Origin: Dehalococcoidia bacterium
GTDB lineage: Bacteria; Chloroflexota; Dehalococcoidia; UBA6926
NCBI GenBank assembly: GCA_965204885.1
Contig: OZ242019.1
Span: 1,127,327-1,191,326 of the forward strand
Length of the DNA: 64,000 nucleotides
Direction of reading: 5' to 3'
Shown here: one piece after another, positions 1 through 64,000 of the stretch
Numbering within the stretch: the stretch's first letter is position 1
Layout of the letters: every line of letters begins with the position of its first letter
Notes under the pieces: model-generated
The model's database searches: none
What the model saw: the letters and a program-made list of their open reading frames with translations, nothing else
Told to the model about the DNA's origin: nothing
Made by a program: the position numbers and the translations under genes

Positions 1-525
1 GAACACACCGATCTTCAAGACGAGGCGGAAGAGACCGTCCGCAGATACGCCGAGGCGCAGGAGCAGGAAACGCTTGCCTCCCCGCCTGACTTCGGCGATG
101 TGGCTTCCGTCCTGGACTTCGTTGAGAATCGCTGGCCGAACGAGTTGAAGCTTGCGCTGAATAACAACTCGGACCACAAGCTGTATTTCGATCATCCGAA
201 CCAGGTGTACTGCGCGCTGGAGTGGCTGGCAACCACATACCGCAATTCCAGGACGGGTGAAAAGCCCGTGAGCAACCTGGATGTCTCGCTGTTCACCACG
301 TGCGGCTGGCGGTACCGCCCGTTCCACTCCGACGCCGTGCCCGGCAAGTACCGCTCCGATTACCAGACCACCGATGGCGAGAGCAAGTACGTTCTGGACG
401 AGCATATCGGCCGGGGCACCGGACGCACACCGGGGCAGATTCGCGTCGCCTTCGCCTGGGACGAGGAGCGCGGGATGGTGGTTGTCGGCTACATCGGCCG
501 CCACCAGCGCCCCAACGCCACCTAG
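1..525 (+). CDS. hypothetical protein (5' end outside window)
   Basis: Open frame runs from base 1 with no stop; the ORF track starts at the first Met (100). No recognisable motif. Confidence 0.45.
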   Translation, partial: EHTDLQDEAEETVRRYAEAQEQETLASPPDFGDVASVLDFVENRWPNELKLALNNNSDHKLYFDHPNQVYCALEWLATTYRNSRTGEKPVSNLDVSLFTTCGWRYRPFHSDAVPGKYRSDYQTTDGESKYVLDEHIGRGTGRTPGQIRVAFAWDEERGMVVVGYIGRHQRPNAT

Positions 526-557
526 CAGGAAACCACTTCCTTGGACAGAGGATGAGC

Positions 558-599
558 ACCTCGGGGGCGGCCCACGGCCGCCCCCGAGTTTCTTTTTGG
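558..599 (+). terminator. Rho-independent terminator
   Basis: GC stem ctcgggggcggcc / ggccgcccccgag followed by tttctttttgg, directly after the stop at 525. Confidence 0.55.
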
Positions 600-790
600 T
601 TTACAAGCCAGAAAGCACCGACTCAAGAGATCGAGTGATTGAAGGATTGTGCGAACTTCACGAAAGCTTGCGGCGCGGTCATGGCGGGTTTACCATAAGC
701 CGTCACCTTTAGTGTGGGTTAGGTGACAGACGCGGCGCGTCGAGGTGCGGCCGCGCATGGTGTGATGATCTGGGGAGAGGGGATGAGATC

Positions 791-1921
791 ATGGATCGGT
801 TGAAGTCACCGCTGACGGATATGCTTGGAATCAAGTACCCGATTCTGCTTGCCGGCATGTCGCTTGGCATGGATGACCGGATGCCCAGCCCGCCCCGGCT
901 CGCCGCCGCGGTCACGGAGGCAGGTGGTCTGGGCGTCATGGGATGCGGCAGCCGCAAGCCGGACACGATTGACCGATGTATCCGTGAATTCAAGCAGCTT
1001 TCCAGCGGCCCATTGGGCATCGACCTCCTGCTGCCCGCCACCATGGCGGAGATGGGCGCGCAGGACACCAAGGCGATGGTGCGGGAGCGGCTGGAACGCG
1101 ACCATCAGCTGCACGTCGGCTTCATCAAGGAGTTGATGCAGGAGCATAACCTGCCGGATGTGCCTCCTGCGGACGATGACGCAGAGGCGATGTCGCCGGA
1201 TTTGCTGCGACGCCAATTCGAGGTCGTCGCCGACCACAATGTTCCGATCTTCGTCGCCGGTTTGGGCGATCCCGCCATGATCATGGACGTGGCGCGGGCG
1301 CACGGCATGAAGGTGGGCGGCGTCGTTGGCGCAGTCCGCCACGCTCAGCGGCAGAAGGCCGCAGGCGTCGATTTCATGATTGCGCAGGGCACGGAGGCCG
1401 GCGGACACACGGGCAATATCGCCACGTTCCCGCTCGTGCCACAGGTTGCGGAAGTCGCCGCGCCAACGCCTATCCTGGCGGCAGGGGGCGTGGGTTCCGG
1501 CAGGCAGATCGCGGCAGCGATGGCCCTTGGCGCGCAGGGTGTGTGGATCGGGTCCGCTTTCCTCGTCGCGGAAGAGAACGCTATTCCAACGGAACACCAG
1601 GATCAGATTCTCGGCGCGCGATCCGAGGACTTCACGCTGACTCGCTACAACTCCGGCAAGCAGTCCCGCAGCTACAAGACTCCTGTCAAGGAGGCGTGGG
1701 CCGCATCCGGGATCGAGCCTCTGCCGATGCCGCTGCAGGGCATCCTGATGGAGCCGCTTTACGCGGGTGCCCGCGCGGCTGGCCGCCTCGACATCGACGC
1801 GGCGAGTGCCGGGCAGGTTGGCGGAATGCTCAAGGCGCGCCGACCCGCACGCGAGATTCTCCTTGATATGGTCAATGAGGCTGAGGAGACCATCGAGCGG
1901 ATGCAGGGCAATCTGCGATAA
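791..1921 (+). CDS. nitronate monooxygenase / 2-nitropropane dioxygenase family (NMO) protein
   Basis: YPILLAGM...GTEAGGHTG...AAGG(V/I)G motifs typical of FMN-dependent NMO (enoyl-ACP reductase II-like). Confidence 0.8.
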   Translation: MDRLKSPLTDMLGIKYPILLAGMSLGMDDRMPSPPRLAAAVTEAGGLGVMGCGSRKPDTIDRCIREFKQLSSGPLGIDLLLPATMAEMGAQDTKAMVRERLERDHQLHVGFIKELMQEHNLPDVPPADDDAEAMSPDLLRRQFEVVADHNVPIFVAGLGDPAMIMDVARAHGMKVGGVVGAVRHAQRQKAAGVDFMIAQGTEAGGHTGNIATFPLVPQVAEVAAPTPILAAGGVGSGRQIAAAMALGAQGVWIGSAFLVAEENAIPTEHQDQILGARSEDFTLTRYNSGKQSRSYKTPVKEAWAASGIEPLPMPLQGILMEPLYAGARAAGRLDIDAASAGQVGGMLKARRPAREILLDMVNEAEETIERMQGNLR

Positions 1922-2019
1922 CGAGATTTTTTGGAGACCGTTCACATCAAGCGAGATAATGACCAAGTTGACTAGTTCAAGACAGTGAGACTGAAAAGAA
2001 AGGGATAGGGGAGGACACA

Positions 2020-3153
2020 ATGGCAAACAGGTTACATACACCGCTGTGCGACATGCTCGGCATGGAATACCCGATACTCCTGGCGGGCATGGCCGTGGGC
2101 GGCAGCCAGGATCTTGCGCCAACTCCCGTCGAGATGGTCGCCGCGATCAGCAACGCGGGGGCGCTCGGCGTGCTCGGCGACAATTTCCGCAATTTGGATG
2201 AGATGGACGAGGGCATCCGGCGACTTCAGTCGCTCGTGGGCGACAAGCCGTACGGCGTGGACTTCCTCGTCCCCGCCACCCGCGCCGAAGTGACCGCCAC
2301 GAGCAACAGGGAACTGTATGCGCAGGTTGCGCCGCAGTACCCGCAGCATGTCGCGCTCGTGCAGGAACTCATCGAGGAATACGGGTTCGAGGCTGAGGAA
2401 GTCTCGGAGCAGCCGCCGATGTCCACTGAGCTGCTGCGCAAGAAGATCGAGATTGTGCTGGACAACAAGGTGCCGCTGTTCGCGGCGGCGACGGGCGAGC
2501 CGCCGGAGTGGTTCACCCAGCAGGGCCATGCGCAGGGCATGAAGTTCATCGGCATGACCGGCGCGGTGCGCCACGCACAGCGCCAGGTGGCCGCGGATGT
2601 GGACATCATCACGGCGCAGGGCACGGAGGCGGGCGGTCATACGGGCAACATCTCAACGTTCGTGCTCGTTCCGCAGATCGTCGATGAGGTCTCGCCGCGA
2701 CCGGTTCTTGCCGCGGGAGGCATCGGCACCGGTCGTCATGTTGCCGCGGCGCTCGCGCTCGGCGCGCAGGGGGTGTGGGTCGGCACGGCGTTCCTGGTGG
2801 CGGAGGAGAACAACATCCCCGACGCGCACAAGGACCAGATTCTCGGCGCACGCTCCGATGAGTTCACGACGAGCAAGTTCTCGTCCGGCAAGCAGCAGCG
2901 GGCGTATCAGAACGCCGTGAAGCTGAAGTGGGCGGCCTCCGGTTTGGAGGCGCTGCCGATGCCGTTGCAGGGCCTGATCCAGGAGCCGTTCACGAAAGCG
3001 GCGCGCAAGGCGGGCAGGCTTGATCTGATCGGCAACCCGTCCGGCCAGATCGGCGGGATGCTCAAGGAGCGCAAGCCGGCTCGGACGATCCTCATGGACA
3101 TGGTCAACCAGGCAGAGGAGACCATCGAGCAACTGCAGGGGAACCTGCGGTAG
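2020..3153 (+). CDS. nitronate monooxygenase family protein (tandem paralog)
   Basis: Same architecture and motifs as the upstream gene (GTEAGGHTGN, LAAGGIGTGR); roughly 50% identity by eye. Confidence 0.8.
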   Translation: MANRLHTPLCDMLGMEYPILLAGMAVGGSQDLAPTPVEMVAAISNAGALGVLGDNFRNLDEMDEGIRRLQSLVGDKPYGVDFLVPATRAEVTATSNRELYAQVAPQYPQHVALVQELIEEYGFEAEEVSEQPPMSTELLRKKIEIVLDNKVPLFAAATGEPPEWFTQQGHAQGMKFIGMTGAVRHAQRQVAADVDIITAQGTEAGGHTGNISTFVLVPQIVDEVSPRPVLAAGGIGTGRHVAAALALGAQGVWVGTAFLVAEENNIPDAHKDQILGARSDEFTTSKFSSGKQQRAYQNAVKLKWAASGLEALPMPLQGLIQEPFTKAARKAGRLDLIGNPSGQIGGMLKERKPARTILMDMVNQAEETIEQLQGNLR

Positions 3154-3177
3154 ATACCGGTTCGATTCCGACTTGGA

Positions 3178-3226
3178 AGAAAGCCCCCGCCACGCTCAGG
3201 CGCGGCGGGGGGCTTTCTTATTTTGC
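3178..3226 (+). terminator. Rho-independent terminator
   Basis: aaagcccccgcc...ggcggggggcttt stem followed by cttatttt, 25 nt after the stop. Confidence 0.5.
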
Positions 3227-3314
3227 GAGTCGTGCCTCTTTGGCTAGAGCTTGACAGGCTCCCAGTTTTGAAGATAATAAGTGTACAGAGTAACAGTGTA
3301 AGGAGGCTGGAGTT

Positions 3315-4013
3315 ATGGTACCGGTTGTGAGGATAAGCGAGGAGTCTTATGAGCGGCTTAAGAGTTGGGCGGAACCGCTTGAAGACACGGCAGAGGATGC
3401 GCTACGCAAGGTTTTGGACGCTGCTGACCAGCAACGGACTGGGCAAGAGCACCAGGAAGATGTCGTCCATGATGTGTTGGTCGCGTACGCTCCCGAAGTG
3501 AAAGCGGTCGCTGATGTCAAAACGGAAAGCAATTCGAATCCGGCTGCAATTACACCTGACAATTCGGCTGGAACCGCCGGACGGATGTATGTGTCCTTGC
3601 CGGATGAATTCAAATCTCTGGCTAAGGGTCAAGGTAGAATGAGGGGCCGGATTGCTCGCAAAGCCTATCTCGAGAGAATCGGCGTGCCGGCTATTCGGCC
3701 AGGTCAGTGGGTGCGAACCACGAATGGGCAGATGCAATATCTTGGCTATTCATCACAGAACAGCCCCGACAACTGGTTTTTTGGAGCGGACGAAGATCTG
3801 GTAGAAAGGTACCTCGCGGATAACACCCTAGCGGCCTTTGTATTCCTGTGTGGCCTGTCGGAAGACATGATTATTGCTGTACCTTTGGGTATCTCTCAGT
3901 TAGAGCAATTAATCCAGTTGGGGATCTTTTCCAAGAGCGGTGGTCAACTCAAGTTCAATATTCGTAGAGAAGCTGGCGATGTCTTCTACTTGGATGGAAG
4001 GCTGATTGAATAA
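3315..4013 (+). CDS. hypothetical protein with N-terminal ribbon-helix-helix-like segment
   Basis: Good SD (taaggaggctggagttATG); N-terminus VVRISEESYERLKSWAEPL-EDTAEDALRKVL resembles a beta-alpha-alpha RHH/Arc fold; C-terminal ~150 aa unrecognised; AT-richer than flanks. Confidence 0.5.
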   Translation: MVPVVRISEESYERLKSWAEPLEDTAEDALRKVLDAADQQRTGQEHQEDVVHDVLVAYAPEVKAVADVKTESNSNPAAITPDNSAGTAGRMYVSLPDEFKSLAKGQGRMRGRIARKAYLERIGVPAIRPGQWVRTTNGQMQYLGYSSQNSPDNWFFGADEDLVERYLADNTLAAFVFLCGLSEDMIIAVPLGISQLEQLIQLGIFSKSGGQLKFNIRREAGDVFYLDGRLIE

Positions 4014-4093
4014 TGGACGTTCTGCACCAACTCAATTGGATTGCTTTCCAGTGTTAGCCCCAACGGTTTGGTGAGGTTCGAAAAGGAGACTAA

Positions 4094-4411
4094 GTGACTA
4101 ATACTCAGCATGCTGAGCGTGTCCGGCAATCGCCGAGGCTTTCTGTCCATGCCTTGCGACGCTGCCAGCAAAGAGGAATCTCACAAGAGGTCGTGCTGTT
4201 GCTCGTGAAATATGGTGCGAAACACCGAAGCGGGGACGCCTACAGTTACAACGCTACGTCAAGAACCCATCAGCTTGCGCGTGCAGAGATCGGGCCTGAC
4301 CAACACGCCAGAATTTCAAGAGCCCTAAGTCAGTGCTACGTCATAGTCTCGTCTGACGGTTCAGTTGTGGAGACGGCCGCATGGCGTGAGCGTCATTGGA
4401 GGCGACGCTAA
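4094..4411 (+). CDS. DUF4258 domain-containing protein (putative toxin-like small protein)
   Basis: LSVHALRRCQQRGISQEVVLLLVKYG matches the DUF4258 signature region; SD aaaaggagactaagtg upstream. Confidence 0.55.
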   Translation: MTNTQHAERVRQSPRLSVHALRRCQQRGISQEVVLLLVKYGAKHRSGDAYSYNATSRTHQLARAEIGPDQHARISRALSQCYVIVSSDGSVVETAAWRERHWRRR

Positions 4412-4531
4412 CTGGCGATTGCGCCTCGTTGCCAAGTCGTTGTCAGAGGCGAAATGGCCCGGTGTCGTGTCTTAGGCGCTCGTTTGGAACGTCGACGACT
4501 AGCTCCAACTGTTACGGGTTTACAGCTCGTC

Positions 4532-5047
4532 CTACATCCGCTCTAGGCCGAGGGTGATTTTTTCGCGGGGGGTGAGGTCTGTTGAGGCGTCGTTGGGGGT
4601 GCGCGGCGGGGCGCCGGCAGGGATGCCCGACGATTCCGATGGATTCCGGCTGTCGCCGGAATGAGGGGAGGGGGTGGACTCCATTCCTTCCAAAAGACGA
4701 TTTCGCACCTGCTCGACGACGCCCTTTGCCTTTGCCAGCGAGGATTCCAGTTCCTCCGCTGTTGCTCCACTCACCAGGTCGCCGGGCACCTCGGGCGCGG
4801 CGTCCAACAATGCGAGTCGGTAACGTGAGACCGTCGTCGAGAGTTCTCGCTCCAGCGTGATTATGTGCTCTTCAAGAGATGCAACACGCTCGTCACGCTC
4901 TGCCAGTTCTGCCTGCATTGTCTCGGTGGTTGGCTGCTCATTTGCCGGTGTCTCATCGCCGATCTCGACGTTGTCGGTATCCTCAACGGCTGTGGCCTGT
5001 TCGTGCTCTTCGGCGGCGGCGTTTGTCTCATGGTCATGCGTCGTCAT
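4532..5047 (-). CDS. hypothetical acidic protein
   Basis: ORF on minus strand; start taken at MTTHDHET (SD ggggga 7 nt upstream); Glu/Asp-rich N-terminus and a predicted coiled coil; no known domain. Confidence 0.4.
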   Translation of the reverse strand: MTTHDHETNAAAEEHEQATAVEDTDNVEIGDETPANEQPTTETMQAELAERDERVASLEEHIITLERELSTTVSRYRLALLDAAPEVPGDLVSGATAEELESSLAKAKGVVEQVRNRLLEGMESTPSPHSGDSRNPSESSGIPAGAPPRTPNDASTDLTPREKITLGLERM

Positions 5048-5139
5048 TACAGGTTCCCCCATTCGGTCTTGTGATTGGTGTCCGTTGGGGTTGTAGCGCG
5101 TATGGGACGCATGGCGCAAATGGATGTGGCACATGGCTC

Positions 5140-5215
5140 ACCCTTCGACAGGCTCAGGGTGACCGGAGGTGGAGGGGCTCAGGGTTCTGGATTCCCGCGA
5201 AAGCGGGAATGACGT
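5140..5215. repeat. dispersed repeat family copy (module cccttcgacaggctcagggtga + hairpin attcccgcgaaagcgggaatgac)
   Basis: The same motifs recur at 44862-44890 and 47272-47400; related hairpin at 37839-37943. Confidence 0.55.
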
Positions 5216-5222
5216 AACTGAT

Positions 5223-5951
5223 CTAGGGCGAGACGGGGAAGGAGGTGACGGTGATGGAGCGTTCGCCGTCCGGGTCTGAGAGCTCTACGATGGAGGACAG
5301 GCCCACCCACGTTGGAGAGCCGGGGTAGTAGGCGACCACATCGCCCTCGCTGATGTTCATGTGCGCGTCCCAGTGGCCCAGCGCGACATAGTCGCGCCCA
5401 CAGGCGGCGATCTCCTCCGGGAAGATGGGGTATGAACGGCCGGCGTCTGCCTGGTCTCGAACATAGTGGCCGTGCCCGATGGCGATCTGCCACGGCTCCG
5501 GCCCGGGCGGGGGCGGCTCCTTGAGCGGGTAGAGCGAGACGTCGTCGTAGCTGATGTGCGGCTTGCCCCATACGGCGAGGCCGAGTTCAGGGTATGTGAC
5601 GGTTTCGCCCTCGGGGTCCTTGATCAGGTAGACATTGGGCGTGCGGCCCTCAAGGTCCATGCGCCAGTAGACGGAGTTGTTCTCGAGCGGATCGTGATTG
5701 CCGGGCAGGATGACCGTCGGCATCGGCAGGCGTTCCAACTGCTCCATCACATAGTCGGCCACGTCCGCCCGGATGCGGTTGTGGTCGAAGAAATCACCCG
5801 CGATGAGGACGGCGTCCACCTTCTCCTCAAGGGCGCGATCCACCACGATCTTGAACGCGTGCAGGCATTTGCGCGGCTGCGGCGACCACCGTTCCGTGAA
5901 CGCGCCGATATGCACGTCAGATGTATGGAGAATCCGTATATCTCTGGACAT
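5223..5951 (-). CDS. metallophosphoesterase (calcineurin-like phosphoesterase)
   Basis: LHTSDVHIG...GDFFDH...GNHD...GHGH motifs. Confidence 0.75.
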   Translation of the reverse strand: MSRDIRILHTSDVHIGAFTERWSPQPRKCLHAFKIVVDRALEEKVDAVLIAGDFFDHNRIRADVADYVMEQLERLPMPTVILPGNHDPLENNSVYWRMDLEGRTPNVYLIKDPEGETVTYPELGLAVWGKPHISYDDVSLYPLKEPPPPGPEPWQIAIGHGHYVRDQADAGRSYPIFPEEIAACGRDYVALGHWDAHMNISEGDVVAYYPGSPTWVGLSSIVELSDPDGERSITVTSFPVSP

Positions 5952-6000
5952 CTTTTGTCGGCGTGAAGGCGTTAGTGTTCGGTCTGATTATCGTTTGAGT

Positions 6001-6087
6001 GGTGCCGGGGGAGGGACTCGAACCCACACTCCTTTTTGGGGAAGCGGATTTTAAGTCCGCCGCGTCTGCCATTCCGCCACCCCGGCA
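6001..6087 (-). tRNA. tRNA-Leu (anticodon TAA)
   Basis: Reverse complement gives GCCGGGG acceptor, anticodon loop CTTAAAA, long variable arm, GGTTCGAGTCC T-arm, CCA encoded. Confidence 0.85.
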
Positions 6088-6155
6088 CGTGATTCTGCTC
6101 ACATAACCGGGGAGTCCCGTCGGTGTAGTTGTCCATCCCTGTCACCGTGGGCGAC

Positions 6156-6419
6156 TCAGGCAGCCTGCGCCCTGTTCAACAGGCGGACGAGGCGGCTCTT
6201 GCGCCGATCTGCGTTCCTGCCGTGCAGCGTCTTGCCCTTCGCGCGGTCCAGGGCGACCATGGCGCGGCGCACGGTGTCCGGCGCATCCTGCGCTCCGTCC
6301 TCGATGGACTCACGCGCGCGGCGGATCAGCGTCCTGATTGTTCGATTCCGGTGGCGATTCACGTCGCGCTTCCTGAGAGAGCGCCTATGCGCCTTCGCCG
6401 CCGAGATTCCCTTTGCCAC
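6156..6419 (-). CDS. rpsT: 30S ribosomal protein S20
   Basis: 87 aa basic protein MAKGISAAKAHRRSLRKRDVNRHRNRTIRTLIRRA, typical of S20. Confidence 0.85.
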   Translation of the reverse strand: MAKGISAAKAHRRSLRKRDVNRHRNRTIRTLIRRARESIEDGAQDAPDTVRRAMVALDRAKGKTLHGRNADRRKSRLVRLLNRAQAA

Positions 6420-6448
6420 GTCCTGCTACTCCTCTGTATCCCTTGCTC

Positions 6449-8797
6449 TTACTTCTTGTCTTTTGACTGCTCTTTTGCCGTACCGCTAGCGCGAGCGGCT
6501 TTTCCGCTTTGCTGTCCGGCGCTGCGGCCGCGAGCGATGTGAGTCGATGTCCGATACACGTTGAAGACGCCCGGCAGATCCTCCAAACGGGATATCATCC
6601 GGCTGATTTCCGGAAGGCCGCTTGCCTCAACCGTGAGCGTTATCGTAACTGTGCCGTCCGCGTTGTGTCTATCTCGCACCCCTGTGATGTTGATGTGATC
6701 CGCCGAGACCAGCGTCGTAATATCCCGCAAGAGCCCCACACGATCCTGTGACGAAATAACGACACCGGACGGGTATTTCTGCTCGAAATCCGGCCAGGTC
6801 ACGTCCATGAGGCGCTCTGGCTCGTCCTCGTTCAGCATGTTCGTGCAGTTGCGCCGATGCACGGAAAGACCGCGATTACGGGTGATGAATCCGACGATCT
6901 CCTCGCCCGGCATCGGGCGGCAGCACGGGGCTGACCGCGCCGGCGTTGGGCCGAGTCCCTGCACGATGACCGAAAGCTCGCCACTGGACGGTCGAAGCTG
7001 GATCGTTTCCGGCTCTTCCTTTGGCGGCTGAAGCCGGACCGCAATCTGGTTGACGCCGACTTGTCCCGTTCCAAGCGCGAGGATGAATTCATCCGCCGTT
7101 TGGTAGCCGAAGAGCGTCGCCAAATGCTGCGGGTCAAGCTGCACGCCAAGCCGCCGCGCCTCCCGTTCCAGAAGCTGTCGGCCACGCGCCGTGCTTTCTG
7201 AACGCTCCTGAACACGGAACCAGTGGCGAATCTTGGATCGCGCCAACTCCGTGCGCACGTAGCCGAGATCCGGGTTCAGCCAGTCAAGGCTCGGCCCCTT
7301 TGGGCTCTTGGACGGGATGATCTCGACCGTGTCGCCGTTCTTGAGCGTGTAGCTCAACGAGACCATGCGGCCATTGACTTTCGCTCCGGCGGTTCCATAG
7401 CCGACATCCGTGTGAATGCGGAAGGCGAAGTCGATGGGTGTGGAGCCTGCCGGCAATTCTCGAATCTCGCCCCTTGGCGTGTAGACATAAACCTGGTCGA
7501 CAAGAATCTCGTGCTTCAGCTGGTCGACGAATTCCTGCGCGCCGATCACGTCACGCTGCCAGTCCAGAAGCTGCCGCAGCCACGCGATGCGCTCATCGAA
7601 CTCGCCGCCCGCCGCGCCCTCCTTGTAACGCCAGTGCGCCGCGATGCCGTATTCCGCCATCTCGTGCATGTCCGCGGTGCGTATCTGCACCTCCAGCATG
7701 TTGCCGTCCGGCGTCACCACCGTCGTGTGCAGCGATTGATAGCCGGTTTCGCGCGGGTTGGCGATGTAGTCGTCAAATTGGCCGGGCAGGGGGCGCCACA
7801 TGCCGTGGATGATGCCGAGCACGCCGTAGCAGTCCTGGACGTCCTTCACAACTACGCGGACGGCTTGCAGGTCATTGATGTCCTCAAAATCCCGCCCAAT
7901 CTCGCGGTAGCGCTCCATCTTCTGGGCGATGCTGTAGATGCTCTTTGTCCTGCCGGAAATCTCAATGTCTTTGTATCCCTGCGCCGTGAGCGTCTCCCGC
8001 AGAGCCGTCAGCGCCTCGCTGACTCCCGTCTCGAGCTCCGTCAGCCGCACGGCAACCAGGTCCGCAACACGTCGATGCCGCGCAGGCTCAAGGTGGATGA
8101 ACGCGAGGTCATTGAGTTCCGACTCGATGCTGTCGATTCCAAGCCGATGGGCGAGCGGGGCGTAGATATCCCGGGTTTCCAGGGCGATGCGGTGACGCCG
8201 ATCCGGCGCGAGGGCGTCAAGCGTCCGCATGTTGTGGAGGCGGTCGGCCAGCTTGATGAGGACGACGCGGACATCCTGCGCCATGGCGAGCAGCATCTTG
8301 CGGAGGCTCTCGGCCTGGTAAACGCTGGCCTGTGACGGGAAGGCGGCCGCCTCACCGCCTGTGCCCTGCTGCGGCTGCGCCGCGAGGCGAGACAGCTTCG
8401 TGACGCCGTCCACGAGTTCGGCGATCTCCGCGCCGAAACCCTTTCGCATCTCATCGAGCGTCATGGGCGAGTCTTCGACGACGTCATGCAGGAGCGCGGC
8501 CTGCAACGTTGGCGCGTCCAGCATTTCGATGTCCGTCAGGATGAGCGCGGTCTCAAGCGGGTGGCAGATATACGGGTCGCCGGACTTGCGGAACTGACCG
8601 TCGTGGGCGCGCTCAGCCGTATCAAACGCCTCACGGATGGCATCGATGCGCTCCGGCGGGAGCCGATGCGCCTTCAGGCGCGCTTCAAGCTCGTCGAACG
8701 CGACGCGCGCGAAACCAGCTCCTGCGCTGCCGTCGGTCGTCAGAGCCGGGGCATCCGCAGAGGCATCATCGTCTATAGCGGAATTCGCGCCAGTCAT
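6449..8797 (-). CDS. rel: bifunctional (p)ppGpp synthetase/hydrolase, RelA/SpoT family
   Basis: HD hydrolase motif (LLHDVVEDS), RelA_SpoT synthetase region, and TGS and ACT-like C-terminal regions; 782 aa. Confidence 0.9.
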   Translation of the reverse strand: MTGANSAIDDDASADAPALTTDGSAGAGFARVAFDELEARLKAHRLPPERIDAIREAFDTAERAHDGQFRKSGDPYICHPLETALILTDIEMLDAPTLQAALLHDVVEDSPMTLDEMRKGFGAEIAELVDGVTKLSRLAAQPQQGTGGEAAAFPSQASVYQAESLRKMLLAMAQDVRVVLIKLADRLHNMRTLDALAPDRRHRIALETRDIYAPLAHRLGIDSIESELNDLAFIHLEPARHRRVADLVAVRLTELETGVSEALTALRETLTAQGYKDIEISGRTKSIYSIAQKMERYREIGRDFEDINDLQAVRVVVKDVQDCYGVLGIIHGMWRPLPGQFDDYIANPRETGYQSLHTTVVTPDGNMLEVQIRTADMHEMAEYGIAAHWRYKEGAAGGEFDERIAWLRQLLDWQRDVIGAQEFVDQLKHEILVDQVYVYTPRGEIRELPAGSTPIDFAFRIHTDVGYGTAGAKVNGRMVSLSYTLKNGDTVEIIPSKSPKGPSLDWLNPDLGYVRTELARSKIRHWFRVQERSESTARGRQLLEREARRLGVQLDPQHLATLFGYQTADEFILALGTGQVGVNQIAVRLQPPKEEPETIQLRPSSGELSVIVQGLGPTPARSAPCCRPMPGEEIVGFITRNRGLSVHRRNCTNMLNEDEPERLMDVTWPDFEQKYPSGVVISSQDRVGLLRDITTLVSADHINITGVRDRHNADGTVTITLTVEASGLPEISRMISRLEDLPGVFNVYRTSTHIARGRSAGQQSGKAARASGTAKEQSKDKK

Positions 8798-8882
8798 TAT
8801 CGGTATAGTTTACCGCTTTATGGCTAGTTATCCGCTTAGGTGGGGGGAAGGAGAAAAGCGGCGTGCCTATGCAAAGGGCGGT

Positions 8883-10838
8883 TCAAGAGGCTGCGTCCAA
8901 GGTTTCGCCAAGTATTTCTTTCAGTACATACCGTTTGAATGCGTCAACACTTGTGAAGCAGCGGTAACCGGCGCTTGCGCCAACAGAGAGTGTCTCAATC
9001 CCTTCATCAAGCAGAACCGCAACAGGTTGGCTCAAGCCCTCTTGTAGGCCATTTGGCCATGCCAAATCGAATATCGCTAGTGGAGAGTCGTTTTCGGGGT
9101 CAGTGTAATCAAATCCCATTTCGCCATGTGCGAGCCCGTGAGATTCCACCCAGTCATTGAGGTTCACTAGCTCAGCCTCCTCGTCCGAGCTAGCAATCTC
9201 GCCCGGAACCTCAATCGGTTGGCTGGCCGACGGTTCCTGCGTTACCGGCGATGGCGTTGGCTCCGAACTCTCGGTGAGAGTGCTCATCAACTTATTAGTC
9301 TGGGCGGCCATTAGTTGTGCCCGCTCCTCGAGAAAGCCAGGATAATTGTCTAGGTGCCAAAGATTACGATTCGTAGGAATCCACTGTGATTCGAGTGCGC
9401 CGGGATGATTAGCGGCAACTTCTTCGAGATACTCCTGAGGATTACGATTGCTAATCTGCAGATTGCTGTCCTTTGTCAGGAAACAAAGATTGCCCAACGC
9501 ATTGACTTGGGCGCGCGAGTAACCGTGCTTATAGAGCAAGGATTTAGGAAATATGTGATGAACCTCAAGCTGATTCATTTTCCCAACATTGCCTTGCTTG
9601 AGAGGCAAACCGGTTCCCAAATCTCTACTGTCGGACATCCTCGTGAGCATATATAGAACGGGGTAAAACCTTGCGCCGAGCCCCAGACCTTCTGAAAAGT
9701 GCTGGGATTCGACTGTTGGACGATTCCAAATCCTGACACGTTCCACGAGTGACTCAAGCGGCGATTTGGTGTCATTGTCGAGTGTTGCCAGATCCTGCTC
9801 AAGCGATGTTTCTGTGTTGCCAGAGTACCGGCCCCACATACCAGCTTGGGCATAGTAGTAGAGCAGATTTCCTTGTTCGAGGGCATCCGGCGATTTATTG
9901 TATCGATCATAGAACCGTGCCATGACTGGCACTGCGTGGCGGGCAAAAAATACTCTGTCGTGATCCAGACCCAAGCGGCCATCAATCAATGCAATGATGG
10001 CATCAATTGACCTTACGGCTCTGCCAAGCCCATCCTTCACTTCTTCGGAAGACTTTTCGCTTAAATATCTGAAATCGGCTCGCCCGGTAAGGATGGAGTT
10101 GATCGACCGAAGAAGCCATACAAGGTCGAAATAGTAGCCTTTTTTATTCCACTCATCCAGTGCGTCCTTCATTCTTTCTCTAGCCTCGGGCCAACCGGCG
10201 CATATCTTCGCTAGTGCCAGATCGCCTTTAGAGAGCTTGGTGCCACCACTGTTCACGCGGTTGAAAATATCGACCACAATATCAAGATCAAGATCTTTGC
10301 TCGCCATTATCTCTATTGGCAACTCGACCTCCCGAATCCCCAAGAGGCGACTCAGACGGCCATAGATTTCAGATGTCCGAAGAGTGTCGTTCTCCGGTAA
10401 GTCAACGTGGTCGAGGTAGCTAGACCCTGCACGCATAACGTCCGTGACGTTTACCCAGAGCGGATCGTCGCGCATTCTTATCGCTTGATAAAACTCGAAC
10501 CTCTCGGTACCAACGTGGAACATTAAACCAGTGAATGTTCTTTCATCGCCGTCAAAGAATCCAGGAGGTCCTCCCCTGACAACGCCATACAATGTCGTGA
10601 CTCGCTGCTGACCATCCAGCAACAACTGCACGACGCCCGGCGGGGGTGTATTTGAGCCTCGAAAGTCCGCAGTACTTGCGGATGTCTCCCAAATGAGCAA
10701 GCCTCCCACGGGATGCTTGCGATACAGTGAATCGAACAGACTTCTAACTTGTTCTCTGTTCCATACGTAACTTCGCTGAAACTTTGGCAGACTTATTTGC
10801 CCGCTGTCGACTCGGTCAAGGATTGTGGATATCTGCAC
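8883..10838 (-). CDS. GmrSD-family type IV restriction endonuclease (DUF262 + DUF1524) with extra C-terminal domain
   Basis: N-terminal LPKFQRSYVW...LLDGQQRVTTL (DUF262/ParB-like) and EVHHIFPKS (DUF1524 His-Me finger); P/S/E-rich linker then ~100 aa tail with FDLAWPNG...VAVLLDEG; AT-rich. Confidence 0.8.
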   Translation of the reverse strand: MQISTILDRVDSGQISLPKFQRSYVWNREQVRSLFDSLYRKHPVGGLLIWETSASTADFRGSNTPPPGVVQLLLDGQQRVTTLYGVVRGGPPGFFDGDERTFTGLMFHVGTERFEFYQAIRMRDDPLWVNVTDVMRAGSSYLDHVDLPENDTLRTSEIYGRLSRLLGIREVELPIEIMASKDLDLDIVVDIFNRVNSGGTKLSKGDLALAKICAGWPEARERMKDALDEWNKKGYYFDLVWLLRSINSILTGRADFRYLSEKSSEEVKDGLGRAVRSIDAIIALIDGRLGLDHDRVFFARHAVPVMARFYDRYNKSPDALEQGNLLYYYAQAGMWGRYSGNTETSLEQDLATLDNDTKSPLESLVERVRIWNRPTVESQHFSEGLGLGARFYPVLYMLTRMSDSRDLGTGLPLKQGNVGKMNQLEVHHIFPKSLLYKHGYSRAQVNALGNLCFLTKDSNLQISNRNPQEYLEEVAANHPGALESQWIPTNRNLWHLDNYPGFLEERAQLMAAQTNKLMSTLTESSEPTPSPVTQEPSASQPIEVPGEIASSDEEAELVNLNDWVESHGLAHGEMGFDYTDPENDSPLAIFDLAWPNGLQEGLSQPVAVLLDEGIETLSVGASAGYRCFTSVDAFKRYVLKEILGETLDAAS

Positions 10839-11040
10839 GTATTCTGGTCTCCTTGATAGGCATCATGTTAGTAGATAGCGACAACCTGACTCAGCCTAAC
10901 ACGATGGTGGCTCAGCACGGAATGATGCCTAAGCAGTTTCGATTTCAGACTCTACGTGCTCCCGCAGCCGCCGCGATGTACTCATCCCAGAGGCGAGTTT
11001 CTTCTGTGGTGGTCATTGTTGAACTCCTACTTCTGGACGC

Positions 11041-13626
11041 TTATACGTCGTCTGTATGCCTCCATCTCCTCCTCGCGCCTACCAGGCCAAGCAAAAGGCC
11101 GCCGAGGAGGAGGATGTCTGCGGTGGGGGCGCCGGCGAAGCAGCCGCCGCCGGAGTCGCCTTCATCCTCGCCGTTCGTTGGGATCGTCGTTGTGCCGTCG
11201 CCGCCCGTCGTTGTGCCGGTGGCGGACGCTTCCACGGTCAGGACGCGTTCCGAAACGGTCGAAAGTTGATCGCTGTAGGCGGTGATGGAGAGGCGGTAGA
11301 GGCCGGGGACGAGCGCGGCCGTCTCACCTGCAGAGAACGGCACGGTGAACCCGCCGCCGTCCGCCGTTGCGTCGCCGGATTTGACGACATTGCCCGTCGC
11401 GGGATCCGACCACACGTAGCGGACACCCAGCTCGCCGGGGCCGTCAACGTTCACGCTTACGTCCAGCGACTGCCCGATGACGATGCCGCCGACGCTCTCC
11501 GGTTCAAGGCTGATGGGCTCCGCCGCGCCGAAGTGCCAGTCGCCCGGCTTGAACGGGTAGTTCTCATCGCGGAATGCCTTGAGTTCGGCGAACTGCGCGG
11601 GCGGATCGAATCGCTCCAGGTAGAACGGCCCGTTGCTGATCACCATCAGGCTGCGCTCATCGAACCACGACTGCGCGGCGCGATAGCGCTCAAGCGCCTC
11701 CTGCTCCGTCACGAGGGCCTGCCCGCCGATGGTCAGCGCCGCCATGGGCACGAAGCCATCGCGCTCGAACTGCCCAAGCGCGCGGTCGACGGTGCGGGCG
11801 TCGCGGTCCTGCACCAGGCTGAGCCAGGGCACGCCGAATCGCTGCGCGGACGTATCGCTGTAGGCGGCGCGGCGCTGGTTGAACACCACGTCATCCATGG
11901 CGGCGAGCACCTCCCACGGCATGGTCATGCCGCCGGGGACGGCGTATTCCGCGATGTAGTCGTCCACGAAGTGCCAGTAATCGACGTAGACCTCGATACG
12001 GTTTTCATCCAGCACGCGGAAGCCGCGGATGGTGTCCAACAGCGGCTTGGCGGTTGTTGAGATGGCAAACTCGACCTGCGACTTCTCCGGCCCGTAAACC
12101 ATGTCAAAGGTCTGGTAGATGTCATAGACAAGGTCGGCCATCGTGATCTGCTGGCCGTGATGCCACGGGGCCTGGAAGAACTTGCTGTAGTCGAACGTGA
12201 CCTTTGAGGTGGCCTCCACGCCATCGCCCACGCTCGCCCACTCTCCTGCATCCGCGTCCCATCGCTGGACGTTGGAGGGCACGGGCATCTTTGCGCCCGG
12301 CCCCGCCGTTTCCACCTGGTAGTTGGCGCGCATGGGGATGGGCAGGCCGGTGAACGGATGTCGCGTCATTGCCGGATCGGCCAGGTTGCGCCACACGTCG
12401 GCGCTGTAGACATCGCCAAAGCCGGAGACAGGGTTCCATGTGCTGCGCTCTGTCCATACCCACAGATGGCCGACGGTGAGCGTGTCCTGATCCGGCACAT
12501 ATGCCTCACGGAACGTCCACTGGAGCTTCGGTCCCGCCGCCACGTCCTCCGTCACTCCGACGATGTTCGAGTTGGCGGGGAATGTTGTCAGGATTGTCGC
12601 GAGCCAGACGCGAACGGACTCTTCGACGGACAAGCGCGTGACCTCCTGGTACAGCGCGTCGCGCTCCTCGCGGTCGTTAAAATCGCCGCGGAATATGCGT
12701 TGTCCGAGGTCATCGATTCGCGCATTCTCGTACTGCCAGAAGCCGGTTTCCTGCCAGCCGGGCATGCTGCCCAGCCACGGCGCGGTCATCTGGTTGATGG
12801 TGGCGGAGTCATAGCGTTCCGCCGCGCCGCGCCCCCATCCTTCCGTGTAGGCGTGCCACTCAAACAGTTGCGGATCAGTGCTGTAAACGGTGAGGATGGC
12901 CGGGGCGAACTGGTGATAGATGGGAGCAATCAGGAATCCCGCCTGTTCCAACTCGGCGCGGATCAGGTCACCCACCTCGCGGCGCTCATCCTCCACGCGG
13001 ATGATGAACCGCAGGCGGATCGGCTCGTCGTTGTAATTCCACGCGCCGTCCACCATCGTTGCGCCAGCCGCCGTCATGGCGTCGGCGATGGCTGCACGTG
13101 CCCGTTCCGGGTCATAGGACAGGTCCTGCCGCGCCAGCATCTCCGCAACGACCGTGTAATCAAAGTCGAACGGGTTGACGTGCGTTTCCATGGGACGGGC
13201 GAGGCCCTTGTAGATTTCCTGCGTGATGAACTCGCGGTTGACGAGGTGTTGGACCGCGCGCCGCACCTCCGGCAGGGAGAACGGGTTGAGCTGCCCCTCC
13301 GGCGCGGGCGCCGGGTTCAGGATGAGGGAGATCGTCGATGCCGGCGCCTCGTACAACTCGATGGAACCATCGTCGCGCAGGGCCTGCGCCGCGTCCGTCT
13401 TGAGATTGAAGATGTACATGTCCATCTCATCTCGCTGGATCTCCTGCGGCGCGAGGTCAACGTTGAATGAGCGGTAGTGGAGCGTATCCACGGCTGGCCC
13501 GGGCAGGTCATGCGGCGGGCGGTAGTCATCACCGCTCTGGGCGAGCACTGCGCCGCTCCCGGCCACGAGGCCGGCTACCAGCACAAGACCGAGGATGAGC
13601 GGGAGACGGAGCTTAAAATTACGCAT
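11041..13626 (-). CDS. secreted solute-binding-protein-like (family 5-like) protein with C-terminal Cys-containing sorting-like tail
   Basis: Signal peptide MRNFKLRLPLILGLVLVAGLVAGSGAVLA; start ATG at 13626 lies 4 nt after the upstream stop; tail ...DSGGGCFAGAPTADILLLGGLLLGLVGARRRWR. Confidence 0.55.
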   Translation of the reverse strand: MRNFKLRLPLILGLVLVAGLVAGSGAVLAQSGDDYRPPHDLPGPAVDTLHYRSFNVDLAPQEIQRDEMDMYIFNLKTDAAQALRDDGSIELYEAPASTISLILNPAPAPEGQLNPFSLPEVRRAVQHLVNREFITQEIYKGLARPMETHVNPFDFDYTVVAEMLARQDLSYDPERARAAIADAMTAAGATMVDGAWNYNDEPIRLRFIIRVEDERREVGDLIRAELEQAGFLIAPIYHQFAPAILTVYSTDPQLFEWHAYTEGWGRGAAERYDSATINQMTAPWLGSMPGWQETGFWQYENARIDDLGQRIFRGDFNDREERDALYQEVTRLSVEESVRVWLATILTTFPANSNIVGVTEDVAAGPKLQWTFREAYVPDQDTLTVGHLWVWTERSTWNPVSGFGDVYSADVWRNLADPAMTRHPFTGLPIPMRANYQVETAGPGAKMPVPSNVQRWDADAGEWASVGDGVEATSKVTFDYSKFFQAPWHHGQQITMADLVYDIYQTFDMVYGPEKSQVEFAISTTAKPLLDTIRGFRVLDENRIEVYVDYWHFVDDYIAEYAVPGGMTMPWEVLAAMDDVVFNQRRAAYSDTSAQRFGVPWLSLVQDRDARTVDRALGQFERDGFVPMAALTIGGQALVTEQEALERYRAAQSWFDERSLMVISNGPFYLERFDPPAQFAELKAFRDENYPFKPGDWHFGAAEPISLEPESVGGIVIGQSLDVSVNVDGPGELGVRYVWSDPATGNVVKSGDATADGGGFTVPFSAGETAALVPGLYRLSITAYSDQLSTVSERVLTVEASATGTTTGGDGTTTIPTNGEDEGDSGGGCFAGAPTADILLLGGLLLGLVGARRRWRHTDDV

Positions 13627-16003
13627 CGGACTCGACCTCGTCATTGTTGTTCGCCCGGCGGCGTCTGCGCACGTTGAGCTGCACCGCGCCGATGATGCCC
13701 AATGCAATCAACCCCACCAACGCCATGTCCGCCGTCGCGTTGCCCGTGCCGCACCCGCCGGACGCACCATTATCATCTGTTTCGCCGGACTCGATACGCT
13801 CCAGCGCCTCCTGGATGCTGGCCAGGGCCTCTGAACTCAACGCAGCCTTGATGTCCGCGATGTCCGCGGCGGTCTCCTGAAGATTATCGAAGCCGAACTC
13901 ATTGTAGAAGGACGCCGTCGCGGAGTTGCCGGAGGCGTCGAAAACGGCGACGCTCTGCGGCCCCTCGCCGGCAGTCGGGAAGAAGAGCTGCGTCGTGAAT
14001 CGCCCCTCATCGTTCGACTCGATGGTGGATACGAGAACGCCGCTGACGAGGATGAAGATGTCCTGATCGGCCTGGAAATTGAACCCCTGGATAGTCACCG
14101 TTGTGGCGGACGCGCCGCGCGCCGGTGAGAGGAAGATCGACGGGCTGGGCATCTGGCGCATCCGCGCAAACCCGATCTTCTGGTTCGTGCCCTGGAACTC
14201 GCCGAGACGGGTGTCAGGCCATACGAGGTACACGTCCTCATCAGTGGCAGCTATTGCCATGTAGTCACCAATGAACTGACCACCGGGGAATCCGAAGTTG
14301 GGGTTGGACGCGGAGTCCGTGACGCGGGAGTTGATGCTGAACGACTCCCCGTTGTCCTCGGACACGGCGTAGTAAATGTGATAGCGAAGGTCGATTCCCG
14401 GATCGTCCCGCGTATCCGCCCACATGACGTGAACCTTGCCGTCCGGTGAAACATCAATCGATGGGAAGAACTGGATGCCGGACGTGCGGTCATCGTTGAT
14501 TCGGAGTGGTGGGCGGCTCCACGTCCGCCCCTCGTCCATGGAACGGATAAACATCACGTCCGCGTCATCAGACGGGTCGCCGGACGGCGCGGCGGAAAAC
14601 GTCACGTACAGTTCCTCATTCGGCCCGACGGCTATTCGTGAGAAGGCTGACCCCCAGAATCGGTAGAAGCTGCTTCTTGGCGAGAAGCCCAACTCCAGGT
14701 AGCTAGCGGCCTGCCGCCCGCTTTCGAACGTGTCGCCCCCGTCCTCGGACTTCGCGACGTACATCTGTGCCAGCCCTTCGAACGGGCCGTCGTCAGAGGA
14801 GTCCATCCACGAAACGTAAACGGTTCCGTCGTCATGCGTCGCCACATAGGAGCCCTGGACGATGCGCTTCAGGCTCTCAATGACCTGCCCGCCGGGGATT
14901 GTGTCCGGCGATTGCAGCGCCCCAGGATTTTCCTGAATGGTCACCTGCTCCGCGCCGCCAAACTCGAAGACCTGCCGGATGATCGGGCTGACGACAACAG
15001 GATCGGACCAAGTGATGCCGCCGTCCTCTGAGCTAACCACTTCGATGGTCGTCTGAAGGACGGGATCGCTGAGGAAGGCGAGCTCATCCGTATAGCGGAT
15101 GCGGTACGTCGTGTTGAAGTGGGTGTAGGAGATGTAGATGATGTCCGAGTCCGGGTCATCCGGGTTTGGGCCCACGGCCAGCCACGGCTTGTCCAGGAAC
15201 CCGAGAGATATGGTTCCACGGGTTCGGCCAAGCGAATCAATCTCAAACTCGGATGTTACTCCGCTCCTGACCGCCGGCGTGCCCTGCGTCCACGTGAATC
15301 CGCCGTCACTGGACGAACTCAACGCCATGCTGGAGACAACCGCCGACCCCAACAGGTTGCCGACCGTGAACTCTTCGATGTCAAGGGAGATGAAGGTGTT
15401 GTAGATGGAACCGTCCCGGTCGAATGCCAGAACAGGGTCGCCGCCCGCACCGAGTTCCTCGCGCGGGCGCTTGATCACCGCAGGCCCCTCCCACGTCACG
15501 CCGCCGTCATAGGTCACGTACATGGTGGTGCCCGGGAAGTTGTAGTCGATCATGCCGGCGACGATGTGGTCCGGGTCGTCCGGATCGACGGCCAGATGCG
15601 GCTCCGTCTGGAGCGGGGCCGCGCTGAAATCCGTCGGGATCAGGATGTTGCGGCTGAAACGCGCCGAGGGATCGCGGTAGGGGACGAGAACGCCGCCCTG
15701 CGAATCAGGCGCGCCCTGCGCGGAGGCGACGGGGCCTGTCTGCCCCTCGCCGGCGATACTTTCCGAGTCCGCGTCGATGCCCTGGGCCATCAGCGAGACA
15801 CGCCCGGACAGGTACCGGGCAGTCTGATCTCTAAAAGCGAGCACATCAGGCGCAAGGTACGGATAGTCGGGTGTGAGGATGCCCGGAGAGCCTGTCGTCT
15901 GCCGCTCGCCCTCCTGCGCTCCGGCAAAGCCTGCCGGGGAGACAGCTAACACGATCACAGAGATAGCCGTTAGTACTAGTAGTCGGGTCAGATTCCGCTG
16001 CAT
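13619..16003 (-). CDS. secreted BNR/Asp-box repeat protein (sialidase-fold-like) with C-terminal sorting-like tail
   Basis: Signal peptide; at least six S-x-D-x-G-x-T-W/F repeats (YDGGVTWEG, SSDGGFTWTQG, SEDGGITWSDP, SEDGGDTFESG, SMDEGRTWSRP, SEDNGESFS); tail ...GASGGCGTGNATADMALVGLIALGIIGAVQLNVRRRRR. Confidence 0.7.
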   Translation of the reverse strand: MQRNLTRLLVLTAISVIVLAVSPAGFAGAQEGERQTTGSPGILTPDYPYLAPDVLAFRDQTARYLSGRVSLMAQGIDADSESIAGEGQTGPVASAQGAPDSQGGVLVPYRDPSARFSRNILIPTDFSAAPLQTEPHLAVDPDDPDHIVAGMIDYNFPGTTMYVTYDGGVTWEGPAVIKRPREELGAGGDPVLAFDRDGSIYNTFISLDIEEFTVGNLLGSAVVSSMALSSSSDGGFTWTQGTPAVRSGVTSEFEIDSLGRTRGTISLGFLDKPWLAVGPNPDDPDSDIIYISYTHFNTTYRIRYTDELAFLSDPVLQTTIEVVSSEDGGITWSDPVVVSPIIRQVFEFGGAEQVTIQENPGALQSPDTIPGGQVIESLKRIVQGSYVATHDDGTVYVSWMDSSDDGPFEGLAQMYVAKSEDGGDTFESGRQAASYLELGFSPRSSFYRFWGSAFSRIAVGPNEELYVTFSAAPSGDPSDDADVMFIRSMDEGRTWSRPPLRINDDRTSGIQFFPSIDVSPDGKVHVMWADTRDDPGIDLRYHIYYAVSEDNGESFSINSRVTDSASNPNFGFPGGQFIGDYMAIAATDEDVYLVWPDTRLGEFQGTNQKIGFARMRQMPSPSIFLSPARGASATTVTIQGFNFQADQDIFILVSGVLVSTIESNDEGRFTTQLFFPTAGEGPQSVAVFDASGNSATASFYNEFGFDNLQETAADIADIKAALSSEALASIQEALERIESGETDDNGASGGCGTGNATADMALVGLIALGIIGAVQLNVRRRRRANNNDEVESDA

Positions 16004-16174
16004 GTGTCTAATACCTCCGTGGGGTTGCCCCGGCGCTTTATGAACGTCTGTGAAAGGTCGGCCCCGGAGTGCAAGTTTGGTCGCGGAACCCGACTCGTAT
16101 CATAATAGGAATACTGCCAATTCCGCATCGCTTGTTCACTCTCCAAGTGTTGTTCCGATAGGAGGAACCAGTCA

Positions 16175-18508
16175 GTGTCACATACCCTTGGTCGATGGAT
16201 TGCGCCGCGCTTCGTAGTCCTCACCCTCACCATCGCGCTCGGCCTCGTTCTCATTGTTGCCGCATGCAACGGTGATGAGGCCACGCTGACGCCGGAGACC
16301 GTTGAACCGGCGACTCCCACCCCAGCGGCGACGCCGCTATCGATTCCTACCGCTACTGTTACCCCTGAGACGACCGCCGCTGCGCCCACTGCCATACCAA
16401 CTCAAACGGATGACGACGATGAAACGGAAGCACTTATTCCATCCGATTTGGAAACCTATACGGATGACCTCTATGGCTACACGGTGGAGGTACCCGAAAA
16501 CTGGACCGGCGCGCGACCGGAAAGCGGATCAGTGAGCGTTGCCACGGTCTTTGACACTGATAATGAGGACATCATTGCCCAGACATTTGTCCTCTTCACC
16601 GCCGAGGAGGCGCACGCGGCTGACATTGCCCGTGAACAGATAACGCCGCTGGCCGGACTCAGCGGATTCCGCACAATCACAGAGTCGGACATCATCCTGG
16701 ACGACGGCTTGGAAGCTCACCAGGTCTTCTACGGTTACGGCACCGGCACCAACGAACACCGCGGCTCGGTTACCTTTATTGCTCGCGGAACAATGGCCAT
16801 GGGCATCCAGACGCAGGCTCCACGCACCATCTATGAGCGCAACTTTGACGTACTGGATTCTGTTTCCACCAGCATCCGCGCCGTCGCTCCACAGCCTTTT
16901 GGCGCGCCTTCTGACGACACCCTTGTCCTCTACCTCGACCGAGGGCCGCTGACACTGGATCCCGGGGTATCAACAGATGCCCAGTCCTCGCAGTACATTC
17001 GCCAGATATTCAGCGGCCTCGCGCGCCTCGATGCAGACCTGATTCCGGAGCCTGACCTCGCCACATGGGACGTTTCGGAAGACGGCACCGTTTACACGTT
17101 CACCATCAAGGACGGCGCCCAGTTCCATGACGGCACTCCCGTAACGGCGCAGGACTTCATCTTCTCGTGGGAACGTGCCCTGAACCGCAACCTGCCGCCT
17201 GTCGGCGGAAGCGCAGGATCGTATCTTGATGACATCGTTGGCGCAAAGGCATATCACGCGGGTGAGGCCGACTCCGTCACCGGCCTTGAGGCGACAGACG
17301 ATTCAACCCTTGTCGTCACCATCGACGAGGCCAAGAGCTACTTCGTCTCCAAGCTGACGCACCCATCCGCCTACGTGGTACTGCAATCCAACGTACCGGA
17401 GGTTCCTGACCCTCGCCTCGTTGAAGAGGAGGATGAGAACGGGGAATCCTCTGAAGATGAGCAAACGGATGACGCCGACGGTGAAGACCGGCCGGATCCG
17501 TGGTACTACACCGCGATCGGGACCGGGCCGTATCGCCTCGCGCACTACGAGTCGTCCCGAGCGGCGCATTTGACCGTGTTTGAGGGCTACCTTGGCCCCT
17601 CACACTCCATTGGCAACCTGGTCTTCCGTTTCCACGCGGGACTCTCGACGGCGATGGTTGAAGAGGGATTTATCGACGCAACCACGCGGATCGGATCGGG
17701 GGACTACGATTCCCTCGTTGAAGAAGAAAGCCCGTTGGTTGAGCACATCACACAGACGGACGCCCTGAGCGTTCAGTACCTGGCTTTCAATACGGTGACG
17801 GGGCCTAATGACACTGAGGCGCCGTTCAGTGACCCGGACGTTCGCCGCGCCTTCCTGATGGCAGTGGATCGGCAAGCAATCTTTGAAGAGCATGCCGCCT
17901 CCGGCGTAAAGATTGCGCACGGGTTCATGCCGCCCGGCCTCCCCGGCTATGACGAAAACATTGAGGAAATCACGTACGATCCCGTGGCCGCAAAGGCACT
18001 TTTGGACGGCACCGAATTTGGCCAACTTGGAGACGAACAACCCCCAATCTTTGTTGCGGATTCCGGCGACGCGGGGGAGATTTACCGCGCCATCTTCAGT
18101 CAATGGCAGGACAATCTTGGCGTCCGCATCCAGTATCGACCCATCGGCCGCACGTACTTCTACCAACTGCCCCAAGTCGTGGAGGCGGGTTTCGGTATCT
18201 ACGGCTACGGATGGCTTGCCGACTACCCCGACCCGCACAACTTCCTCGATGTTCTCTTCCATACCGAGTCCCCGAACAATGACGGCAAGGCGGGTTCTAC
18301 AGCAATCGACGAACTGCTGGAACAGGCCAGAATCGCCGGAGAGGGGCGCATGGAGCAATATCAAGAGATTGAACGCAGGATGATCCAGGAAGCCGTAGCC
18401 CTCCCGCTCTACTTCGGCAGTGACTACATCCTTGTCTCCGAGCGCGTTGGGAGCCTTTCGCTCGATGCGCAGGGCTTCCTGCGGCTGGAAGACGCTGCGC
18501 TGAACTGA
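16175..18508 (+). CDS. ABC transporter substrate-binding protein, family 5 (peptide/nickel type), lipoprotein
   Basis: GTG start with SD aggagg; lipobox LIVAAC; low-complexity P/T/A linker; SBP_bac_5-type core (YLDRGPLTLDPG...AQFHDGTPVTAQDF). Confidence 0.8.
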   Translation: MSHTLGRWIAPRFVVLTLTIALGLVLIVAACNGDEATLTPETVEPATPTPAATPLSIPTATVTPETTAAAPTAIPTQTDDDDETEALIPSDLETYTDDLYGYTVEVPENWTGARPESGSVSVATVFDTDNEDIIAQTFVLFTAEEAHAADIAREQITPLAGLSGFRTITESDIILDDGLEAHQVFYGYGTGTNEHRGSVTFIARGTMAMGIQTQAPRTIYERNFDVLDSVSTSIRAVAPQPFGAPSDDTLVLYLDRGPLTLDPGVSTDAQSSQYIRQIFSGLARLDADLIPEPDLATWDVSEDGTVYTFTIKDGAQFHDGTPVTAQDFIFSWERALNRNLPPVGGSAGSYLDDIVGAKAYHAGEADSVTGLEATDDSTLVVTIDEAKSYFVSKLTHPSAYVVLQSNVPEVPDPRLVEEEDENGESSEDEQTDDADGEDRPDPWYYTAIGTGPYRLAHYESSRAAHLTVFEGYLGPSHSIGNLVFRFHAGLSTAMVEEGFIDATTRIGSGDYDSLVEEESPLVEHITQTDALSVQYLAFNTVTGPNDTEAPFSDPDVRRAFLMAVDRQAIFEEHAASGVKIAHGFMPPGLPGYDENIEEITYDPVAAKALLDGTEFGQLGDEQPPIFVADSGDAGEIYRAIFSQWQDNLGVRIQYRPIGRTYFYQLPQVVEAGFGIYGYGWLADYPDPHNFLDVLFHTESPNNDGKAGSTAIDELLEQARIAGEGRMEQYQEIERRMIQEAVALPLYFGSDYILVSERVGSLSLDAQGFLRLEDAALN

Positions 18509-18570
18509 GAAGAGCAGCAGGGCGTTTCCCAAAGACACGTCGATATTGACGAATCGAAAAGGAGAATCCT

Positions 18571-18945
18571 ATGCCCCGTCCGATCGCGCATTTTGAAATC
18601 GCAGCCCGCGACGCCCAGACACTGCAGGCGTTCTACGGCGCGCTGTTTGACTGGGATATCAACGCGGACAATCCCATGTCCTATGGCCTCGTCACCGCGA
18701 AGGACGGCGACGTGGGCATCGACGGCGCGATCTATAACCATGATGCCGAGGACGAGAATGACCGCCCCGGCATCCGCCTCTACATGCAGGTGGATGATGC
18801 CGACGCCTACGCGGCCCGCGCGGAGGAACTCGGCGGCAAATCCATGGGTCCCGCGCAAGAGGTGCCCGGCTTTGGGATCAAGGTGGGCGGCATCATCGAC
18901 CCTGAGGGCAACATCATCGGCGTCATCCAGGCACTGGACGAATAG
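18571..18945 (+). CDS. VOC (glyoxalase/bleomycin-resistance) family protein
   Basis: 124 aa; HFEIAARD...GIIDPEGNIIGV pattern; SD aaaaggag. Confidence 0.6.
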   Translation: MPRPIAHFEIAARDAQTLQAFYGALFDWDINADNPMSYGLVTAKDGDVGIDGAIYNHDAEDENDRPGIRLYMQVDDADAYAARAEELGGKSMGPAQEVPGFGIKVGGIIDPEGNIIGVIQALDE

Positions 18946-18954
18946 AAAAAAATA

Positions 18955-19031
18955 TGGAGGCGACGGCGGGATTCGAACCCACGAATAGGGGATTTGCAGT
19001 CCCCCGCCTTAAACCACTTGGCTACGTCGCC
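18955..19031 (-). tRNA. tRNA-Cys (GCA)
   Basis: Reverse complement: GGCGACG acceptor, anticodon loop CTGCAAA, GGTTCGAATCC T-arm, CCA encoded. Confidence 0.8.
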
Positions 19032-19095
19032 CCGGTTCCGTCTGATGCCGTGTGACTGACAGAGTACCCATGATAGCGCCGTTGTCCAGCGGGTG

Positions 19096-19182
19096 TGGTG
19101 CCGAGGAGGAGATTTGAACTCCTACGAGCTTTCGCCCACTGCCCCCTCAAGACAGCGTGTCTACCAATTCCACCACCTCGGC
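19096..19182 (-). tRNA. tRNA-Leu (GAG)
   Basis: Reverse complement: GCCGAGG acceptor, anticodon loop TTGAGGG, long variable arm, GAGTTCAAATCTC T-arm, CCA encoded. Confidence 0.8.
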
Positions 19183-19227
19183 AAGACCTGCCCACTGCGC
19201 GCGCCCTGCCCCGAATGGATGGAGCGC

Positions 19228-19304
19228 TGGCAGGAGCGGAGGGATTCGAACCCCCGACCGACGGTTTTGGAGACCGTTGCTCTTCCGGACTGAGCTACGC
19301 TCCT
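19228..19304 (-). tRNA. tRNA-Trp (CCA)
   Basis: Reverse complement: AGGAGCG/CGCTCCT acceptor, anticodon stem ACGGT/ACCGT with loop CTCCAAA, GGTTCGAATCC T-arm. Confidence 0.8.
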
Positions 19305-19346
19305 ACCACTCGCGCCACGCAATTATGCCGAGCGTGGTGCAGAGCG

Positions 19347-20411
19347 TCAAACGATTTCAGCATCATCAGATACGGATTCTGCCGTATCCTGTTGCACCCT
19401 AGCCTGCCCCTCTTCGCCATACAAATGGCACTCCACGGTACGATTAGGCTCCACCTGCACCAGGGGGGGTTCGACCACGTCGCACAGCCCGGCCATGAAC
19501 GCCGGGCAGCGCGGATGGAAACGGCACCCGCTGGGCACGTTGGCCGGGCTGGGGGCCTCCCCGGGCAGCACCGGCCTCTCCGCGAGTCGATTCGCCGGAT
19601 CAGGCTCAGGCACCGCGTTTAGAAGCCCCTGCGTGTACGGGTGCAGGGGGTTGCTGATCAGTTCAGTGGTTGGCCCCTGTTCAACGACACGGCCCAGGTA
19701 CATGACAGCCGCCGTCGGGGCGAAGTGCCGCGCCGTTGCGATGTCATGCGTGATGTAGAGATAGCCGATGCTGTGACGTTCCTGCAGTTCCCGCAGCAGC
19801 GCCAGGATCTCGGCGCGGCTCGAGGCGTCGATCATCGAGACCGGCTCATCGGCAAGGATGTACTCCGGTGTCAATGTCAGTGCCCGCGCGATGCCGACAC
19901 GCTGCCGCTGACCACCAGAAAGCAGATGCGGGAAACGGTCAAGGAAGTCTGACGCCGGCCGCATCCGTACCTCGTCGAGCGCCCACTCCACGCGCTCCAG
20001 CCGCTCGGACGCCGAGCCTTCCCTGTGGATAACGAGCGGCTCTTCAACGATCTGACGAATCGTCATATATGGATCGAGGCTGGTGAACGGGTCCTGGAAG
20101 ATGCCCTGCGCCTGCCGTCTAAATTTTTTGAGCTGGGCCTCCTTGAGAGGCGTTATGTCCTCTCCGTCGAATATTACGCGCCCCGCCGTCGGTTCCAGCA
20201 GGCGCAGTGAAACACGCCCCAAGGTTGTCTTGCCGCAGCCGGACTCTCCCACGATGGCGATGGTCTCGCCGCGATCCAGCGCCAGAGACACGCCATCCAG
20301 CGCTCGTACAGTCGTTGTGCGGAAACCACGCCCGCGCGACTTGAAGTGCATCGCCACGTCTCGAAGATCGAGCATCGGGGCGGCGCTCATTTCCGTCTGG
20401 GCAGTCGTCAT
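19347..20411 (-). CDS. oligopeptide/dipeptide ABC transporter ATP-binding protein (OppF/DppF-like)
   Basis: Walker A GESGCGKTT, LSGGQRQRV signature, C-terminal oligopeptide-ABC extension; start taken at the ATG overlapping the upstream stop (ATGA). Confidence 0.8.
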   Translation of the reverse strand: MTTAQTEMSAAPMLDLRDVAMHFKSRGRGFRTTTVRALDGVSLALDRGETIAIVGESGCGKTTLGRVSLRLLEPTAGRVIFDGEDITPLKEAQLKKFRRQAQGIFQDPFTSLDPYMTIRQIVEEPLVIHREGSASERLERVEWALDEVRMRPASDFLDRFPHLLSGGQRQRVGIARALTLTPEYILADEPVSMIDASSRAEILALLRELQERHSIGYLYITHDIATARHFAPTAAVMYLGRVVEQGPTTELISNPLHPYTQGLLNAVPEPDPANRLAERPVLPGEAPSPANVPSGCRFHPRCPAFMAGLCDVVEPPLVQVEPNRTVECHLYGEEGQARVQQDTAESVSDDAEIV

Positions 20412-21400
20412 GGTGTTTCCTCGTCCAATAGCCAGCATGCCGCTAAAGACTGACCGCTTGGTGTGGTGAAATCGCGCGGATCCTCGACGCGGCACTTATC
20501 CATGGCGAACTGGCAGCGCGGATGGAATCGGCAGCCCGTCGGCGGATCGGAAAGGTCAGGAGGCGCGCCCGGGATGAACTCCAGCGGGGTGTCCGAACGG
20601 AGGCGTGGGATAGCCGCCAACAGCTTCTGCGTGTAGGGATGGGACGGCGCGCCGAGAATGTCCTCCGACGGGCCGATTTCCACCAGCCGCCCCGCGTACA
20701 TCACGGCAATGTGATCCGCCAGATCACTGGCCAGCGCGATGTCATGGCTGATGAAGATTGACGCGATGTCCAGATTGGCCTTGAGCCGCTTGAACAGGTT
20801 CATGATCTGCGCCTGCACGCCCACGTCGAGCGCGGAAGTCGGCTCGTCCAGCAGAATCAACGTGGGGTCAAGCGCCAACGCGGAAGCCACGGCGATGCGC
20901 TGCTTCATGCCGCCGCTCAGTTCATGCGGGTAGCGGTTGAACGTCTCCGGCGGCAGCCGCACCATGTCCAGCAACTCGCGCGTGCGCTCGTCCGCCTCCT
21001 GGCGTGATTGGCCGCCGCGCGATGTCAGCACTTCCCGAACCTGGTGCCCAACCTTGTAGATAGGGTTAAGGGACTCCGTCGCGCCCTGGAACACCATTGA
21101 AATCTGCCGCCAGCGCACGCGGTCACGGAAATCGCCGTCCGAGAGCGCCATACAGTCCGCGCCGTTGAGAGTTATCTGCCCATCGAATTGGGATGTGTTG
21201 CGCGGCAGCAGGCGCAGAAGCGCAAGAGCGAGACTCGTCTTGCCGGAGCCGGACTCGCCGACGATGGCAAGGGTCTCCCCCGCTGCAAGGTCGAACGACA
21301 CGCCGTCCACCGCACGCACGTCGCCCCGGTCAGCCGCATAAAACAGGCGTAGGTCGCGTACTGAGAGAAGAGGCTTGTTGCCCGACTGCCGCGCGTTCAT
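20408..21400 (-). CDS. oligopeptide/dipeptide ABC transporter ATP-binding protein (OppD/DppD-like)
   Basis: GESGSGKTS Walker A, LSGGMKQRI signature; start at MNARQ..., ATGA overlap with permease stop. Confidence 0.8.
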   Translation of the reverse strand: MNARQSGNKPLLSVRDLRLFYAADRGDVRAVDGVSFDLAAGETLAIVGESGSGKTSLALALLRLLPRNTSQFDGQITLNGADCMALSDGDFRDRVRWRQISMVFQGATESLNPIYKVGHQVREVLTSRGGQSRQEADERTRELLDMVRLPPETFNRYPHELSGGMKQRIAVASALALDPTLILLDEPTSALDVGVQAQIMNLFKRLKANLDIASIFISHDIALASDLADHIAVMYAGRLVEIGPSEDILGAPSHPYTQKLLAAIPRLRSDTPLEFIPGAPPDLSDPPTGCRFHPRCQFAMDKCRVEDPRDFTTPSGQSLAACWLLDEETP

Positions 21401-22830
21401 GCCGCCGTCTCCCGCAGGCGTGGATTGAGCACCGGCTCCATGGCCAGCGCGAGAAGGACGAAGGTCATGGCAGTGATGACGATGAGGATGCCCGGCGGTA
21501 GTATCCACCACCAGTAGCCGATGAAGATCGCGCCCGTACGGAATCCCTGCTCGAGGATCTGCCCCCACGTTGGCAAGGAAGGGTCGCCGAGTCCCAGGAA
21601 GCTCAGCCCCGCCTCGGCGAGAATCGCCGCCGGGGTGAAGAAGATCATCTGCGCGACGATGAACGGGGCCATCTGGAAGAAGACGTGCCTAAACATGATG
21701 CGCCACCGCGACGCGCCAAGCGCCTGCGTGGCCTCCACCAGCTGCCCGGACCGCACCTGCAGCACCATGGAGCGGAGGATGATGGTCAGCCCCGGCCAAC
21801 CGAATATCACGAGGATCGTCATCACCAGCCAGAGTTTCTGGCCGAGAACGAATATCAGGAAGATGAGGATCGGCAGCAGCGGGATGTTCGTCATCACGTC
21901 GGACAGCCGCTGGATGACGGTGTCCGTCCTGCCGCCTGAGAACCCGCTCAGGATGCCGAAGAACGTGCCAAGGATGGTGGCAGCCACGCTCGTCGATATG
22001 CCGATGATGAGCGCGACGGGAAAGCCGAACATCAGGCCCGTCGCGAGATTGCGCCCCTGCGTATCCGTTCCCATCAACCCGAACACGCCGCCCGCCGCCA
22101 CGAATCGCACGCTCTCAACCGAGTCCCGCGCGTCGTAGGTAATGACGCGAATCGTCGCCGTGTATTCACCCGTCAGCGGTTCGAACTCGGCGGCATCATT
22201 CGATACGGGCGTGCCGAACAGCGCCGCCTCCAGGTTGCCCTGCATCTCTGCTTCGCTGAGGCGCAAGTTGAACTCACGTTGGAGGAAGTCGGTTGCTGCG
22301 GTGAGCGCGTTGGTGTCTCCCGTCAGGTAGATGCGGCGCGGTTCATCGGCGAATCGCGTGATCGGCGGTGTCTCGTCGGGACGTTGTCCGCGCACCACCT
22401 CCTGCAGGATCGTTGCCGTGCGTCCGTCAGGCCGCGCAAGCGTCATCGAGATCACGGGAGGGCGGTCATAGAAGGTCACCTCGCCAACGGAGACGGAGAG
22501 GAATGTGGGTGGCGACTCAGACTCATGGTCGAACGTGAACGAATACAGGCGTGTTGTCGCAGGGCCGGTCTCGACGGTTTGCGTGGGCGTCTCGGCATCG
22601 AAAACGCGATGGCGGGGAGCCTGATCGCCGACGAGGTTGGTCCATGCGGGCGGCGCGGCTTTGGGGTTGTCCGCCCAAGCGATGGGGTTGTTCCAGAACC
22701 GCAGGCCGAAATCCAGCGGGTAGAAGAACGGCACCAGCAGGGACACGAACACGAGCACGGCCAGCAGGCCGATGCCCAGCCTGCCCGAGCCTGATCGGAG
22801 TACGACGCGAAGCGCCTCGCCCGGCCTCAT
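21397..22830 (-). CDS. ABC transporter permease (OppC/DppC-like) with large N-terminal extracytoplasmic domain
   Basis: BPD_transp_1-type TM core in C-terminal half; overlaps the upstream permease stop. Confidence 0.8.
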   Translation of the reverse strand: MRPGEALRVVLRSGSGRLGIGLLAVLVFVSLLVPFFYPLDFGLRFWNNPIAWADNPKAAPPAWTNLVGDQAPRHRVFDAETPTQTVETGPATTRLYSFTFDHESESPPTFLSVSVGEVTFYDRPPVISMTLARPDGRTATILQEVVRGQRPDETPPITRFADEPRRIYLTGDTNALTAATDFLQREFNLRLSEAEMQGNLEAALFGTPVSNDAAEFEPLTGEYTATIRVITYDARDSVESVRFVAAGGVFGLMGTDTQGRNLATGLMFGFPVALIIGISTSVAATILGTFFGILSGFSGGRTDTVIQRLSDVMTNIPLLPILIFLIFVLGQKLWLVMTILVIFGWPGLTIILRSMVLQVRSGQLVEATQALGASRWRIMFRHVFFQMAPFIVAQMIFFTPAAILAEAGLSFLGLGDPSLPTWGQILEQGFRTGAIFIGYWWWILPPGILIVITAMTFVLLALAMEPVLNPRLRETAA

Positions 22831-23882
22831 TGCGCCGTATACCTCACGCGCGGATCCAGAACGACGTACAGCACCTCAAGCACGAACCGCGCCGCCACGT
22901 ACATCAGCGTGAACATGAACGTCAGCGCGACGATGACGGCCTCATCCGCCGTTGTGATTGCGTCGAAGTAGAGCCGTCCCATTCCGGGCCAGTTGAAGAC
23001 GGTCTCAGTCAGGATCGCGCCGCCGATGGAGCCGGTGAGGGCGAGGATGATATTGGTGGCGATGGGCGGCGCGGCCACGCGCAGGATATGCCGCCGCATC
23101 ACCTGTCCCTCCGGCAGGCCGCGTGCCCGTGCCGCCGTCACGTGGAACTCCTGCGCCGTGTTCAGCAGCATCGTCCGCACCACATACGTCCACGCGCCCA
23201 CGGAGACCAGCACGAGCGTCAGGATGGGCAGCGCCGCGTGCCAGAGCAGGTCCATGAAGCGCAGCAGTTCCCCTTCCGGCGGCGGCGAACTGTACAGCCC
23301 GCCGGAAGGGAATATCCGCAGCTGGAAGGAGAGGACGAGGATCAGCAGGATGCCCGCCCACCACGCGGGCAGGGCGTTCGACGCGGCGGCAAGGTAGGAC
23401 GCGAGGCGGTCGCTCCGCGTGCCCACGCGAGTTGCCAGCTTTGCTCCCAGCCATAACCCGATGATTGCCGTGATGACGAGCGACGTCGTCACCAACATCA
23501 TCGAGTAGGGCACTCGCTCCAGCACGATGTCCGTGACGCGTGACGAGCCGTCGAAGCTTCGTAAATTGCGCGCTGATCCGAGGTCCAGTGTGAGCACTCG
23601 TCCAACCATTGCGGGCAGGCGTGTGTACCAGGGATCGTCCAGGCCGTAGAACTCCTCCAGGTCGACTCGCCGTTCCCGCAGCGTCTCTTCAAGGCGTTCC
23701 GGGTCTCGAATCGTCTCGGCGAGTGCCTGCCGCTGCCCCCGCATCTCCTCGGAGACGATGGCGGTCAACATGCGATCGGAGAATCCGGTCGCGCCAAGCG
23801 TCACGACAACCAGCACAAGGACAACGAGAACGACGCCCACCAGGCTGAGGGCGCGCAATCCGAGTGTGTACGCAAGCGCCAT
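22827..23882 (-). CDS. ABC transporter permease (OppB/DppB-like)
   Basis: Six TM segments and EAA-like loop; first gene of the minus-strand operon. Confidence 0.8.
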   Translation of the reverse strand: MALAYTLGLRALSLVGVVLVVLVLVVVTLGATGFSDRMLTAIVSEEMRGQRQALAETIRDPERLEETLRERRVDLEEFYGLDDPWYTRLPAMVGRVLTLDLGSARNLRSFDGSSRVTDIVLERVPYSMMLVTTSLVITAIIGLWLGAKLATRVGTRSDRLASYLAAASNALPAWWAGILLILVLSFQLRIFPSGGLYSSPPPEGELLRFMDLLWHAALPILTLVLVSVGAWTYVVRTMLLNTAQEFHVTAARARGLPEGQVMRRHILRVAAPPIATNIILALTGSIGGAILTETVFNWPGMGRLYFDAITTADEAVIVALTFMFTLMYVAARFVLEVLYVVLDPRVRYTAQ

Positions 23883-24402
23883 TACGAATCAGGTATAAGC
23901 ATTGGGCCAAACCGTGCTACCAGCATACGCCAGACAGCTTCTACTGCCCGCGTCCACGCCCTCAATTAGTGAAACGGCGCACAATGTTGACACGTTATCG
24001 ACACATGCGTAGAGTGCCGTCTACAGGGGTTGCGGCCCCGAAAAAATCGGCCCCCCGGGGAGCCGGCGTAAAGGAGGGAAGACGGAAAGATGCGTTTGTA
24101 CGCGGAATACGTCACACGGAAGTTCCCTTACGCGAGCCTCGCTGTGGGGAGGACCGGCTGAGCCGCTGAGCGGCGCCAGATCAGCCACCCCAACATAGCG
24201 AGGCAAAGAGGGCGGTGAGTGGCGCCCGCACAATGCCCGCCGCGCAAAGCCAGAATGACGGCCGTCAGGATGGTGGAGCGGGTGGAACAGAAGGAGCGCC
24301 CGGGTAAACCGCCCGAAACAACGGTGCGATCGCATGACAGGCCCGGGCTTTGAAGGAGTCCGGGCCTGTTGACGTATTGGGTTCAGTCAGCCAAATGGCC
24401 GG
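23883..24402 (-). promoter_or_regulatory. long (~520 nt) GC-rich 5' leader / intergenic region upstream of the peptide ABC operon; contains hairpins and a strong-SD mini-ORF (24090..24161, + strand)
   Basis: No plausible protein gene; 9-bp perfect hairpin caggcccgg...ccgggcctg (24329-24359); AAGGAGGG followed by ATG opening a 23-codon ORF MRLYAEYVTRKFPYASLAVGRTG. Confidence 0.3.
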
Positions 24403-24528
24403 CTAGTCGGTGCTGCTGAGGGAATCGCCCTTGTCAAATGCCGCGATGATCAGCAGCAGAACGATGAGGACAACGCCAACCCACATGAGGGTCTGCGTCA
24501 CATCAGCGCTGCGCCTTCGATAGATCAT
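24403..24528 (-). CDS. small membrane protein (41 aa)
   Basis: MIYRRRSADVTQTLMWVGVVLIVLLLIIAAFDKGDSLSSTD: one TM helix; its ATG overlaps the MoaD-like gene stop as ATGA; not in the ORF track (under 60 aa). Confidence 0.35.
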   Translation of the reverse strand: MIYRRRSADVTQTLMWVGVVLIVLLLIIAAFDKGDSLSSTD

Positions 24529-24809
24529 GCCGCGCCGCCCGCGATTGCCGGAACGATGACGATCTCATCGCCGTCGTTCACTTCCGTTTCAAGCCCGCGC
24601 AAGTACATGATGTCGTTGTCATTCAGGAAAATGGAGACGAACGGGTGAATGTCCCCCGTCACGTCGTCCAGGACGCGCGCCTTGATGCCCGGAAAACGGG
24701 ATTCCAACACTTCCAGCGCTTCGGTCAGCGGACCAGACGGCACGTCAATACGGTCGACGCCTTCAGTGATGCGCCGCATTGCTGTTGGGACTTTCAAGCT
24801 CGCAGGCAT
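24525..24809 (-). CDS. MoaD/ThiS-family ubiquitin-like sulfur-carrier protein (C-terminal GG followed by AA)
   Basis: 94 aa; ...NDGDEIVIVPAIAGGAA: beta-grasp pattern ending Gly-Gly plus two extra residues. Confidence 0.6.
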   Translation of the reverse strand: MPASLKVPTAMRRITEGVDRIDVPSGPLTEALEVLESRFPGIKARVLDDVTGDIHPFVSIFLNDNDIMYLRGLETEVNDGDEIVIVPAIAGGAA

Positions 24810-24872
24810 GCTCGTGGATACCGCCTCTCGTATTGATTCCGCCGCGTTTAGTATATCGCCTGCCGGACGGCG

Positions 24873-25265
24873 TTAGTCAGACTCGGAGTCGAGTCTGAGC
24901 GAGGCGGAATTGAGGCAGTAGCGAAGGCCGGTTGGAGCTGGGCCGTCCGGGAAGAGGTGTCCGAGGTGCGCGCCGCATTCGCCGCACATCACTTCCGTGC
25001 GGACCATGCCGAACGAGCGGTCCTCTTCTTCCTTGATGACCGCGCCCTCCAGCGGCTGATAGAAGCTGGGCCAACCGGTGCCGGAATCGTACTTGGTTTC
25101 GGAGCTGAACAGCGGGGTATCGCAGCAGATGCATCGATAGATGCCCGGCTCATGCTCGTTCCAGTAGATGCCGGTGAAGGGCGGCTCCGTGCCCTTCTCA
25201 CGCGTCACGTGATACTGCATGTCCGTCAGCTTTTCGCGATACTGTGTGTCGTTGGTGGAGTCCAT
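24873..25265 (-). CDS. msrB: peptide-methionine (R)-S-oxide reductase
   Basis: CxxC...CxxC zinc motif and catalytic RYCLNSASL; 130 aa. Confidence 0.85.
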
Positions 25266-25292
25266 GGGCGATCCTCCCCAATATCCTTTCTC

Positions 25293-25856
25293 TTACACCC
25301 GCAGGTCTGCGAGGTACTTGTCCCGGAACTTCGCCACCTTGGGCTCGATGATGACCTGGCAATAGGACGCGCCCGGGTTGCTGCGGAAATACTCCTGGTG
25401 GTAGTCCTCCGCCTTATAGAAGATGTCCAGCGGCTCCACCTGCGTCACGAGCGGGTCTCGATACAGGCCCTGCTCCGATACGCGCTTGATGGCGGCCTCC
25501 GCCTCCGCCTTCTGCTTATCATCGTGATACAGGATGATGGAGCGGTACTGCGGCCCCACGTCATACCCTTGCCGGTTCAGCGTCGTGGGGTCATGGATCG
25601 TGAAGAAGATGTCCAGCAGGTGGCTGAGCGAGACGACCGACGGGTCAAAGGTGACCTGCGTGACCTCGGCGTGCCCGGTTGTTCCCGTGCAGACCCGCTC
25701 GTAGCTCGGGTTCGGCACGTGTCCGCCCGCGTAGCCGGAGACGACGCTCTCCACGCCGTTCACCAACTCATACACGGCCTCCAGACACCAGAAGCACCCG
25801 CCGCCAAGTGTGGCCGTTTGCAGCTGCCGTCCGCTGTCTCCACTCCCGTTCACCAT
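25293..25856 (-). CDS. msrA: peptide-methionine (S)-S-oxide reductase
   Basis: GGGCFWCLEAVY active-site motif. Confidence 0.85.
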   Translation of the reverse strand: MVNGSGDSGRQLQTATLGGGCFWCLEAVYELVNGVESVVSGYAGGHVPNPSYERVCTGTTGHAEVTQVTFDPSVVSLSHLLDIFFTIHDPTTLNRQGYDVGPQYRSIILYHDDKQKAEAEAAIKRVSEQGLYRDPLVTQVEPLDIFYKAEDYHQEYFRSNPGASYCQVIIEPKVAKFRDKYLADLRV

Positions 25857-25960
25857 GTCATTTGTCCTTTCGCGCCGGCGTCGACGGGTCGCCGATCTGT
25901 TCGTTGGTATGTACGTCCATGATACGAATCAGCGGAAACCGCGAGACGCCGGGCTTTTCC

Positions 25961-26245
25961 TCAAACACGGAGGCCGGCGAGAAGGTCCCCGTGCTCCTTG
26001 CTCCCCTCTTCCAGGGCGGCAAGTATCGCATTCACCAGTTGCCGCGCCGACTCCGCGCTGATCTCCACGGCGACCCGATCTCCGGTTCCGCCCTTTTCGT
26101 TGACGAAGTCGATGTTCACGCTGTGCTCCATGAGCGCGTGGGCGGGATGGTCATAACACACATTCGCTTTCGTCACCGGTATCCAGCCGTCCGCGGACTT
26201 TCCGCTGCCGCTCACTTCTGCCGTCTGAACAATCCATGTACACAT
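25961..26245 (-). CDS. hypothetical small protein
   Basis: 94-aa ORF with coding-like composition; no recognisable motif. Confidence 0.35.
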   Translation of the reverse strand: MCTWIVQTAEVSGSGKSADGWIPVTKANVCYDHPAHALMEHSVNIDFVNEKGGTGDRVAVEISAESARQLVNAILAALEEGSKEHGDLLAGLRV

Positions 26246-26272
26246 GTCAGTTGGTCTCCTGTTGCCCTGCCC

Positions 26273-27019
26273 TTACGCTGCCAGGTGTTCCGAGAGAAAG
26301 TGGAATAGTTTCTCCCACCCGTCCAGCGCCTGTTCAATGCGGTAGTTCAGGCGATCATAGTAGAAGAAGCCGTGCCCCGCGCCGTCGTAGCGGTGGAACT
26401 CATAGTGCTTCCCGTGCTGCTTCAAGGCCTCTTCCAGCGCGTTCACATGCGCTTGCGTGGGATTCATGTCATCGTTGCCGAACAGCCCGAGAATCGGCGC
26501 GCTCAGGTTCGGGGTGTAATCGATTGGCGCAACGGGCATCTTCTCCGACTTCTCGTCGTCGGACATGACGATGCGCCCGCCCCAGCAGTTGACGACGGCG
26601 TCGAAATCGCCCGCGCATGCCGCGAGGTAGGCGTGCCGTCCGCCGGAGCACGTGCCGAAAACGCCGACCTTTCCGTTGGTCTGCGGCAGCGAGCGCAGGA
26701 ACTGCATCGAGCCTAGGATATCGCCGGTTGCCTGATCGTCCGCCACGCCTCCCGCGGCGCGGACGGCGGCGGCAACATCATCCGGGCTGCCGGTCCCCTC
26801 GCGCTCATAGAGGTTCGGGGAGATTGCCATATAGCCGTGGTGGGCGAACTTGCGAGTCGCCTCCCGGTACCACTCATCCCATCCGGGCGCGTGGTGAATC
26901 ACGACCACCCCCGGAAACGGCCCGGGGCCGAGCGGCCGTGCGAAATACGCCGGGATATCATCGCCGTTGTGCCCCTTGACCGTTGTGATGTCCGCGATCA
27001 TGCCCTCGTAGTCAGCCAT
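26273..27019 (-). CDS. dienelactone hydrolase family protein
   Basis: VVVIHHAPGWDEW...GVFGTCSGGRHA nucleophile elbow...GAGHGF; start taken at MADYEGM (the ORF track's first codon is a GTG with an SD that is too close). Confidence 0.75.
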   Translation of the reverse strand: MADYEGMIADITTVKGHNGDDIPAYFARPLGPGPFPGVVVIHHAPGWDEWYREATRKFAHHGYMAISPNLYEREGTGSPDDVAAAVRAAGGVADDQATGDILGSMQFLRSLPQTNGKVGVFGTCSGGRHAYLAACAGDFDAVVNCWGGRIVMSDDEKSEKMPVAPIDYTPNLSAPILGLFGNDDMNPTQAHVNALEEALKQHGKHYEFHRYDGAGHGFFYYDRLNYRIEQALDGWEKLFHFLSEHLAA

Positions 27020-27204
27020 GTAGCACCCCCACACTCCTATTGGTTGTCAGTAACGGTCTCCTCTTTCCGGCCCACCGGAGGAAGCCGCCCGCCCATGTTG
27101 CGCCTTTTGCCCATGACCACGCAAGCGGCAGCGCTGTTGCGTTAGACTCAAATTGTGCTGCGTGACACTGCTGCGATAAATCTATCGTCCGGCCGGGAGG
27201 CGCT

Positions 27205-29469
27205 ATGACGACCGAGTACAAGGTGATCGGCAAATCCGTCCGGGCAGTCGATGGTCCGGACAAGGTCACGGGACGCATTCAGTACGCGCTGGATGTCGCG
27301 CCGCCGAACGCGCTCCGGCTCAAGTATCTGCGCTCACCCGTCCCACATGCCCGCGTCACCAATATCGACGCCTCTCGCGCCCTCGCGCTGCCCGGCGTCC
27401 ACGGGGTACTGACCGGTGACGATGTTCCCGATATCCGCGCTGGAAACCTCTATGTGGATGAGCCGATCCTGGCGTCGGCGGACCGCGTCCGATTCATCGG
27501 CGACAAGGTCGCCGCCGTCGTCGCGGACGACGCTGACATCGCGGATGCTGCTCTCGCTCTCATAGATGTCACATATGAAGAACTTCCGGCCCTGCTTGAC
27601 CCCGAAGAGGCCGCCAAACCCGATGCCATGCTGCTCCATCCGGAATACAACTCCTATCGGGGAGTGGAGCAGTTGGACGAGCTCAGCAATAACTACGGCC
27701 GCATGGTGCACGAATGGGGCGATATAGAGGCCGCGTTCCGTGAGGCGGACGTCATCATCGAGCGAGAGTTCCGCACCCCCCGCGTTCACCAGGCCTATCT
27801 TGAGCCGCATGCCTGCGTTATCGACGTGGACGAGCAGGGGCGCGCCCATATCTGGATGTCATGCCAGATGCCGACGGGACGGCGTCCCCACCTCGCTCGC
27901 GTGATGGGCCTCCCGCGAGAAGACGTAATCATCCACCCCGTTCCTCTTGGCGGATCGTTCGGCGGCAAGATGGACCCGACAGGCGTCGTTGTCGGCTATT
28001 TCCTCGCCAAGCAGACAGGACGACCCGTCAAGTGGGTTATGGACTACGCGGAGGAGTTCTCCGCCATGAATCCACGGCATCCGTCAGTGGTGCGGGTGCG
28101 GGTTGGCGCGCGGAATGACGGCATGATTATCGCATGGGATGCGGAGGGGTTCTTTGCGACGGGCGCCTATGCAGCCTACGCTCCCGTTCCCGCGTACGGC
28201 GGCTTGCTGCGGACCTCCATGGTGGAACCGTACCGGGTTGAAAACGTCCGCATCATCTCGAACCAGGTCTACACGAACACTGTTCCATGCGGCTACTTCC
28301 GCGGCCCCGGCCTCATGCAATCCGTTTTCGCCTCCGAGTCCGTCATCGATGAGCTTGCCGCCCGGCTGGATCTTGATCCGTTGGACCTGAGGCTGCGCAA
28401 CATCGTTCGCGCTTCAAGCGAGGCGCATCCGGACCGAGGATGGAGCCCTGTCACCCGACCAGGTCTGCCCGGCTACCAGGCGCTTCGAGCCGAGGAAATC
28501 CTTCGCGCCGCGGTTGAGGCGGCAGAGTACTCACGCCCAACGTCCCCAAACGTTGGGCGCGGCATCGCCCTGCATGGCCAGAGCGATACGGGATTCGATT
28601 CCCCAGCCGCCGTGACGCTTCATCCCGATGGCCGCGTTGTCGTCAACACCATGACCTACGACCCCGGCGTAGGCACGGGTACAATCCTTGCCCAGATCGT
28701 CGCCGAGGAACTCGGTCTGCCAATCGAACGCGTCACCGTTGAGGCATGGTCGACGGAGGCCGGCGTGCGCGACTGGGGCATCGGGGGTCAGCGGGGGGCG
28801 CGTGTCTCAAGCCGCGCCGCATTTGAGGCCAGCCAGGAGGCAAAGCGCAACCTCCGCCGATTGGCCGCGGAGTTCTACGGTTGGACGGAGGAATCGATCA
28901 AGTTCGAGGACGGCAAGGTCTCCGGCGAGGGTCGCGCCGCCGCGGTTCCGCTGGAGGAGATTGCCGCGCGGGCGGGGGAGCCGGTGGGTGGCCAGGTCAG
29001 CGTGGATGAGGGCGACAGCAGCCCCTATATCTCATTTGGCGCGCATATTGCGGAGGTGAGGGTCGACCCCGAGACGGGCAAGGTGACGCTGCTGCGCTAC
29101 ACCGCTGCGCATGAGACGGGGCGCGTTCTGAATCCCATGGGATTCGTGGGTCAGATCGAGGGCGGCTCCGTGCAGGGCATCGGTCACGCGCTGTCAGAAG
29201 AGCTGGTCGAGCAGGACGGCAGCATCACCAATCCCTCATTTGCCGACTACAAGCTGCAGACGCAGCAGGACGGCGCGCGCATGAATGTCGTGGTGCTGGA
29301 GTCTGAGACCGGCCACGGCCCCTACCAAGTGCGCGGTATCGGAGACACGCCCATCGTCCTGTCCTCGCCTGCCATCGCCAACGCCGTCGCCGCCGCATCC
29401 GGCGCGCGGATCCAGCAACTTCCCATCACGGCAGAAAAGGTGTACCGGGCGCTAAACGACGCCGAGTAG
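27205..29469 (+). CDS. xanthine dehydrogenase/aldehyde oxidase/CO-dehydrogenase family molybdopterin-binding subunit
   Basis: 754 aa; Ald_Xan_dh_C and C2-type architecture (VTGR..Y..D; GGSFGGK; EIGQ-like motifs). Confidence 0.85.
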   Translation: MTTEYKVIGKSVRAVDGPDKVTGRIQYALDVAPPNALRLKYLRSPVPHARVTNIDASRALALPGVHGVLTGDDVPDIRAGNLYVDEPILASADRVRFIGDKVAAVVADDADIADAALALIDVTYEELPALLDPEEAAKPDAMLLHPEYNSYRGVEQLDELSNNYGRMVHEWGDIEAAFREADVIIEREFRTPRVHQAYLEPHACVIDVDEQGRAHIWMSCQMPTGRRPHLARVMGLPREDVIIHPVPLGGSFGGKMDPTGVVVGYFLAKQTGRPVKWVMDYAEEFSAMNPRHPSVVRVRVGARNDGMIIAWDAEGFFATGAYAAYAPVPAYGGLLRTSMVEPYRVENVRIISNQVYTNTVPCGYFRGPGLMQSVFASESVIDELAARLDLDPLDLRLRNIVRASSEAHPDRGWSPVTRPGLPGYQALRAEEILRAAVEAAEYSRPTSPNVGRGIALHGQSDTGFDSPAAVTLHPDGRVVVNTMTYDPGVGTGTILAQIVAEELGLPIERVTVEAWSTEAGVRDWGIGGQRGARVSSRAAFEASQEAKRNLRRLAAEFYGWTEESIKFEDGKVSGEGRAAAVPLEEIAARAGEPVGGQVSVDEGDSSPYISFGAHIAEVRVDPETGKVTLLRYTAAHETGRVLNPMGFVGQIEGGSVQGIGHALSEELVEQDGSITNPSFADYKLQTQQDGARMNVVVLESETGHGPYQVRGIGDTPIVLSSPAIANAVAAASGARIQQLPITAEKVYRALNDAE

Positions 29470-29554
29470 GCGGGGGATACTCTCACCCAGCACGACCGGG
29501 GTTCTCGGCCCGGCCATCTTTGACATATGTATTTAGCCTGATTAGATTGCCGAA

Positions 29555-30745
29555 ATGGATGGGGCCCGGGGAATCAAGCCAATGGTTGATGGAAAAGCGC
29601 GTGGAATTTTACGTGTACTGCTCATCGCCATGTCCGTCTTTGTGATGGCCTTCATCGCCTGCGGGGAGCCGCTCCCCACTTTCACACCCGTCGCCACTCC
29701 CACTGAAACCCCCGGCCCATCGCCAACACCGTCCCCGACAGAAACAGCCACCCCATCCCCCACCCGCACCGCCGTACCGACAGCCACGCAAGTGCCACCT
29801 CCGCCCACACCGACGGGAACACCCGTACCCACACCGACGCTGGTTCCATTCAATGACAGGGCGGCGCTAGAAGCACTCTACCATGCGACCGACGGCGACA
29901 ATTGGGTCCGCAATGACAACTGGTTAACTGATGCTCCTCTTGGTGAATGGTACGGCGTGACGACCAATGAGGAGGGGCGGGCTACCCACTTGGTTCTCCA
30001 TGAGAACCTGCTTAGCGGAGAGATACCGGTGGAACTTGGCTTATTGGCAGAACTCAGAAGATTGTCGTTCAACGCGAATACGTTGGGTGGAGAGATACCG
30101 GCGGAACTCGGCAATCTGTCTAACCTTGAAATTTTAAATCTCAGCATCAACAAGTTGAGTGGAGGGATTTCACCGGAACTGGGTGATCTTACGTCCGTTA
30201 GGTGGTTGACACTTGCGAATAACGAACTAAGTGGAGGGATTCCAGCCGACTTTGGCAACCTATCCAGCCTTGAAGGATTGGATCTCGCTTACAACCTGTT
30301 GAGCGACGAGATTCCAGCCGAACTGGGTAAACTGTCCAACCTAGAATACTTGCGGCTAAGCTTCAATCAATTGAGCGGTAATATACCACCAGAAATGGGC
30401 AATTTGTCCAACCTTGAAAATGTCCAGATCAGGGGCAACCAATTGAGCGGCGCTATTCCTGCAGAACTTGGCAACCTGTCCAATCTTAAGTCTCTACATC
30501 TCCCACAAAATGATTTGAGTGGTGAGATACCGCCGGAACTGGGTAGGTTGCCCACCCTTGAAAGTTTACATCTCTATGATAACCGGCTCAGTGGCATGAT
30601 ACCGCCGGAACTGGGTGATTTGACGTTGAAAGGGATATCCCTCTGGGGCAATCGGCTAGTGGGATGTATTCCCGCTGACTTGCGAGGCGTCCCGTCCAAC
30701 GATTTTGAGGCGCTTCAGCTACCATTCTGTCAAGATGCCCAGTGA
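29555..30745 (+). CDS. leucine-rich-repeat lipoprotein with plant-type 24-residue LRRs
   Basis: Lipobox FIAC; Pro/Thr-rich linker; about 10 repeats of LxxLxxLxLxxNxLSGxIPxELGN; 72-bp periodicity visible in the DNA. Confidence 0.75.
   Translation: MDGARGIKPMVDGKARGILRVLLIAMSVFVMAFIACGEPLPTFTPVATPTETPGPSPTPSPTETATPSPTRTAVPTATQVPPPPTPTGTPVPTPTLVPFNDRAALEALYHATDGDNWVRNDNWLTDAPLGEWYGVTTNEEGRATHLVLHENLLSGEIPVELGLLAELRRLSFNANTLGGEIPAELGNLSNLEILNLSINKLSGGISPELGDLTSVRWLTLANNELSGGIPADFGNLSSLEGLDLAYNLLSDEIPAELGKLSNLEYLRLSFNQLSGNIPPEMGNLSNLENVQIRGNQLSGAIPAELGNLSNLKSLHLPQNDLSGEIPPELGRLPTLESLHLYDNRLSGMIPPELGDLTLKGISLWGNRLVGCIPADLRGVPSNDFEALQLPFCQDAQ
29990..30700 (+). repeat. 72-bp tandem coding repeats (LRR units) inside the LRR gene
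   Basis: Recurring ...ctgtccaaccttgaa...caattgagcgg...ataccgccggaactgggt... units. Confidence 0.6.
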
Positions 30746-30815
30746 CCACTGCGGTCAGCGGGCGACGCAAGGCAACTGGCACACAACCTAATCAACCACA
30801 AGGAGCAACTAACTC

Positions 30816-30956
30816 ATGAAAGCAGTCCAGATTAGTGAGCACGGCGGGCCGGAGGTGCTGGAATTCACGGACGTTGATGATCCGATCGCGGGGCCGGGCG
30901 CGGCCGTTGTTCAACTCGCTGCCTCCGGCGCGACGATTTCCACGTCACTGTTGTAG
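30816..30956 (+). pseudogene. 5' fragment (46 codons) of a quinone oxidoreductase gene: duplicated copy of the start of the qor gene at 31799
   Basis: About 125 bp (~30800-30925) are ~88% identical to 31786-31908, including RBS and ATG; the frame terminates after 46 codons. Confidence 0.5.
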
Positions 30957-31756
30957 TCGGAGAGCACGATTACGATTTGGGTTGTGATGCTGTCCACGTC
31001 GTCGTCCCCTTGCTCAGAGAGAACTTCAACCTTACGAACCAGGTAATCGTCGACGCCGATCCAATACGAGACTTTACCCTCCGTGTCGAAGAGACCCTGG
31101 CCTTCTACCAACTCCACCAGGTCCGGGCCCGACATCGTTACTCGTAGATGGTAGACTCTTTCACCTTCGAGAGACTCCACTCCCACCAACTCAAACTGCG
31201 CCGCGCTATCAACTGGGAAGTCGGTATTGAATGCCGGGGCCGCCAGGAAGTCGTGGAGAGAGTCAGTGGCGTCAATGTTGGCTTCCCATTCACCCGTCAA
31301 AGGGTTCTTGATATACGACTCAACTCCTATCGAAATGAACTCCAGTTCAACGGTGAAGCCCTGGGTCTTGACTGCCATCGTTGCCTGAGTTCGATCCGGG
31401 AGCTGGAAATCTCCCGATACATGGATCTCTGCGGTAAAGCCATTCTCACCCTCGAATGCGCCAGTTGTATTCATCTCTAAATGACCGGATTGGACAGTTT
31501 TCATCGCCGCGGTTGTCTCGCGAAGAATTTCAACGGCTGATGGTAACGAGGGAGTCGCAGTCGGGGCAGCGGAAGGCGTGTTTGTCGGAACGGGTGTTGA
31601 AACAGAAATGACGAATGGTGTTGGCGCGAATTGCGGTGTCTGCAAGAGTGGAGCAGTTGGTTCAGGTAAATCACCCTCGCAGGCCGTAATCGTGACTGCT
31701 AAGCCGGCCAGCAAAGCGAAGCTTGCCAGTAGTCGGATAATTCCTGATACCGTCAT
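30911..31756 (-). CDS. lipoprotein (hypothetical; Pro/Thr-rich linker)
   Basis: True start MTVSGIIRLLASFALLAGLAVTITAC (lipobox); the longer ORF-track N-terminus is antisense to qor; C-terminal domain unrecognised. Confidence 0.6.
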   Translation of the reverse strand: MTVSGIIRLLASFALLAGLAVTITACEGDLPEPTAPLLQTPQFAPTPFVISVSTPVPTNTPSAAPTATPSLPSAVEILRETTAAMKTVQSGHLEMNTTGAFEGENGFTAEIHVSGDFQLPDRTQATMAVKTQGFTVELEFISIGVESYIKNPLTGEWEANIDATDSLHDFLAAPAFNTDFPVDSAAQFELVGVESLEGERVYHLRVTMSGPDLVELVEGQGLFDTEGKVSYWIGVDDYLVRKVEVLSEQGDDDVDSITTQIVIVLSDYNSDVEIVAPEAAS

Positions 31757-31798
31757 ACTCCGTAGGATACAGATTGCCGGAAGGAATGGAGCACTGAA

Positions 31799-32767
31799 AT
31801 GAAAGCAGTCCAGATCAACGAGTATGGCGGGCCGGAGGTGCTGGAATTCACGGATGTTGATGATCCGGTCGCGGGGCCGGGCGAGGCCGTTGTTCAACTC
31901 GCCGCCTCCGGCATCAACTACATGGATGTGTATGGCCGCACCGGGCTTTACGGGCAGGGCCCGCTGCCGACGATCCTCGGCGGCGAGGGCGCGGGCACAG
32001 TTGTTGAGATTGGGTCGGACGTGGCGACGCCGTCGGTTGGTGATGTTGTCGCTTATACGGGCGCGTCGCGCTCGTACGCGGAGCGCGTTGTTGTTCCGGC
32101 GGATCGACTCATCGTACTGCCGCAGGGGATCACAGCGGAGCAGGGCGCGGCGGCGATGCTGCAAGGCATGACGGCGCACTATCTGTCCCATTCCACGTAT
32201 CCGCTTAGCCCGGACGATACGGCGCTGGTTCACGCAGGCGCGGGCGGCGTGGGGCTGCTGCTGATCCAGATGGCCAAGATGCGCGGCGCAACGGTCATCA
32301 CGACGGTTTCGACGGAGGAGAAGGCGGAGCTTGCGCGAGAGGCGGGGGCAGACCATGTGGTTCTCTACACGCGGGAGGATTTCCAGGAGGCCGTGATGCG
32401 CATCACGGACGGCGCGGGCTGCCAGGTGGCCTACGATTCCGTCGGCGCGACGACATACGAGGGCTCGATGGCCAGCCTTGCGATTCGTGGATGCCTGGTC
32501 ATGTACGGCCAATCCAGCGGCGTGGTGCCGCCGATCGCGCCGCTGGCGTTGAACGCAAAGTCGCTGTTCCTGACGAGGCCGTCGTTGTTCAACTACACGC
32601 TCACAAGAGATGAACTGGAGTGGCGGGCAGGCGACGTGCTGGGCTGGATCGCGGACGGGAAGCTGTCGCTGCGGATCACAGAGCGATTCCCTCTGCAGGA
32701 TGCCGCTGAAGCGCATCGGCGACTTGAATCCCGCCAAACCACCGGCAAGCTGCTGCTGATTCCATAG
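31799..32767 (+). CDS. qor: NADPH:quinone oxidoreductase (zinc-type alcohol dehydrogenase superfamily)
   Basis: MKAVQINEYGGPEVL...; Rossmann motif AGAGGVG; 322 aa. Confidence 0.85.
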   Translation: MKAVQINEYGGPEVLEFTDVDDPVAGPGEAVVQLAASGINYMDVYGRTGLYGQGPLPTILGGEGAGTVVEIGSDVATPSVGDVVAYTGASRSYAERVVVPADRLIVLPQGITAEQGAAAMLQGMTAHYLSHSTYPLSPDDTALVHAGAGGVGLLLIQMAKMRGATVITTVSTEEKAELAREAGADHVVLYTREDFQEAVMRITDGAGCQVAYDSVGATTYEGSMASLAIRGCLVMYGQSSGVVPPIAPLALNAKSLFLTRPSLFNYTLTRDELEWRAGDVLGWIADGKLSLRITERFPLQDAAEAHRRLESRQTTGKLLLIP

Positions 32768-32851
32768 ACGCTCTTGAAAGAATCCGCTCCCTTTTTGGGG
32801 AGGGGATGTGGATTCCCGTGTCAAGCACGGGAATGACGTGAAAGTGGCGGC

Positions 32852-33394
32852 ATGACGACAGAGGAACTCATCATCTCGGCGGCGCGCATAGCGGGGGCGT
32901 TGCTTGTCCTGCGATGGGCCTCTGCCGGCTCCATCGCCGCCATCCTGATCGACTTCTCGGACCTGTTCATGATGAACCTGCTCGATCTGGGCGGCGTTCG
33001 CAACTACCAGGCACTCGATAAATGGCTCGACCTTGTCTATATGGTGACGTTCCTGTGGGTGGCCCTGAGGTGGGAGGGCCCACCGCGCGCCATCGCGATT
33101 GGGCTGTTCGCCTTTCGCATCGTTGGGGTCCTTGTGTTTGAGGTTATCGGCGAGAGGTGGGTGCTGCTGTTCTTCCCCAATGTCTTCGAGTTCTGGTTTG
33201 TCTTCGTGGCGGGGGCGATGCTATTCGCACCGGGTTATGAGTTGACGTGGCGGCGTTCAGTCCTGTGGCTGATTCCACTCACGGCGCTCAAGGAGTTCCA
33301 GGAATACGCGCTGCACGGGGCGCGGTGGCTGGACAACTATGTGGCTGTGGATGTTGTCGTGGACGCGTGGAAGTGGGTGACGGGCGGAGAGTAG
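32852..33394 (+). CDS. hypothetical membrane protein
   Basis: Multiple hydrophobic helices; no known motif. Confidence 0.45.
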   Translation: MTTEELIISAARIAGALLVLRWASAGSIAAILIDFSDLFMMNLLDLGGVRNYQALDKWLDLVYMVTFLWVALRWEGPPRAIAIGLFAFRIVGVLVFEVIGERWVLLFFPNVFEFWFVFVAGAMLFAPGYELTWRRSVLWLIPLTALKEFQEYALHGARWLDNYVAVDVVVDAWKWVTGGE

Positions 33395-33467
33395 GCGCGC
33401 CGCTTGTGACTAGCCGCCGCCGCGCCTACACTGACTAGCAGGGGCTAAAAGGGAGCGCATTCGGTTC

Positions 33468-36400
33468 ATGTCCACATCAGTCATTCACGTCAAAGGGGCG
33501 CGTGAGCACAGCCTCAAGAACATTGACGTGACCATTCCACGAGACAAGCTCGTGGTCATCACCGGCGTCTCCGGCTCCGGCAAGAGTTCCCTCGCATTCG
33601 ACACCCTCTACGCCGAGGGGCAGAGGCGTTATGTCGAGTCACTTTCCGCTTACGCGCGGCAGTTCCTCGGCCTCATGGAGAAGCCGGATGTCGACTATAT
33701 CGAGGGGCTTTCACCAGCTATCTCCATCGACCAAAAGGGCGTGTCCCACAACCCTCGCTCCACTGTCGGCACCGTCACGGAGATCTATGACTACCTCCGC
33801 CTGTTGTACGCCCGTATCGGCCATCCGTCCTGCTACAACTGCGGACGCCCCATCGAGAGCCAGACAGTGCAGCAGATCGTGGATGCCATCATGGACTCTG
33901 ATCCGGGCAAGCGCATCATGCTGCTGGCGCCTCTCGTCCGCCGCAAGAAGGGTGAGCATTATGGCCTGCTGGATGAGGCGCGACGCGGTGGATTCGTTCG
34001 AGCGCGAATCAACGGCGAAATCCGTGACTTATCAGAGGAGATACGCCTCAACAAGCAGCAGTGGCACACGATCGAGGTTGTCGTTGACAGGCTGGTGATC
34101 CCTGAGGATCGCGGTGAGATTCGCAGCCGCGTGACGGATTCTGTCGAGACGTCGCTGCGGCTTGGTCAGGGCGTCGTGCAGACCCTGGACGCGGATTCGG
34201 GAGACGAGGAGCTCTACAGCGAACAATTTGCCTGTGTGCATTGCGGTATTTCACTGGGTGAGATAGCGCCTCGCACGTTCTCCTTCAATAGCCCCCATGG
34301 CGCGTGCCCGGAGTGCACCGGCATCGGTTACAAGCTTGTGATTGATCCCGAGCTTGTGATTCCGAATAAGGACCTCGCGCTGTCCGAGGGAGCCGTCTTG
34401 CCATGGGCGCGGTCCGGCACGATGGCCGGCTGGTACACATCCATGCTTGCGTCGGCAACATCGATGGTAGGCGCAGATATGAATGCGCCGGTTCGTGAGC
34501 TATCTCCGGAGCAGCTTGATTTCGTACTGTATGGCCCGGATTCCGGAACGACCATGGAGAGGATCCAGGTGCGGCATCGAACCCGCAGCGGCCGCGTTGT
34601 CCGCTATGGCGCGCGGTTTGAGGGTGTGATTCCCAACCTGACACGCAGACACCGCGAGACGGAATCAGACAACCAGCGGCAGGAAATCGAGCGGTTCATG
34701 GCCCGCCGCCCCTGCGCCGCGTGCGGGGGAAAGCGGCTGCGGCCTGAGGCGCTTGCCGTCCGTGTTGACAATAAGACAATCGTGGAGGCGACGGAGCAGA
34801 GCATCGACCGTGCGCTGGAGTGGGTGCAGCGACTTGCGGACACGGAAAAGGGTCCGCTCAACAGCCGCGAGTCGACCATCGCGCGGCAGATTCTGAAAGA
34901 AATCTCGGCACGGCTTGAGTTCCTGGTGAACGTGGGGCTGGAATATCTGACCCTGGACAGGACTGCCGGAACCCTCTCTGGCGGCGAGGGGCAGCGCATC
35001 CGCCTTGCCACGCAGATCGGCAGCGGTCTGATGGGCGTCGTGTATATCTGCGATGAGCCGTCAATCGGCCTTCACCCCGTCGACAATGCGCGGCTCATCG
35101 AGACCCTGAAGGGTCTGCGCGATCTGGGCAATACTGTCATCGTCGTTGAGCATGACGAGGCCGTTATGCGTGCATCCGATCATGTCATTGACATGGGGCC
35201 GGGCGCAGGGGAGCACGGGGGCGAGGTTGTCGTAACCGGCACGCTGGATGACGTGGCCGCAGCAGAAAAATCGATAACGGGCGCCTATCTCAGCGGCCGC
35301 CGCGAGATTCCCATGAGAGAGACACGGCGTGAGCCGCAGGATGGGCGTGAACTGCTGATCCGCGGCGCGCGGGCCAACAATCTCCGCAATCTTGATATTC
35401 GTATCCCGCTTGGCCTGCTCACGTGTGTGACGGGCGTGTCCGGCTCCGGCAAATCGACGCTTGTGTATGAGGTGTTGTTCAAGCGCCTTGCACAGACGTT
35501 GTACAACGCGAAAGATATCCCCGGCGCATCCGACGGCGTGGATGGGCTTGATCTCATCGATAAGGTTGTCAACATCGACCAGTCGCCCATTGGGCGCACG
35601 CCGCGCTCCAACCCCGCCACATACACGGGAGCCTTTACGCCGATCCGCGAACTCTTCGCGAACTTGCCGGAATCCCGCGTGCGCGGATACAAGCCCGGCC
35701 GTTTCTCATTTAACGTGAAGGGCGGACGCTGCGAGGAGTGCAAGGGCGAGGGCTATCAGCTTATTGAGATGCAGTTCCTGCCGGATGTGACCGTTCCGTG
35801 TGATACGTGCAAGGGCGCGCGCTACAACCGCGAGGCGCTGGAGATCACCTACAAGGGCTACAGCATCGGTGACGTTCTCAACATGACTCTTGATCAGGCT
35901 GTCGAGGTCTTTGAGCCCATCCCGCGCATCGCCAACAAGTTCAAAACGATGCAGGATGTCGGGTTGGGCTATATGCGTCTTGGTCAGCCCGCGACGACGC
36001 TCTCCGGCGGTGAAGCGCAGCGCGTCAAGCTGTCTGCCGAGCTCTCCAAGAGGGCAACCGGCAAGACACTCTATATCCTCGATGAGCCGACGACAGGGCT
36101 CGCATTCTCCGATGCCGAGATGCTGCTTGCGGTGCTGCATCGACTCGTCGACGGCGGCAATTCCGTACTTCTTATCGAGCATCACCTGGATATGATTAAG
36201 AACGCCGATTGGATCATCGACCTTGGCCCTGGGCCAGGCGACCGTGGCGGGGAACTGGTTGCCGAGGGCACTCCGGAGGAGATTGCGTTGGCCGGTGACA
36301 GCTATACCGGCGACTTTCTACGGGAGGCGCTTGGCATTACCGAGGCGGTGCGGAACGGCAACGGACGCAAACCCGCCCGCGCGCCGCGCCGCAACGGCAA

Positions 36401-36488
36401 GTCCAAAGATCCAGGTAAACCCGCCAGCAAGAGGGGCTCTCGTTCCCCACGCCGACAACGCGCAGGCGCGGCGGCGGATACAACGTAG
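33468..36488 (+). CDS. uvrA: excinuclease ABC subunit A
   Basis: 1006 aa; two ABC ATPase modules, zinc-finger CxxC pairs, N-terminal [41 protein letters not shown]. Confidence 0.95.
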
Positions 36489-36494
36489 CTGTCC

Positions 36495-37196
36495 ATGCCT
36501 GAAGCCGCCGGGCCTGAAGTCGCAACCGGAGCGTCACTCCTCGACGAACTAATACTGACGTATATGCCGGAGAACCTGCCGTGGTGGATCGCATGGCCGT
36601 CCGCCGCACTTGGTCTCGCGCTTTGCTTGCTCGGGTACTATGCCTATCGACTGGTGATTGCGCTGGCTGCGGGCGTGTCCGGCGGCGCGGTAGTCGTTAT
36701 TGCCGGCCCTGAGCTGCTTGCGCTGGAGGGAACGGCGCTGCTGACGACGGCGGGCGGCGCGGGAATCATCCTGCTTGTGCTTGGATCAGTCTTCTACCGA
36801 GCGTCCGTTTTCGTGGTCGGCGCGGGGATAGGCTTCGGAATCGGCGCCGTGTTTTGGTTCCTGGTATCTGGCGACGTGGAGCCGGGCGGCGCGGGACTGA
36901 CGCTCAGCGGATGGAACCGATTCCAGATATTTGTCGGTTCGCTCGTGCCCGGGATTGTCATCGGCATCATCTTCCTGAGCTGGGAGCGTCGGCTGATGAC
37001 GCTGACCGCCGTGATCATTGGAGCGGCCCTCATGCTGTTTGGACTGCGGTACAGTGGGCTGCCGCTGGGCGTCCGTGAATGGACGCCCTTGCTCGCAGGC
37101 GCGGCTATTGCCGCCGGCCTCTGGCTCGGTCTAAGGAGTGGGAGTGACGAGCCGGACGAGCCGGATGAGGCTGATTACTCCTATACGTATCACTAA
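36495..37196 (+). CDS. hypothetical membrane protein
   Basis: About six predicted TM helices, Gly/Ala-rich; 7 nt after the uvrA stop. Confidence 0.45.
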   Translation: MPEAAGPEVATGASLLDELILTYMPENLPWWIAWPSAALGLALCLLGYYAYRLVIALAAGVSGGAVVVIAGPELLALEGTALLTTAGGAGIILLVLGSVFYRASVFVVGAGIGFGIGAVFWFLVSGDVEPGGAGLTLSGWNRFQIFVGSLVPGIVIGIIFLSWERRLMTLTAVIIGAALMLFGLRYSGLPLGVREWTPLLAGAAIAAGLWLGLRSGSDEPDEPDEADYSYTYH

Positions 37197-37204
37197 CCAC
37201 CACA

Positions 37205-37846
37205 ATGCCCCCACGCATCCTGTTGGGATCGACGAACCCCGCCAAGATTGAGCGCCTCCGCGACTGCCTTGAAGGCCGGTCGTTTGATTTCATAACCGTC
37301 AATGAACTGCCGCCGCATGAGCCGCCGGAGGAGATAGGCGGCACGCACATTGAGATTGCCGAGGCAAAGGCCGTCGCTTGGGCGCAGATCAGCGGTGGAC
37401 TGGCAATCGCTTCCGACGGCGGCATCGATATTCCCGCGCTGGGCCCGAATTGGGACAGCCTGCTGACGCGACGTGCAGCGGGGCTTGAAGCGACAGACGA
37501 GGGACACATCGAGCATCTGCTAGCCCTGATGGCGCACCTAGAGACTGATGGGGAACGGGCGGTCACCAGACATGAAGCGATAGCGATCGCCGCCCCAGGC
37601 AGGCTTATTAGCTCATGGGAAACGGAGGGGCTGAAGGCCGTCCTACGCCGAGAACCTGTGGAGGCACGCATTGAAGGCTTCTGGCTCGCCCCACTTCTAC
37701 AGATTCCCCAATATGACAAGCCGTACACAGACCTAACCCCTGACGAACTGCGAGAAATCGGCGCGCCTTGGGCAACCCTCGCCGAGGACATTCAAACTTG
37801 GCTTACAGACGGGGGTTATGAGACGTTGCGCGATCTGTCATTCTGA
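37205..37846 (+). CDS. non-canonical purine NTP pyrophosphatase-like (Ham1/RdgB family) protein
   Basis: ILLGSTNPAKIERL...EEIGGTHIEIAEAKA...ASDGGIDIPALG match the Ham1 family pattern. Confidence 0.55.
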   Translation: MPPRILLGSTNPAKIERLRDCLEGRSFDFITVNELPPHEPPEEIGGTHIEIAEAKAVAWAQISGGLAIASDGGIDIPALGPNWDSLLTRRAAGLEATDEGHIEHLLALMAHLETDGERAVTRHEAIAIAAPGRLISSWETEGLKAVLRREPVEARIEGFWLAPLLQIPQYDKPYTDLTPDELREIGAPWATLAEDIQTWLTDGGYETLRDLSF

Positions 37847-37943
37847 GCGCAGCGAAGAATCTAAAGGCTCTATTTTCAAAGACAAGTTGGGCGGGTAATC
37901 AACTCTTTAGATTCTTCACTCCGCTATCGCTCCGTTCAGAATG
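37839..37943. repeat. long imperfect inverted repeat (MITE/REP-like; possible bidirectional terminator) related to the dispersed repeat family
   Basis: Arms gtcattctgagcgcagcgaagaatctaaag / ctttagattcttcactccgctatcgctccgttcagaatgac around a ~38-nt spacer, between convergent genes. Confidence 0.55.
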
Positions 37944-37960
37944 ACAATTGCGGACTCCGC

Positions 37961-38923
37961 TCATTCCGGCAGCGCGGCTGAATCCTCTTTGACCATCACC
38001 AGTCCATCCCTTTCCAGTGCGGCCAGCAGTCCCCGCAGCCACTCTGCATGTTGGACGGCGGTGTACTTATCTCTGACCTGAGGCCCGAGTTCATCCAACG
38101 GCATCGCGCCGTTCACATGGTTCCGCAGTGCCTCTACAATGCGGCCGCGGTAGTAGCGAGTCGTGCCGATCCAGCCTTGCTGTGATTGCCGAGGGCGTTC
38201 GGCAACCTTGAGCGACGGCAACGTATTGGAAAGCTCTGCGTATTTGATTCGCGGCTCGTTTGCGCCATCAAAGAGCGGCCGCGCCGCGCAGAGGTCGTTC
38301 ACGGGGCACTCGCCACACTTGGGACGACGAGCTAAGCAGACTGTTGCGCCCAGATCCATCAGGGCCTGGTGCCATGCCGATGCGCGCGCCCCATCGCGCG
38401 GAACGGCGGCCTCTGACAACGTCCAACCTGCGTCGGCGTCAACGTCACTCCGGCCTGTTATCAGTCGGCCCAGCACACGGCGGATGTTGGTGTCCATCAT
38501 GGGGACGGAGCGGTGAAAGGCGAAACACGCAATTGCCGCGGCGGTGTAGCGGCCTATGCCGGGGAGTTTTTGGAGGTCCGCGGTGTTCCGGGGGACGTTG
38601 CCGCCGTGTTCGTCAACGATGGTCCGCGCTGCGCGCTGCAGATTGATTGCGCGGCGGTTGTAGCCCATACCGCTCCATGCCCGGATAACGTCTGAGACAG
38701 GCGAATTCGCCAGTGCCTGAAGTGTCGGAAAGCGCTCAAGGAACGCCGAATACACCGGGAGCACACGTCCCACGCCTGTCTGCTGCAGCATGAACTCCGC
38801 CACCATGGCGTGGTAGGGATCGTTCGTCCTGCGCCACGGGAGATCGCGGCCATGCCTGCGATACCACGCCAGCAGGCGTCGGCGCAGTTTGGTCAGCGTG
38901 GGGTCAGTTGTAACCGAGGTCAT
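37961..38923 (-). CDS. mutY: A/G-specific adenine DNA glycosylase
   Basis: HhH-GPD motif, 4Fe-4S cysteine cluster (CxxxxxxCxxCPxxxxC), WYRRHGRDLPWR N-terminus; start at MTSVTT, 20-nt overlap with the upstream gene. Confidence 0.8.
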   Translation of the reverse strand: MTSVTTDPTLTKLRRRLLAWYRRHGRDLPWRRTNDPYHAMVAEFMLQQTGVGRVLPVYSAFLERFPTLQALANSPVSDVIRAWSGMGYNRRAINLQRAARTIVDEHGGNVPRNTADLQKLPGIGRYTAAAIACFAFHRSVPMMDTNIRRVLGRLITGRSDVDADAGWTLSEAAVPRDGARASAWHQALMDLGATVCLARRPKCGECPVNDLCAARPLFDGANEPRIKYAELSNTLPSLKVAERPRQSQQGWIGTTRYYRGRIVEALRNHVNGAMPLDELGPQVRDKYTAVQHAEWLRGLLAALERDGLVMVKEDSAALPE

Positions 38924-39272
38924 GCAGGTGGTCCTCTGAGAAACCGAGGTGGTGGGCAAGCTCGTGAAGCACCGTCTTGCGTATCTCCTCAACCGTCTCG
39001 GCGGGGGTGAGTCGCAGCGCCTCGAGCGGCTTCTGGAAGATGGTGATTTTGTCCGGCGCGACCATGTTGTAGCCCTCGCCGCGGTCCGGCAAGGCAATGC
39101 CCTCGTACAGCCCAAGCAGGCCGTATCGGTCACGAATGTCGTTCTCCTCCATCTGCTGCGGTGATGGCCAGTCCTGGATGATGATGGCGAGGTTATCCAA
39201 CGCCGCCTCGATCTCCGGGGGCAGTGAATCCAACGCCTGCCCAACCAACTCCTCGAACTGCTCAGTATCCAT
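38904..39272 (-). CDS. metallopeptidase family protein (HExxH)
   Basis: 122 aa with VLHELAHHLG zinc-binding motif. Confidence 0.55.
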   Translation of the reverse strand: MDTEQFEELVGQALDSLPPEIEAALDNLAIIIQDWPSPQQMEENDIRDRYGLLGLYEGIALPDRGEGYNMVAPDKITIFQKPLEALRLTPAETVEEIRKTVLHELAHHLGFSEDHLHDLGYN

Positions 39273-39397
39273 GACTAGACGGTACCATCAACCCCTGCGC
39301 CTCATCCCCAAAAGTGCTATCGTGTACTGGCTGGTATCGACACAAGCGTATAGGTTCTTCCCGCCGCAAGAGGGAAACCGACTGAAGGAGTGGGGCG

Positions 39398-39829
39398 ATG
39401 ACAGAGGGGCAGACGATACCCAAGCCGGTTCCGACGCCGGATCAGGTCACAGAGCCATTCTGGGAGGCCACCAAAGAGGGCAGGCTGATGATTCAGCGGT
39501 GCCGAACCTGTGGCAACCGCTTCTTCTATCCCCGTGAGCGCGATCCGAATTGCCTCTCCGATGACCTGGAGTGGATCACCACCAGCGGCAAAGGGCGCAT
39601 CTACAGCTTCATCGTGGTGCGCCAGCCCGGCCATCCCGGCTTCAACGACGACGTGCCGTACATCTATGCCGTCATCACGCTGGATGAGGATGTCCGCATG
39701 AACGGGAACGTCAAGGGCATCGACATTGAAGCCTGCGAGATCGATATGCCGGTGGAGGTCTACTTCGAGGAGCGCGGCGACCAGATGCTGCCGCAGTGGA
39801 AGCCTCTCGGGGCTGCGGATCCGTCCTAA
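39398..39829 (+). CDS. Zn-ribbon OB-fold protein (DUF35 family)
   Basis: CRTCGNRFFYPRERDPNC rubredoxin-like ribbon followed by OB-fold-type C-terminus. Confidence 0.6.
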   Translation: MTEGQTIPKPVPTPDQVTEPFWEATKEGRLMIQRCRTCGNRFFYPRERDPNCLSDDLEWITTSGKGRIYSFIVVRQPGHPGFNDDVPYIYAVITLDEDVRMNGNVKGIDIEACEIDMPVEVYFEERGDQMLPQWKPLGAADPS

Positions 39830-40368
39830 TACGCCAAGCTGGTTAGCGGCAGTATCTCTACCGTTGCCTGGGCGCCTTCGATGGTAAGGATGCCGACGTG
39901 GCCTGGTTCGCGGATGTTGCGCGGCAGGGCGGGGCTGCCGGGATTGACGATCAGTACCCCTGACTCCGTGCGCTCCACGTGAGCGACGTGGGTGTCGCCG
40001 CAGACGATCACGTCCACCGACCCGCCGAAGTTACGCTCCATCAGCGTCTCCGTCGTGGTCCAGGGCGTCTCTGCCGGCAGCGGAAACCCGTGAATCAGGC
40101 CAATGGTGACGCCTTCGGCCTCGATGACGTGGGCGTGCTTGACGCGGGGATCATCATCGGGAAATGGCGGTCGGAATCCATCGCCGTCGCCGTTCCCCCG
40201 CGCCCCAATCACGGGGGCAATGACCTCCAGCCAATCCAGCACGTCGATGATGTGCATATCACCGCCATGCATGACCATGTCGACGTTGGCAAGCAGATCG
40301 AACACCTCGCGCGGCAGCCGCTCTCCGGCCTCCGGCACGTGCGTATCTGAGATTAGCCCGATGCGCAT
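39826..40368 (-). CDS. metallophosphoesterase, YfcE/MJ0936 family
   Basis: MRIGLISDTHVPE...GDMHII...GNGD...GHTH-like motifs. Confidence 0.75.
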   Translation of the reverse strand: MRIGLISDTHVPEAGERLPREVFDLLANVDMVMHGGDMHIIDVLDWLEVIAPVIGARGNGDGDGFRPPFPDDDPRVKHAHVIEAEGVTIGLIHGFPLPAETPWTTTETLMERNFGGSVDVIVCGDTHVAHVERTESGVLIVNPGSPALPRNIREPGHVGILTIEGAQATVEILPLTSLAY

Positions 40369-40391
40369 CTATCTTCGTTCGGTGAATGCGC

Positions 40392-41120
40392 CTACGGCAG
40401 GATGATGCCGCCGGGGGAGACGCCGGGTGTTTGGGAGTCTTGTGGCGGGAGGACGCGGGCGACCCACTGTGAGAGATCACGCAGCTCGGTTGGGGTGATT
40501 TCATGTCCCGCGCCATCGTATTCGTTGTAGATAAGGTCGCCGTAGCCCCACTCTTGCAGCTGTGTGTTGGCGGAGCGTCCGCGGTCAATCGGCACGACAG
40601 GGTCCTGGTTGCCGTGGCCGACAAAGATAGGTTGAGTTCGCTCATCAGGCAGCTGTGCGGCAAGCTCCTCCATGTCGTGGATGGACGCGCTGAGCGCGCC
40701 GATGCCGGCGAATACGTTGGGCCGCGGCAACGCATAGCGATAGGCCAGTCCGCCGCCCTGTGAGAAGCCGATGATCAGGATCTTGCCCGGCTCGAGCTTG
40801 TACGGCTCGCGCATCTCCTCCATGAAGGCGTCAAAGGCTGCCTCCGTGCTCTTTGCCTCCTCCGGGTCATTGAAGCCGCCCGGCGTCGTCCAACCGAATC
40901 CGATCTGGCCGCCGCCGATGTCCAGCGGAACCGTGCCGTTCGGGCAGAGATACAGATAGCCGGTCTGATGGATTGCCGGCGCAAGGCCCGCAAGGTCATA
41001 CATGCTCGCGCCGAACCCATGCACAAGGATGATGACGGGGTAGGCGCGGGATTCGTCATAATCCGTCGGTGTGATGCTCACATAGTCGAGGGCGCTGCCC
41101 TTGTTTGCCATCCCTTCCAT
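40392..41120 (-). CDS. alpha/beta hydrolase (phospholipase/carboxylesterase family)
   Basis: GFSQGG nucleophile elbow; VGHGNQDPVVP; 242 aa. Confidence 0.7.
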   Translation of the reverse strand: MEGMANKGSALDYVSITPTDYDESRAYPVIILVHGFGASMYDLAGLAPAIHQTGYLYLCPNGTVPLDIGGGQIGFGWTTPGGFNDPEEAKSTEAAFDAFMEEMREPYKLEPGKILIIGFSQGGGLAYRYALPRPNVFAGIGALSASIHDMEELAAQLPDERTQPIFVGHGNQDPVVPIDRGRSANTQLQEWGYGDLIYNEYDGAGHEITPTELRDLSQWVARVLPPQDSQTPGVSPGGIILP

Positions 41121-41137
41121 CGGGCCGCCCCTTTTCC

Positions 41138-42133
41138 TCAGTTGCCGCGCTGCGCCGCCCGCCGCGTGCGAGAGTTCAGCTCCCGAGCCAGCAGCAGCGC
41201 TCCGCGCAAGCCGTTGTCGTCCCCCAGCTCAGTCACTTCAAATCGGACGGTGCGGTTCTGGAGTTTGAACGCGCGCTCCCTCGCGATACTGATTCCGTGC
41301 TCCACGTATTCATCCTGCCCGCGCGCCAGCCCGCCGCCCAACACGATCAGCTCCGGGTTGAAGATGTTGACGATGTTGGCAAGGCCGACGCCGAGCGCGT
41401 AGCCTGCCTCATCGACCACCGCCCTGGCGAGGGCGTCGTCCTGCTCCGCCGCGTCGAAAACGTCGCGCGCCGTGATGCTCTCGCTGCCACGCTGTGATGT
41501 CTTCTCAATGAGAATCGAATCTCCGCCGGCTTCGATACGCATACGGGCCATGCGAGCGATGGCTGTTCCGGAGGCCATCGTCTCAAAGCAGCCGGACATC
41601 CCGCACGGGCATTGGATGCCGGTATTCATGCCGATGGTCATGTGTCCAAACTCGCCCGCCGCCCCGGCGATACCCCGCAGCAGTTTGCCGCCGGAGACGA
41701 TGCCGCCGCCGATGCCCGTGCTGATGGTCAGGTAGATCATCTCCTTCGTGCCGCGCCCCGCGCCCATCTGGTGGACGGCGTGCGCGGCGGCGGTGGCGTC
41801 ATTCTCGATCTCGATGGGGATGTCCAGATGCTCCTTGAGCGCGTCTGCCATCGCAAACTCGCGCACCATGGGCAGATTCGGCGATTCCACGATGACGCCG
41901 GTTGCCGTGTCTACGGTGCCGGCGCAGGCGACGACCCCGGCGACGATCTCGCCATTCGTCTTGGAGATAAGGTTATGGGCAGTCTCGACGATGCCGTCGA
42001 TGAGCAGCTTGGGATCAGAGCGGGCGGGGGATGAGAATGCGGTGCGCCGCATTGCGCCGCGCGGCCTGCGAGCGATGGCGACCCGTGTCTGCGTGCCTCC
42101 AACGTCAACGCCAAGCAGGTACGGATTGGCCAT
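41138..42133 (-). CDS. ROK family protein (glucokinase-like)
   Basis: LGVDVGGT N-terminus, CxCGxxGCxE zinc motif (CPCGMSGCFE). Confidence 0.8.
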   Translation of the reverse strand: MANPYLLGVDVGGTQTRVAIARRPRGAMRRTAFSSPARSDPKLLIDGIVETAHNLISKTNGEIVAGVVACAGTVDTATGVIVESPNLPMVREFAMADALKEHLDIPIEIENDATAAAHAVHQMGAGRGTKEMIYLTISTGIGGGIVSGGKLLRGIAGAAGEFGHMTIGMNTGIQCPCGMSGCFETMASGTAIARMARMRIEAGGDSILIEKTSQRGSESITARDVFDAAEQDDALARAVVDEAGYALGVGLANIVNIFNPELIVLGGGLARGQDEYVEHGISIARERAFKLQNRTVRFEVTELGDDNGLRGALLLARELNSRTRRAAQRGN

Positions 42134-42225
42134 GATTATGCGCGTTCTCGCTGCCTTATGCTGACGGCGGGGCCGTTATGCCTTGCCGGTGTCCTTGCTC
42201 GTGCGGTTCGACTCAAAAAAGAAAC

Positions 42226-42304
42226 TGGCGACCCGGACGGGATTTGAACCCGTGATCTCTGCCGTGACAGGGCAGTATGTTAAGCCAGACTACACCACCG
42301 GGCC
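42226..42304 (-). tRNA. tRNA-Asp (GTC)
   Basis: Reverse complement: GGCCCGG acceptor, anticodon stem CTGCC/GGCAG with loop CTGTCAC, GGTTCAAATCC T-arm, CCA encoded. Confidence 0.8.
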
Positions 42305-42317
42305 GCGCTTGCTCATG

Positions 42318-43865
42318 CTACGAACGCGCCAATTCCGTGTCAAGGAGAGCGGACGCTGCCGCGCGCGTCCTTGACGTCGAGCGCTCCCGCCCGATTGCCT
42401 CGAGCGTGACGAAGAGGGGTGGGGCCGCCGTCCGCCCCGTCGTTGCGACACGGATCGCCCCGAACAGCTTGCGGCCGGACGTGCCAAGCTCCTCTACGAG
42501 CGCCCGGAATCGTGTTTCGATTGACTCATGATTCCACGGCTCGATCTTCTCAATGGCATTGGCGGCGGCGTTCAGCCATTCATGGACAACGTTCGCGTCC
42601 TCCGGCAACGGCACGCGCCAGAGGTCGTCGCCCGCGTCCGCCATCCGCTTCATCGCCTTGTCCCCCATGCCGGCCCAGATGAGCGCAGGCGGGAACGGGA
42701 CCTCATCCGTGAAGAAGAATTCGCATAGTTCCGGCATTTCACTCAGCACCCGGGCCCGGTCCTGCGTGAGCATGGCTGCCTGCCGCGCGAGTTGATCATC
42801 GAGCGGCCGCGGGATCTCGGGTGGCAGACCGTTATCCAAGTACGGGCGCGCCGCCTCCACGAACGCCTCCGGCCCCATCTCGCGGATATACACGCCGTTC
42901 AGCCATTCCAGCTTCTCGCGGTCGAACATCGCGGGCGATGCTGAGACACGGTCAAGCGAGAAACCCGCAATTAGCTCTTCTCGTGTCATCTGCGTGGTCT
43001 TGTCGTCGAGCGACCACCCAAGCAACGCCAGGAAATTCAACATCGCTTCGGGCAAAAACCCCTCATCGCGGTAGTCGAGCAGCGAGACGGAGCCGTGCCG
43101 CTTTGACAGCTTTGTCCGGTCTGAGCCGAGGATCAATGGCAGGTGCGCAAATGCGGGCGGCGTGTAGCCGAACGCTTCATAGATCATGGCGTGGCGCGGC
43201 GCAGATGACATCCACTCATCGCCACGGATTACATGCGTGATGGCCATGGCGACGTCATCAACCACGTTGGCGAGATGATACGTCGGGAAGCCGTCCGACT
43301 TGAGGATGACGAAATCGTCGATCAGCCGGTTCTCCCATGAAACGTCGCCGCGTATGACATCGTTGAACGTTGTGCGTCCGCTGAGCGGCGTCTTGAAGCG
43401 GACGACGCGGTGTTCACCGTTCTCGGCCTCTTCCCGCTCGCGCTCCTCCGCGCTCAGGTTGCGGCAGCGGCGGTCATAGCCTGTTGGCACGTTGCGCTTC
43501 TGCTGGGCGGCGCGGATGGCGTCCAGTCTTTCAGAGGTACAGTAGCAGTAGTAGGCGGCGTCCAATTCGACGAGTTTCTCCGCCGCCTCGCCGTAGCCCT
43601 CAAGGCGCTGGGACTGCACGTATGGCCCGTAGGGGCCACCGATGTCCGGCCCTTCATCCCATTCAATGCCGAGCCATCGGAGGGAATCGAGGATGCGTTC
43701 CTCGCTGCCCGGGATGCGCCGCTCCTGGTCGGTGTCCTCAATCCGTACCGCAAAAACGCCGCCCGTACTGCGCGCAAAGAGCCAGGCGAACAGCGCGCTC
43801 CGGATGTTGCCCACGTGCGGATCCCCCGTCGGGCTTGGCGCGTAGCGTGTTCGCGTCTCTGACAT
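42318..43865 (-). CDS. gltX: glutamate--tRNA ligase
   Basis: RYAPSPTGDPHVGNIRSALF (HIGH region), KLSKR motif. Confidence 0.9.
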   Translation of the reverse strand: MSETRTRYAPSPTGDPHVGNIRSALFAWLFARSTGGVFAVRIEDTDQERRIPGSEERILDSLRWLGIEWDEGPDIGGPYGPYVQSQRLEGYGEAAEKLVELDAAYYCYCTSERLDAIRAAQQKRNVPTGYDRRCRNLSAEEREREEAENGEHRVVRFKTPLSGRTTFNDVIRGDVSWENRLIDDFVILKSDGFPTYHLANVVDDVAMAITHVIRGDEWMSSAPRHAMIYEAFGYTPPAFAHLPLILGSDRTKLSKRHGSVSLLDYRDEGFLPEAMLNFLALLGWSLDDKTTQMTREELIAGFSLDRVSASPAMFDREKLEWLNGVYIREMGPEAFVEAARPYLDNGLPPEIPRPLDDQLARQAAMLTQDRARVLSEMPELCEFFFTDEVPFPPALIWAGMGDKAMKRMADAGDDLWRVPLPEDANVVHEWLNAAANAIEKIEPWNHESIETRFRALVEELGTSGRKLFGAIRVATTGRTAAPPLFVTLEAIGRERSTSRTRAAASALLDTELARS

Positions 43866-43877
43866 CGCAATCTCATT

Positions 43878-44831
43878 CTAACCCAGCGAATCGACGAGCC
43901 GCGCGTCCGGCGTTCCCGCCGTCAGCTCTGCTAGGCATTCCGAAAGGTCAGCTGCAAGGGGTGATCGAACCTCAACCGTTTCCCCGCTTGCAGGGTGCTT
44001 GAAAGTCAGCGAAAGCGCGTGCAGGAAGAGGCGCGGCACCGGATCGCGACTGCCGCGCGCGTAGATGACATCTCCGGCGACCGGATGTCTTAGCGACGCG
44101 AAATGAACGCGAATCTGGTGCAGCCGCCCAGTTTGCGGCCTCGCCTCCACCAGCGTATAGCCGCCTTTCAGGTGCGCCAGAACGCGGTACCGGGTTGTGG
44201 CAGGGCGGCCCGATACAACGACGGCCATTCGTTGTCGATGCCTCGGATCACGTCCCAGCGATGCCTCGATTACGCCGGTTGGCGGTTCCAGCAGCCCTCG
44301 CAGCAAGGCGACGTACACTTTCTCAACGCTGCGTGACTGGAACTGCCGCGAAAGCGCCGTGTGCGCCGCGTCGTTCTTCGCGATCAACATCACGCCGGAC
44401 GTGTCCTTGTCCAGCCGATGAACGATCCCCGGCCTGTCATCGCCCCCAATCGTTGAGAGCGGCCCCTGGCGACCCAACAGCGCGTTCACAATCGTTCCCG
44501 TCGGGTGGCCGGGTCCGGGATGGACAGCGACGCCGGGCGGCTTGTCGATTGCGAGAATCCCGTCATCCTCGTAGAGCACGGGCAGAGGGGAATGTTCGGC
44601 GGAGAGCCCTACTGCTTCCCCGGGTTCTATCGCGCCGGTAATCGTGATTTCGTCGCCGGGCTCGATGGCATGCCCACGCTTGCGCGGCACTTCCCCGTTG
44701 ACGCTGACCCGTTCATCCTGGATGAGCCGCCCGATCGCCGACCGTGAGATGTCGGCAGAGAGCGCGGCGGCCAGGTATCGATCAAGCCGCCTCTCAGATG
44801 TCTCAGGCGGGACGGTCAGACGAGTCTCCAT
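43878..44831 (-). CDS. rluD: RluA-family pseudouridine synthase (RluD-like)
   Basis: S4 domain and HRLDKDTSG catalytic motif; start at METRL; the ORF-track N-terminal extension is translation of a dispersed repeat. Confidence 0.8.
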   Translation of the reverse strand: METRLTVPPETSERRLDRYLAAALSADISRSAIGRLIQDERVSVNGEVPRKRGHAIEPGDEITITGAIEPGEAVGLSAEHSPLPVLYEDDGILAIDKPPGVAVHPGPGHPTGTIVNALLGRQGPLSTIGGDDRPGIVHRLDKDTSGVMLIAKNDAAHTALSRQFQSRSVEKVYVALLRGLLEPPTGVIEASLGRDPRHRQRMAVVVSGRPATTRYRVLAHLKGGYTLVEARPQTGRLHQIRVHFASLRHPVAGDVIYARGSRDPVPRLFLHALSLTFKHPASGETVEVRSPLAADLSECLAELTAGTPDARLVDSLG

Positions 44832-45420
44832 CCTCAGCCTTCTGTTCTTCCACCAGAGATTCGTCATTCCCGCGAAAGCGGGAATCCGGCATCCCCTCCG
44901 CCTCCTGCCTCTTCTCCGTTGCGCGATTCCGCAGCACATAGAAAGCCAGCGCGAACAGCCCGATTGTGAGCGCGGAATCCGCCACGTTGAACGTCGGGAA
45001 ATAGTAGTCGCTCCATACCTGCACGCTGATAAAGTCCACGACCGCGCCCCGGAAAAGGCGATCTGTCAGGTTGCCCAGCGCGCCACCCAACAGGAGGGCG
45101 AGGGAGTAACGCAGCAGGGCGCTCTCCCGCCCGTTCGCCCGGTAATAGAACAGCACGCCCAATACCCCGATGATGCTGACCAGGATCAGGAACTCTGTAT
45201 GGCCGCGCAACAGGCCGAACGCGCTCCCGGTGTTCGTTACATGGGTCAGCCGGAGCAGGCCGCTCTCGGGGATTGATTCATACAGGCGCAGATTGCTGAC
45301 GATCAGCAGCTTGGCTGCCTGGTCGGCAATGTAGATGATCAGCGTGACCGCGGCGAACGGCAGGAATTGGCCGCCGAATCCCCTCGACGCGGTTGGACGC
45401 GAGCCGCCGTCCTCTACCAC
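44803..45420 (-). CDS. lspA: lipoprotein signal peptidase (signal peptidase II)
   Basis: Four TM helices, conserved NxGAAF-like (NTGSAFG) and FNVAD motifs. Confidence 0.75.
   Translation of the reverse strand: MVEDGGSRPTASRGFGGQFLPFAAVTLIIYIADQAAKLLIVSNLRLYESIPESGLLRLTHVTNTGSAFGLLRGHTEFLILVSIIGVLGVLFYYRANGRESALLRYSLALLLGGALGNLTDRLFRGAVVDFISVQVWSDYYFPTFNVADSALTIGLFALAFYVLRNRATEKRQEAEGMPDSRFRGNDESLVEEQKAEDGDSSDRPA
44862..44890. repeat. dispersed repeat copy (hairpin cgtcattcccgcgaaagcgggaatccgg) inside the lspA 3' end / rluD 5' region
   Basis: Same palindrome as at 5193-5215; translated as ...FRGNDE... in the lspA tail. Confidence 0.55.
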
Positions 45421-46349
45421 CAGATCTTGCGCCCCATCTCGGCGTCGATCTCATCAAGCGGGCGCGTCCACAGGCCGGTGGACAGGTATTTCCAGCCGCC
45501 GTCCGCGAACAGGCAGACGATGTTGCCGTTGTCCATCCGCTCCGCCAGCCGCTGCGCGCATGCCAGCACCGCGCCGGATGAGATGCCCGCGAAGATGCTT
45601 TCCGTCTGCAACAGTTCCCGCGTCTTCTCGAACGATTCTCGTGAGGTAATGATGAACTGCCCGTCCAGCACGGTGGTGTCCAGGATTGGCGGGATAAAGC
45701 CGTCCTCCAGCGACCTCAGTCCCTGGATGCGCTCCTCCGGGTGCGGTACGACGGCGATGATTCGCGCGTCCGGGTTGTGCTCCTTGAGTCGCCGTCCAAC
45801 GCCCGTCAGCGTTCCGCCCGTGCCGAGACCGGCGACGAACGTATCCACTTCAGGCAGTTGTTGGATGATTTCCTCGCCTGTGCCGTCGTAGTGTGCGCGG
45901 GGATTCGCCTCGTTGCCGTACTGGTACAGCATCACGTACTTGTCAGGCTCTTTCTCGGCCATCTGCTGCGCGACCTCGATGGCCCCGTTGGTGCCGTGAC
46001 GGCCCTCGCTGAACACGACGTTCGCGCCGAAGGACTCAATCAGCGCCTGCCGTTCATCGGTTACGTTGTCCGGCAAGACGACGGTGACGTGATAGCCCTT
46101 GTAGCGCGCGACCATGGCGAGAGAGACGCCGGTGTTGCCGCTGGAGGGCTCGAGGATAATGCGGCCGTCGCCAAGCGTTCCGTCCGCCTCCGCGTTCTCC
46201 ACCATCAGCAGGGCGATGCGGTCCTTAACGCTGCCCGTCGGGTTCTGGCCTTCCAGCTTGGCAAAAAGGCGGACGCCCGGCTTGGGTTGAAGCCGTTTCA
46301 GTTCAACGAGGGGCGTATTGCCGATTGTGTCCAGTATGCTGCCGGTCAT
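45414..46349 (-). CDS. cysteine synthase (CysK/CysM family, PLP-dependent)
   Basis: GNTPLVEL...PTGSVKDR (PLP lysine) ...SSGNTG. Confidence 0.85.
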   Translation of the reverse strand: MTGSILDTIGNTPLVELKRLQPKPGVRLFAKLEGQNPTGSVKDRIALLMVENAEADGTLGDGRIILEPSSGNTGVSLAMVARYKGYHVTVVLPDNVTDERQALIESFGANVVFSEGRHGTNGAIEVAQQMAEKEPDKYVMLYQYGNEANPRAHYDGTGEEIIQQLPEVDTFVAGLGTGGTLTGVGRRLKEHNPDARIIAVVPHPEERIQGLRSLEDGFIPPILDTTVLDGQFIITSRESFEKTRELLQTESIFAGISSGAVLACAQRLAERMDNGNIVCLFADGGWKYLSTGLWTRPLDEIDAEMGRKIWW

Positions 46350-46402
46350 GTGCCTAGTTTATCGTGTTGCGGACAGCAGGCGGGCGGGAATGGCAGCGAG
46401 GG

Positions 46403-47233
46403 TCAGATCGCGATTTCTCGCAGATGTTCCTTGAGGTTCCTGGTCATGCTGCGCAGGGAGACTGCCGTAATGGATGCCGAAATGCCACCACCGGCAAGGG
46501 GAACCAGCTTGCTGATCCCTTTCGCGAACGAAGTCTTCGTCAGCCGCACGCCGATTGTGCGGAAGAGCGCGTACCTGAGAGGAATATAGAGCGGCGCAGC
46601 AGTCAGCCGGATCCTGGCGATGCGGTACGCGGCGTTTGACTTTGACGCCTCTGCAATCTCTTTCAAGCTGTCAGTCGCCTGGCGCACTCCGAAGACCGCG
46701 CCGACCAGCAGCCATATCCTGATCTCCGTTTCCTCATTCAGCTGCAGATCGCCGTCCTCGAACAGGTCGTCCCATCCGTACAGGTACATCAACTTCTGCG
46801 CGCATACCACCGCGTGCCAATTGAGTTGGGCAAGGTCCACCGGAAGCGTCGCCGCCATCAGCCATCCTCCCGGCAGCCCCGCCGCGAAGGAAACGCTGGA
46901 TGCCTTGACGATGTGCGACATGATGATGGCGTCGGCCATCCTGTCGAGCGTTTCCATGGGCACGCCGGCCGCCAGCGGCGTTGTCGCGATTGCCCGCCCG
47001 ACCTCGATGCTGTTCTGGGCGTAATGGCGATCCAGTTGTTTCCCCAAGAATGTTCTGCGGTCCACCTTCAATCCCGGGATAGCGGTCATCGCAGGCAGCA
47101 GACGCCGCAGAATGGGATGCGGGTCTCCGGCCCCGCCCTCGCCATTCCACTCACTGTCGTCGGCGCCGTCTTCCTCACGCGCCCGTGTTGGTGTATCGGT
47201 CACTCTTCTTCCCTCCGCGCTGTTCTCACTCAT
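46403..47233 (-). CDS. hypothetical protein (possibly EcsC-like)
   Basis: 276 aa, coding-like; no confident motif. Confidence 0.4.
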   Translation of the reverse strand: MSENSAEGRRVTDTPTRAREEDGADDSEWNGEGGAGDPHPILRRLLPAMTAIPGLKVDRRTFLGKQLDRHYAQNSIEVGRAIATTPLAAGVPMETLDRMADAIIMSHIVKASSVSFAAGLPGGWLMAATLPVDLAQLNWHAVVCAQKLMYLYGWDDLFEDGDLQLNEETEIRIWLLVGAVFGVRQATDSLKEIAEASKSNAAYRIARIRLTAAPLYIPLRYALFRTIGVRLTKTSFAKGISKLVPLAGGGISASITAVSLRSMTRNLKEHLREIAI

Positions 47234-47271
47234 TTAGTTTAACGTGCGAGTCACGCGCCTATTGGACAACA

Positions 47272-47400
47272 GAGCAGAACACGTCATTCCCGCTCGGCCT
47301 GCTTATCACCGCTTTAGATTCCTCGACTGCGCTCGGAATGACAGTGAGTATTCTACCCTTCGACAGGCTCAGGGTGAGCGGGTGTGGGCGCGAGCCGAGA
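47272..47400. repeat. dispersed repeat copy (gtcattcccgctcgg...cgctcggaatgac + cccttcgacaggctcagggtgagcgg)
   Basis: Shares both modules with 5140-5215 and the ctttagattc core with 37839-37943. Confidence 0.55.
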
Positions 47401-47405
47401 AAAGC

Positions 47406-48284
47406 CTATTCAAACGCGGGCATGCCGCAGAAGGCTTCGTAGTCGATGAGCTCCGTGACCGTCGGGTTTTCGCCGCAGGCGGGGCAGTTGGGATCCTTGC
47501 GGATCTTGACAGTCCGCATGTCCATGTCCAGCGCGTCGACCATGAGCAGTCGGTTCACGAGTGGCTTGCCGACGCCCAGGATGAGCTTGATGGCCTCCGT
47601 CGCCATGAGGGAGCCGACGATGCCCGGCAGCACGCCAAGCACGCCCGCCTCCGCGCAGGAGGGGACCATGCCGGGGGGGGGCGGCGCGGGGTAGAGGCAG
47701 CGGTAGCAGCCCTGCCCGGGCAGGAACGTGGTCACCTGGCCGTCAAACATGAAGATGGAGCCGTGCACGACGGGCTTGTCCATCAGCACGCCGAGGTCGT
47801 TGATGAGATAGCGCGTCGGGAAGTTGTCCGTCCCGTCGATGAGGATGTCAAACTCCTCCGCGATCTCCATCGCGTTTTCGGAGTTGATGTGCTTGGCGAT
47901 CTTGACGATCTCCGCATCCGGGTTGATCTCGCGGATGGTGTCCTCGGCGGAATCGACCTTGGGGCGGCCGATGTCGTCGTGCCCGTGCAGGAGTTGTCGA
48001 TGCAGGTTGGTGATATCGACATCATCGAAATCGACGATGCCGATCTTGCCGACGCCGGCGGCGGCCAGGTACATGGCGAGCGGGGAGCCGAGCCCGCCGG
48101 CCCCGACGAGCAGCACGCTCGCGTCCATGAGCTTGCGCTGCCCGATGCTGCCGACCTGCGGCATGATGATATGCCGACTGAATCGCTGCACCTGCTGGGG
48201 CGTCAGGGTGCGCGGCGCTTGAATGATTCCGTTCGCCGCCGCTCCGTTCGTGGTCGTTGTCGTTGTGGTCGTCGTAGTAGCCAT
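47406..48284 (-). CDS. MoeB/ThiF-family E1-like adenylyltransferase with N-terminal poly-Thr tract
   Basis: GAGGLGSP nucleotide-binding loop, CxxC pairs; MATTTTTTTTTTN from (ACN)10. Confidence 0.8.
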   Translation of the reverse strand: MATTTTTTTTTTNGAAANGIIQAPRTLTPQQVQRFSRHIIMPQVGSIGQRKLMDASVLLVGAGGLGSPLAMYLAAAGVGKIGIVDFDDVDITNLHRQLLHGHDDIGRPKVDSAEDTIREINPDAEIVKIAKHINSENAMEIAEEFDILIDGTDNFPTRYLINDLGVLMDKPVVHGSIFMFDGQVTTFLPGQGCYRCLYPAPPPPGMVPSCAEAGVLGVLPGIVGSLMATEAIKLILGVGKPLVNRLLMVDALDMDMRTVKIRKDPNCPACGENPTVTELIDYEAFCGMPAFE

Positions 48285-48347
48285 CCTCAGAGTCTCCCTT
48301 GTGGTGGTATCCCGTTCAGACAGTATAGGGGATTGGGGGTGGGTGGG

Positions 48348-48950
48348 TTACTCCACCGGCTCCCGTGCCGAGTAGAGCGAATTCAGGTCATCTGGCCTTA
48401 TACGGAACTTCGTGCCGTGGTCTCGGGCACTGCCACTATCCTGCAAGAAGGCGTCAGAATCGATGACTATTGTTCCATCTGCAATAAGTCGGATGAGTTG
48501 GGTAATTCTCGGTTCCCATAGGAACTCCGCAGACCTATAGGTCACCAGACGCGCTTGCCGATTCCATGACCCGCGAACGAGGACCAAGTAAACGGCGTTA
48601 CGCGCGAATTCATTGATCAAGGCATCATGTGACCAAGATTGCGCAAATCTAGCGCCTGCTTCACCTCCAACCTGAATCGAGCCCTCCGTGTCGGTGACGG
48701 CATGCGGCCCGCCAATATCTGGTTCCATGTCAAATAGCGCCAAATCTGAGGTTCCATCGGTGAACGCTATTTTCCATGCCCCTGCATCAGGCAGCGCCCG
48801 TTCGGACGCCTTTAGTTCGCGCAGGAGATGCACCAGATATAGCCTAGGAGCCTCCGACCCCTCAAAGCGGTCATCAGGTGATATGTCGTATTCCCGTGTT
48901 GCGAGAATCTCCTTCAATTTTCTTCTAACGCTTGCCCGTGGTGCTGCCAT
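48348..48950 (-). CDS. MvaI/BcnI-family restriction-endonuclease-like protein (no adjacent methyltransferase)
   Basis: C-terminal ...IDSDAFLQDSGSARDHGTKFRIRPDDLNSLY resembles, as I recall it, the BcnI C-terminus (...DQDLSKSKGPHDRGPHLRIPISKLDKLY); start taken at MAAPRASV; AT-richer region. Confidence 0.45.
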   Translation of the reverse strand: MAAPRASVRRKLKEILATREYDISPDDRFEGSEAPRLYLVHLLRELKASERALPDAGAWKIAFTDGTSDLALFDMEPDIGGPHAVTDTEGSIQVGGEAGARFAQSWSHDALINEFARNAVYLVLVRGSWNRQARLVTYRSAEFLWEPRITQLIRLIADGTIVIDSDAFLQDSGSARDHGTKFRIRPDDLNSLYSAREPVE

Positions 48951-49035
48951 GTTCTTTCCGATAGGCCACCCTAAACCGCCACTCGCCCCGTCACCGGCAT
49001 GACCGGCGCAGTGATAGGGAAGTGGGACAAGTGGC

Positions 49036-50810
49036 TTACTCGGCCTCCTCGTCGTCTTCCAGTTGGGTCGAGTCAAGCAGGAAATCCCATTCAGATGCCA
49101 GATGGTTCTGAATCACCTTTCCCCGTTTGTTGATGAATTCGAGATAATCCTCTCGAGTCTTGTCTTGTCGCTGCATTAGTTCTAGGCACTCAGCATCAAC
49201 AAAGAAAGTGTCAAATAGGGTGGTCAGCTCGTTTGGCCAATTGTCCCTAACGTCTTTGACTTGGTCAGAGGGGTTCATCTTGGCCCATCTCCGATTCGTA
49301 TCACCTGTAATTGGCATCACATTAAGTGCCAAGTCAGAATCAGGTGCCCTTCCGCCACTCCCCAAGAAGTCAGCCACGAATGCTCTGGGGAAGATGTGGT
49401 GACTATGCGCTGACACAATGGCCACGCCAGTCCCCCCGACAGGCTCTTTGTTCAGCGGATCCTTGGGCTGTCTCCTGCTTATCAGCATCGAAATGAGTTT
49501 GCCGATCGCGCTGGAGGGCTTAATGGTGTCCAAGGACCCTACGCGAACGTTCTTTAGCCAAGAGGGCTCGTTCTCTCCCTTAGAGTCAATCCACTCCAGC
49601 AACTCACGTTCATCTCTTGCCTGTGTTGTCGGCTGCGCCTCCGTATAACGTTGACTGATGACTGTACCCACGAACCACCGCTCAAGGCGGTCATGCCATC
49701 TTGCTTTCTCGTGGCTAGGACCACTGTAGGCGGATTCAATTTTGGCGAGTGCGATACCGAGCGGGGGCAGAATTGCAGGATACGGAATCAGCTGACCTGT
49801 GTGGTCTAACCCGGCCCCAAGGCGATTCGTCAGGAATTCTCCGACTCTGTCTAGCGCGTCAATCGCATCATTCTTCCGTTTTCTGTAATTGACATGCGTT
49901 ATCGTCTTTGGCAATAAAGATCTCTTAGGATTCTCTTGTTCCAGCAATGCTACCGTTTGCAGGAGCAATTCACCATTTGCGTCTATGTGCCGGTAGTAAG
50001 CCGATAGCTCCTTAAATTCATCTATGTCTTGTCTCAGGTGAATACCATGTGAATAGAGAACCGCAACAACAATTTCAACAGGAGTCAATCGCTGGCCAGA
50101 AGTGTTGAGAGTCGCGAACACGCGAGTTATCGCCTCAATTGGCATTCCCTCATCAAGTTCCGTCAGTGGAACTGTGGGTTGAATCCCGATTTTGAAATAA
50201 GTGTCAATGAATCTCTCCAAGAATTTGCGACGATTCGGATGTTGTTTCAGATACCTCTCTTTCGCATCCCCAAACAAATCGTTATCAGCAAGTGCGGCAG
50301 TCCATAGCAAGTGTGAGTCGACAAGGTCAATCGGATTGTTGTTGCGACGGCGGGCAACGAGGTACTTGTCGTCTTCGTCAAGATCCTCTGCCAAAGCGCG
50401 CAAATTCTCCCGGGAGTGGTCGGCGGTTGGAACATCCGGGTCGGCAATATCAGGAGCTACGTCGACTGCCTTATCCCACAGGTAACCTAGATTCAAGAAA
50501 TACTGTGACGATCCAAGCCCCCTATAAAGCGCGAGCCCAGCAGTAATACGCTGCTGTCCATCAAGGACATATGCGTCGATTGGGTCAGTGGCTTCAACAA
50601 CGGGGTCAAAGAGCCTAGGCGACGATTTAATCTGTCAGATGACTCAAGCGTAAGAAACGCTCCAATCGGATAGTTTTTTCGGATTGAATCGTAAAGGCGC
50701 ATGACCTTCGCCCGAGTCCATTTCCAATCTCGTTGAAACTCAGGAAGCCTGAGCTTGCCCGATGCGGCGTGGTCAACTAACTCCTTGAAGCTAATGGTCT
50801 CTGTCTTCAA
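49036..50810 (-). pseudogene. GmrSD-family (DUF262/DUF1524) type IV restriction enzyme gene disrupted by a frameshift
   Basis: N-terminal LPEFQRDWKW in one frame (50493-50810); canonical ...PIDAYVLDGQQRITAGLAL... continues in the -1 frame, with two in-frame TGAs near 50630-50645; downstream HSHHIFPRA (DUF1524). Confidence 0.7.
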
Positions 50811-50910
50811 TATCTCACTCCAGCACTAGCCCGTAGCATCTTGTCCTCATTGTGACACGAAGCGGCTGCGGAGTCGTTATTCGAAACCCTTATCAAGTGT
50901 GGGAATAACG

Positions 50911-50990
50911 TGGCGCGCCCGGCAGGATTCGAACCCGTGACCCTCGGTTCCGAAGACCGACTACCCTCTACTCCGTTGAGCTACGGGCAG
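50911..50990 (-). pseudogene. degenerate tRNA-Arg(TCG)-like copy
   Basis: About 90% identical to the tRNA-Arg at 51394-51470 but has a C1:C72 mismatch, a 3-nt insertion in the D-arm and a T-stem change. Confidence 0.45.
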
Positions 50991-51330
50991 GCAGGGGCGT
51001 TCGGAAGAACTGGTACATGCGGCCATTTGCGCCCGTGGACTCGGCGACAGGAATCCGGGGACGGTATTGGTAAGGTGGGGGCTCGTACTCTACTCGGACG
51101 TTATATTCGCGCAGAAAGTCATTCAACGTGTCCATGTCGGTGAGATTTTCCAGTTGTAACTCAATGGCCTCCGCAAGCATCGCAAACGCTTCCTCAACGG
51201 TGTCGCCGCAGCTGGCCACCCCAAGTTCCGGGCAGATTGAAACGTATTGATCGTCCTCGCGCTCAACCATTCCGGTCAGCAAAATGTACGCGCCCGATTG
51301 CGCCTTATCCCGCTGGGCCGACTTTACCAT
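50968..51330 (-). CDS. HicB-like (UPF0150) antitoxin-family protein, orphan
   Basis: YILLTGMVEREDDQYVSICPELGVASCGDTVEEAFAMLAEAIELQLE fits the HicB-like fold signature; its 3' end runs into the degenerate tRNA copy; no HicA partner seen. Confidence 0.5.
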   Translation of the reverse strand: MVKSAQRDKAQSGAYILLTGMVEREDDQYVSICPELGVASCGDTVEEAFAMLAEAIELQLENLTDMDTLNDFLREYNVRVEYEPPPYQYRPRIPVAESTGANGRMYQFFRTPLPARSSTE

Positions 51331-51393
51331 CTGACCTTTCCTCCCCGTCCGCTTGCTGGCGCCATCATCATTGTATCCGTGGGAACAGAATAG

Positions 51394-51470
51394 TGGCGCG
51401 CCCGGCAGGATTCGAACCCGCGACCCTCGGTTCCGAAGACCGATGCTCTACTCCACTGAGCTACGGGCGC
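51394..51470 (-). tRNA. tRNA-Arg (TCG)
   Basis: Reverse complement: GCGCCCG/CGGGCGC acceptor, D-arm GCTCAGTGGAGTAGAGC, anticodon stem TCGGT/ACCGA with loop CTTCGGA, GGTTCGAATCC T-arm. Confidence 0.8.
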
Positions 51471-51631
51471 ACGCCATCAATACAGACCAGTATCCATCGT
51501 AACGCTGATTGGGGTGGGGGTGCATGAGCGGTAGGGAATAGAGAGGGGCGCCCACCGCGGTGGGCGCCCCCTTCAACTCGATTATTCTGCGAGCCTGCGA
51601 TGGCTCGCGTTTGTCGGGTTGTCCGTTTTAG

Positions 51632-53395
51632 CTAGTTGTCCTCCAGCAGGTAGGTGTGCGCGTGGCGGTAGAAGTTGCCGTAGGACTGTGAGGGTACCGT
51701 CGGCATCACACCAGCCACCCGATCGGAGAAGACCGGAATCGCCAGCTGGAAGCCGCCAAGCGTGCGAACCTGGTCGCGCAGGACGATCTCACCTGCCTGC
51801 CAGGCCAACTCTCGCCGCTGCTCAGGATCAAGCTCCACGGACTGCGCGTCGATCAGCCTGTCCAACTCAGGGTTGGAGTACTGCCCGTAGTTCCTGCCGG
51901 AACCGGTGTAGAAGTACTCATATAGGATGAAGTCCGGGTCAAACCCGCCGATCCATCCTGCGTGGCCGCCCAGGTCGAAGTCGCCGGCGTTCATGCGGGT
52001 GTAGTAGTTGCCTGTTTCCATCTCACCGCTTTCGACGGAGATGCCGACCTCGTTGAGGTCCTCAAGCACGGTGGGCGCGTACACGCCGTAGAACGGGGCG
52101 TAGATCATCGTGGCCTGCAGCTCGCCCGGCTCATAGCCGGCGTCCGCCAGGATCTGGCGCGCCTGGTCCTTGTTCGCCTCGGGATCGCTGTAGTCGTGGC
52201 CCGTGATGGCCTTCAGCCGCTCCTCAGGCAGCGCGAAGTAGCTGCCGGGGAGGAATGGGCCGCCGGTCCCGGGGGCAATCCAGTCGTTGTAGCCGAGCTT
52301 GATGAGCCGGTTCCGGTCAATCGCCAGGCTGATGGCGTCACGCACGGGCTGCGTGTTCCACGGCTCCCGATTGAAGTTCGGGATGACGGAGAACATCATG
52401 CCGGGGTGGACGGCTGACGCCCACTTCTGGCAGATGTCGCATTCGCGCAGCAGGGTGTTTGCATTCGCTCCGTTCCACCCGCCGGCGCTGCCGCCGATGT
52501 GGATGCGGCCGGAGCGGAGGCCCGCAACCTGCGCCTGGTTGTTGAGAATCAGGATCTCAATCGAGTCAAGGTACGGGAACGGCTGGTCCCAGTAATCGTC
52601 CTTGCGCTCCATGACCATCTTCTCGCCGGGGATCCAGTCTCCCACAACGAAGGGGCCGGTGCCGATCGGGGGCTCTTCACGCATCCGATTCATGTCATCG
52701 GCATAGAGATGGCTGGGCTTGACTACGTGGTACGGCAGCCCGATCACTTCAAGCAGCGAAGGCTTCGGGCGCTCCAGATGGAAAACGGCCGTCAGGTCGT
52801 CGGCGCATGTCGTGTCCGTGAGGGACGCGAAGTGTGCCGAGCGCGGATTGCGCAGCAGGCCGTCGCCCGTGCGGAGCGTGTCATACGCAAACTCGATGTC
52901 CGCGCACGAGAAGGCGACACCATCGGAGAATGCGACGCCATCACGCAGATTGAACGTCCACGTCAGGCCGTCCGTCGCCTGCTCCCAGTCAGTGGCAAGG
53001 TCAGGAACGATGGTCCAGTAGTCCCCGTTGATGAAGTTCTCCTTGTTGCCCCAGTCCTGCTTGGAAACAAGCATGTTGCCCACCGGGTGGCCGTAATGCG
53101 GCGCGCTTCCGGCTGCTTCCTCCCAGTTGCTGAACGTTGGGCCTTCGGACGTCGTCGCGATGATCAGCGTCCCACCGTAGCGCGCGTTCGGATCAACCGG
53201 TACGCCGCTCACGGAATGGGTCATCATGTCATCGCTCATATCATCGTCCATGTCGTCATCCATGGACGTGTCTTCGCCGGATGTGTCGGTAGATGTGTCG
53301 TCCTCATCATCCGATGCTGTTCCGCACGCCGACGCAACGACAAGGAACGCTGCCGCCACAAGCGCGAGCAGTAGAAACGTGATGCGATTCGTCAT
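51632..53395 (-). CDS. ABC transporter substrate-binding protein, family 5, lipoprotein
   Basis: Lipobox VVASAC, acidic linker, SBP_bac_5 core. Confidence 0.8.
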   Translation of the reverse strand: MTNRITFLLLALVAAAFLVVASACGTASDDEDDTSTDTSGEDTSMDDDMDDDMSDDMMTHSVSGVPVDPNARYGGTLIIATTSEGPTFSNWEEAAGSAPHYGHPVGNMLVSKQDWGNKENFINGDYWTIVPDLATDWEQATDGLTWTFNLRDGVAFSDGVAFSCADIEFAYDTLRTGDGLLRNPRSAHFASLTDTTCADDLTAVFHLERPKPSLLEVIGLPYHVVKPSHLYADDMNRMREEPPIGTGPFVVGDWIPGEKMVMERKDDYWDQPFPYLDSIEILILNNQAQVAGLRSGRIHIGGSAGGWNGANANTLLRECDICQKWASAVHPGMMFSVIPNFNREPWNTQPVRDAISLAIDRNRLIKLGYNDWIAPGTGGPFLPGSYFALPEERLKAITGHDYSDPEANKDQARQILADAGYEPGELQATMIYAPFYGVYAPTVLEDLNEVGISVESGEMETGNYYTRMNAGDFDLGGHAGWIGGFDPDFILYEYFYTGSGRNYGQYSNPELDRLIDAQSVELDPEQRRELAWQAGEIVLRDQVRTLGGFQLAIPVFSDRVAGVMPTVPSQSYGNFYRHAHTYLLEDN

Positions 53396-53563
53396 TAGCC
53401 AGCCTCCTCCCCGTCTGCATGGCTATCCGTCTGCATGTGTATTAGTACTAGACGATAATGAACCGCTTACAGACGGGGGTCAATACCTAGTTATGCAAAG
53501 TAATGTGGGCCGGCCACCCCCATCCTGACCTTCCCCCGTCAAGAGGGAAGGCTCAGCGGAGGG

Positions 53564-55228
53564 TTACATGGATTCCGGCGCGTTCATCCCCATCAGGGTC
53601 AGCGCGTTCCGCAGAACCGTCCCCGCCGCCTGCGTGAGCCGCAGCCGCGCCAGCGTGACGTGCGGTTCTTCTCCCAGAACGCGATGTTTCGTGTAGAAAT
53701 CATGGAATGCCGTGGCGAGTTCATAGGCATAGTGCGGCAGATGGTGCGGCTCCAGGTTGCGTGCGGATAGTTCCACGACTTCCGGAAAGCGGAGCATGGT
53801 GCGGGCCAGTTGAAGCTCTGCCTCCTCAGTCAGCGCGTCGAAGTTGGCGGCCTGGGACGCATCGTCCGGGTCGATGCCGTTCTCGCGCGCGTTGCGGAGG
53901 ATGGATGAGATGCGGGCAAAGGCGTACTGGATGTAGTAGACGGGGTTGTCCGGCGCCTCTTTCTTGGCCAGTTCAAGATCGAAATCCATCTGCGAATCCG
54001 CCGACCGCGCCAGGAAGAAATAGCGGCAGGCATCCGGGCCCACCTCGCTGATGACCTCCGCCAGGGTGATGATGTCGCCCGTGCGTTTGGACACCCGCAC
54101 GACTTCATCTCCACGCTTGAGGGTGACGAGCTGAACGAGGATGAATTGCAGTCGTTCGGGGTCCACGTCCAGCGCCTTGACCACCGCCTTCATGCGCGGA
54201 ACGTGTCCCTGATGATCCGCGCCCCACACGTTGACGACGCGGTCAAAGCTCCGGCCGAGGAACTTGTCGTAGTGGTAGGCGATGTCCGAGGCGAAATACG
54301 TTGGCGCGCCCGTCTGCCGCACCAGCACGCTATCGCGCTCGTCTCCCAGATCAGTGCCGGTGAACCAGACCGCGCCCTCGCGCTCGGCCGTGTAGCCGTT
54401 TGCGCGGACCTCGTCGATTGCCTTCTCGTATGTTCCGTCCGCGAACAGGGAGCGCTCGCTGAACCAGCGGTCAAAGCGAACGTCGATGCGTTCGAGGTCT
54501 TCGCGGATGGAGTCGATCATGCGCGCCATGCCGATTTCGCCGATTTCACGGATGCCGTCCTCGCCGTCGACGAACTGCTCGCCGTACTCCGAGGCCAGCT
54601 CCTGACCAAGTTCCACGAGGTACGCGCCGTGGTAGCCCTCCGTGGGAAACTCCGCATCTCTGCCCAAAGCCTGGAGATACCGCGCGTGGAGGGACTCAAA
54701 GAAGTTGTCCATCTGGCTGCCGGCGTCATTTATGTAGTACTCGCGCTGGACGGTGTAACCGGACGCCTCCAGCACGTTCGCGACAGCACTGCCCTGTACC
54801 GCGCCGCGTCCGTGGCCCACGTGAACGGGGCCCGTTGGGTTCACGCTGACGAACTCAACCTGTGCGCTGACGCCCGTGCCGCGGGTTCCGTGTCCGAAGC
54901 GGTCTCCCTCAGCGAGAATCGTCCCCACCTGCTGCATAATCCAGCGGTCATCCAACCCGAAATTGACGAATCCGGGCGGCGCGACGGTCACGGACGTGAC
55001 CTCCTCCTGCTCCGGTAGGCGTTCCCGCAGGATCTCCGCGATAGCCAGCGGAGACATACGCGCGGATCGTGCCATCTTGAGCGGCAGGCTGGAGGCGTAG
55101 TCGCCGTGCTCCTGGTTCTGGGGCCTCTCGACGGCGGGGTCCTGGTGCTCAAGCGCGGGCAGCGCGCCATCGGCCTGCGCGCGGCGCAGCGCCTCGGAGA
55201 GCATGTCAGAGATGGTGTCCTTGATCAT
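53564..55228 (-). CDS. argS: arginine--tRNA ligase
   Basis: Class I aaRS (HVGH-type motif ...NPTGPVHVGHGRGA...), Arg-tRNA synthetase N-terminal and anticodon-binding (DALR) regions. Confidence 0.9.
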   Translation of the reverse strand: MIKDTISDMLSEALRRAQADGALPALEHQDPAVERPQNQEHGDYASSLPLKMARSARMSPLAIAEILRERLPEQEEVTSVTVAPPGFVNFGLDDRWIMQQVGTILAEGDRFGHGTRGTGVSAQVEFVSVNPTGPVHVGHGRGAVQGSAVANVLEASGYTVQREYYINDAGSQMDNFFESLHARYLQALGRDAEFPTEGYHGAYLVELGQELASEYGEQFVDGEDGIREIGEIGMARMIDSIREDLERIDVRFDRWFSERSLFADGTYEKAIDEVRANGYTAEREGAVWFTGTDLGDERDSVLVRQTGAPTYFASDIAYHYDKFLGRSFDRVVNVWGADHQGHVPRMKAVVKALDVDPERLQFILVQLVTLKRGDEVVRVSKRTGDIITLAEVISEVGPDACRYFFLARSADSQMDFDLELAKKEAPDNPVYYIQYAFARISSILRNARENGIDPDDASQAANFDALTEEAELQLARTMLRFPEVVELSARNLEPHHLPHYAYELATAFHDFYTKHRVLGEEPHVTLARLRLTQAAGTVLRNALTLMGMNAPESM

Positions 55229-55301
55229 GGGAACTTAAAGTATGCCACCACCCGTCATCCTGAGCAGGACGCTTTCCCCATTCGGGCACAGGCAGTAACG
55301 G

Positions 55302-57944
55302 TCAGGCGCTGTCTCCCGTGTCATTGGCCCGTTCCCAGAAGCGCCGCAGCTCCTCCTTCAGCGGCGCGTGCTTGTCCTGCAACAAGTCCGGGTCATCCGC
55401 CGTGACGGCCAGCGCATGACGCCGTGCCTCTTCAATAAGCGCCAGATCGGCGAATGTCGCGACCTGCAGGTCAGGCAGCCCGCTCTGCCGCGTGCCAAGC
55501 AACTCTCCGGGCCCGCGCAACTGAAGGTCCGCCTCCGCCACCTCGAACCCGTCTCGCGTCCTTTCCATCACCTCCAACCGCTTGTTGACCTCCTCCGTGT
55601 CGGACTCCGAGACGAGGATGCAATAGCTGTTCTCCGTGCCGCGTCCCACCCGTCCCCGGTATTGATGCAGTTGAGACAGGCCAAAGCGGTCGGCTCCGTC
55701 AATCATCATCACTGTTGCATTGGGCACGTCGATGCCCACCTCCACGACCGCCGTCGAGACAAGTACGTCAATATCCCCGCCGTGGAGTTCTTCCATGACG
55801 CGGTCCTTTTCAGCCGGCCGCATCCGGCCATGAAGCAACCCGACGTTGAGATCAGGAAAGACATCCCGTGAAAGGCGCTCATGTTCCACCACCGCAGCTT
55901 TGGCGGCCACGGCCTCGGACTCCTCAACGAGCGGGCAGATTATGAACGATTGCCGCCTCTCCGCCGCCTCTTTACGGATGAACCCATACGCTCGCTCGCG
56001 CTCATGCGGCGGGACGATGGCAGTCCTGATAGGCGGCCTTCCCGGCGGCATCTTGCGAATCGTTGAAACATCCAGATCGCCGTAGATGGCGAGCGCCAGC
56101 GTGCGCGGAATGGGCGTTGCGGTCATGACGAGCAGATGCGGAGCAAAGCCCTTGTTGCGGAGTGAGGCCCGCTGCTCCACGCCAAACCGGTGCTGTTCGT
56201 CCACCACCGCTAGGCCGAGATTATTGAACGCGACCCCCTCTTGTATCAGCGCGTGCGTACCGATGACGATATCAACGTCGCCCCGCGCGATGAGATCGTG
56301 CAGCTGCGACTTTGCGCCCGCCGCCATGCTGCCCGTCAAGCGAGCGATGCGGAGCGGCCTGTCCGGCAGGATTCCGCTGAAGCCCCGATAGGGCCCCCCG
56401 TCGTTTGCCTCCCGATTTCCGTGGCTGAAAACGCCCGTGAGTGTACGGAAATGCTGTTCCGCAAGCACCTCGGTCGGCGCCATCAGCGCGCCCTGGAACC
56501 CGTTTGCCGCGGCTGTTACGAGGGCCAGCGCCGCAACGACCGTCTTGCCGCTGCCCACGTCGCCCTGCAAGAGCCGCATCATGGGCGCGCTCCCACCGAT
56601 GTCCGTGAGTATTTCCTCTACAACACGATCCTGGTCCGCTGTCAGCGTGAAAGGCAGGGCGCTCAGCACGTTGTCGACGGTCTCGCTATTGCGCGGGATC
56701 GGCGCGCCGAGCTCTCGCTGTTGCTGCTTCCGCCGTTCCAGCAGACCGAGTTGGAGGAGGAAGAGTTCATCGAATGCCAACCGACGGCGCGCCCGCTCAT
56801 CATCAGATAGATCCGAGGGGTGATGGATAAGACCGAGAGCCTGCTGCAGCCCCGGCAGTTTCGCCGTTCGAATGATGTCATCGGGCAGGAATTCCTGGAC
56901 GAGCGGCAAGGCCCGTTCCGCCGCCGGGCCGATAAGCCTTCGCATTCCGCTCTGCGTCACCCCCTTGGTGAGCGGGTAGATGGGCACCAACTCGCCCGCA
57001 TCCATGCTGTCCTCAGACCGAAGCTGCTCATACGTCTCTACCTGGAACTGCGCACGGCTGCGATACTCCCCCAGCCGACCGATTAACAGCAGCCGCGACC
57101 CCTTCTTGAGGTTCTTCAGGACCCACGGGTTGCCGAACCACACCGCCTTCACCTGCCCTGTGGCATCGCTGACCGCCGCCTCGACGCGCATCACCTGCCG
57201 GCCCCTCGTGTAGCCGCCTCCGCCCGCTCTTTCAACACGGACGGAGATCGCCGTCTGCTCTCCGTAGGACAGCTGCGCAATGGGTGAGACGGGCACGTAC
57301 CGCCGAGGAAAGGCCCACAGTGCATCGCGATACGTCTCAACGCCCAGCTTCCTGAGGCCGGCTTTCATGCGTGATGGCGCATCCAGGGGATCGTCGAGCG
57401 ATTTAACCGGCGTTACCTTTTGGGCAGGCTTCGCGGCTTTGCGCCGCGTTGGCTTGGGAGGCGCGATTCTTTCTGCCGGGGATCGATGCTCCGTTCTCGA
57501 ACGAGTAGTCGAGACTTCTTCCAATCGATCCCACCCCGGGTCGGGCGGCACATCCATGCGTGGCGGAGGCTGCCGATGTTCCACGTTGTCCGCCATGGCA
57601 GGGCGCTCCGAATCCGTGTCCGGCTCGGAATCTCGCAATCGTTCCAGTGTTTCGCGCACCCACGCGGCGCGCCCGTCCGGCCGCAGGCCGTCATAGCTCG
57701 GCAAACCGATGCTGGCGTCTTCCAACGCGCGCTTGATGTCCGGGTCTTCAATCCATCTCTCAAGGAACGCGTCCAGACCGCCGATGACGGCGCGGTTCGC
57801 ATAGTTCTGGTCGCGCTCGAGGCGTAGAACGTGACGGATTGTCTCCACTTTGCGCGCGACACGGTCGTCGAGTGCCGCAGGGGCAGATGACGACTCGTTT
57901 CGGGATGCGTGGCCGGGGCCGACAGGCAAGCGGCCCTGTGTCAT
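55302..57944 (-). CDS. recG: ATP-dependent DNA helicase RecG (with ~170-aa N-terminal extension)
   Basis: Wedge domain, Walker A GDVGSGKT, DEQHRFG, helicase C-terminal motifs. Confidence 0.9.
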   Translation of the reverse strand: MTQGRLPVGPGHASRNESSSAPAALDDRVARKVETIRHVLRLERDQNYANRAVIGGLDAFLERWIEDPDIKRALEDASIGLPSYDGLRPDGRAAWVRETLERLRDSEPDTDSERPAMADNVEHRQPPPRMDVPPDPGWDRLEEVSTTRSRTEHRSPAERIAPPKPTRRKAAKPAQKVTPVKSLDDPLDAPSRMKAGLRKLGVETYRDALWAFPRRYVPVSPIAQLSYGEQTAISVRVERAGGGGYTRGRQVMRVEAAVSDATGQVKAVWFGNPWVLKNLKKGSRLLLIGRLGEYRSRAQFQVETYEQLRSEDSMDAGELVPIYPLTKGVTQSGMRRLIGPAAERALPLVQEFLPDDIIRTAKLPGLQQALGLIHHPSDLSDDERARRRLAFDELFLLQLGLLERRKQQQRELGAPIPRNSETVDNVLSALPFTLTADQDRVVEEILTDIGGSAPMMRLLQGDVGSGKTVVAALALVTAAANGFQGALMAPTEVLAEQHFRTLTGVFSHGNREANDGGPYRGFSGILPDRPLRIARLTGSMAAGAKSQLHDLIARGDVDIVIGTHALIQEGVAFNNLGLAVVDEQHRFGVEQRASLRNKGFAPHLLVMTATPIPRTLALAIYGDLDVSTIRKMPPGRPPIRTAIVPPHERERAYGFIRKEAAERRQSFIICPLVEESEAVAAKAAVVEHERLSRDVFPDLNVGLLHGRMRPAEKDRVMEELHGGDIDVLVSTAVVEVGIDVPNATVMMIDGADRFGLSQLHQYRGRVGRGTENSYCILVSESDTEEVNKRLEVMERTRDGFEVAEADLQLRGPGELLGTRQSGLPDLQVATFADLALIEEARRHALAVTADDPDLLQDKHAPLKEELRRFWERANDTGDSA

Positions 57945-57957
57945 GGTTGAATCCCCG

Positions 57958-58827
57958 TCACTGTCCCGGCGATGAGACTATAGCAACGCCGACGCACCCC
58001 GGACCCGCGTAGGTCCCCACCGCCGCGCCGATGGTATAAACGGGCACGTCATCAAGGCTAAGGCGCTCCTTGGCGCGGTCCGCCATCTCGCGCGCCCGAT
58101 CGTGATCTGTCGTACTTGCATAGGCGATTTGCTCAGGGGTTCCACTCTTGAGGGCGAGTGATTCAAGGAGGGCGTGGGCCTTCGCGCGAGAGCGTACGCG
58201 CTCCAACGGGTGAACCTCGCCGTCGCGGAACTCCAGGACCGGCTTGACGCTAAGCAGACCGCCGAGGAACCGCTGCGCCTTGCCGATTCGGCCCCCGCGT
58301 GCCAGGTACTCCAGGGTATCGACTGCGAAATAGAGGCTGGTTCGGCTAGCAGTATCGCGCGCCCACTCAGCGAGCTCCTCGATTCCCATGCCGTCTCGCG
58401 CCCTTTGCGCCGCGCCTTGCGCGAGAACGCCAAGGCCCATCGCGACAAGCAGGGAGTCCACCACCTCAATGACGGCGTTGGGATGATCCTTCAGAGTCAT
58501 ATCCCTGCCGATTAACGCCGAATTGTATGTTCCGCTCATCTTTGATGAAACGGTCAACGCCATAACAGGGCCGTTGGGCGCCAGCTTTCCAAATGCATCC
58601 GCAAAATCTTGCGGCGAGGGCTGCGCTGTCTTGGGGAAAGCGCCTCGCTGTTGCAGACGGCGATAGAACTCTCCACCGCCGATGGTGACACCGTCGCGGA
58701 ACTGTTCTTCGCCGAAGAAGACATATGCCGGAACAATCGTGATTCCGGCTCGCTCGGCATCTTCCTGCTTGATATCGGACGTGCTGTCGGTCACGATCTG
58801 CACCGTGCCCTGAGATGCGCTTGTCAC
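57958..58827 (-). CDS. DegV family fatty-acid-binding protein
   Basis: VQIVTDSTSDI...; start taken at GTG (VTSAS) preceded by GGAGG; the ORF track's longer N-terminus lacks an SD. Confidence 0.7.
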   Translation of the reverse strand: MTSASQGTVQIVTDSTSDIKQEDAERAGITIVPAYVFFGEEQFRDGVTIGGGEFYRRLQQRGAFPKTAQPSPQDFADAFGKLAPNGPVMALTVSSKMSGTYNSALIGRDMTLKDHPNAVIEVVDSLLVAMGLGVLAQGAAQRARDGMGIEELAEWARDTASRTSLYFAVDTLEYLARGGRIGKAQRFLGGLLSVKPVLEFRDGEVHPLERVRSRAKAHALLESLALKSGTPEQIAYASTTDHDRAREMADRAKERLSLDDVPVYTIGAAVGTYAGPGCVGVAIVSSPGQ

Positions 58828-59225
58828 ATCAACCTCCGAATGGTCCCCGCGCGTCCGTTCGGACGCTATTGGCACAATGCCAACAACCCCGTCCCCTGTC
58901 AACGCACGTGGGACCCGGCCGGTTGAGACAGCGCTTGAGTAGATTACTTAAGCTGCGCGGCGGATTCCGCGTCGGCGCTCCGCCGGCGATGGCGTCTGCC
59001 TGAGCCCCCACTGGACTTCGCGCCGATACCGCCCGGGGCCGTACGTTGCGGGATTCCGTGAGGCTGTGCTGCCGGCTGACGGCTTGCCCTGTGACCTCGT
59101 TGGTGTCGTCGTCATGTCTATCCTCTGTTTCCCTTTGAGCGCCCCTTACTGCCATTGAACGCAGACATGCAAATGAGTCACGCTCTTTTGTTCTACTTCA
59201 TACAGAATAGCACGAACGTTCCATA

Positions 59226-60017
59226 ATGCAAGCCCTGTGGCGACGGGCCCTGCCACGGCATTCTGCCGGATGTATAGTGGGCGAGTCGGAGACTAGTAAG
59301 GATGCAGTCGTGATTGAATTGGAAGGTATTGCCAAGCGCTACGAGGTTGGCGCGATTACCGTCACCGCCCTGGAAAACGTGGATCTGACCATCAATGAGG
59401 GTGAATTTGTTGTCGTTCTCGGCCCATCCGGCAGCGGCAAGACGACGCTTTTGAACATGATTGGCGCGCTGGATACGCCCACCGAGGGACGCATCAGCGT
59501 CGATGGGCAGGAGGTCACGGGCGCGTCAAAGGGCCAGCTCTTTGCCTATCGACGCTCAAAGGTGAGTTTCATCTTCCAGAGCTTCAACCTGTTCCCCGGC
59601 CTAACTGCTCGCGAAAACGTGCAATTCGGCATCGATGCCGCCGAGAAGCGCAACGGCAATGGGTCTAGCGCCGTCGATGTTCTGACCGATGTTGGCCTGG
59701 GCGAGCGCGTCGCTCATTTCCCGCACGAACTTTCCGGCGGCGAGCAGCAGCGCGTTGCCATCGCTCGCGCCCTTGCCACCGGCAATCCTGTTGTTCTTGC
59801 CGATGAGCCGACCGGTGAACTGGATTTCACCACCGGCGCGCAGATCCTGGAACTCTTGCGCCGACAGTCGGAATCCGGAAAGACGATCCTGGTGGTCACG
59901 CATAACAGGGAGATTTCCCGCATGGCGGATCGGGTTATCGAGTTGAGCAGCGGCAACATCGTGCATGATGGGCCGCCTGAGGGCGGACGCGCCGCCATCT
60001 CCGATCTGCGCTGGTAG
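59226..60017 (+). CDS. ABC transporter ATP-binding protein (MacB/LolD-like); start possibly GTG at 59310
   Basis: Walker A GPSGSGKTT, LSGGEQQRVAIARAL, Walker B VLADEPT. Confidence 0.8.
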   Translation: MQALWRRALPRHSAGCIVGESETSKDAVVIELEGIAKRYEVGAITVTALENVDLTINEGEFVVVLGPSGSGKTTLLNMIGALDTPTEGRISVDGQEVTGASKGQLFAYRRSKVSFIFQSFNLFPGLTARENVQFGIDAAEKRNGNGSSAVDVLTDVGLGERVAHFPHELSGGEQQRVAIARALATGNPVVLADEPTGELDFTTGAQILELLRRQSESGKTILVVTHNREISRMADRVIELSSGNIVHDGPPEGGRAAISDLRW

Positions 60018-60030
60018 TCGGGCCTGATCA

Positions 60031-62514
60031 ATGACACTCCGCTTGCTGATCAAATGGTCTCTGCGCGACCTGCGTTCGCGCTGGATCCAGACGGTCACTA
60101 TCGCCCTCGTCATTGGCCTGGGCATCGGGAGCTTCGCCTCGTTCAACAGCATGGCGGAGTGGCGAAGGGCGTCCAACAGCGCCAGCTTTGAAGCCACCCG
60201 GATGTATGACCTCCGGGTCAATCTCAGCGACAACAGCTTCGTCCCAAAGGGCAATCTCACCCGTGCTATCCAGGCCATCCCCTCCGCCGATGCTATCGAG
60301 GGCATCGAGGAGCGGCTGTCCATCCCCACTCAGCTCAGACTGGATTATGAAGTGGAGAACGCCGAGACCGGAGATGTGACCACCGAGAGACTGCTCGTGC
60401 CCGGCCTTCTCGTCGGTATGGACTACGCCGACCCGAACGGGGTCTCCGTCAACAGCGCGCACATAACCGCAGGCCGGGACCTCAATCCCTCGGACTCCGG
60501 CCAATTCAACGTTCTCCTTGAGCATAAATTCGCGCTCGCCTACAACCTGCCTGCGGAGGGAACGGCATCCATCGCAGGAGGCCGCACTGTCAACTATGTC
60601 GGCCACTTCCTTGCGCCGGAGCATTTCATTGTTCTTACGGAAGGCGGCGGCTTCTTTGCCCATGCCAGCTATGCCGTGGTATTCGCCTCCCTGGAAACCG
60701 TACAGACCGTTGCCGAGCGCCCCGGGCTGGTCGACGAGGCCATCATTCGCATCAGCGATGATGCGTCGCGTGACAACGTCATCCGCGAGATTGAGGCTGC
60801 CGTCGGCGGCGCACTGTCCGATGTTGGGTTCGATGTGACCGAGGACATAGATGATCCGTCATTCCGCGTCATCACGGAGGATGTAGAGGGTGATCAACAG
60901 ACGACAAACATTGTTGCCTTTGCCATCCTGATCGGCGCGGTGTTTGCGGCATTCAACTTGACGTCCCGAATGGTGGAGACACAACGGCGCGAGATTGGCG
61001 TCGCGATGGCATTAGGGGTCACGCCGCGCAGGATTTCTCTCAGGCCGCTCATCGTTGGGATGCAGATTGCCGTTTCCGGTATCGTCTTTGGCGTCATCGT
61101 GGGGTGGCTCTTAGCCCAGATGCTCAAGGGTATCCTGAACGAATTTTTGCCCCTGCCCATCTGGGTTTCACCCTTCCAATACGGCATCTTTGCCATCGTC
61201 ACCGCCGGCGGCCTGCTCGTCCTCCTGTTCGCGGTCGGCTACCCGGTGTGGCGCGCTGTCCGTGTCAATCCGATTGACGCCATCAAGACCGGCCACCTTG
61301 CAGCGAGAGGGGGAGGCCTCGCGCCTCTCATCACCCGTTTGCCCGCTCCGGGCTCAACCTTCGGACAGCTCCCGTTTCGCAATGTCGCCCGGGCCCCACG
61401 CCGGGCATTCCTGACAATCATGGGAATCGCGGCCGCCGTCGCCGTCACCGTCGTCCTTGTCGGCATCTTTGATTCCTACCTGGAGACCCTGGGGCAAGGC
61501 CGTGACGAGGTCTTGAGTTCAAATCCGGACCGTTTGGAGATCGACCTCGTCCTGCCCTTGCCGATCGATTCAACCGTCGTGAACGAAATTAGAGACGCCG
61601 ATACGATTGACACCGTTGAACCCGGTCTCCGCGTTTTCGGCTCCCTCTCATCACCTGACTCGGATGAGGAGTTCGATGTCCTGATCCGATTTATGGATTT
61701 TGGAAGTGACATCTGGCGACCGACCGCGGTTGAAGGCTCGTTGGACTCGGCGGAGCCCGGGCTTGTCATTGCGAATAAGGCGGCGACGGACCTGAGCGTC
61801 GAAGTCGGTGATTCCGTCGTCTTGACTCATCCCGTGCGTGAGGGACTCACGTCGTTCTCACTCCAGGACACGACACTCCCTGTGATTGCCATTCATCCGC
61901 ATTACGTCCGCAGCACCCTCTACATGGATAACGCGCACATGGGCATCCTCAACGTCACCGGTGTCACCAATCGCATTACGGCTGTCGCCGCCCCCGGAGC
62001 GCCCATCATCGACATCAAGGAGCAGCTCTTTCCGATCAACGGCATCGTGTCCGTTGCCACTGTCGTGGAGGAGGCGAACCTGGCCGAAGACCTGATTAAT
62101 CAATTCATCAACGTAATTCGGCTGATGCAGCTGGTGCCGCTGCTGCTGGCGATCCTCATCGCCTACAACACCGCCAACATCGCCATGGACGAGCGAAGGC
62201 GCGAACACGCCACGATGGCGGCGTTCGGCGCCCCCTACCGGACCATCATGCGTATGGCCGTCGTGGAGAGCATGATCCTCGGCGTCATTGCCACCGTAGT
62301 TGGATCCATCCTGGGATTCGGTCTGCTCCTGTACATCGTCGAGGTGATATTCCCGATGACCTCGCCCGACCTCGGCCTGGTCATCACCTTCACGCCAACC
62401 TCTGTATTGACGGTCATCATTTTGGGCGTGATAGCGGTGGGCCTGGCCCCGCTCCTAACGTTCCGCCGCCTCCGCCGCACAGATATTCCCTCCACGCTGA
62501 GGGTGATGGAATAG
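60031..62514 (+). CDS. ABC transporter permease with two FtsX-type domains (MacB-like)
   Basis: 827 aa; two 4-TM FtsX-like modules separated by large extracytoplasmic domains. Confidence 0.75.
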   Translation: MTLRLLIKWSLRDLRSRWIQTVTIALVIGLGIGSFASFNSMAEWRRASNSASFEATRMYDLRVNLSDNSFVPKGNLTRAIQAIPSADAIEGIEERLSIPTQLRLDYEVENAETGDVTTERLLVPGLLVGMDYADPNGVSVNSAHITAGRDLNPSDSGQFNVLLEHKFALAYNLPAEGTASIAGGRTVNYVGHFLAPEHFIVLTEGGGFFAHASYAVVFASLETVQTVAERPGLVDEAIIRISDDASRDNVIREIEAAVGGALSDVGFDVTEDIDDPSFRVITEDVEGDQQTTNIVAFAILIGAVFAAFNLTSRMVETQRREIGVAMALGVTPRRISLRPLIVGMQIAVSGIVFGVIVGWLLAQMLKGILNEFLPLPIWVSPFQYGIFAIVTAGGLLVLLFAVGYPVWRAVRVNPIDAIKTGHLAARGGGLAPLITRLPAPGSTFGQLPFRNVARAPRRAFLTIMGIAAAVAVTVVLVGIFDSYLETLGQGRDEVLSSNPDRLEIDLVLPLPIDSTVVNEIRDADTIDTVEPGLRVFGSLSSPDSDEEFDVLIRFMDFGSDIWRPTAVEGSLDSAEPGLVIANKAATDLSVEVGDSVVLTHPVREGLTSFSLQDTTLPVIAIHPHYVRSTLYMDNAHMGILNVTGVTNRITAVAAPGAPIIDIKEQLFPINGIVSVATVVEEANLAEDLINQFINVIRLMQLVPLLLAILIAYNTANIAMDERRREHATMAAFGAPYRTIMRMAVVESMILGVIATVVGSILGFGLLLYIVEVIFPMTSPDLGLVITFTPTSVLTVIILGVIAVGLAPLLTFRRLRRTDIPSTLRVME

Positions 62515-62524
62515 GGAACTGCAT

Positions 62525-64000
62525 CTATTCCCCGTTGCGCTTCTCCTGTAGGGCCGCGTAGACCTTTTCAGCAGTGATTGGCAGCGACGTGATGCGCACG
62601 CCTACCGCGTCTTCGATGGCATTCGCGATGGCTGGGGCAGTCATGATGTTGGTGTGCTCGCCGATGCCGCGTACCGCGTACGGACCATCGCCCACGTCCG
62701 ACTCCAGCACAATCTCGTTCAACTCCGGCAGGTCGCGAACGGTCGGGAGCTTCATGTCTGCGAACGACGGGTTAGTGACGCGGCCGGACTCGTCATAGAC
62801 CGTCTCCGTCATCACCGTCTCGCCGAAGCCGTACACGACACCGCCCTCGAGTTGACCATAGAACGCGACCGGGTTTAGCACCCGTCCCGTCTCATGCACG
62901 GCGGTGATCTTCAGGACTTCGAAATCACCCGTCTCCGGGTCGACCTCAACCTCTGCGATCTGCGTGCCGAAGGCCGTGTACGGGCTTGTGCCCTCCTGGA
63001 TATCGACCCGTGTGACGATAGGCTCGCCGGTCCGCGTAGCAATCTCGCCGAATGCAATTGTCTCGCCGCTGTCGTTGACCACGTTCCCGTCACTCAACTT
63101 CAGCCGCTCCTCATCCCAACCCTGGAACTCTGCGGCCAAACGTCGAAGCTTGTCTGCCGTATCAGAGGCCGCCATGTGTCCGACGGTGCTCGTGACGCGC
63201 GCGCCGCGGCTGCCGCCGATTCCCTGCAACGGCCCAAGCTGATTCGATGAGAAAGACAGCGCCTCAACGTCCTGCGGAGAAACGCCAAGCTGCTCCGCCA
63301 CTACCTGCGCGATGATCGTGAACGTGCCGCCGCCTGTATCGAACGTGGAGAAGTGGGCGGTAATCGAGCCGTCCGTCGTGATCGTGACCTGGCACACCGC
63401 CGCGCCACCGCCCTGCGAATGATGGCCGGTGCCAATGCCGATTCCGACGTTTTCCGGGCGATTATTGGAGTAGTTGGCCTCGCGCAGCGCCTCCTCAAGG
63501 GTTGTGTCGGCGCGCAGGGCCTGGTACTCGTCACCGTTCATCAGGGGCTCACCGTCGTGGGTGATGTTCTTCGTGCGGAACTCCGCCGGGTCCATGCCGA
63601 TGGCACGGGCACAGAGGTCGATGTGCGACTCTCCCGCCCACAGCCCTTGTGGCATCCCGGGCGCCCGGGCGAAACCGCACGGCACCAGGTTTGCGTAGGT
63701 ATGTGTGATGGACATGGCGACGTTCTCGCAGCGGTACGCCCCGCCCATCTCGAACACGCCACGCAGGCCGTTGGGAACGGGCGCATACGACACATACCCG
63801 CCGATGGCCAGGTACGCGTCTGCCTGCCATGCGGTGATCGTCCCGTCGCGCTTGACGCCTGCCTTGATGGTAATTTCGGACGGATGCCGTGGGTTGGATG
63901 CCATCAACTCCTCGGAATAATCAAAGACCAGCTTGATGGGGCGACCCGTCCGCTTGGCGAACTCGTACATGATGTAGACGCCCACCGCGTCCGTCTTGCC
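62525..64000 (-). CDS. xanthine dehydrogenase-family molybdopterin-binding subunit (C-terminal part; 5' end beyond window)
   Basis: Paralogous to 27205-29469 (for example ...VHETGRVLNP...GVVYGFG...); the frame is open to the window edge. Confidence 0.8.
   Translation of the reverse strand, partial: GKTDAVGVYIMYEFAKRTGRPIKLVFDYSEELMASNPRHPSEITIKAGVKRDGTITAWQADAYLAIGGYVSYAPVPNGLRGVFEMGGAYRCENVAMSITHTYANLVPCGFARAPGMPQGLWAGESHIDLCARAIGMDPAEFRTKNITHDGEPLMNGDEYQALRADTTLEEALREANYSNNRPENVGIGIGTGHHSQGGGAAVCQVTITTDGSITAHFSTFDTGGGTFTIIAQVVAEQLGVSPQDVEALSFSSNQLGPLQGIGGSRGARVTSTVGHMAASDTADKLRRLAAEFQGWDEERLKLSDGNVVNDSGETIAFGEIATRTGEPIVTRVDIQEGTSPYTAFGTQIAEVEVDPETGDFEVLKITAVHETGRVLNPVAFYGQLEGGVVYGFGETVMTETVYDESGRVTNPSFADMKLPTVRDLPELNEIVLESDVGDGPYAVRGIGEHTNIMTAPAIANAIEDAVGVRITSLPITAEKVYAALQEKRNGE

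Follow-up and report, generated by a model that had tools for sequence, protein, structure and literature searches.

Layout and composition of the region

The window (the whole stretch of DNA that was analysed, 64,000 nucleotides from a Dehalococcoidia bacterium) contains, near its beginning, a region with three open reading frames (ORFs): one of 232 aa on the forward strand (3315-4013), with an ATG start and an AGGAGG ribosome-binding site at 3301-3306; one of 105 aa on the same strand (4094-4411), with a GTG start and AAGGAG at 4083-4088, 5 nt upstream of the start; and one of 200 aa on the reverse strand (4532-5134), which encodes an acidic coiled-coil protein. These coordinates and strands bear out the arrangement proposed in a first-pass annotation of the same DNA, in which the 232-aa and 105-aa genes were co-directional and the acidic gene convergent. 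The features of the region are as follows:

3177-3226, forward strand: intrinsic terminator (hairpin 3177-3218 and a T-tract) of the NMO paralog that lies upstream, also picked up by a terminator scan
3251-3278, forward strand: sigma-70-like promoter of the 232-aa gene (TTGACA at 3251-3256, 16-nt spacer, GATAAT at 3273-3278)
3282-3302, forward strand: operator-like GT(A/T)ACA repeats (TGTACAgaGTAACAgtGTAAG), located after the -10 box and before the ribosome-binding site
3315-4013, forward strand: gene for a two-domain 232-aa protein; syntenic and specific to the lineage (Dehalococcoidia), with fast evolution and low G+C
3315-3437, forward strand: N-terminal module, residues 1-41, of VapB/SepA type by homology; ribbon-helix-helix-like, putatively for DNA binding and dimerisation
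3438-3584, forward strand: variable linker, residues 42-90, predicted to be disordered (pLDDT 25-40), with no conserved columns and with varying length among homologs
3585-4010, forward strand: C-terminal domain, residues 91-232, of an undescribed family; tentatively a restriction-endonuclease-like fold without the canonical catalytic motif
4094-4411, forward strand: 105-aa gene in the variable slot; its product is a BECR-fold protein of the DUF4258/Ntox49 class and a putative homolog of RNase toxins
4452-4511, reverse strand: 20-codon relic of a retropepsin-like aspartyl-protease gene (tblastn, 75% identity to residues 98-117 of the L008 protein)
4532-5047, reverse strand: acidic coiled-coil protein of 171 aa (ORF to 5134), a core syntenic gene of the lineage
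5140-5215, forward strand: REP-like dispersed repeat with the palindrome TTCCCGC-GAAA-GCGGGAA; a second copy of its first half lies in the window

The G+C content of the 232-aa gene is 51.5% (GC3 54%) and that of the 105-aa gene 55.7%, compared with 63-65% (GC3 77-86%) for the flanking genes and 61% for the window as a whole. Because the acidic gene also stands at 61%, the AT-rich part is limited to approximately 3230-4420; the dip in G+C that had been described as an AT-rich islet is therefore real, but does not extend across the full 3154-5220. Low G+C (53-55%) is common to all homologs of the 232-aa gene at the same syntenic site, and is thus an old property. Recent horizontal insertion in this genome was considered as its source and rejected, since every homolog shares it at the same site.

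The two features that had been taken as limits of the islet both exist. The hairpin at 3177-3218 with its T-tract (-42 kcal/mol, z = -5.6 against shuffled sequences) has a similar counterpart at the equivalent place in relatives, and qualifies as the terminator of the NMO paralog. Of the dispersed repeat, the first half (5140-5172) recurs at 47355-47387 as a 91% match, against a chance expectation of 0.01 matches, and the second half (5190-5213) is unique within the window. The same REP-like element gives rise to spurious "IPAKAG" ORFs in three related loci (L007, L010 and L016). Terminator and repeat are descriptive bounds only. Both the repeat and the acidic gene are part of a backbone that is conserved in the lineage, and a mobile islet delimited by the terminator and the repeat was rejected for this reason. 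The 232-aa gene, like the acidic gene, is a syntenic core gene, so that the region does not form a mobile islet with defined borders.

For the acidic gene, the most likely start is 5047, where its relatives start, giving the 171-aa form that is on record exactly. The gene has orthologs at the same position in L002, L003, L006, L008, L010, L016 and L035; its product has no significant family match, the nearest being a faint match to a head-scaffold PHROG (E = 0.009). It stands outside any module with the 232-aa and 105-aa genes.

The 232-aa protein and its promoter

The 232-aa protein has 12 full-length homologs and evolves under purifying selection (dN/dS 0.09-0.16), also in genomes that lack either partner gene described below. 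No Pfam, NCBIfam, PHROG or PADLOC family spans the whole protein; a scan of IMG/VR with the family returned one weak match (L036, 29% identity), confined to the N-terminal module, and profile searches of the PDB with the 232-aa family, the 105-aa family and the N-terminal module returned only chance matches (E >= 0.46). The family appears confined to Dehalococcoidia and to metagenomic contigs of a similar kind.

Residues 1-41 match the NCBIfam profile NF047386 (T4SS effector SepA family) with E = 4e-8, over profile positions 2-47 of 182 only; at 33.2 bits against a cut-off of 110, the 232-aa protein is not a full-length member of that family. Over about 40-45 residues the module is 55-69% identical to the N-termini of four proteins from other phyla (L019, L020, L026 and L032), each encoded by a gene that overlaps a PIN/VapC gene by 4 bp, and the pattern PVxRISxExxxRLKxWAEPLxDTAxxAxxKxLDAA is shared. 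The N-terminus had been described as looking like a ribbon-helix-helix motif. An antitoxin-type module is indeed present there, as judged from the homology to VapB-like proteins and the SepA match, but its ribbon-helix-helix nature is confirmed by no HMM: no ribbon-helix-helix family reached E <= 0.01, and the faint matches were to RHH_10 (E = 0.085, one of 12 members), MatP_C (E = 0.033, one of 17) and DUF7557 (best E = 0.002, 11 of 17). The predicted model of the module is of low confidence (pLDDT 35-55).

The resemblance to the VapB-like antitoxins of VapBC (PIN) modules is limited to these first ~41 residues. VapB-like and NF047386 proteins continue with an Mrr_N winged helix and a tail of the form FxxHLLAxPxVGxDADFxR..., whereas the 232-aa protein has neither and carries an unrelated domain of ~140 aa in their place; Mrr_N is present in L024 and L026 and has no match in the window protein. 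The gene 3' of the 232-aa gene, unlike that of VapBC modules, does not encode a PIN protein.

The C-terminal domain (~140 residues) is recognised by none of Pfam, NCBIfam, PHROGs and PADLOC, in keeping with the first-pass annotation, which called the remainder of the protein an unrecognised domain. A model of medium confidence tentatively suggests a restriction-endonuclease-like fold; the Foldseek matches are not significant, identity to proteins of the PD-(D/E)xK fold (NhoI, SwaI, Hjc, DpnI and PvuII) is 4-13%, and there is no sequence-profile match to them. Twelve residues are invariant in both subfamilies of the domain (R115, Y118, T135, G138, W154, F155, G157, L178, C179, Q211, K213 and F214), none of them acidic; where PD-(D/E)xK nucleases have the motif D...(D/E)xK, the domain has QxK. 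Searches of phage and plasmid collections with the domain (tblastn) gave no match. The union of an antitoxin-type N-terminal module with a putatively restriction-endonuclease-like domain that lacks catalytic residues constitutes an undescribed family of about 17 sequences. In two distant relatives of the C-terminal domain (L039 and L040) a complete HicB-HicA pair lies directly downstream, which indicates that toxin-antitoxin genes land beside the family repeatedly.

The promoter at 3251-3278 agrees with the consensus at 11 of 12 positions, and its -35 hexamer is exactly TTGACA in nine of the 11 homologous loci, including L007, which has a different genomic context; L002 and L008 have one mismatch each. 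In an alignment of the 11 loci, the -35 box and the GT(A/T)ACA repeats are the sole conserved intergenic columns. The motif GTWACA/TGTWAC occurs 24 times in 550 nt of proximal upstream DNA, compared with 0.18 occurrences expected from the background rate. Promoter and repeats are kept in all 11 loci, L007 and those without an HTH gene included. Their conservation suggests that the 232-aa gene is autoregulated, with 3282-3302 as the putative site, at which we infer that the protein binds; the family thus offers a clear, testable putative operator.

The 105-aa protein

Measured alone against the DUF4258 profile (PF14076), the 105-aa protein falls below threshold (19.8 bits, cut-off 25; E = 9.7e-4; profile positions 1-27 of 71). 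Its relatives place it: 103 homologs are found at E <= 1e-3, 39 of 60 scanned relatives match DUF4258 (best E = 9e-7), and some carry a precomputed PF14076 match or the source name "DUF4258 domain-containing protein". The predicted fold is confident (pLDDT 87.5), resembles ParE, RelE, colicin E5, YoeB, BrnT and CdiA-CT, and in the model has the features of the BECR (Barnase-EndoU-ColicinE5/D-RelE) fold. Family-level homology and predicted fold together place the 105-aa protein in the DUF4258/BECR superfamily of toxin-like proteins, and the DUF4258 identity given in the first-pass annotation is upheld by the relatives and the fold matches, though not by the score of the protein alone.

The BECR-fold toxin domains DUF4258/Ntox49 have been placed in the RelE/ParE superfamily (PMC11980606) and in the colicin-like branch (bioRxiv 10.64898/2026.08.28.747851), with the Ntox49 signature given as "H, [KR]" (PMC3482391). 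The 105-aa protein is similar in size to these proteins (about 90-110 aa) and has the motif HAxxRxQQRGI in common with them, its conserved H and R fitting the signature. H19, R23 and R27 are invariant or nearly so in alignments of 60 and 64 sequences, and all of the family-invariant residues H19, R23, R27 and T94 are retained in the window protein, which is most likely an RNase with H19, R23 and R27 as candidate catalytic residues. Relative to its ortholog in L001, the gene has a dN/dS of 0.13 over 105 codons (dS 1.10).

The protein differs from DUF4258/Ntox49 proteins in belonging to a peripheral subfamily, with about 100 representatives at 50% identity, whose sampled members are solitary, without an MqsA-like or other partner. 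Relatives in all three sampled contexts (L012, L013 and L014/L015) stand alone among inconsistent neighbours, and neither these contexts nor the window offer a conserved candidate for a small antitoxin-like ORF adjoining the gene. How an apparently intact BECR RNase homolog is tolerated without a cognate antitoxin is the question that this solitary subfamily raises.

Synteny and exchange of partner genes

An NMO gene lies upstream of the 232-aa gene in nine of the ten other loci (all but L007), and the loci that reach further upstream have two NMO genes in tandem. Beyond the variable slot in these nine loci, wherever the contig extends far enough, the order is acidic gene and Metallophos gene (both on the reverse strand), S20 and RelA, with the exception of L005, in which the downstream region differs. 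A variable defence slot nearby holds GmrSD, McrBC or HNH genes, depending on the genome.

The slot directly after the 232-aa gene is occupied in the 11 loci by an XRE-HTH gene (seven), by nothing (two) or by the 105-aa gene (the window and L001). The pair is not conserved: one of the ten other loci has the 105-aa partner, so that the lack of co-occurrence in other genomes, which the first-pass annotation had named as evidence against its own reading, is essentially what is seen. The 232-aa alleles of L001, with a 105-aa partner, and L035, with an HTH partner, are 91% identical, with the window allele at 78% identity to each of them. The XRE-HTH protein has a weakly DUF2442-like N-terminus, and its gene, truncated in L002, is sometimes accompanied by a retropepsin-like gene. 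That it might be a diverged homolog of the 105-aa protein was considered and rejected on account of this N-terminus and the lack of similarity in tblastn; tblastn also found no relic of an HTH gene in the window. The retropepsin-like gene, whose intact product is Pfam-assigned, is intact in L002 and L008 and has a complete coding region in L001 (called as 87 aa); its relic in the window is visible as a 21-aa ORF. The 105-aa genes of the window and L001 differ by a dS of 1.10 and the adjacent 232-aa genes by 1.05, so that the association is an old one and not a very recent accident.

Interpretation of the locus

The locus is a variable cassette slot, in which comparison with sister genomes shows the 232-aa and 105-aa genes to be neighbours by chance, and not a demonstrated toxin-antitoxin module. 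The first-pass annotation had proposed an atypical toxin-antitoxin or abortive-infection-like module; the former does not sit with a pair present in two of 11 loci and a 91%-identical allele that has an HTH partner, and the latter finds no support because the defence models of PADLOC match none of the three proteins (232-aa, 105-aa and acidic). PHROGs likewise gave nothing significant for the proteins of the region. We read the region, with about even confidence, as a composite of three things and not as a dedicated two-gene toxin-antitoxin module. The 232-aa gene is a long-resident Dehalococcoidia gene with its own sigma-70 promoter, whose product would dimerise through its N-terminal module, bind the GT(A/T)ACA repeats overlapping the transcription start and so repress its own transcript. 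The slot downstream is a place of gene turnover, usually holding an XRE-HTH gene and sometimes a retropepsin-like gene in addition; in the window and L001 the 105-aa gene stands in place of the HTH gene, with only the 20-codon retropepsin relic kept in the window. The 105-aa gene is probably co-transcribed from the 232-aa promoter, because it lies on the same strand after a gap of 80 bp, has its own ribosome-binding site and is separated from the 232-aa gene by no terminator (the terminator scan found no terminator-like site between them). In that case the 232-aa protein would control the dose of the 105-aa protein at the level of transcription, in place of a co-evolved protein-protein antitoxin that neutralises it directly.

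Several points count against the composite reading. It is unusual for a BECR toxin homolog to keep its candidate catalytic residues intact and yet to have no neutraliser; no other candidate antitoxin ORF lies in the window, and the upstream protein does carry an antitoxin-type N-terminal module; the order of the genes, antitoxin then toxin, is the one tabulated for DUF4258 (PMC11980606); the solitary state of the relatives of the 105-aa protein is known from three contexts; the association of the two genes in the window and L001 is old; and the model of the N-terminal module is of low confidence. Like RelBE/ParDE-type operons, the locus has an antitoxin-type N-terminal module encoded upstream of a small BECR-fold protein, a short intergenic gap and operator-like repeats at the promoter. 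It departs from those operons in the size of the upstream protein (232 aa, a large additional domain included), in the conservation of that protein irrespective of the toxin-like gene, in a partner that differs among near-identical alleles, and in the lack of conservation of the pair across genomes.

Alternatively, the 232-aa and 105-aa genes could form a genuine if atypical type II pair with the 232-aa protein as the antitoxin: its N-terminal module would repress the operon, its linker or C-terminal domain would bind and neutralise the BECR RNase, and in sister genomes the antitoxin would act with another partner. Such a pair would account for two co-directional genes 80 bp apart with no terminator between them, the homology of the N-terminal module to VapB-like antitoxin N-termini, the reported DUF4258 gene order (PMC11980606), the operator-like repeats upstream, the intact toxin-like protein under selection, the lack of an alternative antitoxin candidate in the window and the retention of the pair in two lineages whose copies have diverged to a dS of about 1.1. 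We nevertheless consider it rather unlikely: it occurs in two of the 11 loci, the 91%-identical 232-aa allele with an XRE-HTH partner differs in no partner-specific way, not even in the linker, purifying selection maintains the 232-aa gene where the 105-aa gene is missing, and relatives of the 105-aa protein are solitary in three of three sampled contexts. Far less probable still is a reading in which the intergenic region is degenerating and the 105-aa ORF has no function there, whether as a gene remnant in decay or as a spurious ORF. The slot does decay, as the retropepsin relic in the window and the truncated HTH gene in L002 show, and the ORF has a GTG start and an exact product that is absent among the called proteins on record; but a dN/dS of 0.13 over 105 codons relative to L001 at a dS of 1.1, the retention of H19, R23, R27 and T94, a confident fold (pLDDT 87.5), a good AAGGAG 5 nt upstream of the start and an L001 ortholog called as a 105-aa gene all speak for a functional gene.

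Two further readings give the 232-aa protein a larger part. It might be the effector itself, either an antitoxin fused to a toxin or a nuclease of restriction-like or defence type composed of a DNA-binding module and a PD-(D/E)xK-type domain, with the XRE-HTH or 105-aa gene as its regulator or accessory. Controller proteins of restriction-modification systems are encoded by an XRE-HTH gene beside a nuclease gene, an arrangement that this locus recalls, and its fast evolution, low G+C and narrow distribution are often seen in conflict genes; a variable defence slot (GmrSD, McrBC or HNH, by genome) is also near. We judge an effector role quite improbable, given that the two subfamilies share no invariant acidic residue and QxK replaces (D/E)xK, that Foldseek gave nothing significant, that PADLOC, Pfam and PHROGs are blank and phages and plasmids without homologs, and that no methyltransferase gene is adjacent. 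The 232-aa gene, moreover, survives without the HTH partner in the window, L001 and L003, and is thus not a toxin that depends on it. It is similarly doubtful, in our estimate, that the 232-aa protein represents a novel type of regulator or antitoxin, a modular "platform" whose VapB-type module autoregulates an operon with downstream cargo exchanged by recombination within a population (XRE-HTH, BECR RNase or nothing) and whose catalytically dead, restriction-endonuclease-like C-terminal domain serves as a novel sensing or neutralising domain, for instance by binding nucleic acid or the cargo protein; were it so, the locus would represent a previously undescribed cassette-swapping conflict system in Dehalococcoidia.

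For annotation, the lesson is that toxin-like and antitoxin-like neighbours do not prove a toxin-antitoxin pair; comparison with sister genomes here reveals a slot whose contents are swapped. The homology of the N-terminal module also bears on nomenclature. Proteins that match NF047386 occur in several phyla as the upstream partners of PIN toxin genes, and the NCBIfam "T4SS effector SepA family" may therefore consist largely of VapB-like antitoxins and be misnamed.

Gene content and boundaries

The locus downstream of NMO2, the second of two tandem NMO paralogs in a Dehalococcoidia MAG, is best read as a lineage-specific gene that would control its own expression, followed by a slot for exchangeable cassettes that in this genome holds an orphan homolog of BECR-fold RNase toxins. 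The first-pass annotation of an atypical toxin-antitoxin or abortive-infection-like module was largely right in its domain calls but wrong in its system call. The locus is of interest for its undescribed domain family, for a DUF4258-like subfamily that stands solo and, on the side, for what it says about the 'SepA family' name.

Features of the locus
3177-3218, + strand: NMO terminator hairpin, plus T-tract (-42 kcal/mol, z = -5.6)
3251-3278, + strand: sigma-70-like promoter of the 232-aa gene (TTGACA, 16-nt spacer, GATAAT; 11/12)
3315-4013, + strand: 232-aa gene
4094-4411, + strand: 105-aa gene (GTG start right behind an in-frame TAA; AAGGAG 5 nt upstream)
4452-4511, - strand: relic of a retropepsin-like aspartyl-protease gene (20 codons kept)
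4532-5134, - strand: acidic coiled-coil ORF (200 aa at full length)
5140-5215: REP-like dispersed repeat (palindrome TTCCCGC-GAAA-GCGGGAA)

The three ORFs (232, 105 and 200 aa) and both boundary elements of the earlier description are present: the terminator folds stably, and part of the repeat (5140-5172) has a second copy in the window at 47355-47387. For the acidic gene, 5047 is the most likely start; the resulting 171-aa form is on record, and relatives begin MTT... there. The dip in G+C is real (51.5% in the 232-aa gene and 55.7% in the 105-aa gene, against 63-65% in flanking genes), but narrower than the AT-rich islet proposed, the acidic gene having 61%. The REP-like element is widespread in this lineage, occurring also in three compared loci (L007 6757-6912, L010 7319-7981, L016 5206-5988), and read-through of it creates spurious '...IPAKAG...' ORF extensions.

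Architecture of the 232-aa protein

No family in Pfam, NCBIfam, PHROG or PADLOC spans the 232-aa protein, and none of the four recognises its C-terminal domain. The protein has 12 full-length homologs, and alignment divides it into three parts: residues 1-41, 42-90 and 91-232. The N-module (residues 1-41) is highly conserved and has a match (E = 4e-8) in NCBIfam NF047386 ('SepA family'), covering the first 46 positions of that profile. In a scan of species-representative genomes it recurs in many phyla at 55-69% identity; there its fusion partner is a short tail, either alone or together with an Mrr_N winged helix. At four such loci (L019, L020, L026, L032) the N-module protein is followed by a PIN/VapC gene with a 4 bp overlap, so the module is of antitoxin type; its sequence pattern makes a ribbon-helix-helix nature plausible, though no profile searched confirms it. 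The N-module proteins at these loci (at about 4001-5010; Thermodesulfobacteriota, Latescibacterota, Binatia and Pseudomonadales) measure 194-197 aa where Mrr_N is present and 88-102 aa where it is absent, and the NCBIfam 'T4SS effector SepA family' looks like a family of VapB-type antitoxins, not secretion effectors.

The linker (residues 42-90) is variable, with a low-confidence structure prediction; that of the C-domain (residues 91-232) is of medium confidence. A metagenome scan yielded five distant C-domain relatives (30-38% identity) with another N-terminus. Residues invariant over both subfamilies (R115, Y118, T135, G138, W154, F155, G157, L178, C179 and Q211-x-K213-F214) include no acidic one, which leaves a canonical nuclease active site without support.

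The 105-aa protein

Against Pfam DUF4258 the 105-aa protein itself scores below the cut-off (19.8 bits versus 25, over the first 27 profile positions only), but 39 of 60 scanned relatives match, which supports the earlier assignment at family level. Exhaustive searching with phmmer brought up 103 relatives, 85-130 aa long, some bearing the DUF4258 name in source records. H19, R23, R27 and T94 are invariant, the first three agreeing with the Ntox49 'H, [KR]' signature. [quoted passage not shown] The sole close ortholog, in L001, is 72% identical, and a dN/dS of 0.13 at a dS of 1.1 indicates a functional gene rather than a relic. A look-up in about 15 billion called proteins found the neighbouring 232-aa and 171-aa products of this contig but not the exact 105-aa product; the source annotation probably left the gene uncalled or gave it another start.

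The neighbours of three sampled relatives (L012, L013, L014/L015) are unrelated, and no small antitoxin ORF candidate was found beside these relatives. In L013 (3383-6345) the gene immediately downstream of the relative P0037 encodes a 1138-aa protein with RNase_H_2 and AAA_11/AAA_12 helicase domains, which may be a defence-type neighbour.

Turnover of the downstream slot

Of the ten other loci, nine have NMO ahead of the 232-aa gene, as two tandem genes where the contig extends upstream. Past the slot, as far as contigs reach, follow the acidic coiled-coil gene (-), Metallophos (-), S20 and RelA, with L005 differing downstream; the acidic gene, once counted within the islet, is unrelated syntenic backbone. 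In seven loci (L002, truncated; L005, L006, L008, L010, L016, L035) the slot is occupied by the gene for a ~150-aa protein that combines a weakly DUF2442-like N-terminus with an XRE HTH domain; in L003/L004 and L007 it is empty. A retropepsin-like gene occurs additionally in L001, L002 and L008, intact in the latter two; L001 aligns across all 119 residues (tblastn), its called gene having only 87 aa.

In this comparison the 232-aa and 105-aa genes do not form a conserved pair, the 105-aa gene being confined to the window and L001. At 91% identity, the 232-aa alleles of L001 and L035 have different partners (the 105-aa gene and the HTH gene, respectively), and the window allele is 78% identical to each, which indicates that the partner is swapped with no accompanying change in the 232-aa protein; purifying selection acts on the 232-aa gene with either partner or none (dN/dS 0.09-0.16). 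Two distant C-domain relatives are followed immediately by a complete HicB-HicA pair (L039 2285-2733, L040 3372-3814), and thus small toxin-antitoxin-type genes repeatedly land beside this family. An antitoxin-type N-module next to a toxin homolog would suit a true, if atypical, toxin-antitoxin relation between the 232-aa and 105-aa proteins; given the exchange of partners, we consider this unlikely and prefer a cassette slot behind a self-regulated gene.

Upstream repeats and divergence

Alignment of 11 upstream regions that have otherwise diverged shows only two conserved features: the -35 box and, between the -10 box and the ribosome-binding site, a block of GT(A/T)ACA repeats (24 motifs in 550 nt versus 0.18 expected, an excess inflated by shared ancestry). 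Loci that lack the HTH gene also have the repeats, as does L007 in its different genomic context, which makes the 232-aa protein itself the likeliest binder.

Compared with L003, protein identity is 65% for the 232-aa protein and 97.6% for NMO2, and dS is 2.56 for 3315-4013 versus 0.40 for the adjacent NMO2 (2020-3153); with L035 the dS values are 1.14 and 0.57. The high dS points to exchange of alleles or to a codon constraint that differs strongly between the two genes. Low G+C is common to all homologs, and together with fast divergence could reflect a conflict-type or recombining locus, or else weak codon adaptation.

Other features of the window

The tandem NMO (nitronate monooxygenase family) paralogs (791-1921 and 2020-3153) show 70-77% DNA identity over long stretches and are kept as a pair in relatives. 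A 651-aa GmrSD-like type IV restriction gene (8883-10838, -; GmrSD_N E = 4e-26, weak GmrSD_C) sits in a low-G+C patch just beyond relA; relatives have McrBC (L002), HNH_2 (L003, L008) or a transposase (L006) at this position, apparently a second variable slot for defence genes. Within an ORF (29555-30745, +) that presumably encodes a repeat-domain protein, a 72-nt unit occurs in at least seven tandem copies (30011-30626; 62-72% identical).

Follow-up and report, generated by a model that had tools for sequence, protein, structure and literature searches.

Short palindromic modules, including hairpins of the Neisseria Transformation Sequence class, at gene ends of a Dehalococcoidia bacterium chromosome

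The Neisseria Transformation Sequence (NTS), a 28-nt consensus (CGTCATTCCCGCGMAVGCGGGAATCYRG) with one mismatch allowed, was characterized by biochemistry and association statistics as the single-stranded-DNA target of the GIY-YIG nuclease SsnA (Chenal et al. 2025, PMC11893778). The hairpin (NTS/dRS3) is described for Neisseria as well as for many further bacteria. The ssn gene is normally located between two inverted copies of the hairpin, NTS/SRM elements are enriched in host-associated bacteria, and in N. meningitidis 2% of the copies lie in frame within coding sequences (PMC11893778). The multiplication of NTS is given as a hypothesis only, even in this study (PMC11893778).

The window, i.e., the whole analyzed stretch of 64 kb from a Dehalococcoidia bacterium, contains four NTS-like hairpins, three copies of a second module (modC, GTCATTCTGAGCGCAGCGAAGAATC) and two copies of a third (modB; Table 1). 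Judged by its sequence, the main hairpin belongs to the NTS / Ssn-related-motif class and is a longer, oriented form of the Neisseria dRS3 repeat. Common to both are the identical 28-nt consensus, the ATTCCC-N8-GGGAAT core, the orienting CGTCAT / C-Y-R-G flanks, the formation of hairpins and, probably, the many dispersed copies clustered at gene ends. In contrast to the Neisseria system, the hosts belong to an uncultured Dehalococcoidia (Chloroflexota) lineage whose genomes measure 1.6-2.4 Mb, half of the window copies (two) are in frame within coding sequences compared with the 2% of N. meningitidis, one copy carries an inverted loop, the modC type coexists with the hairpin, and an ssn gene is missing from the window and from 25 lineage loci. 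Similar to the NIMEs of Neisseria and the enterobacterial BIMEs, short hairpin repeats and other modules are combined into variable intergenic mosaics, whereas neither modB nor modC-long is related to RS units in sequence, and each array is short, with two to three modules. The four places at which the initial annotation had reported repeats all hold what was described, and its proposal of a dispersed, REP-like palindromic repeat family is supported.

Table 1. Positions, strands and characteristics of the palindromic modules in the window
Feature	Sequence	Position	Strand	Context and scores
Diverged NTS-like hairpin	CCTCATTCCGGCGACAGCCGGAATCCAT	4639..4666	-	covariance model 44.2 bits; fold -9.0 kcal/mol
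modB companion module	CCCTTCGACAGGCTCAGGGTGACCGG	5141..5166	+	20 nt from the 5187-5214 NTS-like hairpin; the pair is a mosaic array
NTS-like hairpin		5187..5214	- (strand by flanks)	covariance model 39.9 bits; DNA fold -8.6 kcal/mol, z -4.04
NTS/SRM-type hairpin	CGTCATTCCCGTGCTTGACACGGGAATCCAC	32808..32838	-	fits published SRM degenerate motif; covariance model 35.3 bits; fold -9.6 kcal/mol, z -4.27
modC hairpin module, left arm of inverted doublet	GTCATTCTGAGCGCAGCGAAGAATCTAAAG	37837..37866	+	
Extended modC arm, right arm of doublet	GTCATTCTGAACGGAGCGATAGCGGAGTGAAGAATCTAAAG	37905..37945	-	
Canonical NTS hairpin	CGTCATTCCCGCGAAAGCGGGAATCCGG	44862..44889	+	28/28 vs NTS consensus; covariance model 49.2 bits; DNA fold -9.7 kcal/mol, z -2.95
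60-nt modC-long unit	GTCATTCCGAGCGCAGTCGAGGAATCTAAAGCGGTGATAAGCAGGCCGAGCGGGAATGAC	47283..47342	-	spacer, ThiF to 276-aa gene
modB companion module	CCCTTCGACAGGCTCAGGGTGAGCGG	47356..47381	+	

The three NTS-like hairpins other than the canonical copy differ from the 28-nt consensus at at least three positions, with three mismatches in the 5187-5214 copy; relative to the canonical copy, the hairpins at 5187-5214 and 4639-4666 carry five and six mismatches, respectively. A 20-nt palindrome (ATTCCCGCGAAAGCGGGAAT) is exact at 5191-5210 and 44866-44885. It had been described as part of a perfect palindrome of 26 nt, yet this longer form turned out to be a composite, with GTCAT present on one side only (CGTCATTCCCGC....GCGGGAATCCRG). 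Since this holds for each real copy, the element is oriented. Shuffled sequences yielded 0.00 matches to the 26-mer at <=3 mismatches. In an alignment of 24 copies, the 5' TCAT and 3' TC flank bases never vary, and 97.9% of the stem is paired, with compensatory changes on both sides of two pairs. Most copies show a GAAA loop on the sense strand. Folding of the individual copies as DNA gave -8.6 to -9.7 kcal/mol (z about -3 to -4.3) for the NTS hairpins. The published SRM degenerate motif matched twice in the window, against 0.58 matches on average and at most 4 across 100 dinucleotide shuffles, which for 64 kb only is not significant alone.

Two of the hairpins, at 4639-4666 and 32808-32838, had been missed by the initial annotation. 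The former lies in frame within a coding sequence of 172-200 aa (codons PHSGDSRNPS), in a linker that is hypervariable across the protein family (370 homologues), and a compensatory change keeps the hairpin stem. The latter, with a 9-bp stem and a 5-nt loop, is situated in the spacer preceding the gene at 32852-33394. The 5187-5214 hairpin begins 8 nt past the stop codon of a Metallophos gene (5223-5951); its loop is inverted relative to the flanks (TTTC on the minus strand), and it does not fit the published SRM degenerate motif. In six independent cases, an NTS in sense orientation begins 2-9 nt past a stop codon.

The canonical copy is antisense to lspA, whose 3' tail it occupies in frame (codons PDSRFRGNDE); the rluD Shine-Dalgarno sequence follows 17 nt downstream. 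It had been assigned to the overlap of lspA and rluD; its location in the 3' coding region of lspA was verified, but it is outside the real overlap of 29 nt, because it lies 31 nt upstream of the true rluD start, the ATG at 44831. The N-terminal extension of rluD is spurious, as suggested earlier, with the relatives' RluD called at 317 aa from METRL. Hairpins lying in frame in linkers and supplying stop codons explain spurious annotations, among them this extension and odd peptides such as DSRFRGNDE, IPAFAGMT, and SLRSE. The idea that such elements are tolerated inside coding-sequence ends was borne out by the two in-frame copies, both residing in hypervariable linkers. In LspA, the hairpin codons are limited to a sub-clade, other relatives having an unrelated linker of 36 residues or none, and conservation of the peptide DSRFRGNDE does not extend to more distant relatives, which supports the initial annotation on this point. 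The hairpin represents the replacement of part of the linker, with junctions at short similarities, rather than a clean insertion. LspA alleles of 194 aa (L123, L146) were rejected as a clean “empty site”; they do not set insertion boundaries, because the whole linker is missing.

The modC hairpin shares the design of NTS (GTCATTC-stem-loop-stem-GAATC) and is likewise associated with ssn elsewhere; its copies score weakly with the NTS covariance model (E 0.0026 for the modC-long unit). The Ham1/RdgB gene (37205-37846) takes its final codons and its TGA stop from the left arm of the doublet, and the convergent spacer separating rdgB from an endoIII-like gene is filled by the two arms together. 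As a unit (37834-37948) the arms fold at -25.4 kcal/mol (z -5.85), and doublets of a short and a long arm are also present in three related loci (L131, L136, L141). The reported sharing of a ctttagattc core between this inverted repeat and the 47.3-kb copy was reproduced, the core being located at 37857-37866, 37905-37914, and 47312-47321. The orthologous modC-long unit is present in L130, L131, L133, and L141 and absent from L124-L127 and L143. The hairpin and its companion had been stated to recur together at 5140-5215 and 47272-47400; modB occurs at both sites, whereas the hairpin is absent at 47.3 kb, where only an 11-nt hairpin half (GTCATTCCCGC) bounds the 60-nt unit of a different module. 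For modB, CCTTCGACAGGCTCAGGGTGA is exact at 5142-5162 and 47357-47377 versus 0.01 matches expected, within a shared block of 33 nt at 91% identity. As a hairpin modB is not convincing (DNA folding, z about -0.4), and the genes between inverted modB pairs in IMG/VR are ordinary phage genes that belong to no consistent partner family. Literature string searches for modB and modC returned unrelated primer matches only.

Extension of the comparison to 20 related Dehalococcoidia MAG loci (383 kb) revealed 31 matches to the NTS covariance model at E < 1e-6, a recurrence of ~1 per 12 kb that extrapolates to perhaps ~100-150 copies per genome. Genomes sharing only 67-90% LspA identity carry copies with 0-2 mismatches at non-orthologous sites, and orthologous copies are conserved far better than their flanks. 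Exact matches to each module were found in ~90 to >120 IMG/VR contigs as well as in named replicons of Pseudomonadota, Cyanobacteria, Bacteroidota, and Acidobacteriota, with the modC type occurring in the last three. Scans against Rfam at gathering and permissive thresholds returned tRNAs and one chance snoRNA match only, with no family fitting the repeats. Thus, the repeat family is real but not special to this Dehalococcoidia bacterium genome: the designation “genome-specific” had to be abandoned, because the lspA-tail copy equals the Neisseria NTS consensus and each of the three modules is spread over numerous unrelated contigs and phyla.

Among 22 ssn loci in IMG/VR, nearly every ssn gene is accompanied by NTS(+) upstream and NTS(-) downstream, and in one case (L228/L380) an ssn homologue has modC on its flanks instead. 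No ssn/GIY-YIG gene was retrieved in the window or the 25 lineage loci (~0.48 Mb, largely one syntenic region) by a GIY-YIG regex, by tblastn with two real Ssn proteins or by an HMM from 120 Ssn homologues, while regex and HMM recovered ssn in the IMG/VR control loci. Database searches with NTS-type and modC-type Ssn gave no lineage-chromosome protein among the best 120 matches listed.

As a whole explanation, the window repeats are probably short pan-bacterial palindromic modules in small mosaic arrays at gene ends, with an NTS-class hairpin targeted by an Ssn-type nuclease. Directly established in this respect are the NTS sequence identity, the hairpin potential, the orienting flanks, the non-orthologous placement, the turnover at hot spots, and the flanking of ssn by NTS or modC in other contigs. 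By analogy to Neisseria, the hairpins would extrude in single-stranded DNA, where Ssn, a small single-domain GIY-YIG nuclease (cd10448), would bind them and cut a few bases upstream. The window copies would represent non-autonomous relics or targets of an ssn unit encoded elsewhere in the chromosome; this genome would accordingly be expected to possess an ssn gene, and Ssn or another ssDNA process may have spread the copies. Local side effects may comprise the supply of stop and tail codons and a hairpin positioned just 5' of the rluD ribosome-binding site. Against this explanation speak the lack of ssn in the window, in the 25 lineage loci and among the 120 best matches listed, the SRM motif count that is not significant alone, the inverted loop of the 5187-5214 copy, the unconvincing modB hairpin and its lack of a consistent partner gene, and the replacement of linker sequence instead of a clean insertion at the lspA site.

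Mobilization of the repeats as REP/REPIN elements by a RAYT (IS200/IS605-type Y1 transposase) encoded elsewhere, with the modC doublet as replicative REPIN unit, appears quite unlikely. It would agree with the long hairpin formed by the inverted doublet, with the lack of target-site duplications and with the intergenic, clustered, BIME-like mosaic placement, and both systems combine non-autonomous copies with a single-copy gene that has the repeats on its flanks. However, REPs reportedly begin with a GTAG-type tetranucleotide, whereas the copies described here start with CGTCAT or GTCATTC. Moreover, the hairpin equals NTS, for which Ssn has been demonstrated as the partner; in IMG/VR loci, NTS and modC flank the gene of this GIY-YIG nuclease and not that of a Y1 transposase, and no transposase adjoins any copy among the genes scanned beside the elements. 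The initial classification as MITE was not supported: the terminal inverted ends (GTCATTC...GAATGAC), the length of 60-110 bp and the capability to contribute stop codons or coding tails resemble the Correia element, but no target-site duplication flanks 37837-37945, 47283-47342 or any NTS copy, and neither a nearby transposase nor a related DDE insertion sequence was found.

Host-selected structures acting on the RNA level (3'-end stabilizers, terminators, or translational-coupling hairpins), retained because of their function instead of being DNA that is mobile or targeted by a nuclease, would account for the six sites just past stop codons, the GAAA loop on the sense strand, the strong conservation of orthologous copies and the proximity of the lspA copy to the rluD Shine-Dalgarno sequence. 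This is nevertheless unlikely in view of identical sequences across phyla and in phage contigs, placement within coding sequences and in either orientation with respect to transcription, the replacement of different modules by one another at the same site, and the absence of an Rfam match. Furthermore, no T-run as in intrinsic terminators follows any copy, the sequences after the hairpins being CCGGCATCC, GTAACTGAT (+) or CCAGAACCC (-), and CCACATCC. That an IS110/Piv-type recombinase or a filamentous phage uses the repeats for attachment or as targets is suggested by dRS3, reported as a phage recombinase target (PMC11893778), yet very unlikely here: neither in the window nor in the lineage loci does an IS110-type gene or a prophage adjoin a copy, and such a role would leave the multiplication of the hairpins themselves unexplained. 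Chance similarity or an assembly artefact, for which only the shortness of the motifs speaks, has a practically negligible probability and is refuted by shuffles giving 0.00-0.01 expected matches and by copies lying within conserved synteny in numerous independent MAGs, long-read chromosomes among them.

With the preferred reading of NTS-class hairpins targeted by an Ssn-type nuclease, the repeats do not reveal a new kind of system, but they add an uncultured Chloroflexota lineage, for which many near-complete genomes exist, to the range of a class whose partner enzyme has been known only since 2025. A more speculative and rather improbable proposal would be that in these small Dehalococcoidia genomes NTS, modC, modB, and others are interchangeable cassettes, written into the same few sites (typically 2-9 nt after a stop codon, or disordered protein linkers) by templated, microhomology-guided ssDNA replacement rather than cut-and-paste, possibly without a resident ssn. 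If this were true, intermediate alleles (L125, the window, L146) would allow a stepwise reconstruction of the long-unknown spread of dRS3/NTS. The modB(+)/NTS(-) arrangement of the array at 5141-5214 recurs in L132 and L134. Hot spots that are polymorphic among close relatives lend themselves to working out the way in which such repeats spread; three hot spots, the lspA tail, the region downstream of rdgB and the ThiF spacer, hold different modules in different relatives. At the ThiF spacer, L128 carries modB at the same position as the window.

The repeats described by the initial annotation were present in the window sequence at all four of its places. The recurrent palindrome (20 nt, ATTCCCGCGAAAGCGGGAAT) stood, while the perfect 26-mer given for the hairpin is a composite, since the real copies are asymmetric, CGTCAT flanking one end and CCRG the opposite one; it matches both palindrome places with three mismatches each (none in shuffles). 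The companion module modB (CCTTCGACAGGCTCAGGGTGA) is exact at two places with an expectation of 0.01, within a common block of 33 nt at 91% identity, and the second hairpin module, modC, reads GTCATTCYGAGCGCAG(Y)CGARGAATCTAAAG. Two hairpin copies had been overlooked, and a covariance model for the hairpin, built on 24 lineage copies including all four from the window, found exactly these four there (coordinates are compiled in the table below).

Chenal et al. 2025 (PMC11893778) described the 28-nt Neisseria Transformation Sequence (NTS; CGTCATTCCCGCGMAVGCGGGAATCYRG), a longer, oriented form of dRS3 (ATTCCC-N8-GGGAAT). According to that paper the 94-aa GIY-YIG protein SsnA binds NTS only when single-stranded and on one strand only, cutting a few bases upstream of it; similar hairpins, named “Ssn-related motifs” (SRM), flank ssn genes across phyla, and for the multiplication of NTS copies a hypothesis only is given. 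The copy in lspA is identical to the NTS consensus at 28 of 28 positions. Scanning with the degenerate SRM motif gave two window matches against 0.58 expected in shuffles, alone not significant. The copy at 5187-5214 fails this motif; it combines minus-strand NTS flanks with a plus-strand GAAA loop, so that loop and flanks have opposite orientations. For every copy a DNA hairpin of 8–9 bp is predicted (-8.6 to -9.7 kcal/mol, z -3 to -4.3). Over the 24 aligned copies the stem is paired at 97.9%, with both sides changed in two pairs, and the flanking bases TCAT and TC are invariant. The loop-closing sequence GCGAAAGC reportedly forms an unusually stable DNA mini-hairpin (Hirao and colleagues). 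No Rfam family matched any of the elements, and modB showed no significant fold.

The repeats had been read as a genome-specific MITE/REP-like family. Exact matches to the NTS 20-mer and to a 19-nt core of modB, each in at least 120 IMG/VR contigs, and to modC in 92 contradict the genome specificity, as do named plasmid and chromid records of other bacteria: NTS-like matches in Neisseria, Azospirillum, sphingomonads, Aeromonas, Photobacterium, and Francisella, modC in Calothrix, Planktothrix, Oscillatoria, Hymenobacter, Phocaeicola, and Granulicella, and modB in Moraxella, sphingomonads, Sinorhizobium, and Comamonas. The MITE assignment is not supported either; the element belongs to a known pan-bacterial class, and REP-like is in broad terms a correct description. 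The hairpin is a new member, in a new lineage, of an already known repeat class, made modestly interesting by its in-frame copies, the swapping of modules at hot spots and the regular spacing just after stop codons. No transposase was found among the genes adjoining the elements, which are ordinary ones encoding, among others, a Metallophos phosphoesterase, Ham1/RdgB, an endonuclease III-like protein, ThiF, and a PALP enzyme.

A profile HMM of Ssn homologues, run over every locus fetched by then, detected four ssn genes, all at IMG/VR loci. One (L031) has NTS copies on its flanks, two (L038, L090) have diverged NTS-like copies nearby with 4–6 mismatches, and the fourth (L228) has three flanking modC copies; modC also lies at the ssn gene of L380, which represents the same locus as L228. 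In a protein-guided scan yielding 22 usable ssn loci, nearly all carried a (C/T)GTCAT-stem-loop-stem-CCAG hairpin on the plus strand directly upstream and an inverted copy directly downstream, with stem sequences differing among loci. Although it departs from the published SRM motif, modC is best read as another Ssn-type hairpin, given its position beside ssn and the weak scores of its copies against the NTS model (E values of 0.0026 and 0.019). An ssn gene was absent from the window and the lineage loci searched, and among the best 120 matches of two Ssn database searches none came from lineage chromosomes. The search for a partner gene of modB gave no consistent one.

In 20 loci from related MAGs (383 kb) the NTS model gave 31 matches at E <1e-6, approximately one per 12 kb. 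NTS, modC, and modB, with 0–2 mismatches, recur there at numerous non-orthologous sites; LspA identity in the genomes concerned is only 67–90%. Orthologous hairpins are conserved far better than their own flanks. Fixed side-by-side arrangements, modB(+)/NTS(-) and modC(-)/modB(+), are frequent, and three hot spots host varying modules: the lspA tail, the region downstream of rdgB, and the ThiF spacer. Longer tandem arrays of composite units in relatives show that mosaics can amplify locally.

The lspA-rluD-gltX surroundings are syntenic in relatives, where RluD is called with 317 aa beginning METRL. This bears out the earlier view that the N-terminal extension of rluD is spurious: the equivalent start in the window is the ATG at 44831, overlapping lspA by 29 nt, and the 353-aa ORF containing IPAFAGMT is an artefact of the hairpin being open in that frame. 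The extreme LspA tail (EEQKAEDGDSSDRPA), which contains the rluD Shine-Dalgarno sequence and first codons, is nearly invariant at DNA level, and the hairpin sits in a variable linker immediately upstream of it. In L125 the hairpin is followed by a retained 3' half of the ancestral linker, with junctions at short similarities (ancestral GCCGGAA... and ...GAGAACGAC versus CCGGATT... and ...GGGAATGACG of NTS); from this type the window allele would be derivable by a deletion between two GAATGACG repeats. Inferred as they are, these allele steps make clear that the hairpin was not acquired by simple insertion with a target duplication. The second in-frame copy (4639-4666, codons PHSGDSRNPS) likewise lies within a hypervariable linker of its protein family.

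Positions of repeat modules and further features in the window and in loci (L) of related MAGs
Feature	Position	Strand	Remark
Palindrome ATTCCCGCGAAAGCGGGAAT	window 5191-5210; 44866-44885		
NTS-like	window 4639-4666		diverged; overlooked
NTS-like	window 5187-5214		
NTS-like	window 32808-32838		SRM match; overlooked
NTS-like	window 44862-44889		SRM match
modB	window 5142-5162; 47357-47377		
modC	window 37837-37866	+	
modC	window 37905-37945	-	internal insertion
modC	window 47312-47342	-	part of 60-nt modC-long unit
lspA tail	window, L124-L127, L147		NTS
lspA tail	L137:10547-10571		modC, not NTS; supplies last codons and stop (LspA end DSSLRSE)
lspA tail	L123, L146		nothing
lspA tail	most other relatives		unrelated 36-residue acidic linker
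Downstream of rdgB	window, L136, L141		modC doublet
Downstream of rdgB	L133		NTS
Downstream of rdgB	L143		NTS + modC
Downstream of rdgB	L126		modC + modB
ThiF spacer	window		modB + modC-long unit, replacing native hairpin kept in L124-L127
ThiF spacer	L128		modB at same point
ThiF spacer	L130, L131, L141		modC doublet; absent from L143 (same 90% LspA cluster)
NTS after stop codon	window 5187-5214; L125:1374; L132:4330 and 11433; L133:19840; L137:19421	sense	
Tandem arrays	L138:15950-16710; L140:7270-7900 and 10720-10870		NTS-like + modC, and NTS + CCGTAACGCCAAC-containing block
GC-rich hairpin CCTTCCCTCTTGACGGGGGAAGG	window 53519-53541		ArgS-SBP spacer
Leucine-rich-repeat protein	window 29555-30745		72-nt tandem repeats, 30011-30626
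tRNA-Arg(TCG)	window 50911-50990		longer; poor score (31 bits)
tRNA-Arg(TCG)	window 51394-51470		
GmrSD gene	window 49036-50496; 50493-50810		two ORFs
114-nt direct repeat	window 30816-30929; 31799-31912		92% identity
Paralogous genes	window 791-1921; 2020-3153		~376 aa each

At six independent sites NTS starts 2–9 nt past a long ORF's stop codon, positions that rest on crude ORF calling, and follows a C-rich tract such as CCCCTG or CCCCTC. Such placement could reflect target preference or selection. In the ArgS-SBP spacer of four relatives (L125, L128, L134, L136) NTS lies 6–7 nt past the stop codon; exactly there the window has a different, GC-rich hairpin. This hairpin, together with the related peptides PLPEGEG/PLPQGGEG ending LspA of two relatives (P0024, P0051), shows that the lineage has at least one further repeat family.

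An LspA scan of the genome collection returned only uncultured Dehalococcoidia MAGs, several being complete chromosomes of 1.6–2.4 Mb. Host association of the organisms, possibly with sponges, is suggested by MAG names (APA_bin_32 and SB0661_bin_39, for example) and by the leucine-rich-repeat protein, which is of a eukaryote-like type consistent with this lifestyle.

Two tRNA-Arg(TCG) genes, 483 nt apart and 98% identical over 51 nt, adjoin a lower-GC stretch at 48–52 kb (GC 0.55) encoding an MvaI/BcnI-like endonuclease and GmrSD. The relatives L121 and L122 differ in this segment, apparently a variable defence islet at a tRNA. The 114-nt direct repeat, in a GC-poor stretch within or beside a 637-aa LppX/LprAFG-like ORF, could indicate either tandem lipoprotein paralogues or an ORF that was mis-joined. 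The adjacent paralogous genes near the window start show a repeat spacing of 1232 nt, with blocks at 70–77% DNA identity.

Follow-up and report, generated by a model that had tools for sequence, protein, structure and literature searches.

A GmrSD/BrxU-type restriction enzyme of an uncultured Dehalococcoidia bacterium carries a widespread, acidic C-terminal domain with a predicted nuclease-like fold

The 64,000-nucleotide stretch of Dehalococcoidia DNA analysed here (the window) encodes a GmrSD/BrxU-type Type IV restriction enzyme with an extra C-terminal domain, referred to below as the tail. The BrxU-clade GmrSD core is ordinary and add-on C-terminal domains were already known; what is new is the architecture with this unannotated tail. 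Alignments and structure models indicate that the tail is a real domain, set behind a linker that is predicted to be disordered, and that it very probably belongs to the restriction-endonuclease-like (PD-(D/E)xK) fold class, whereas its placement in any particular nuclease family is unsupported. As judged from its homologs, the tail defines a widespread GmrSD subfamily that spans several phyla. As to what the tail does, the tentative reading preferred here is that it would be a nuclease-derived, non-catalytic regulatory module, which, taken jointly with the secure identification of the enzyme, is given somewhat less than an even chance. With modest confidence, this is preferred over an active second nuclease and over a ligand or specificity sensor.

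The open reading frame is complete (8883..10838, minus strand; 651 amino acids plus stop) and has GTG as its start codon. The N-terminus of the encoded protein, MQISTILDRVDSG, matches the N-termini of homologs residue for residue in the alignment, so the GTG start appears to be correct. An exact-sequence look-up of the protein returned no record. The original prediction was of a 651-residue protein with DUF262 and DUF1524 motifs, and all the motifs that it quoted are found in this reading frame: FQRSYVW (residues 20–26), DGQQRVTTL (75–83) and HHIFPKS (427–433) in the core, FDLAWPNG (590–597) and VAVLLDEG (606–613) in the tail.

The N-terminal module is a DUF262 (GmrSD_N) NTPase domain at residues 3–212 (10203..10832, minus strand), matched by Pfam PF03235 with an E-value of 3.9e-26 and 92.8 bits against a cutoff of 33.2. 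Besides FQRSYVW it contains the motifs SLFDS (33–37) and DGQQR (75–79; window 10602–10616), and S37, D75, G76, Q77, Q78 and R79 are invariant among the 31 homologs aligned. It is followed by a helical middle or linker region (residues 213–418; 9585..10202, minus strand), which is predicted to be all-helical and lies within the match to the HEC-05 model of PADLOC. The DUF1524 (GmrSD_C) HNH nuclease region comprises residues 419–519 (9282..9584, minus strand), as delimited by Pfam PF07510 and by coverage of the HEC-05 model up to position 594 of 600; the PF07510 match itself (residues 419–469, E 5.4e-4) reaches 20.3 bits, slightly below the 23-bit cutoff. The HNH motif, HHIFPK, is at residues 427–432 (window 9543–9560), and H427, H428, P431, N446, N450 and N459 are invariant in the same 31 homologs. 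The best defence model for the protein is PADLOC HEC-05 PDLC04151 (E 6.4e-45), which aligns residues 114–519 with model positions 173–594 of 600; three further HEC-05 models match with E-values from 4e-23 to 3e-12.

BrxU (E. fergusonii pEFER, PDB 7p9k) and HEC-05 are, like the window protein, single-chain Type IV enzymes with the order DUF262, helical linker and DUF1524 (HNH); the HEC-05 representative is 99.2% identical to BrxU (Payne et al.). BrxU is the sole sequence match of the window protein in the PDB, and the direct similarity is detectable only over residues 3–56. The motifs (R)LFDS, DGQQR and (D/H)HI(Y/F)P are common to the two proteins, with His in the window protein (HHIFP) in place of Asp in BrxU (DHIYP); the HNH motif of HEC-06 is EHICP. 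Mutagenesis of BrxU showed that it needs the motifs RLFDS, DGQQR and DHIYP in order to bind and hydrolyse nucleotide and to cleave DNA (BrxU paper). Since the motifs required by BrxU are represented in the window protein, and the key residues are invariant in 31 homologs, the core is, on sequence grounds, an ordinary and apparently intact BrxU-clade GmrSD enzyme. By analogy with BrxU, it would act as a Type IV restriction endonuclease of the BrxU/HEC-05 clade that consists of one protein and depends on NTP and on DNA modification, with the DUF262 domain binding and hydrolysing nucleotide and the DUF1524 HNH domain cleaving modified phage DNA.

The difference from known systems lies beyond the core. 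BrxU (587 amino acids) and the HEC-05 model both end at about residue 519–525 of the window protein and have no tail, whereas the window protein continues for about 130 residues that include a folded domain of 95 residues. The classical GmrSD enzymes (Eco94GmrSD/EcoCT GmrSD) and SspE share with the window protein the Pfam families GmrSD_N and GmrSD_C and, presumably, NTP-stimulated cleavage of modified DNA; SspE gives only weak PADLOC matches to the window protein (E 4e-5), and none of these enzymes has such a tail. Thus, the statement in the original prediction that classical GmrSD, BrxU and SspE proteins do not end in this way holds. C-terminal additions as such are not new: DUF4268, DUF4357 and DNA_binding_1 have been catalogued on GmrSD proteins, for which unassigned “white boxes” were also drawn (Machnicka et al. 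2015), and AlbA_2 has been added to that list (Jablonska et al. 2017). The window protein shares the add-on principle with these proteins, but its tail matches none of those Pfam families; PF14088 (DUF4268), the commonest add-on of GmrSD proteins, matched neither the window tail nor any of 50 tails scanned. A literature search found no paper describing the tail.

The linker (residues 520–550; 9189..9281, minus strand) is rich in Pro, Ser and Glu, has a net charge of −5, and is variable in sequence among homologs; the family consensus LLHGDTRW is substituted in the clade of the window protein. The tail domain follows at residues 551–645 (8904..9188, minus strand). AF2 modelling from the tail alignment gave a pLDDT of 84.3 and a pTM of 0.72, and in a full-length AF2 run the tail was again predicted at pLDDT 80–91 with the same order of secondary structure, whereas linker residues 524–541 were below 50. 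As the tail is folded in both runs and residues 524–541 are not confidently placed, it appears to be an independent domain on a flexible tether. The full-length model as a whole (pLDDT 66, pTM 0.49) is too poor for a whole-protein fold search or for judging how the tail might dock on the body.

Conservation was measured over the 150 best of 660 clusters found with a tail profile, no two of which are more than 50% identical to one another. From helix 1 to strand 1, the signature is E553 (93%), W563 (98%) and G572 (99%); in strand 2 and the loop after it, D591 (97%), L592 (95%), W594 (97%), P595 (97%), G597 (99%), Q599 (96%) and P605 (98%); and in the C-terminal half, L609 (95%), E612 (95%), G624 (93%), F628 (93%) and Y637 (91%). 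Conservation is highest in the 11-residue loop between strands 2 and 3, with invariant Trp, Gln and Ser/Pro. The predicted Pro/Ser/Glu-rich linker and tail of about 100 residues are thereby borne out as a linker modelled as disordered and a confidently modelled, conserved domain, the fold being predicted at pLDDT 84 and some 15 positions being 91–99% conserved over 150 clusters. The searches of Pfam, NCBIfam, PADLOC and PDB sequences, which returned no match for the tail, would be in keeping with another explanation, namely that the tail is an unstructured extension or one of no functional consequence, or an artefact of annotation or assembly. However, all 120 top homologs have the tail, with 48–89% identity, its signature positions are 91–99% conserved over 150 divergent clusters, two independent AF2 runs predict a confident fold, and it lies in frame within a single open reading frame both in the window and in a metagenomic relative (L001). 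Together, conservation and the fold predictions already effectively refute this explanation, which is regarded as very improbable indeed.

More than 7,400 homologs of the window protein came up in the database search. The 120 best of these are about 645–655 amino acids long and 54–92% identical to the window protein, with 99–100% query coverage, and the tail is present in every one of them; named sources include Caldilineae, Amaricoccus, Hyphomonas, Alcanivorax, Gammaproteobacteria and Phycisphaerales. A tail-only profile (A2), searched exhaustively against 1.84 billion cluster representatives, matched 660 clusters at E ≤ 1e-3, of which 402 reached E ≤ 1e-10. The original prediction had called the protein an unusual fusion variant; with the tail in 120 of 120 best homologs, in several phyla and in 660 clusters, that description does not stand, and the architecture, as far as homologous sequences tell, is a widespread variant rather than an exceptional one. 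The possibility that the tail also occurs as a protein of its own was dismissed, since the short matches are overwhelmingly metagenomic fragments, in which the upstream residues are the C-terminus of a GmrSD protein or its linker.

The order of elements in the tail model is helix 551–566, strand 573–579, strand 586–594, strand 606–608, helix 614–622, strand 626–628 and helix 631–642. This alpha-beta-beta-beta-alpha-beta-alpha topology includes the alpha-beta-beta-beta-alpha-beta order of the restriction-endonuclease-like core, the core elements of the tail model being, in tail numbering, helix 12–27, strands 34–40, 47–55 and 67–69, helix 75–84 and strand 87–89, all repeated in the full-length model. 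The nearest structural neighbours of the tail are VRR-NUC (4qbn), the DUF559 protein 3hrl, I-Bth0305I, Vsr and Hjc, none of them at a significant level. A Foldseek search against the PDB gave nothing significant (best E 0.37, for NucS, DrdV and Can2), nor did one against viral models (best E 0.07–0.1, TM about 0.5), where the top of the non-significant list comprised a restriction endonuclease, DUF559, VRR-NUC, Vsr, DUF2726 and a Holliday-junction resolvase.

Searches at the level of sequence did not connect the tail with any of these families. The tail of the window protein had no match in Pfam, NCBIfam or PADLOC scans, and the Pfam check for Vsr/DUF559, applied to the window tail and to 50 tails, found no DUF559 (PF04480), Vsr (PF03852) or other nuclease or sensor family at E ≤ 10. 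The same scan recognised 3hrl (NGO0050) as a DUF559 member (PF04480, E 1.3e-44), as a positive control. EACC1 matches in six of the 50 tails were judged to be noise, being sporadic and at E ≥ 0.006. A PDB sequence-profile search with the tail alignment gave nothing below E 0.08. Profile comparison by hhalign gave a probability of 0.2% for the tail profile (A2) against the 3hrl sequence and of 0.14% against a purpose-built DUF559 alignment (A3), both of them weak negatives because the profiles are shallow (Neff about 2.4). No DUF559 genes were found by tblastn in the genomic DNA retrieved. VRR-NUC (4qbn), DUF559 (3hrl), Vsr (1cw0), RAP domains and I-Bth0305I are 10–15% identical to the tail and show no homology to it at the profile level. 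Thus, of the Vsr/DUF559-likeness that had been proposed, the resemblance of motifs by eye and the PD-(D/E)xK-like order of the fold were retained, whereas homology to DUF559 or Vsr was not borne out by the HMM and profile–profile tests.

A likeness of fold to nucleases raises the question of whether the tail cuts DNA. It would then be a second active nuclease or nickase of a Vsr/DUF559-like PD-(D/E)xK branch, binding metal via E553, D591 and E612, with Q599, R626 or K/R635 perhaps replacing the missing Lys, and its role beside the HNH domain would be to cleave the second strand or some other substrate. In the AF2 model, helix 1 bears the first of the three acids, strand 2 the second and the end of strand 3 the third (all conserved at 93–97%); these elements carry the catalytic acids in the PD-(D/E)xK superfamily. 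The nearest structural neighbours named above are active minimal nucleases; there are conserved basic residues, R626 (98% K/R) and position 635 (87% K/R); and, by eye, FDLAWP with the residues preceding it and VAVLL(N/D)EG resemble YIVDFMC and LIVEADGG of 3hrl. However, the Lys of the (D/E)xK motif is missing: D591 and E612 are kept, whereas the residue at 614 varies (Pro in 22% and Ala in 18%). The DUF559 motif D...E-x-D-G-x-x-H is likewise unmatched, as the tail offers FDLAWP and LL(N/D)EG; in either register, the strand-3 Glu of DUF559 falls on a conserved, hydrophobic Leu of the tail (L609 or L610), and no His follows. Together with the lack of sequence-level homology to DUF559, Vsr or any other nuclease family, these features make a second nuclease rather unlikely.

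The charge of the tail points in the same direction. The window tail has a net charge of −15 and a pI of 4.05; over the 120 homologs the mean is −13.0 (range −6 to −18) with a pI of 4.08, and over 98 representative clusters the mean charge is −13.2. The bodies of the tail-bearing proteins have a pI of about 6.7 and the DUF559 comparators lie between 5.9 and 10.2, while minimal PD-(D/E)xK nucleases have pI values from near-neutral to basic and, unlike the tail, are not tethered as the C-terminal domain of an HNH enzyme. Thirteen columns of the tail are conserved as Asp/Glu and only two are strongly basic, namely R626 and the K/R at 635. A net charge of about −13 over 95 residues disfavours DNA binding, and the extreme acidity, as computed from the sequences, is hardly what one would expect of an autonomous DNA-binding nuclease. 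Since the tail is acidic throughout the family, the apparent triad of E553, D591 and E612 may simply be three residues among the many of a large conserved acidic surface.

The absence of the canonical Lys and the strong acidity of the tail are the reasons why a regulatory module is favoured here over a second active nuclease. BrxU forms dimers with an electropositive cleft of about 21 Å, the floor of which is DUF262 and the walls DUF1524, and it cycles between dimer and monomer on ATP binding (BrxU paper). A disordered acidic linker of about 30 residues would tether the independently folding tail domain of about 95 residues to the enzyme. Possibly, the tail acts as a plug or brake within its own enzyme, docking where the dimer has its positively charged DNA cleft; alternatively, it may be an interface for protein–protein contacts or oligomerisation. 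In a more specific form, which is considered rather unlikely, the tail would be a nuclease-fold domain converted to a strongly acidic, DNA-mimicking, autoinhibitory plug in the cleft of the GmrSD dimer, or else a decoy or sensor for anti-restriction proteins of phages. As a plug, it would leave the cleft when displaced by nucleotide binding or by modified phage DNA. If true, the tail would be a built-in safety catch of a kind that is undescribed for any GmrSD, BrxU or SspE enzyme.

The conserved loop between strands 2 and 3 suggests a further explanation, in which the tail would be a specificity or sensor module that binds a ligand via W594-P-x-G-x-Q599-x-x-L-S-x-P605 and sets the range of targets or triggers activation; such a ligand could be a modified base or sugar, for which glucosyl-hmC is an example, or a nucleotide acting as a signal, or else a protein of the phage, e.g. 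an anti-restriction factor. This loop is the most conserved stretch of the tail, and Trp together with Gln, Asp or Glu is typical of carbohydrate-binding sites. A modification-reading pocket was not found in BrxU by the authors of its structure, which would leave room for such a module. A few members of the subfamily add a further module after the tail, either Schlafen/AlbA_2 or DUF5655, both of them nucleic-acid-associated, which suggests that the C-terminal sensing region is modular. A sensor is nevertheless considered distinctly unlikely, and a non-catalytic regulatory module remains the preferred reading.

The gene lies, as predicted, between a relA/spoT-like gene (6449..8797, minus strand) and an unrelated gene for a secreted solute-binding protein of the SBP_bac_5 type (11041..13707, minus strand; 888 amino acids). 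The AT-richness that had been noted is also present: GC is 0.50–0.53 over 9001–11000 and 0.61–0.67 on both sides. The GmrSD gene itself has a GC of 0.509 and a GC3 of 0.53, compared with 0.63–0.65 and 0.77–0.82 for its neighbours. Both flanking genes are outside the inserted segment, and the conserved leader of the relA/spoT-like gene resumes no more than 15 bp from the GmrSD stop codon. About 200 bp upstream of the start codon (10839..11040, minus strand) are missing from two relatives with an empty site (L004 and L009), and are presumed from this alignment to hold the promoter or leader of the insert; no match to the sigma-70 consensus was found there, a result that is uninformative for Chloroflexota. 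Since homology resumes within 15 bp of the stop codon and the upstream 200 bp are insertion-specific, the gene arrived as a compact cassette of about 2.15 kb (GC 0.51, compared with 0.62–0.65 around it), consisting of its own upstream region and the open reading frame, in a defence and toxin–antitoxin hotspot between the SBP and relA genes. Direct or inverted repeats flanking the cassette did not exceed chance expectation, and neither an integrase nor a target-site duplication was found; no tRNA gene adjoins it, the nearest being tRNA-Leu at 6000–6086.

The RelA neighbour, which is 87–93% identical to its counterparts in nine metagenome-assembled genomes, places the window in a lineage of uncultured Dehalococcoidia. 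Across 11 related Dehalococcoidia genomes, the slot is empty, holds the GmrSD gene with its tail, or holds other defence or toxin–antitoxin cargo. Two metagenomic relatives (L001 and L002, with flanks 81–93% identical) carry an 81%-identical GmrSD-and-tail gene in the same slot, likewise of low GC (0.52 compared with 0.61–0.63); in L002 it is apparently frameshifted and followed by a McrBC fragment. Nine closer relatives, with flanks 88–95% identical, do not have the gene. In L009 and L004 the slot is as good as empty (129 and 214 bp, respectively); it contains HNH_2 endonuclease genes in L005, L006, L007, L008 (which also has HigB and HepT toxin modules) and L011, and a fusion of an N6_N4 methylase and HNH with an ORF of no known function in L010. 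Thus, with regard to the recent acquisition that had been proposed, the empty slots of L004 and L009 support an insertion, whereas the gene is not recent and private, as L001 and L002 carry it at the same low GC. The solitary position of the window gene differs from that of BrxU-like genes, which typically lie within BREX, Hma or Type I R-M systems and have been reported within Type I R-M loci (Payne et al.). Elsewhere, genes of the tail-bearing family are solitary among housekeeping genes, sometimes adjoining PIN toxin–antitoxin pairs or a transposase; one Amaricoccus homolog (P0055) matches the embedded arrangement, being one of the genes of a Type I R-M operon (HsdM-HsdS-GmrSD-HsdR) next to Hachiman.

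The slot between the SBP and relA genes clearly exemplifies a hotspot of defence genes in uncultured Dehalococcoidia, whose defence systems have been little characterised. GmrSD/BrxU enzymes are widespread anti-phage nucleases, and a large subfamily of them, spread over several phyla, has a conserved domain that is annotated in none of the family libraries searched (Pfam, NCBIfam and PADLOC) and that appears to combine a nuclease fold with a DNA-repelling charge. The tail justifies a new domain family entry, and it offers a defined and easily testable handle on the regulation or specificity of GmrSD/BrxU enzymes.

The segment that follows DUF1524, LLHGDTRW, is otherwise nearly invariant in this GmrSD family, with H523, G524 and W528 present in at least 90% of homologs in the alignment of the window protein with its homologs (A1). 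The linker of the window clade, i.e., the window protein and P0001-P0003, is atypical for the family because this segment has been exchanged for a stretch rich in Pro, Ser, Thr and Glu (residues 520-548; window 9195-9281). Another homolog, P0004 (719 aa), has an internal tandem duplication of about 68 aa within the DUF262 region (A1 columns 216-283), the repeated segment being GIVKLLLDGQQRMTSLYGV...DPLWIDVTDL.

Some members of the family carry a further C-terminal module beyond the tail, either Schlafen/AlbA_2 (P0183 and P0152) or DUF5655 (P0235 and P0188), such that the acidic nuclease-fold domain is internal in these four proteins. In a few predicted proteins (P0155, P0172, P0179, P0162, P0178, and P0223), the tail is flanked, upstream or downstream, by sequence unrelated to GmrSD: P0155 has a DEAD-helicase N-terminal stub, P0223 has a Ser/Thr kinase downstream of the tail, and P0172 has 216 aa unrelated to GmrSD, for which there was no match to Pfam or to the GmrSD model. 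The architectures of these tail-bearing proteins could be genuine alternatives, or could come from chimeric contigs or from fused gene calls.

The gene for GmrSD with the tail at the related locus L002 (L002 9637-11590) has an apparent frameshift, as residues 1-92 and 76-651 are matched in separate frames, and the gene call comprises 530 aa only. After it, at L002 11712-12272, comes a C-terminal fragment (186 aa) belonging to a protein of the McrBC family. This region looks like a defence locus in decay, or else an assembly error.

The window has a second low-GC patch (window 3315-4411, forward strand; GC 0.50-0.58), containing one ORF of 232 aa, for which Pfam gave no match, and one of 105 aa that matches DUF4258 weakly (E 1e-3, under the cutoff). 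At the equivalent position, there is a NucS-like gene in L001, and an Mrr_N protein with a 104-aa ORF in L002. The patch is possibly another variable slot, or another slot for defence genes.

Among the ORFs as mechanically listed, that of the SBP (11041-13707) overlaps the upstream BNR-like gene (13619-16003) by 89 bp (window 13619-13707); its listed TTG start is probably set too far upstream. The slot between the SBP_bac_5 and relA genes (window 8798-11040) holds GmrSD with the tail in the window, L001 and L002, and is empty in L004 and L009. In L005-L008 and L011 it holds HNH_2-domain proteins of two types (349-376 aa versus 412-421 aa), the N-terminal domains of both being unannotated; L008 has, in addition, a HigB/HigA-like pair and a HepT/MNT-like pair. 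L010 has an N6_N4 methylase-HNH fusion and an unknown 207-aa ORF, and L003 a thioesterase-like ORF of 149 aa. Across the window and L001-L011, the SBP_bac_5-relA intergenic slot is a hotspot for defence and TA genes in this Dehalococcoidia lineage.

Follow-up and report, generated by a model that had tools for sequence, protein, structure and literature searches.

A Cys-containing C-terminal tail shared by two adjacent surface proteins of a Dehalococcoidia bacterium most resembles myxosortase-type sorting signals

Results

The gene pair and its surroundings

In the window (the whole 64-kb stretch of DNA analyzed in this study), two adjacent genes on the minus strand encode exported proteins ending in similar tails, as the initial annotation had described. 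The first ORF (13619..16003, minus strand) encodes a BNR/sialidase-fold β-propeller surface protein of 794 aa, consisting of a signal peptide, the propeller, an Ig-like domain, a helical stalk, and the Cys tail. Its N-terminal Sec signal peptide (MQRNLTRLLVLTAISVIVLAVSPAGFAGA/QE; 15917..16003, minus strand) was read from the sequence with a predicted cleavage site, and the structure model places a helix at residues 5-20 of this region, followed by a disordered stretch. The second gene (11041..13626, minus strand) encodes an OppA/DppA-like (cluster C) SBP-like protein of 861 aa, counted from the ATG at 13626, with a signal peptide, a C-terminal Ig-like domain, a Thr/Gly/Asp-rich linker, and the Cys tail. 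The two genes had been placed 4 nt apart, but the start of the SBP-like gene and the stop of the BNR gene share 8 nt (ATGCGTAA), and the genes overlap likewise in orthologous loci.

Divergently transcribed from the pair is its conserved partner, an SBP_bac_5 lipoprotein of 777 aa (16175..18508, plus strand), in which the Cys of the lipobox (LIVAAC) is the sole Cys; this position is filled likewise in loci L001, L002, and L030-L032. An Opp/Dpp-type ABC importer (19347..23882, minus strand; Pfam ABC_tran and oligo_HPY, BPD_transp_1) is syntenic with the pair and includes ATPases (19347-20495 and 20408-21568, minus strand, starts uncertain) and permeases (21397-22830 and 22827-23882, minus strand; BPD_transp_1). 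As noted earlier, other exported proteins of the window use ordinary lipoboxes; these were found at 16175-18508 and 51632-53395, and LspA is encoded as well.

The BNR protein contains a TIG domain and matched Pfam BNR_2 at 28 bits, which is below the Pfam cutoff. Its AF2 model (pLDDT 77) matched GH33 sialidases at an E value of 2e-12, with TM-scores of 0.27-0.55 and identities of 11-14%. GH33 sialidases have a six-bladed propeller with a catalytic Arg triad, a Tyr/Glu nucleophile pair, and an Asp acid/base. Many R/Y/E/D residues are invariant in the BNR family, and homologues in Chloroflexota are annotated as exo-α-sialidase. The SBP-like protein scored 69 bits against SBP_bac_5, and its AF2 model has a pLDDT of 88. 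The best PDB match was Thermococcus OppA (7fi3), with an E value of 1.6e-29 in the sequence comparison and 7.6e-18 in the fold comparison. With its SPase I signal, cluster-C fold, linker, hydrophobic end, and adjoining Opp/Dpp importer, the protein fits the archaeal-type Opp binding proteins that are anchored by a C-terminal TM. The cassette of sialidase-fold enzyme, OppA-like protein, SBP lipoprotein, and ABC importer probably serves in the capture and import of substrates derived from glycans or peptides.

Structure of the tails

The BNR protein ends in SGGCGTGNATADMALVGLIALGIIGAVQLNVRRRRRANNNDEVESDA and the SBP-like protein in SGGGCFAGAPTADILLLGGLLLGLVGARRRWRHTDDV. Both tails are composed of SGG(G)C-x5-[TS][AS]D, ca. 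15 hydrophobic residues, and an Arg cluster. In the BNR tail (13655..13762, minus strand), S748-G-G-C751-GTGNA-T-A-D759 is followed by the hydrophobic segment M760-V778 and R779-R783. Between this Arg cluster and the stop lie 11 acidic/polar residues, an extension whose length is conserved and exceeds that of most sorting signals. In the SBP-like tail (11059..11154, minus strand), S825-G-G-G-C829-FAGAP-T-A-D837 is followed by I838-A851 (14 aa), R852-R-R-W-R856, and 5 more residues. Cys751 (13751-13753) and Cys829 (11140-11142) are the only Cys residues of their respective proteins; the mean Cys content of the window proteins is 0.62%. When the shared motif was written as a degenerate DNA pattern, it matched the window twice, at the two tails, and had no match in 100 shuffles. 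A six-frame regular-expression search for a Cys, a hydrophobic stretch, and a basic C-terminus also matched only these two tails in the window.

Across 21 tails of both families, G-G-C, the D, and a Gly 10 residues past the D were invariant, while the linker upstream of the conserved motif varied freely. The tripartite organization proposed in the initial annotation, in which a helix and then an Arg cluster come after the GGC motif, is thus borne out. Its "TAD" signature holds in part: the D is kept, but orthologues show [TS][AS]D rather than strict TAD. These observations support the view that the tails are a conserved, portable tripartite module and not an incidental anchor.

Tail states across orthologues

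Many orthologues lack the tail and instead have a plain TM or a Cys end with no TM, or stop without either. A plain TM anchor was present in 85/120 BNR orthologues. Cys-type tails had an acidic residue before the uncharged run in 53/54 cases (D, 42; E, 11), and the median length of this run was 15 aa, versus 25-26 aa in plain-TM orthologues. Exactly one Cys was found in 32/32 SBP homologues having both the Cys and a TM. Tails co-vary between the two unrelated families across lineages, and in the distant lineage L042 both genes end in another common tail, G-F-x-C-x10-DLSVVAG...RRRW, with an equal Cys-to-Asp distance.

The Cys was kept without a TM (GGFSCSGPPLxxx*) in 54/120 SBP homologues; a model of intramembrane cleavage, discussed below, leaves these ends unexplained. 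A frameshifted or hidden TM was considered for the short "GFSC..." ends of loci L030 and L031, and no convincing TM or Arg cluster was found downstream in any frame. Among BNR/SBP pairs in which the BNR protein has a plain TM, five SBP partners carried the Cys with a TM and nine a short Cys end. Since Cys tails of the SBP family thus occur beside Cys-free BNR partners, an obligatory interchain disulfide between the BNR and SBP-like proteins was rejected as a general explanation; tails that occur alone elsewhere speak against it as well.

Distribution of the tail

We scanned 185,579 species-representative genomes with a pattern in which the Cys-to-Asp spacing was fixed, so that tails of other spacings would be missed, and obtained 32 true matches. 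All belonged to the BNR or SBP-like family and came from 22 Dehalococcoidia MAGs, over which the pattern is kept down to 58% protein identity. The same type of scan of JGI metagenomes gave two true matches (one BNR and one SBP), three chance matches, and no new family.

A search of 1.84 billion protein representatives with a tail profile gave at least 8 matches at E<=0.001. A profile built from BNR tails alone scored SBP tails at just 16-30 bits; cross-family detection is therefore borderline at the scale of the database, and 8 is a lower bound. A word-index homology search with the tail profile returned nothing at E<=10. Because the same profile scored known orthologue tails at 64-90 bits in a local hmmsearch, this null result reflects the handling of short queries and not biology.

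The profile search revealed two further carriers, a β-helix/CLIPPER protein (P0246/P0249) and an unrelated protein of 276 aa (P0248). Carriers outside the cassette had no second tail nearby. The initial annotation had regarded a tail confined to two proteins, or absent from orthologues, as speaking against a sorting system; many orthologues do lack the tail, so this objection applies in part. A genome-wide sorting class, as had been envisaged, does not agree with a pattern found on only two families in 22 MAGs and with 8 profile matches among 1.84 billion representatives. If the tail is a sorting signal, as proposed below, its substrate set would be small and dedicated, not proteome-wide.

Comparison with known sorting signals

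We compared isolated tails with profiles of known C-terminal signals. The BNR tail scored 21.4 bits against MYXO-CTERM (TIGR03901; cutoff 20), and isolated orthologue tails scored 25.6 and 24.9 (above the cutoff) and 17.9, 17.8, 14.6, and 13.6 (below it). The full-length BNR protein reached 14.5 bits, under the cutoff of 20, and the SBP-like protein of the window did not match either at full length or as a tail. JDVT-CTERM (NF033191; cutoff 27) was second-best at 11.5-18.2 bits, including a weak match of 12 bits to the window SBP-like tail. GlyGly-CTERM (TIGR03501) gave no match at E<=10 among 12 isolated tails, and PEP-CTERM (TIGR02595; cutoff 16) gave 8.8-10.3 bits for two of the 12 and none for the others. 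The exosortase/rhombosortase-type assignment of the initial annotation is not upheld by these scores. CGP-CTERM (TIGR04288; cutoff 21) reached 12.6-13.2 bits only on other Chloroflexi tail types, and LPXTG was absent from both tails. With MYXO-CTERM best, JDVT-CTERM second, and GlyGly-CTERM and PEP-CTERM failing, the tails, judged by sequence, most resemble the Cys-containing MYXO-CTERM/JDVT-CTERM signals, whose enzymes are CPBP-family myxosortases (10.1101/2023.06.07.544157; PMC11980579). Cys-dependent cutting of MYXO-CTERM by the CPBP protease MrtX is experimentally established (PMC11980579), and lineage-specific, co-evolving signal variants are expected (10.1101/2023.06.07.544157).

Like MYXO-CTERM, the tail joins a Gly-rich motif that includes an invariant Cys to a hydrophobic helix and an Arg cluster, and it stands behind a low-complexity linker on otherwise unrelated extracytoplasmic proteins. 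It differs in having one Cys and no GCGC motif, and its helix starts with a conserved [TS][AS]D (or E) that lies 7-11 residues past the Cys. MYXO-CTERM often has dozens of targets per genome and is hosted by Myxococcota/Bradymonadales, whereas there are two carriers per genome here, in Dehalococcoidia (Chloroflexota). JDVT-CTERM, the signal of MrtJ, shares the single invariant Cys and has a nearly invariant acidic motif ("DP") right before its Leu-rich helix; here the motif is [TS][AS]D rather than DP, and no CPBP gene adjoins the targets. The CGP-CTERM signal of archaeomyxosortase MrtA (Thermococcales) likewise contains a Cys behind a Thr/Ser-rich linker, and its hosts offer a parallel in that Thermococcus kodakarensis OppA (7fi3) is the nearest relative of the SBP-like protein with a solved structure. 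However, CGP abuts the helix with no residues in between, and this domain measures only 20 aa. Archaeal Opp-type binding proteins (Sulfolobus, Aeropyrum) have the same order of SPase I signal, binding domain, glycosylatable S/T linker, and C-terminal hydrophobic segment together with an ABC importer (PMC3387779), but their plain TM anchors contrast with the sole Cys, Asp, and ~15-residue hydrophobic run found here. GlyGly-CTERM/rhombosortase and PEP-CTERM/exosortase systems resemble the tail in their tripartite layout, in the Gly-Gly, and in the acidic residue with which the helix begins; in contrast, they have no invariant Cys, neither cutoff was reached, and no cognate enzyme was seen here. 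In the literature searched, nothing relevant on a C-terminal sorting signal of Chloroflexi was found.

Search for a processing enzyme

A scan of ~55 ORFs of the window for CPBP, rhomboid, sortase, and exosortase domains was negative, in agreement with the earlier remark that the window has no rhombosortase or exosortase gene, and ~370 kb of sequence from related cassette loci likewise contained no such gene. The MYXO-CTERM enzymes MrtX, MrtC, and MrtP are CPBP proteins (PF02517), and no PF02517 protein was found in the window or in the cassette loci. Locus L044 contains a rhomboid-family gene at a distance of 5.5 kb from a tail-bearing gene, with unrelated opposite-strand genes between them. 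The best NCBIfam match of the rhomboid-family gene was rhombosortase (TIGR03902), at 32.5 bits where the cutoff is 84. Two other candidates were discarded: a 143-aa four-TM protein encoded upstream of P0248 (L034-L036), in which neither CPBP motifs nor a Pfam match were seen, and MrtC, which is a Chondromyces enzyme, Chloroflexi being unmentioned in the myxosortase paper.

Discussion

Possible function of the tails

We consider there to be an even chance that the tails are a Dehalococcoidia-specific form of tripartite C-terminal signal that contains a Cys and serves in sorting/anchoring, borne by two co-translated nutrient-capture surface proteins. The sequences indicate Sec-dependent export of both proteins, directed by N-terminal signals that would be cleaved off. 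Transfer would then be stopped by the hydrophobic segment near the C-terminus together with the Arg cluster, leaving the protein N-out/C-in; according to the sequences and structure models, the sole Cys would thereby lie at the outer face of the membrane, with the conserved Asp where the helix begins. By analogy with the myxosortase systems, the Cys may receive a covalent modification, most likely a lipid, and the unusually short helix may be removed by an intramembrane protease, CPBP-family and myxosortase-like, encoded elsewhere. The protein would thereby become lipid-tethered beside its transporter. Cleavage and lipidation of the tails are inferred from this analogy.

Tentatively, and at somewhat under an even chance, we extend this reading to Dehalococcoidia and other Chloroflexota as having their own Cys-dependent C-terminal anchoring, defined by Cys-x7-11-[DE], a 15-residue helix, and an Arg cluster. 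The signal would co-evolve with an intramembrane enzyme, which might belong to a new subfamily of CPBP or rhomboid proteins, and serve few nutrient-capture proteins, and the TM-less "GGFSCSGPPL" ends that would substitute for it in many relatives would represent a second use of the Cys.

Alternative explanations

Alternatively, the tails may be permanent, unprocessed type-I membrane anchors, in which the juxtamembrane Cys serves a disulfide (homo- or heterodimer) or another local role and the GxxxxG-type glycines pack helices, possibly with the ABC permeases. We regard this as a real possibility, though a doubtful one. Plain TM anchors are common in orthologues, tail types interchange in evolution, and there are archaeal OppA-like proteins in which a C-terminal TM comes after an SPase I signal and an S/T linker, with no processing (PMC3387779). 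The best PDB relative of the SBP-like protein is an archaeal OppA. One Cys per partner at a matched distance from the helix, conserved Gly positions, the 11-residue cytoplasmic extension of the BNR protein, and the lack of a sorting enzyme in the window also fit an anchor. On the other hand, the Cys tail of the SBP family persists where the BNR partner is Cys-free, and unrelated proteins outside the cassette also bear the tail although no second one lies near them. Additionally, a 15-residue run headed by an acidic residue is a poor anchor compared with the ~25 residues of orthologues, and the best HMM likeness is to cleaved sorting signals.

It is unlikely that the tails are GlyGly-CTERM- or PEP-CTERM-type signals for a rhombosortase or an exosortase/archaeosortase. 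An invariant Cys is foreign to those classes (10.1101/2023.06.07.544157), and the profile scores described above do not support membership. In favor are the Gly-Gly of the motif, an acidic residue where the helix begins (a trait of PEP-CTERM also), and the L044 rhomboid-family gene. That gene scores far under the rhombosortase cutoff and stands apart from the tail gene, and the window has no rhomboid or exosortase gene. A likeness arising by chance or by recent recombination of adjacent 3′ ends, with no function, is highly improbable, although the genes are adjacent and hydrophobic, Arg-rich tails are compositionally simple. Identical tail residues shared a codon in 7/13 and 8/20 cases; because identical residues are often encoded by different codons and synonymous sites differ between the tails, selection keeps the tails alike, and recent gene conversion is ruled out. 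The shuffling result, the conservation over 22 MAGs, the second, different common tail in L042, and the presence of the tail on two further families also argue against chance.

Implications

Members of the Chloroflexota abound in oceans, sponges, and the subsurface, and the phylum is largely uncultured. Should the tail be processed as we propose, myxosortase-type Cys-dependent surface anchoring, which was established only recently, would reach this phylum, and the annotation of a widespread Dehalococcoidia cassette would be improved; if it is just a permanent anchor, the result is a modest annotation note. The plain TM, Cys with TM, Cys without TM, and tail-less states on the same two families form a natural comparison set, usable for finding modifying or cleaving enzymes by phylogenetic profiling.

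The gene pair and its shared C-terminal tail

The window, part of a 1.85-Mb contig of an uncultured Dehalococcoidia bacterium, encodes a BNR protein (794 aa; 13619–16003, − strand) and, downstream of it, an SBP-like protein (861 aa; 11041–13626, −), each with an N-terminal Sec signal peptide. The spacing of 4 nt given in the initial annotation is slightly off: the ATG of the SBP-like gene overlaps the stop codon of the BNR gene by 8 nt (ATGCGTAA), an arrangement that makes translational coupling of the pair very likely. The BNR protein showed weak Pfam matches to BNR and IPT/TIG. Its AlphaFold model (mean pLDDT 77) comprises a beta-propeller, an Ig-like domain, two long helices, and a terminal helix, and its top PDB matches were GH33 sialidases (E 2e-12), with low TM-scores and 11–14% identity. 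The SBP-like protein (model pLDDT 88) matched SBP_bac_5 of Pfam, and its closest PDB relative was OppA of Thermococcus kodakarensis (7fi3). The SBP_bac_5 match lies at the mature N-terminus (residues 35–267) and covers profile positions 140–349 only; it is followed by ca. 500 more well-folded residues (pLDDT above 90) and by an Ig-like domain (706–801), and the fold matches span only ca. 310–390 aligned columns. Possibly, this is a cluster-C binding protein of atypical or rearranged form.

The BNR protein ends with SGGCGTGNATADMALVGLIALGIIGAVQLNVRRRRR and 11 more residues, which form an acidic extension beyond the Arg cluster, and the SBP-like protein ends with SGGGCFAGAPTADILLLGGLLLGLVGARRRWR and 5 more residues. 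A degenerate DNA pattern of the shared motif had exactly two sites in the window, both of them these tails, and none in 100 shuffles; that the tails resemble each other by chance is thus most improbable. A six-frame regex search found no third such tail in the window. Both ORFs, the pattern scan, and the regex therefore confirm that two adjacent secreted proteins carry a common Cys-bearing tail, as initially annotated.

The tail Cys is the sole cysteine of each protein, the neighboring SBP lipoprotein has only its lipobox Cys, and exactly one Cys is present in each of the 32 SBP homologues that carry a Cys+TM tail. The mean Cys content of the window proteins is 0.62%. An exported LppX_LprAFG-like protein (30911–32824, −) contains 13 cysteines (2.0%), unlike the single-Cys cassette proteins, indicating that a low Cys content is no general trait of the proteins exported by this organism. 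The tail Cys is positioned 7–8 residues outside the helix, and the Arg cluster is positive-inside. Among orthologue tails, GGC, [TS][AS]D, and a Gly 10 residues past the Asp are invariant or nearly so, while the preceding Thr/Gly/Asp/Pro-rich linker varies freely. In Cys-type tails, the uncharged run is headed by an acidic residue (Asp in 42 of 54 tails, Glu in 11) and has a median length of 15 residues before the basic cluster; in orthologues lacking the Cys, the anchors are ordinary and their median length is 25–26 residues.

Co-variation, portability, and distribution of the tail

In L042, a related locus on a groundwater Chloroflexi contig, the BNR protein ends with KGFGCSAAPGARAGLDLSVVAGALAMGVLLVRRRWW and its neighbor with GGFQCGKAPAGSAGLDLSVVAGLLGMVALARRRWR. 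These tails are of a different type, yet common to both proteins with equal Cys-to-Asp spacing; although the two families are unrelated, their tails co-vary. In the window lineage as in that of L042, residues identical between the two tails are often encoded by different codons, which rules out recent gene conversion and indicates that selection maintains the likeness. When 1.84 billion representatives were searched in full with the tail profile (HMMER), eight matched at E ≤ 0.001. Six were fragments of the SBP-like family, and the others were a beta-helix/CLIPPER-domain protein (P0246/P0249; SGGCGLGGPAADMGLIGLVAIGLLGL...) and an unrelated 276-aa protein (P0248; KPGGCIPGAPTADLGIIALFMLGLVAV...). 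The tail is portable between unrelated proteins. The gene of this third tail carrier (beta-helix, CLIPPER domain, and tail), found in L044 (5797–10792) and L033, is interrupted by an inserted DDE transposase, and the contigs around it are dense with IS elements. A rhomboid gene (16327–17043, −) and a radical SAM/SPASM gene lie within a few kb of it in L044.

For a census, one genome per species of 185,579 species was searched with a 39-bit pattern (GGC-x6-[ASG]D-h-x-h-h-[GA]-x3-h-G-h-h). Of the 27 stretches obtained, 25 came from 22 Dehalococcoidia/Chloroflexota MAGs and two were chance matches. All 32 true matches were orthologues of the pair (20 BNR and 12 SBP-like), and a JGI metagenome scan added one orthologue per family. 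The census is a lower bound because the pattern fixes the Cys-to-Asp spacing, which is one residue shorter in the SBP lineage of locus L032. The tail is not widespread, and a large proteome-wide sorting class, as had been envisaged, is not supported.

Among 120 BNR homologues, 85 had a plain TM and basic cluster (mostly without Cys), 22 had Cys+TM, and 13 had neither. The 120 SBP-like homologues comprised 32 with Cys+TM, 54 with a TM-less GGFSCSGPPLxxx end bearing a single Cys, 22 with a plain TM, and 12 with no tail. Contig-wise pairing often placed a Cys-bearing SBP tail alongside a Cys-free BNR protein, which excludes an obligatory disulfide between the two. The TM-less conserved C-terminus, GGFSC[SA]GPPLxxx (P0140–P0240; for example, at L030 12489–14993 and L031 12294–14909), contains the only Cys in 50 of its 54 proteins; no hidden TM was found downstream in any frame, and it had no NCBIfam match. 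Ends of this kind retain the single Cys, but an intramembrane enzyme could not act on them in its usual manner.

Comparison with known signals and possible processing

Isolated tails were scanned against NCBIfam. MYXO-CTERM (cutoff 20 bits) was the top match, with 25.6, 24.9, and 21.4 bits for three tails and 13.6–17.9 bits for the others; the full-length BNR protein reached only 14.5 bits. JDVT-CTERM was second (11.5–18.2 bits; cutoff 27), PEP-CTERM did not exceed 10.3 bits (cutoff 16), and no tail matched GlyGly-CTERM. The sole Cys, conservation, short uncharged run, co-variation, and portability show that the tail is more than a mere anchor. To this extent the sorting-signal interpretation of the initial annotation is supported; its comparison with signals of the exosortase/rhombosortase type is not. 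Handling of the tails by a rhombosortase or exosortase is correspondingly improbable: the rhomboid gene of L044 is 5.5 kb from a tail-bearing gene, but its product reaches 32.5 bits where the rhombosortase cutoff is 84, and we take this proximity to be coincidental.

MYXO-CTERM cleavage by MrtX and its Cys dependence have been experimentally shown (PMC11980579). JDVT-CTERM is described there with only one Cys and an almost invariant DP ahead of a Leu-rich helix, making it the nearest anatomical parallel to the Cys...[TS][AS]D and Leu/Gly-rich helix of the tail. The paper makes no mention of Chloroflexi, and no account of a C-terminal signal like this one in Chloroflexi emerged from our literature search. 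We regard the tail as a form, particular to this lineage, of an already known type of signal that serves a few dedicated substrates.

An SBP_bac_5 lipoprotein gene (16175–18508), divergently transcribed from the pair, and an Opp/Dpp-type ABC importer (19347–23882) form a conserved cassette together with the pair, and distant Chloroflexota loci are organized in the same way. A glyoxalase-like gene (18571–18945, +) and three tRNA genes (18955–19304, −; Cys-GCA, Leu-GAG, and Trp-CCA) lie between the SBP lipoprotein and ABC ATPase genes. A Pfam scan of ca. 55 window ORFs found no CPBP, rhomboid, sortase, or exosortase domain, in agreement with the earlier statement that the window has no rhombosortase or exosortase gene. 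LspA (signal peptidase II; Peptidase_A8, 127 bits) is encoded at 44803–45420 (−); hence, the classical N-terminal lipoprotein pathway coexists with the C-terminal Cys tails.

The Sec signals, extracytoplasmic domains, C-terminal helix with its positive-inside Arg cluster, and sole Cys are read directly. By analogy with the known signals, a lipid would be attached to the tail Cys, and an intramembrane protease whose gene lies elsewhere would remove the short helix, leaving both proteins tethered beside their ABC importer; we give this processing an even chance. The main rival, a tentative possibility, is a type-I anchor that stays unprocessed and uses its Cys and glycine pattern for dimerization or packing. 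Archaeal Opp-type binding proteins provide a simpler precedent of this kind: they combine an SPase I signal with a glycosylated S/T linker and are anchored by a TM at the C-terminus (PMC3387779).

Other features of the window

A GmrSD-type (DUF262/DUF1524) restriction endonuclease gene (8883–10838, −) with an unusually low GC3 (0.53 versus ca. 0.8 in its neighbors) lies between RelA/SpoT and the cassette. Since other genes occupy this position in related loci, it was probably gained by horizontal transfer as a defence gene. A low-GC block (0.55; 48348–51470) contains an MvaI/BcnI-like endonuclease (48348–49076) and a DUF262/GmrSD_N-like ORF (49036–50496, with 50493–50810), with two tRNA-Arg(TCG) genes (50911–50990 and 51394–51470) at its edge; the block has the look of an island that inserted at a tRNA-Arg gene and duplicated its target. 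A leucine-rich-repeat protein (29555–30745, +; LRR_1 100.8 bits, GC3 0.56) with an N-terminal hydrophobic segment is encoded next to the lowest-GC stretch of the window (0.537, bin 30001–32000) and may be foreign or related to host interaction.
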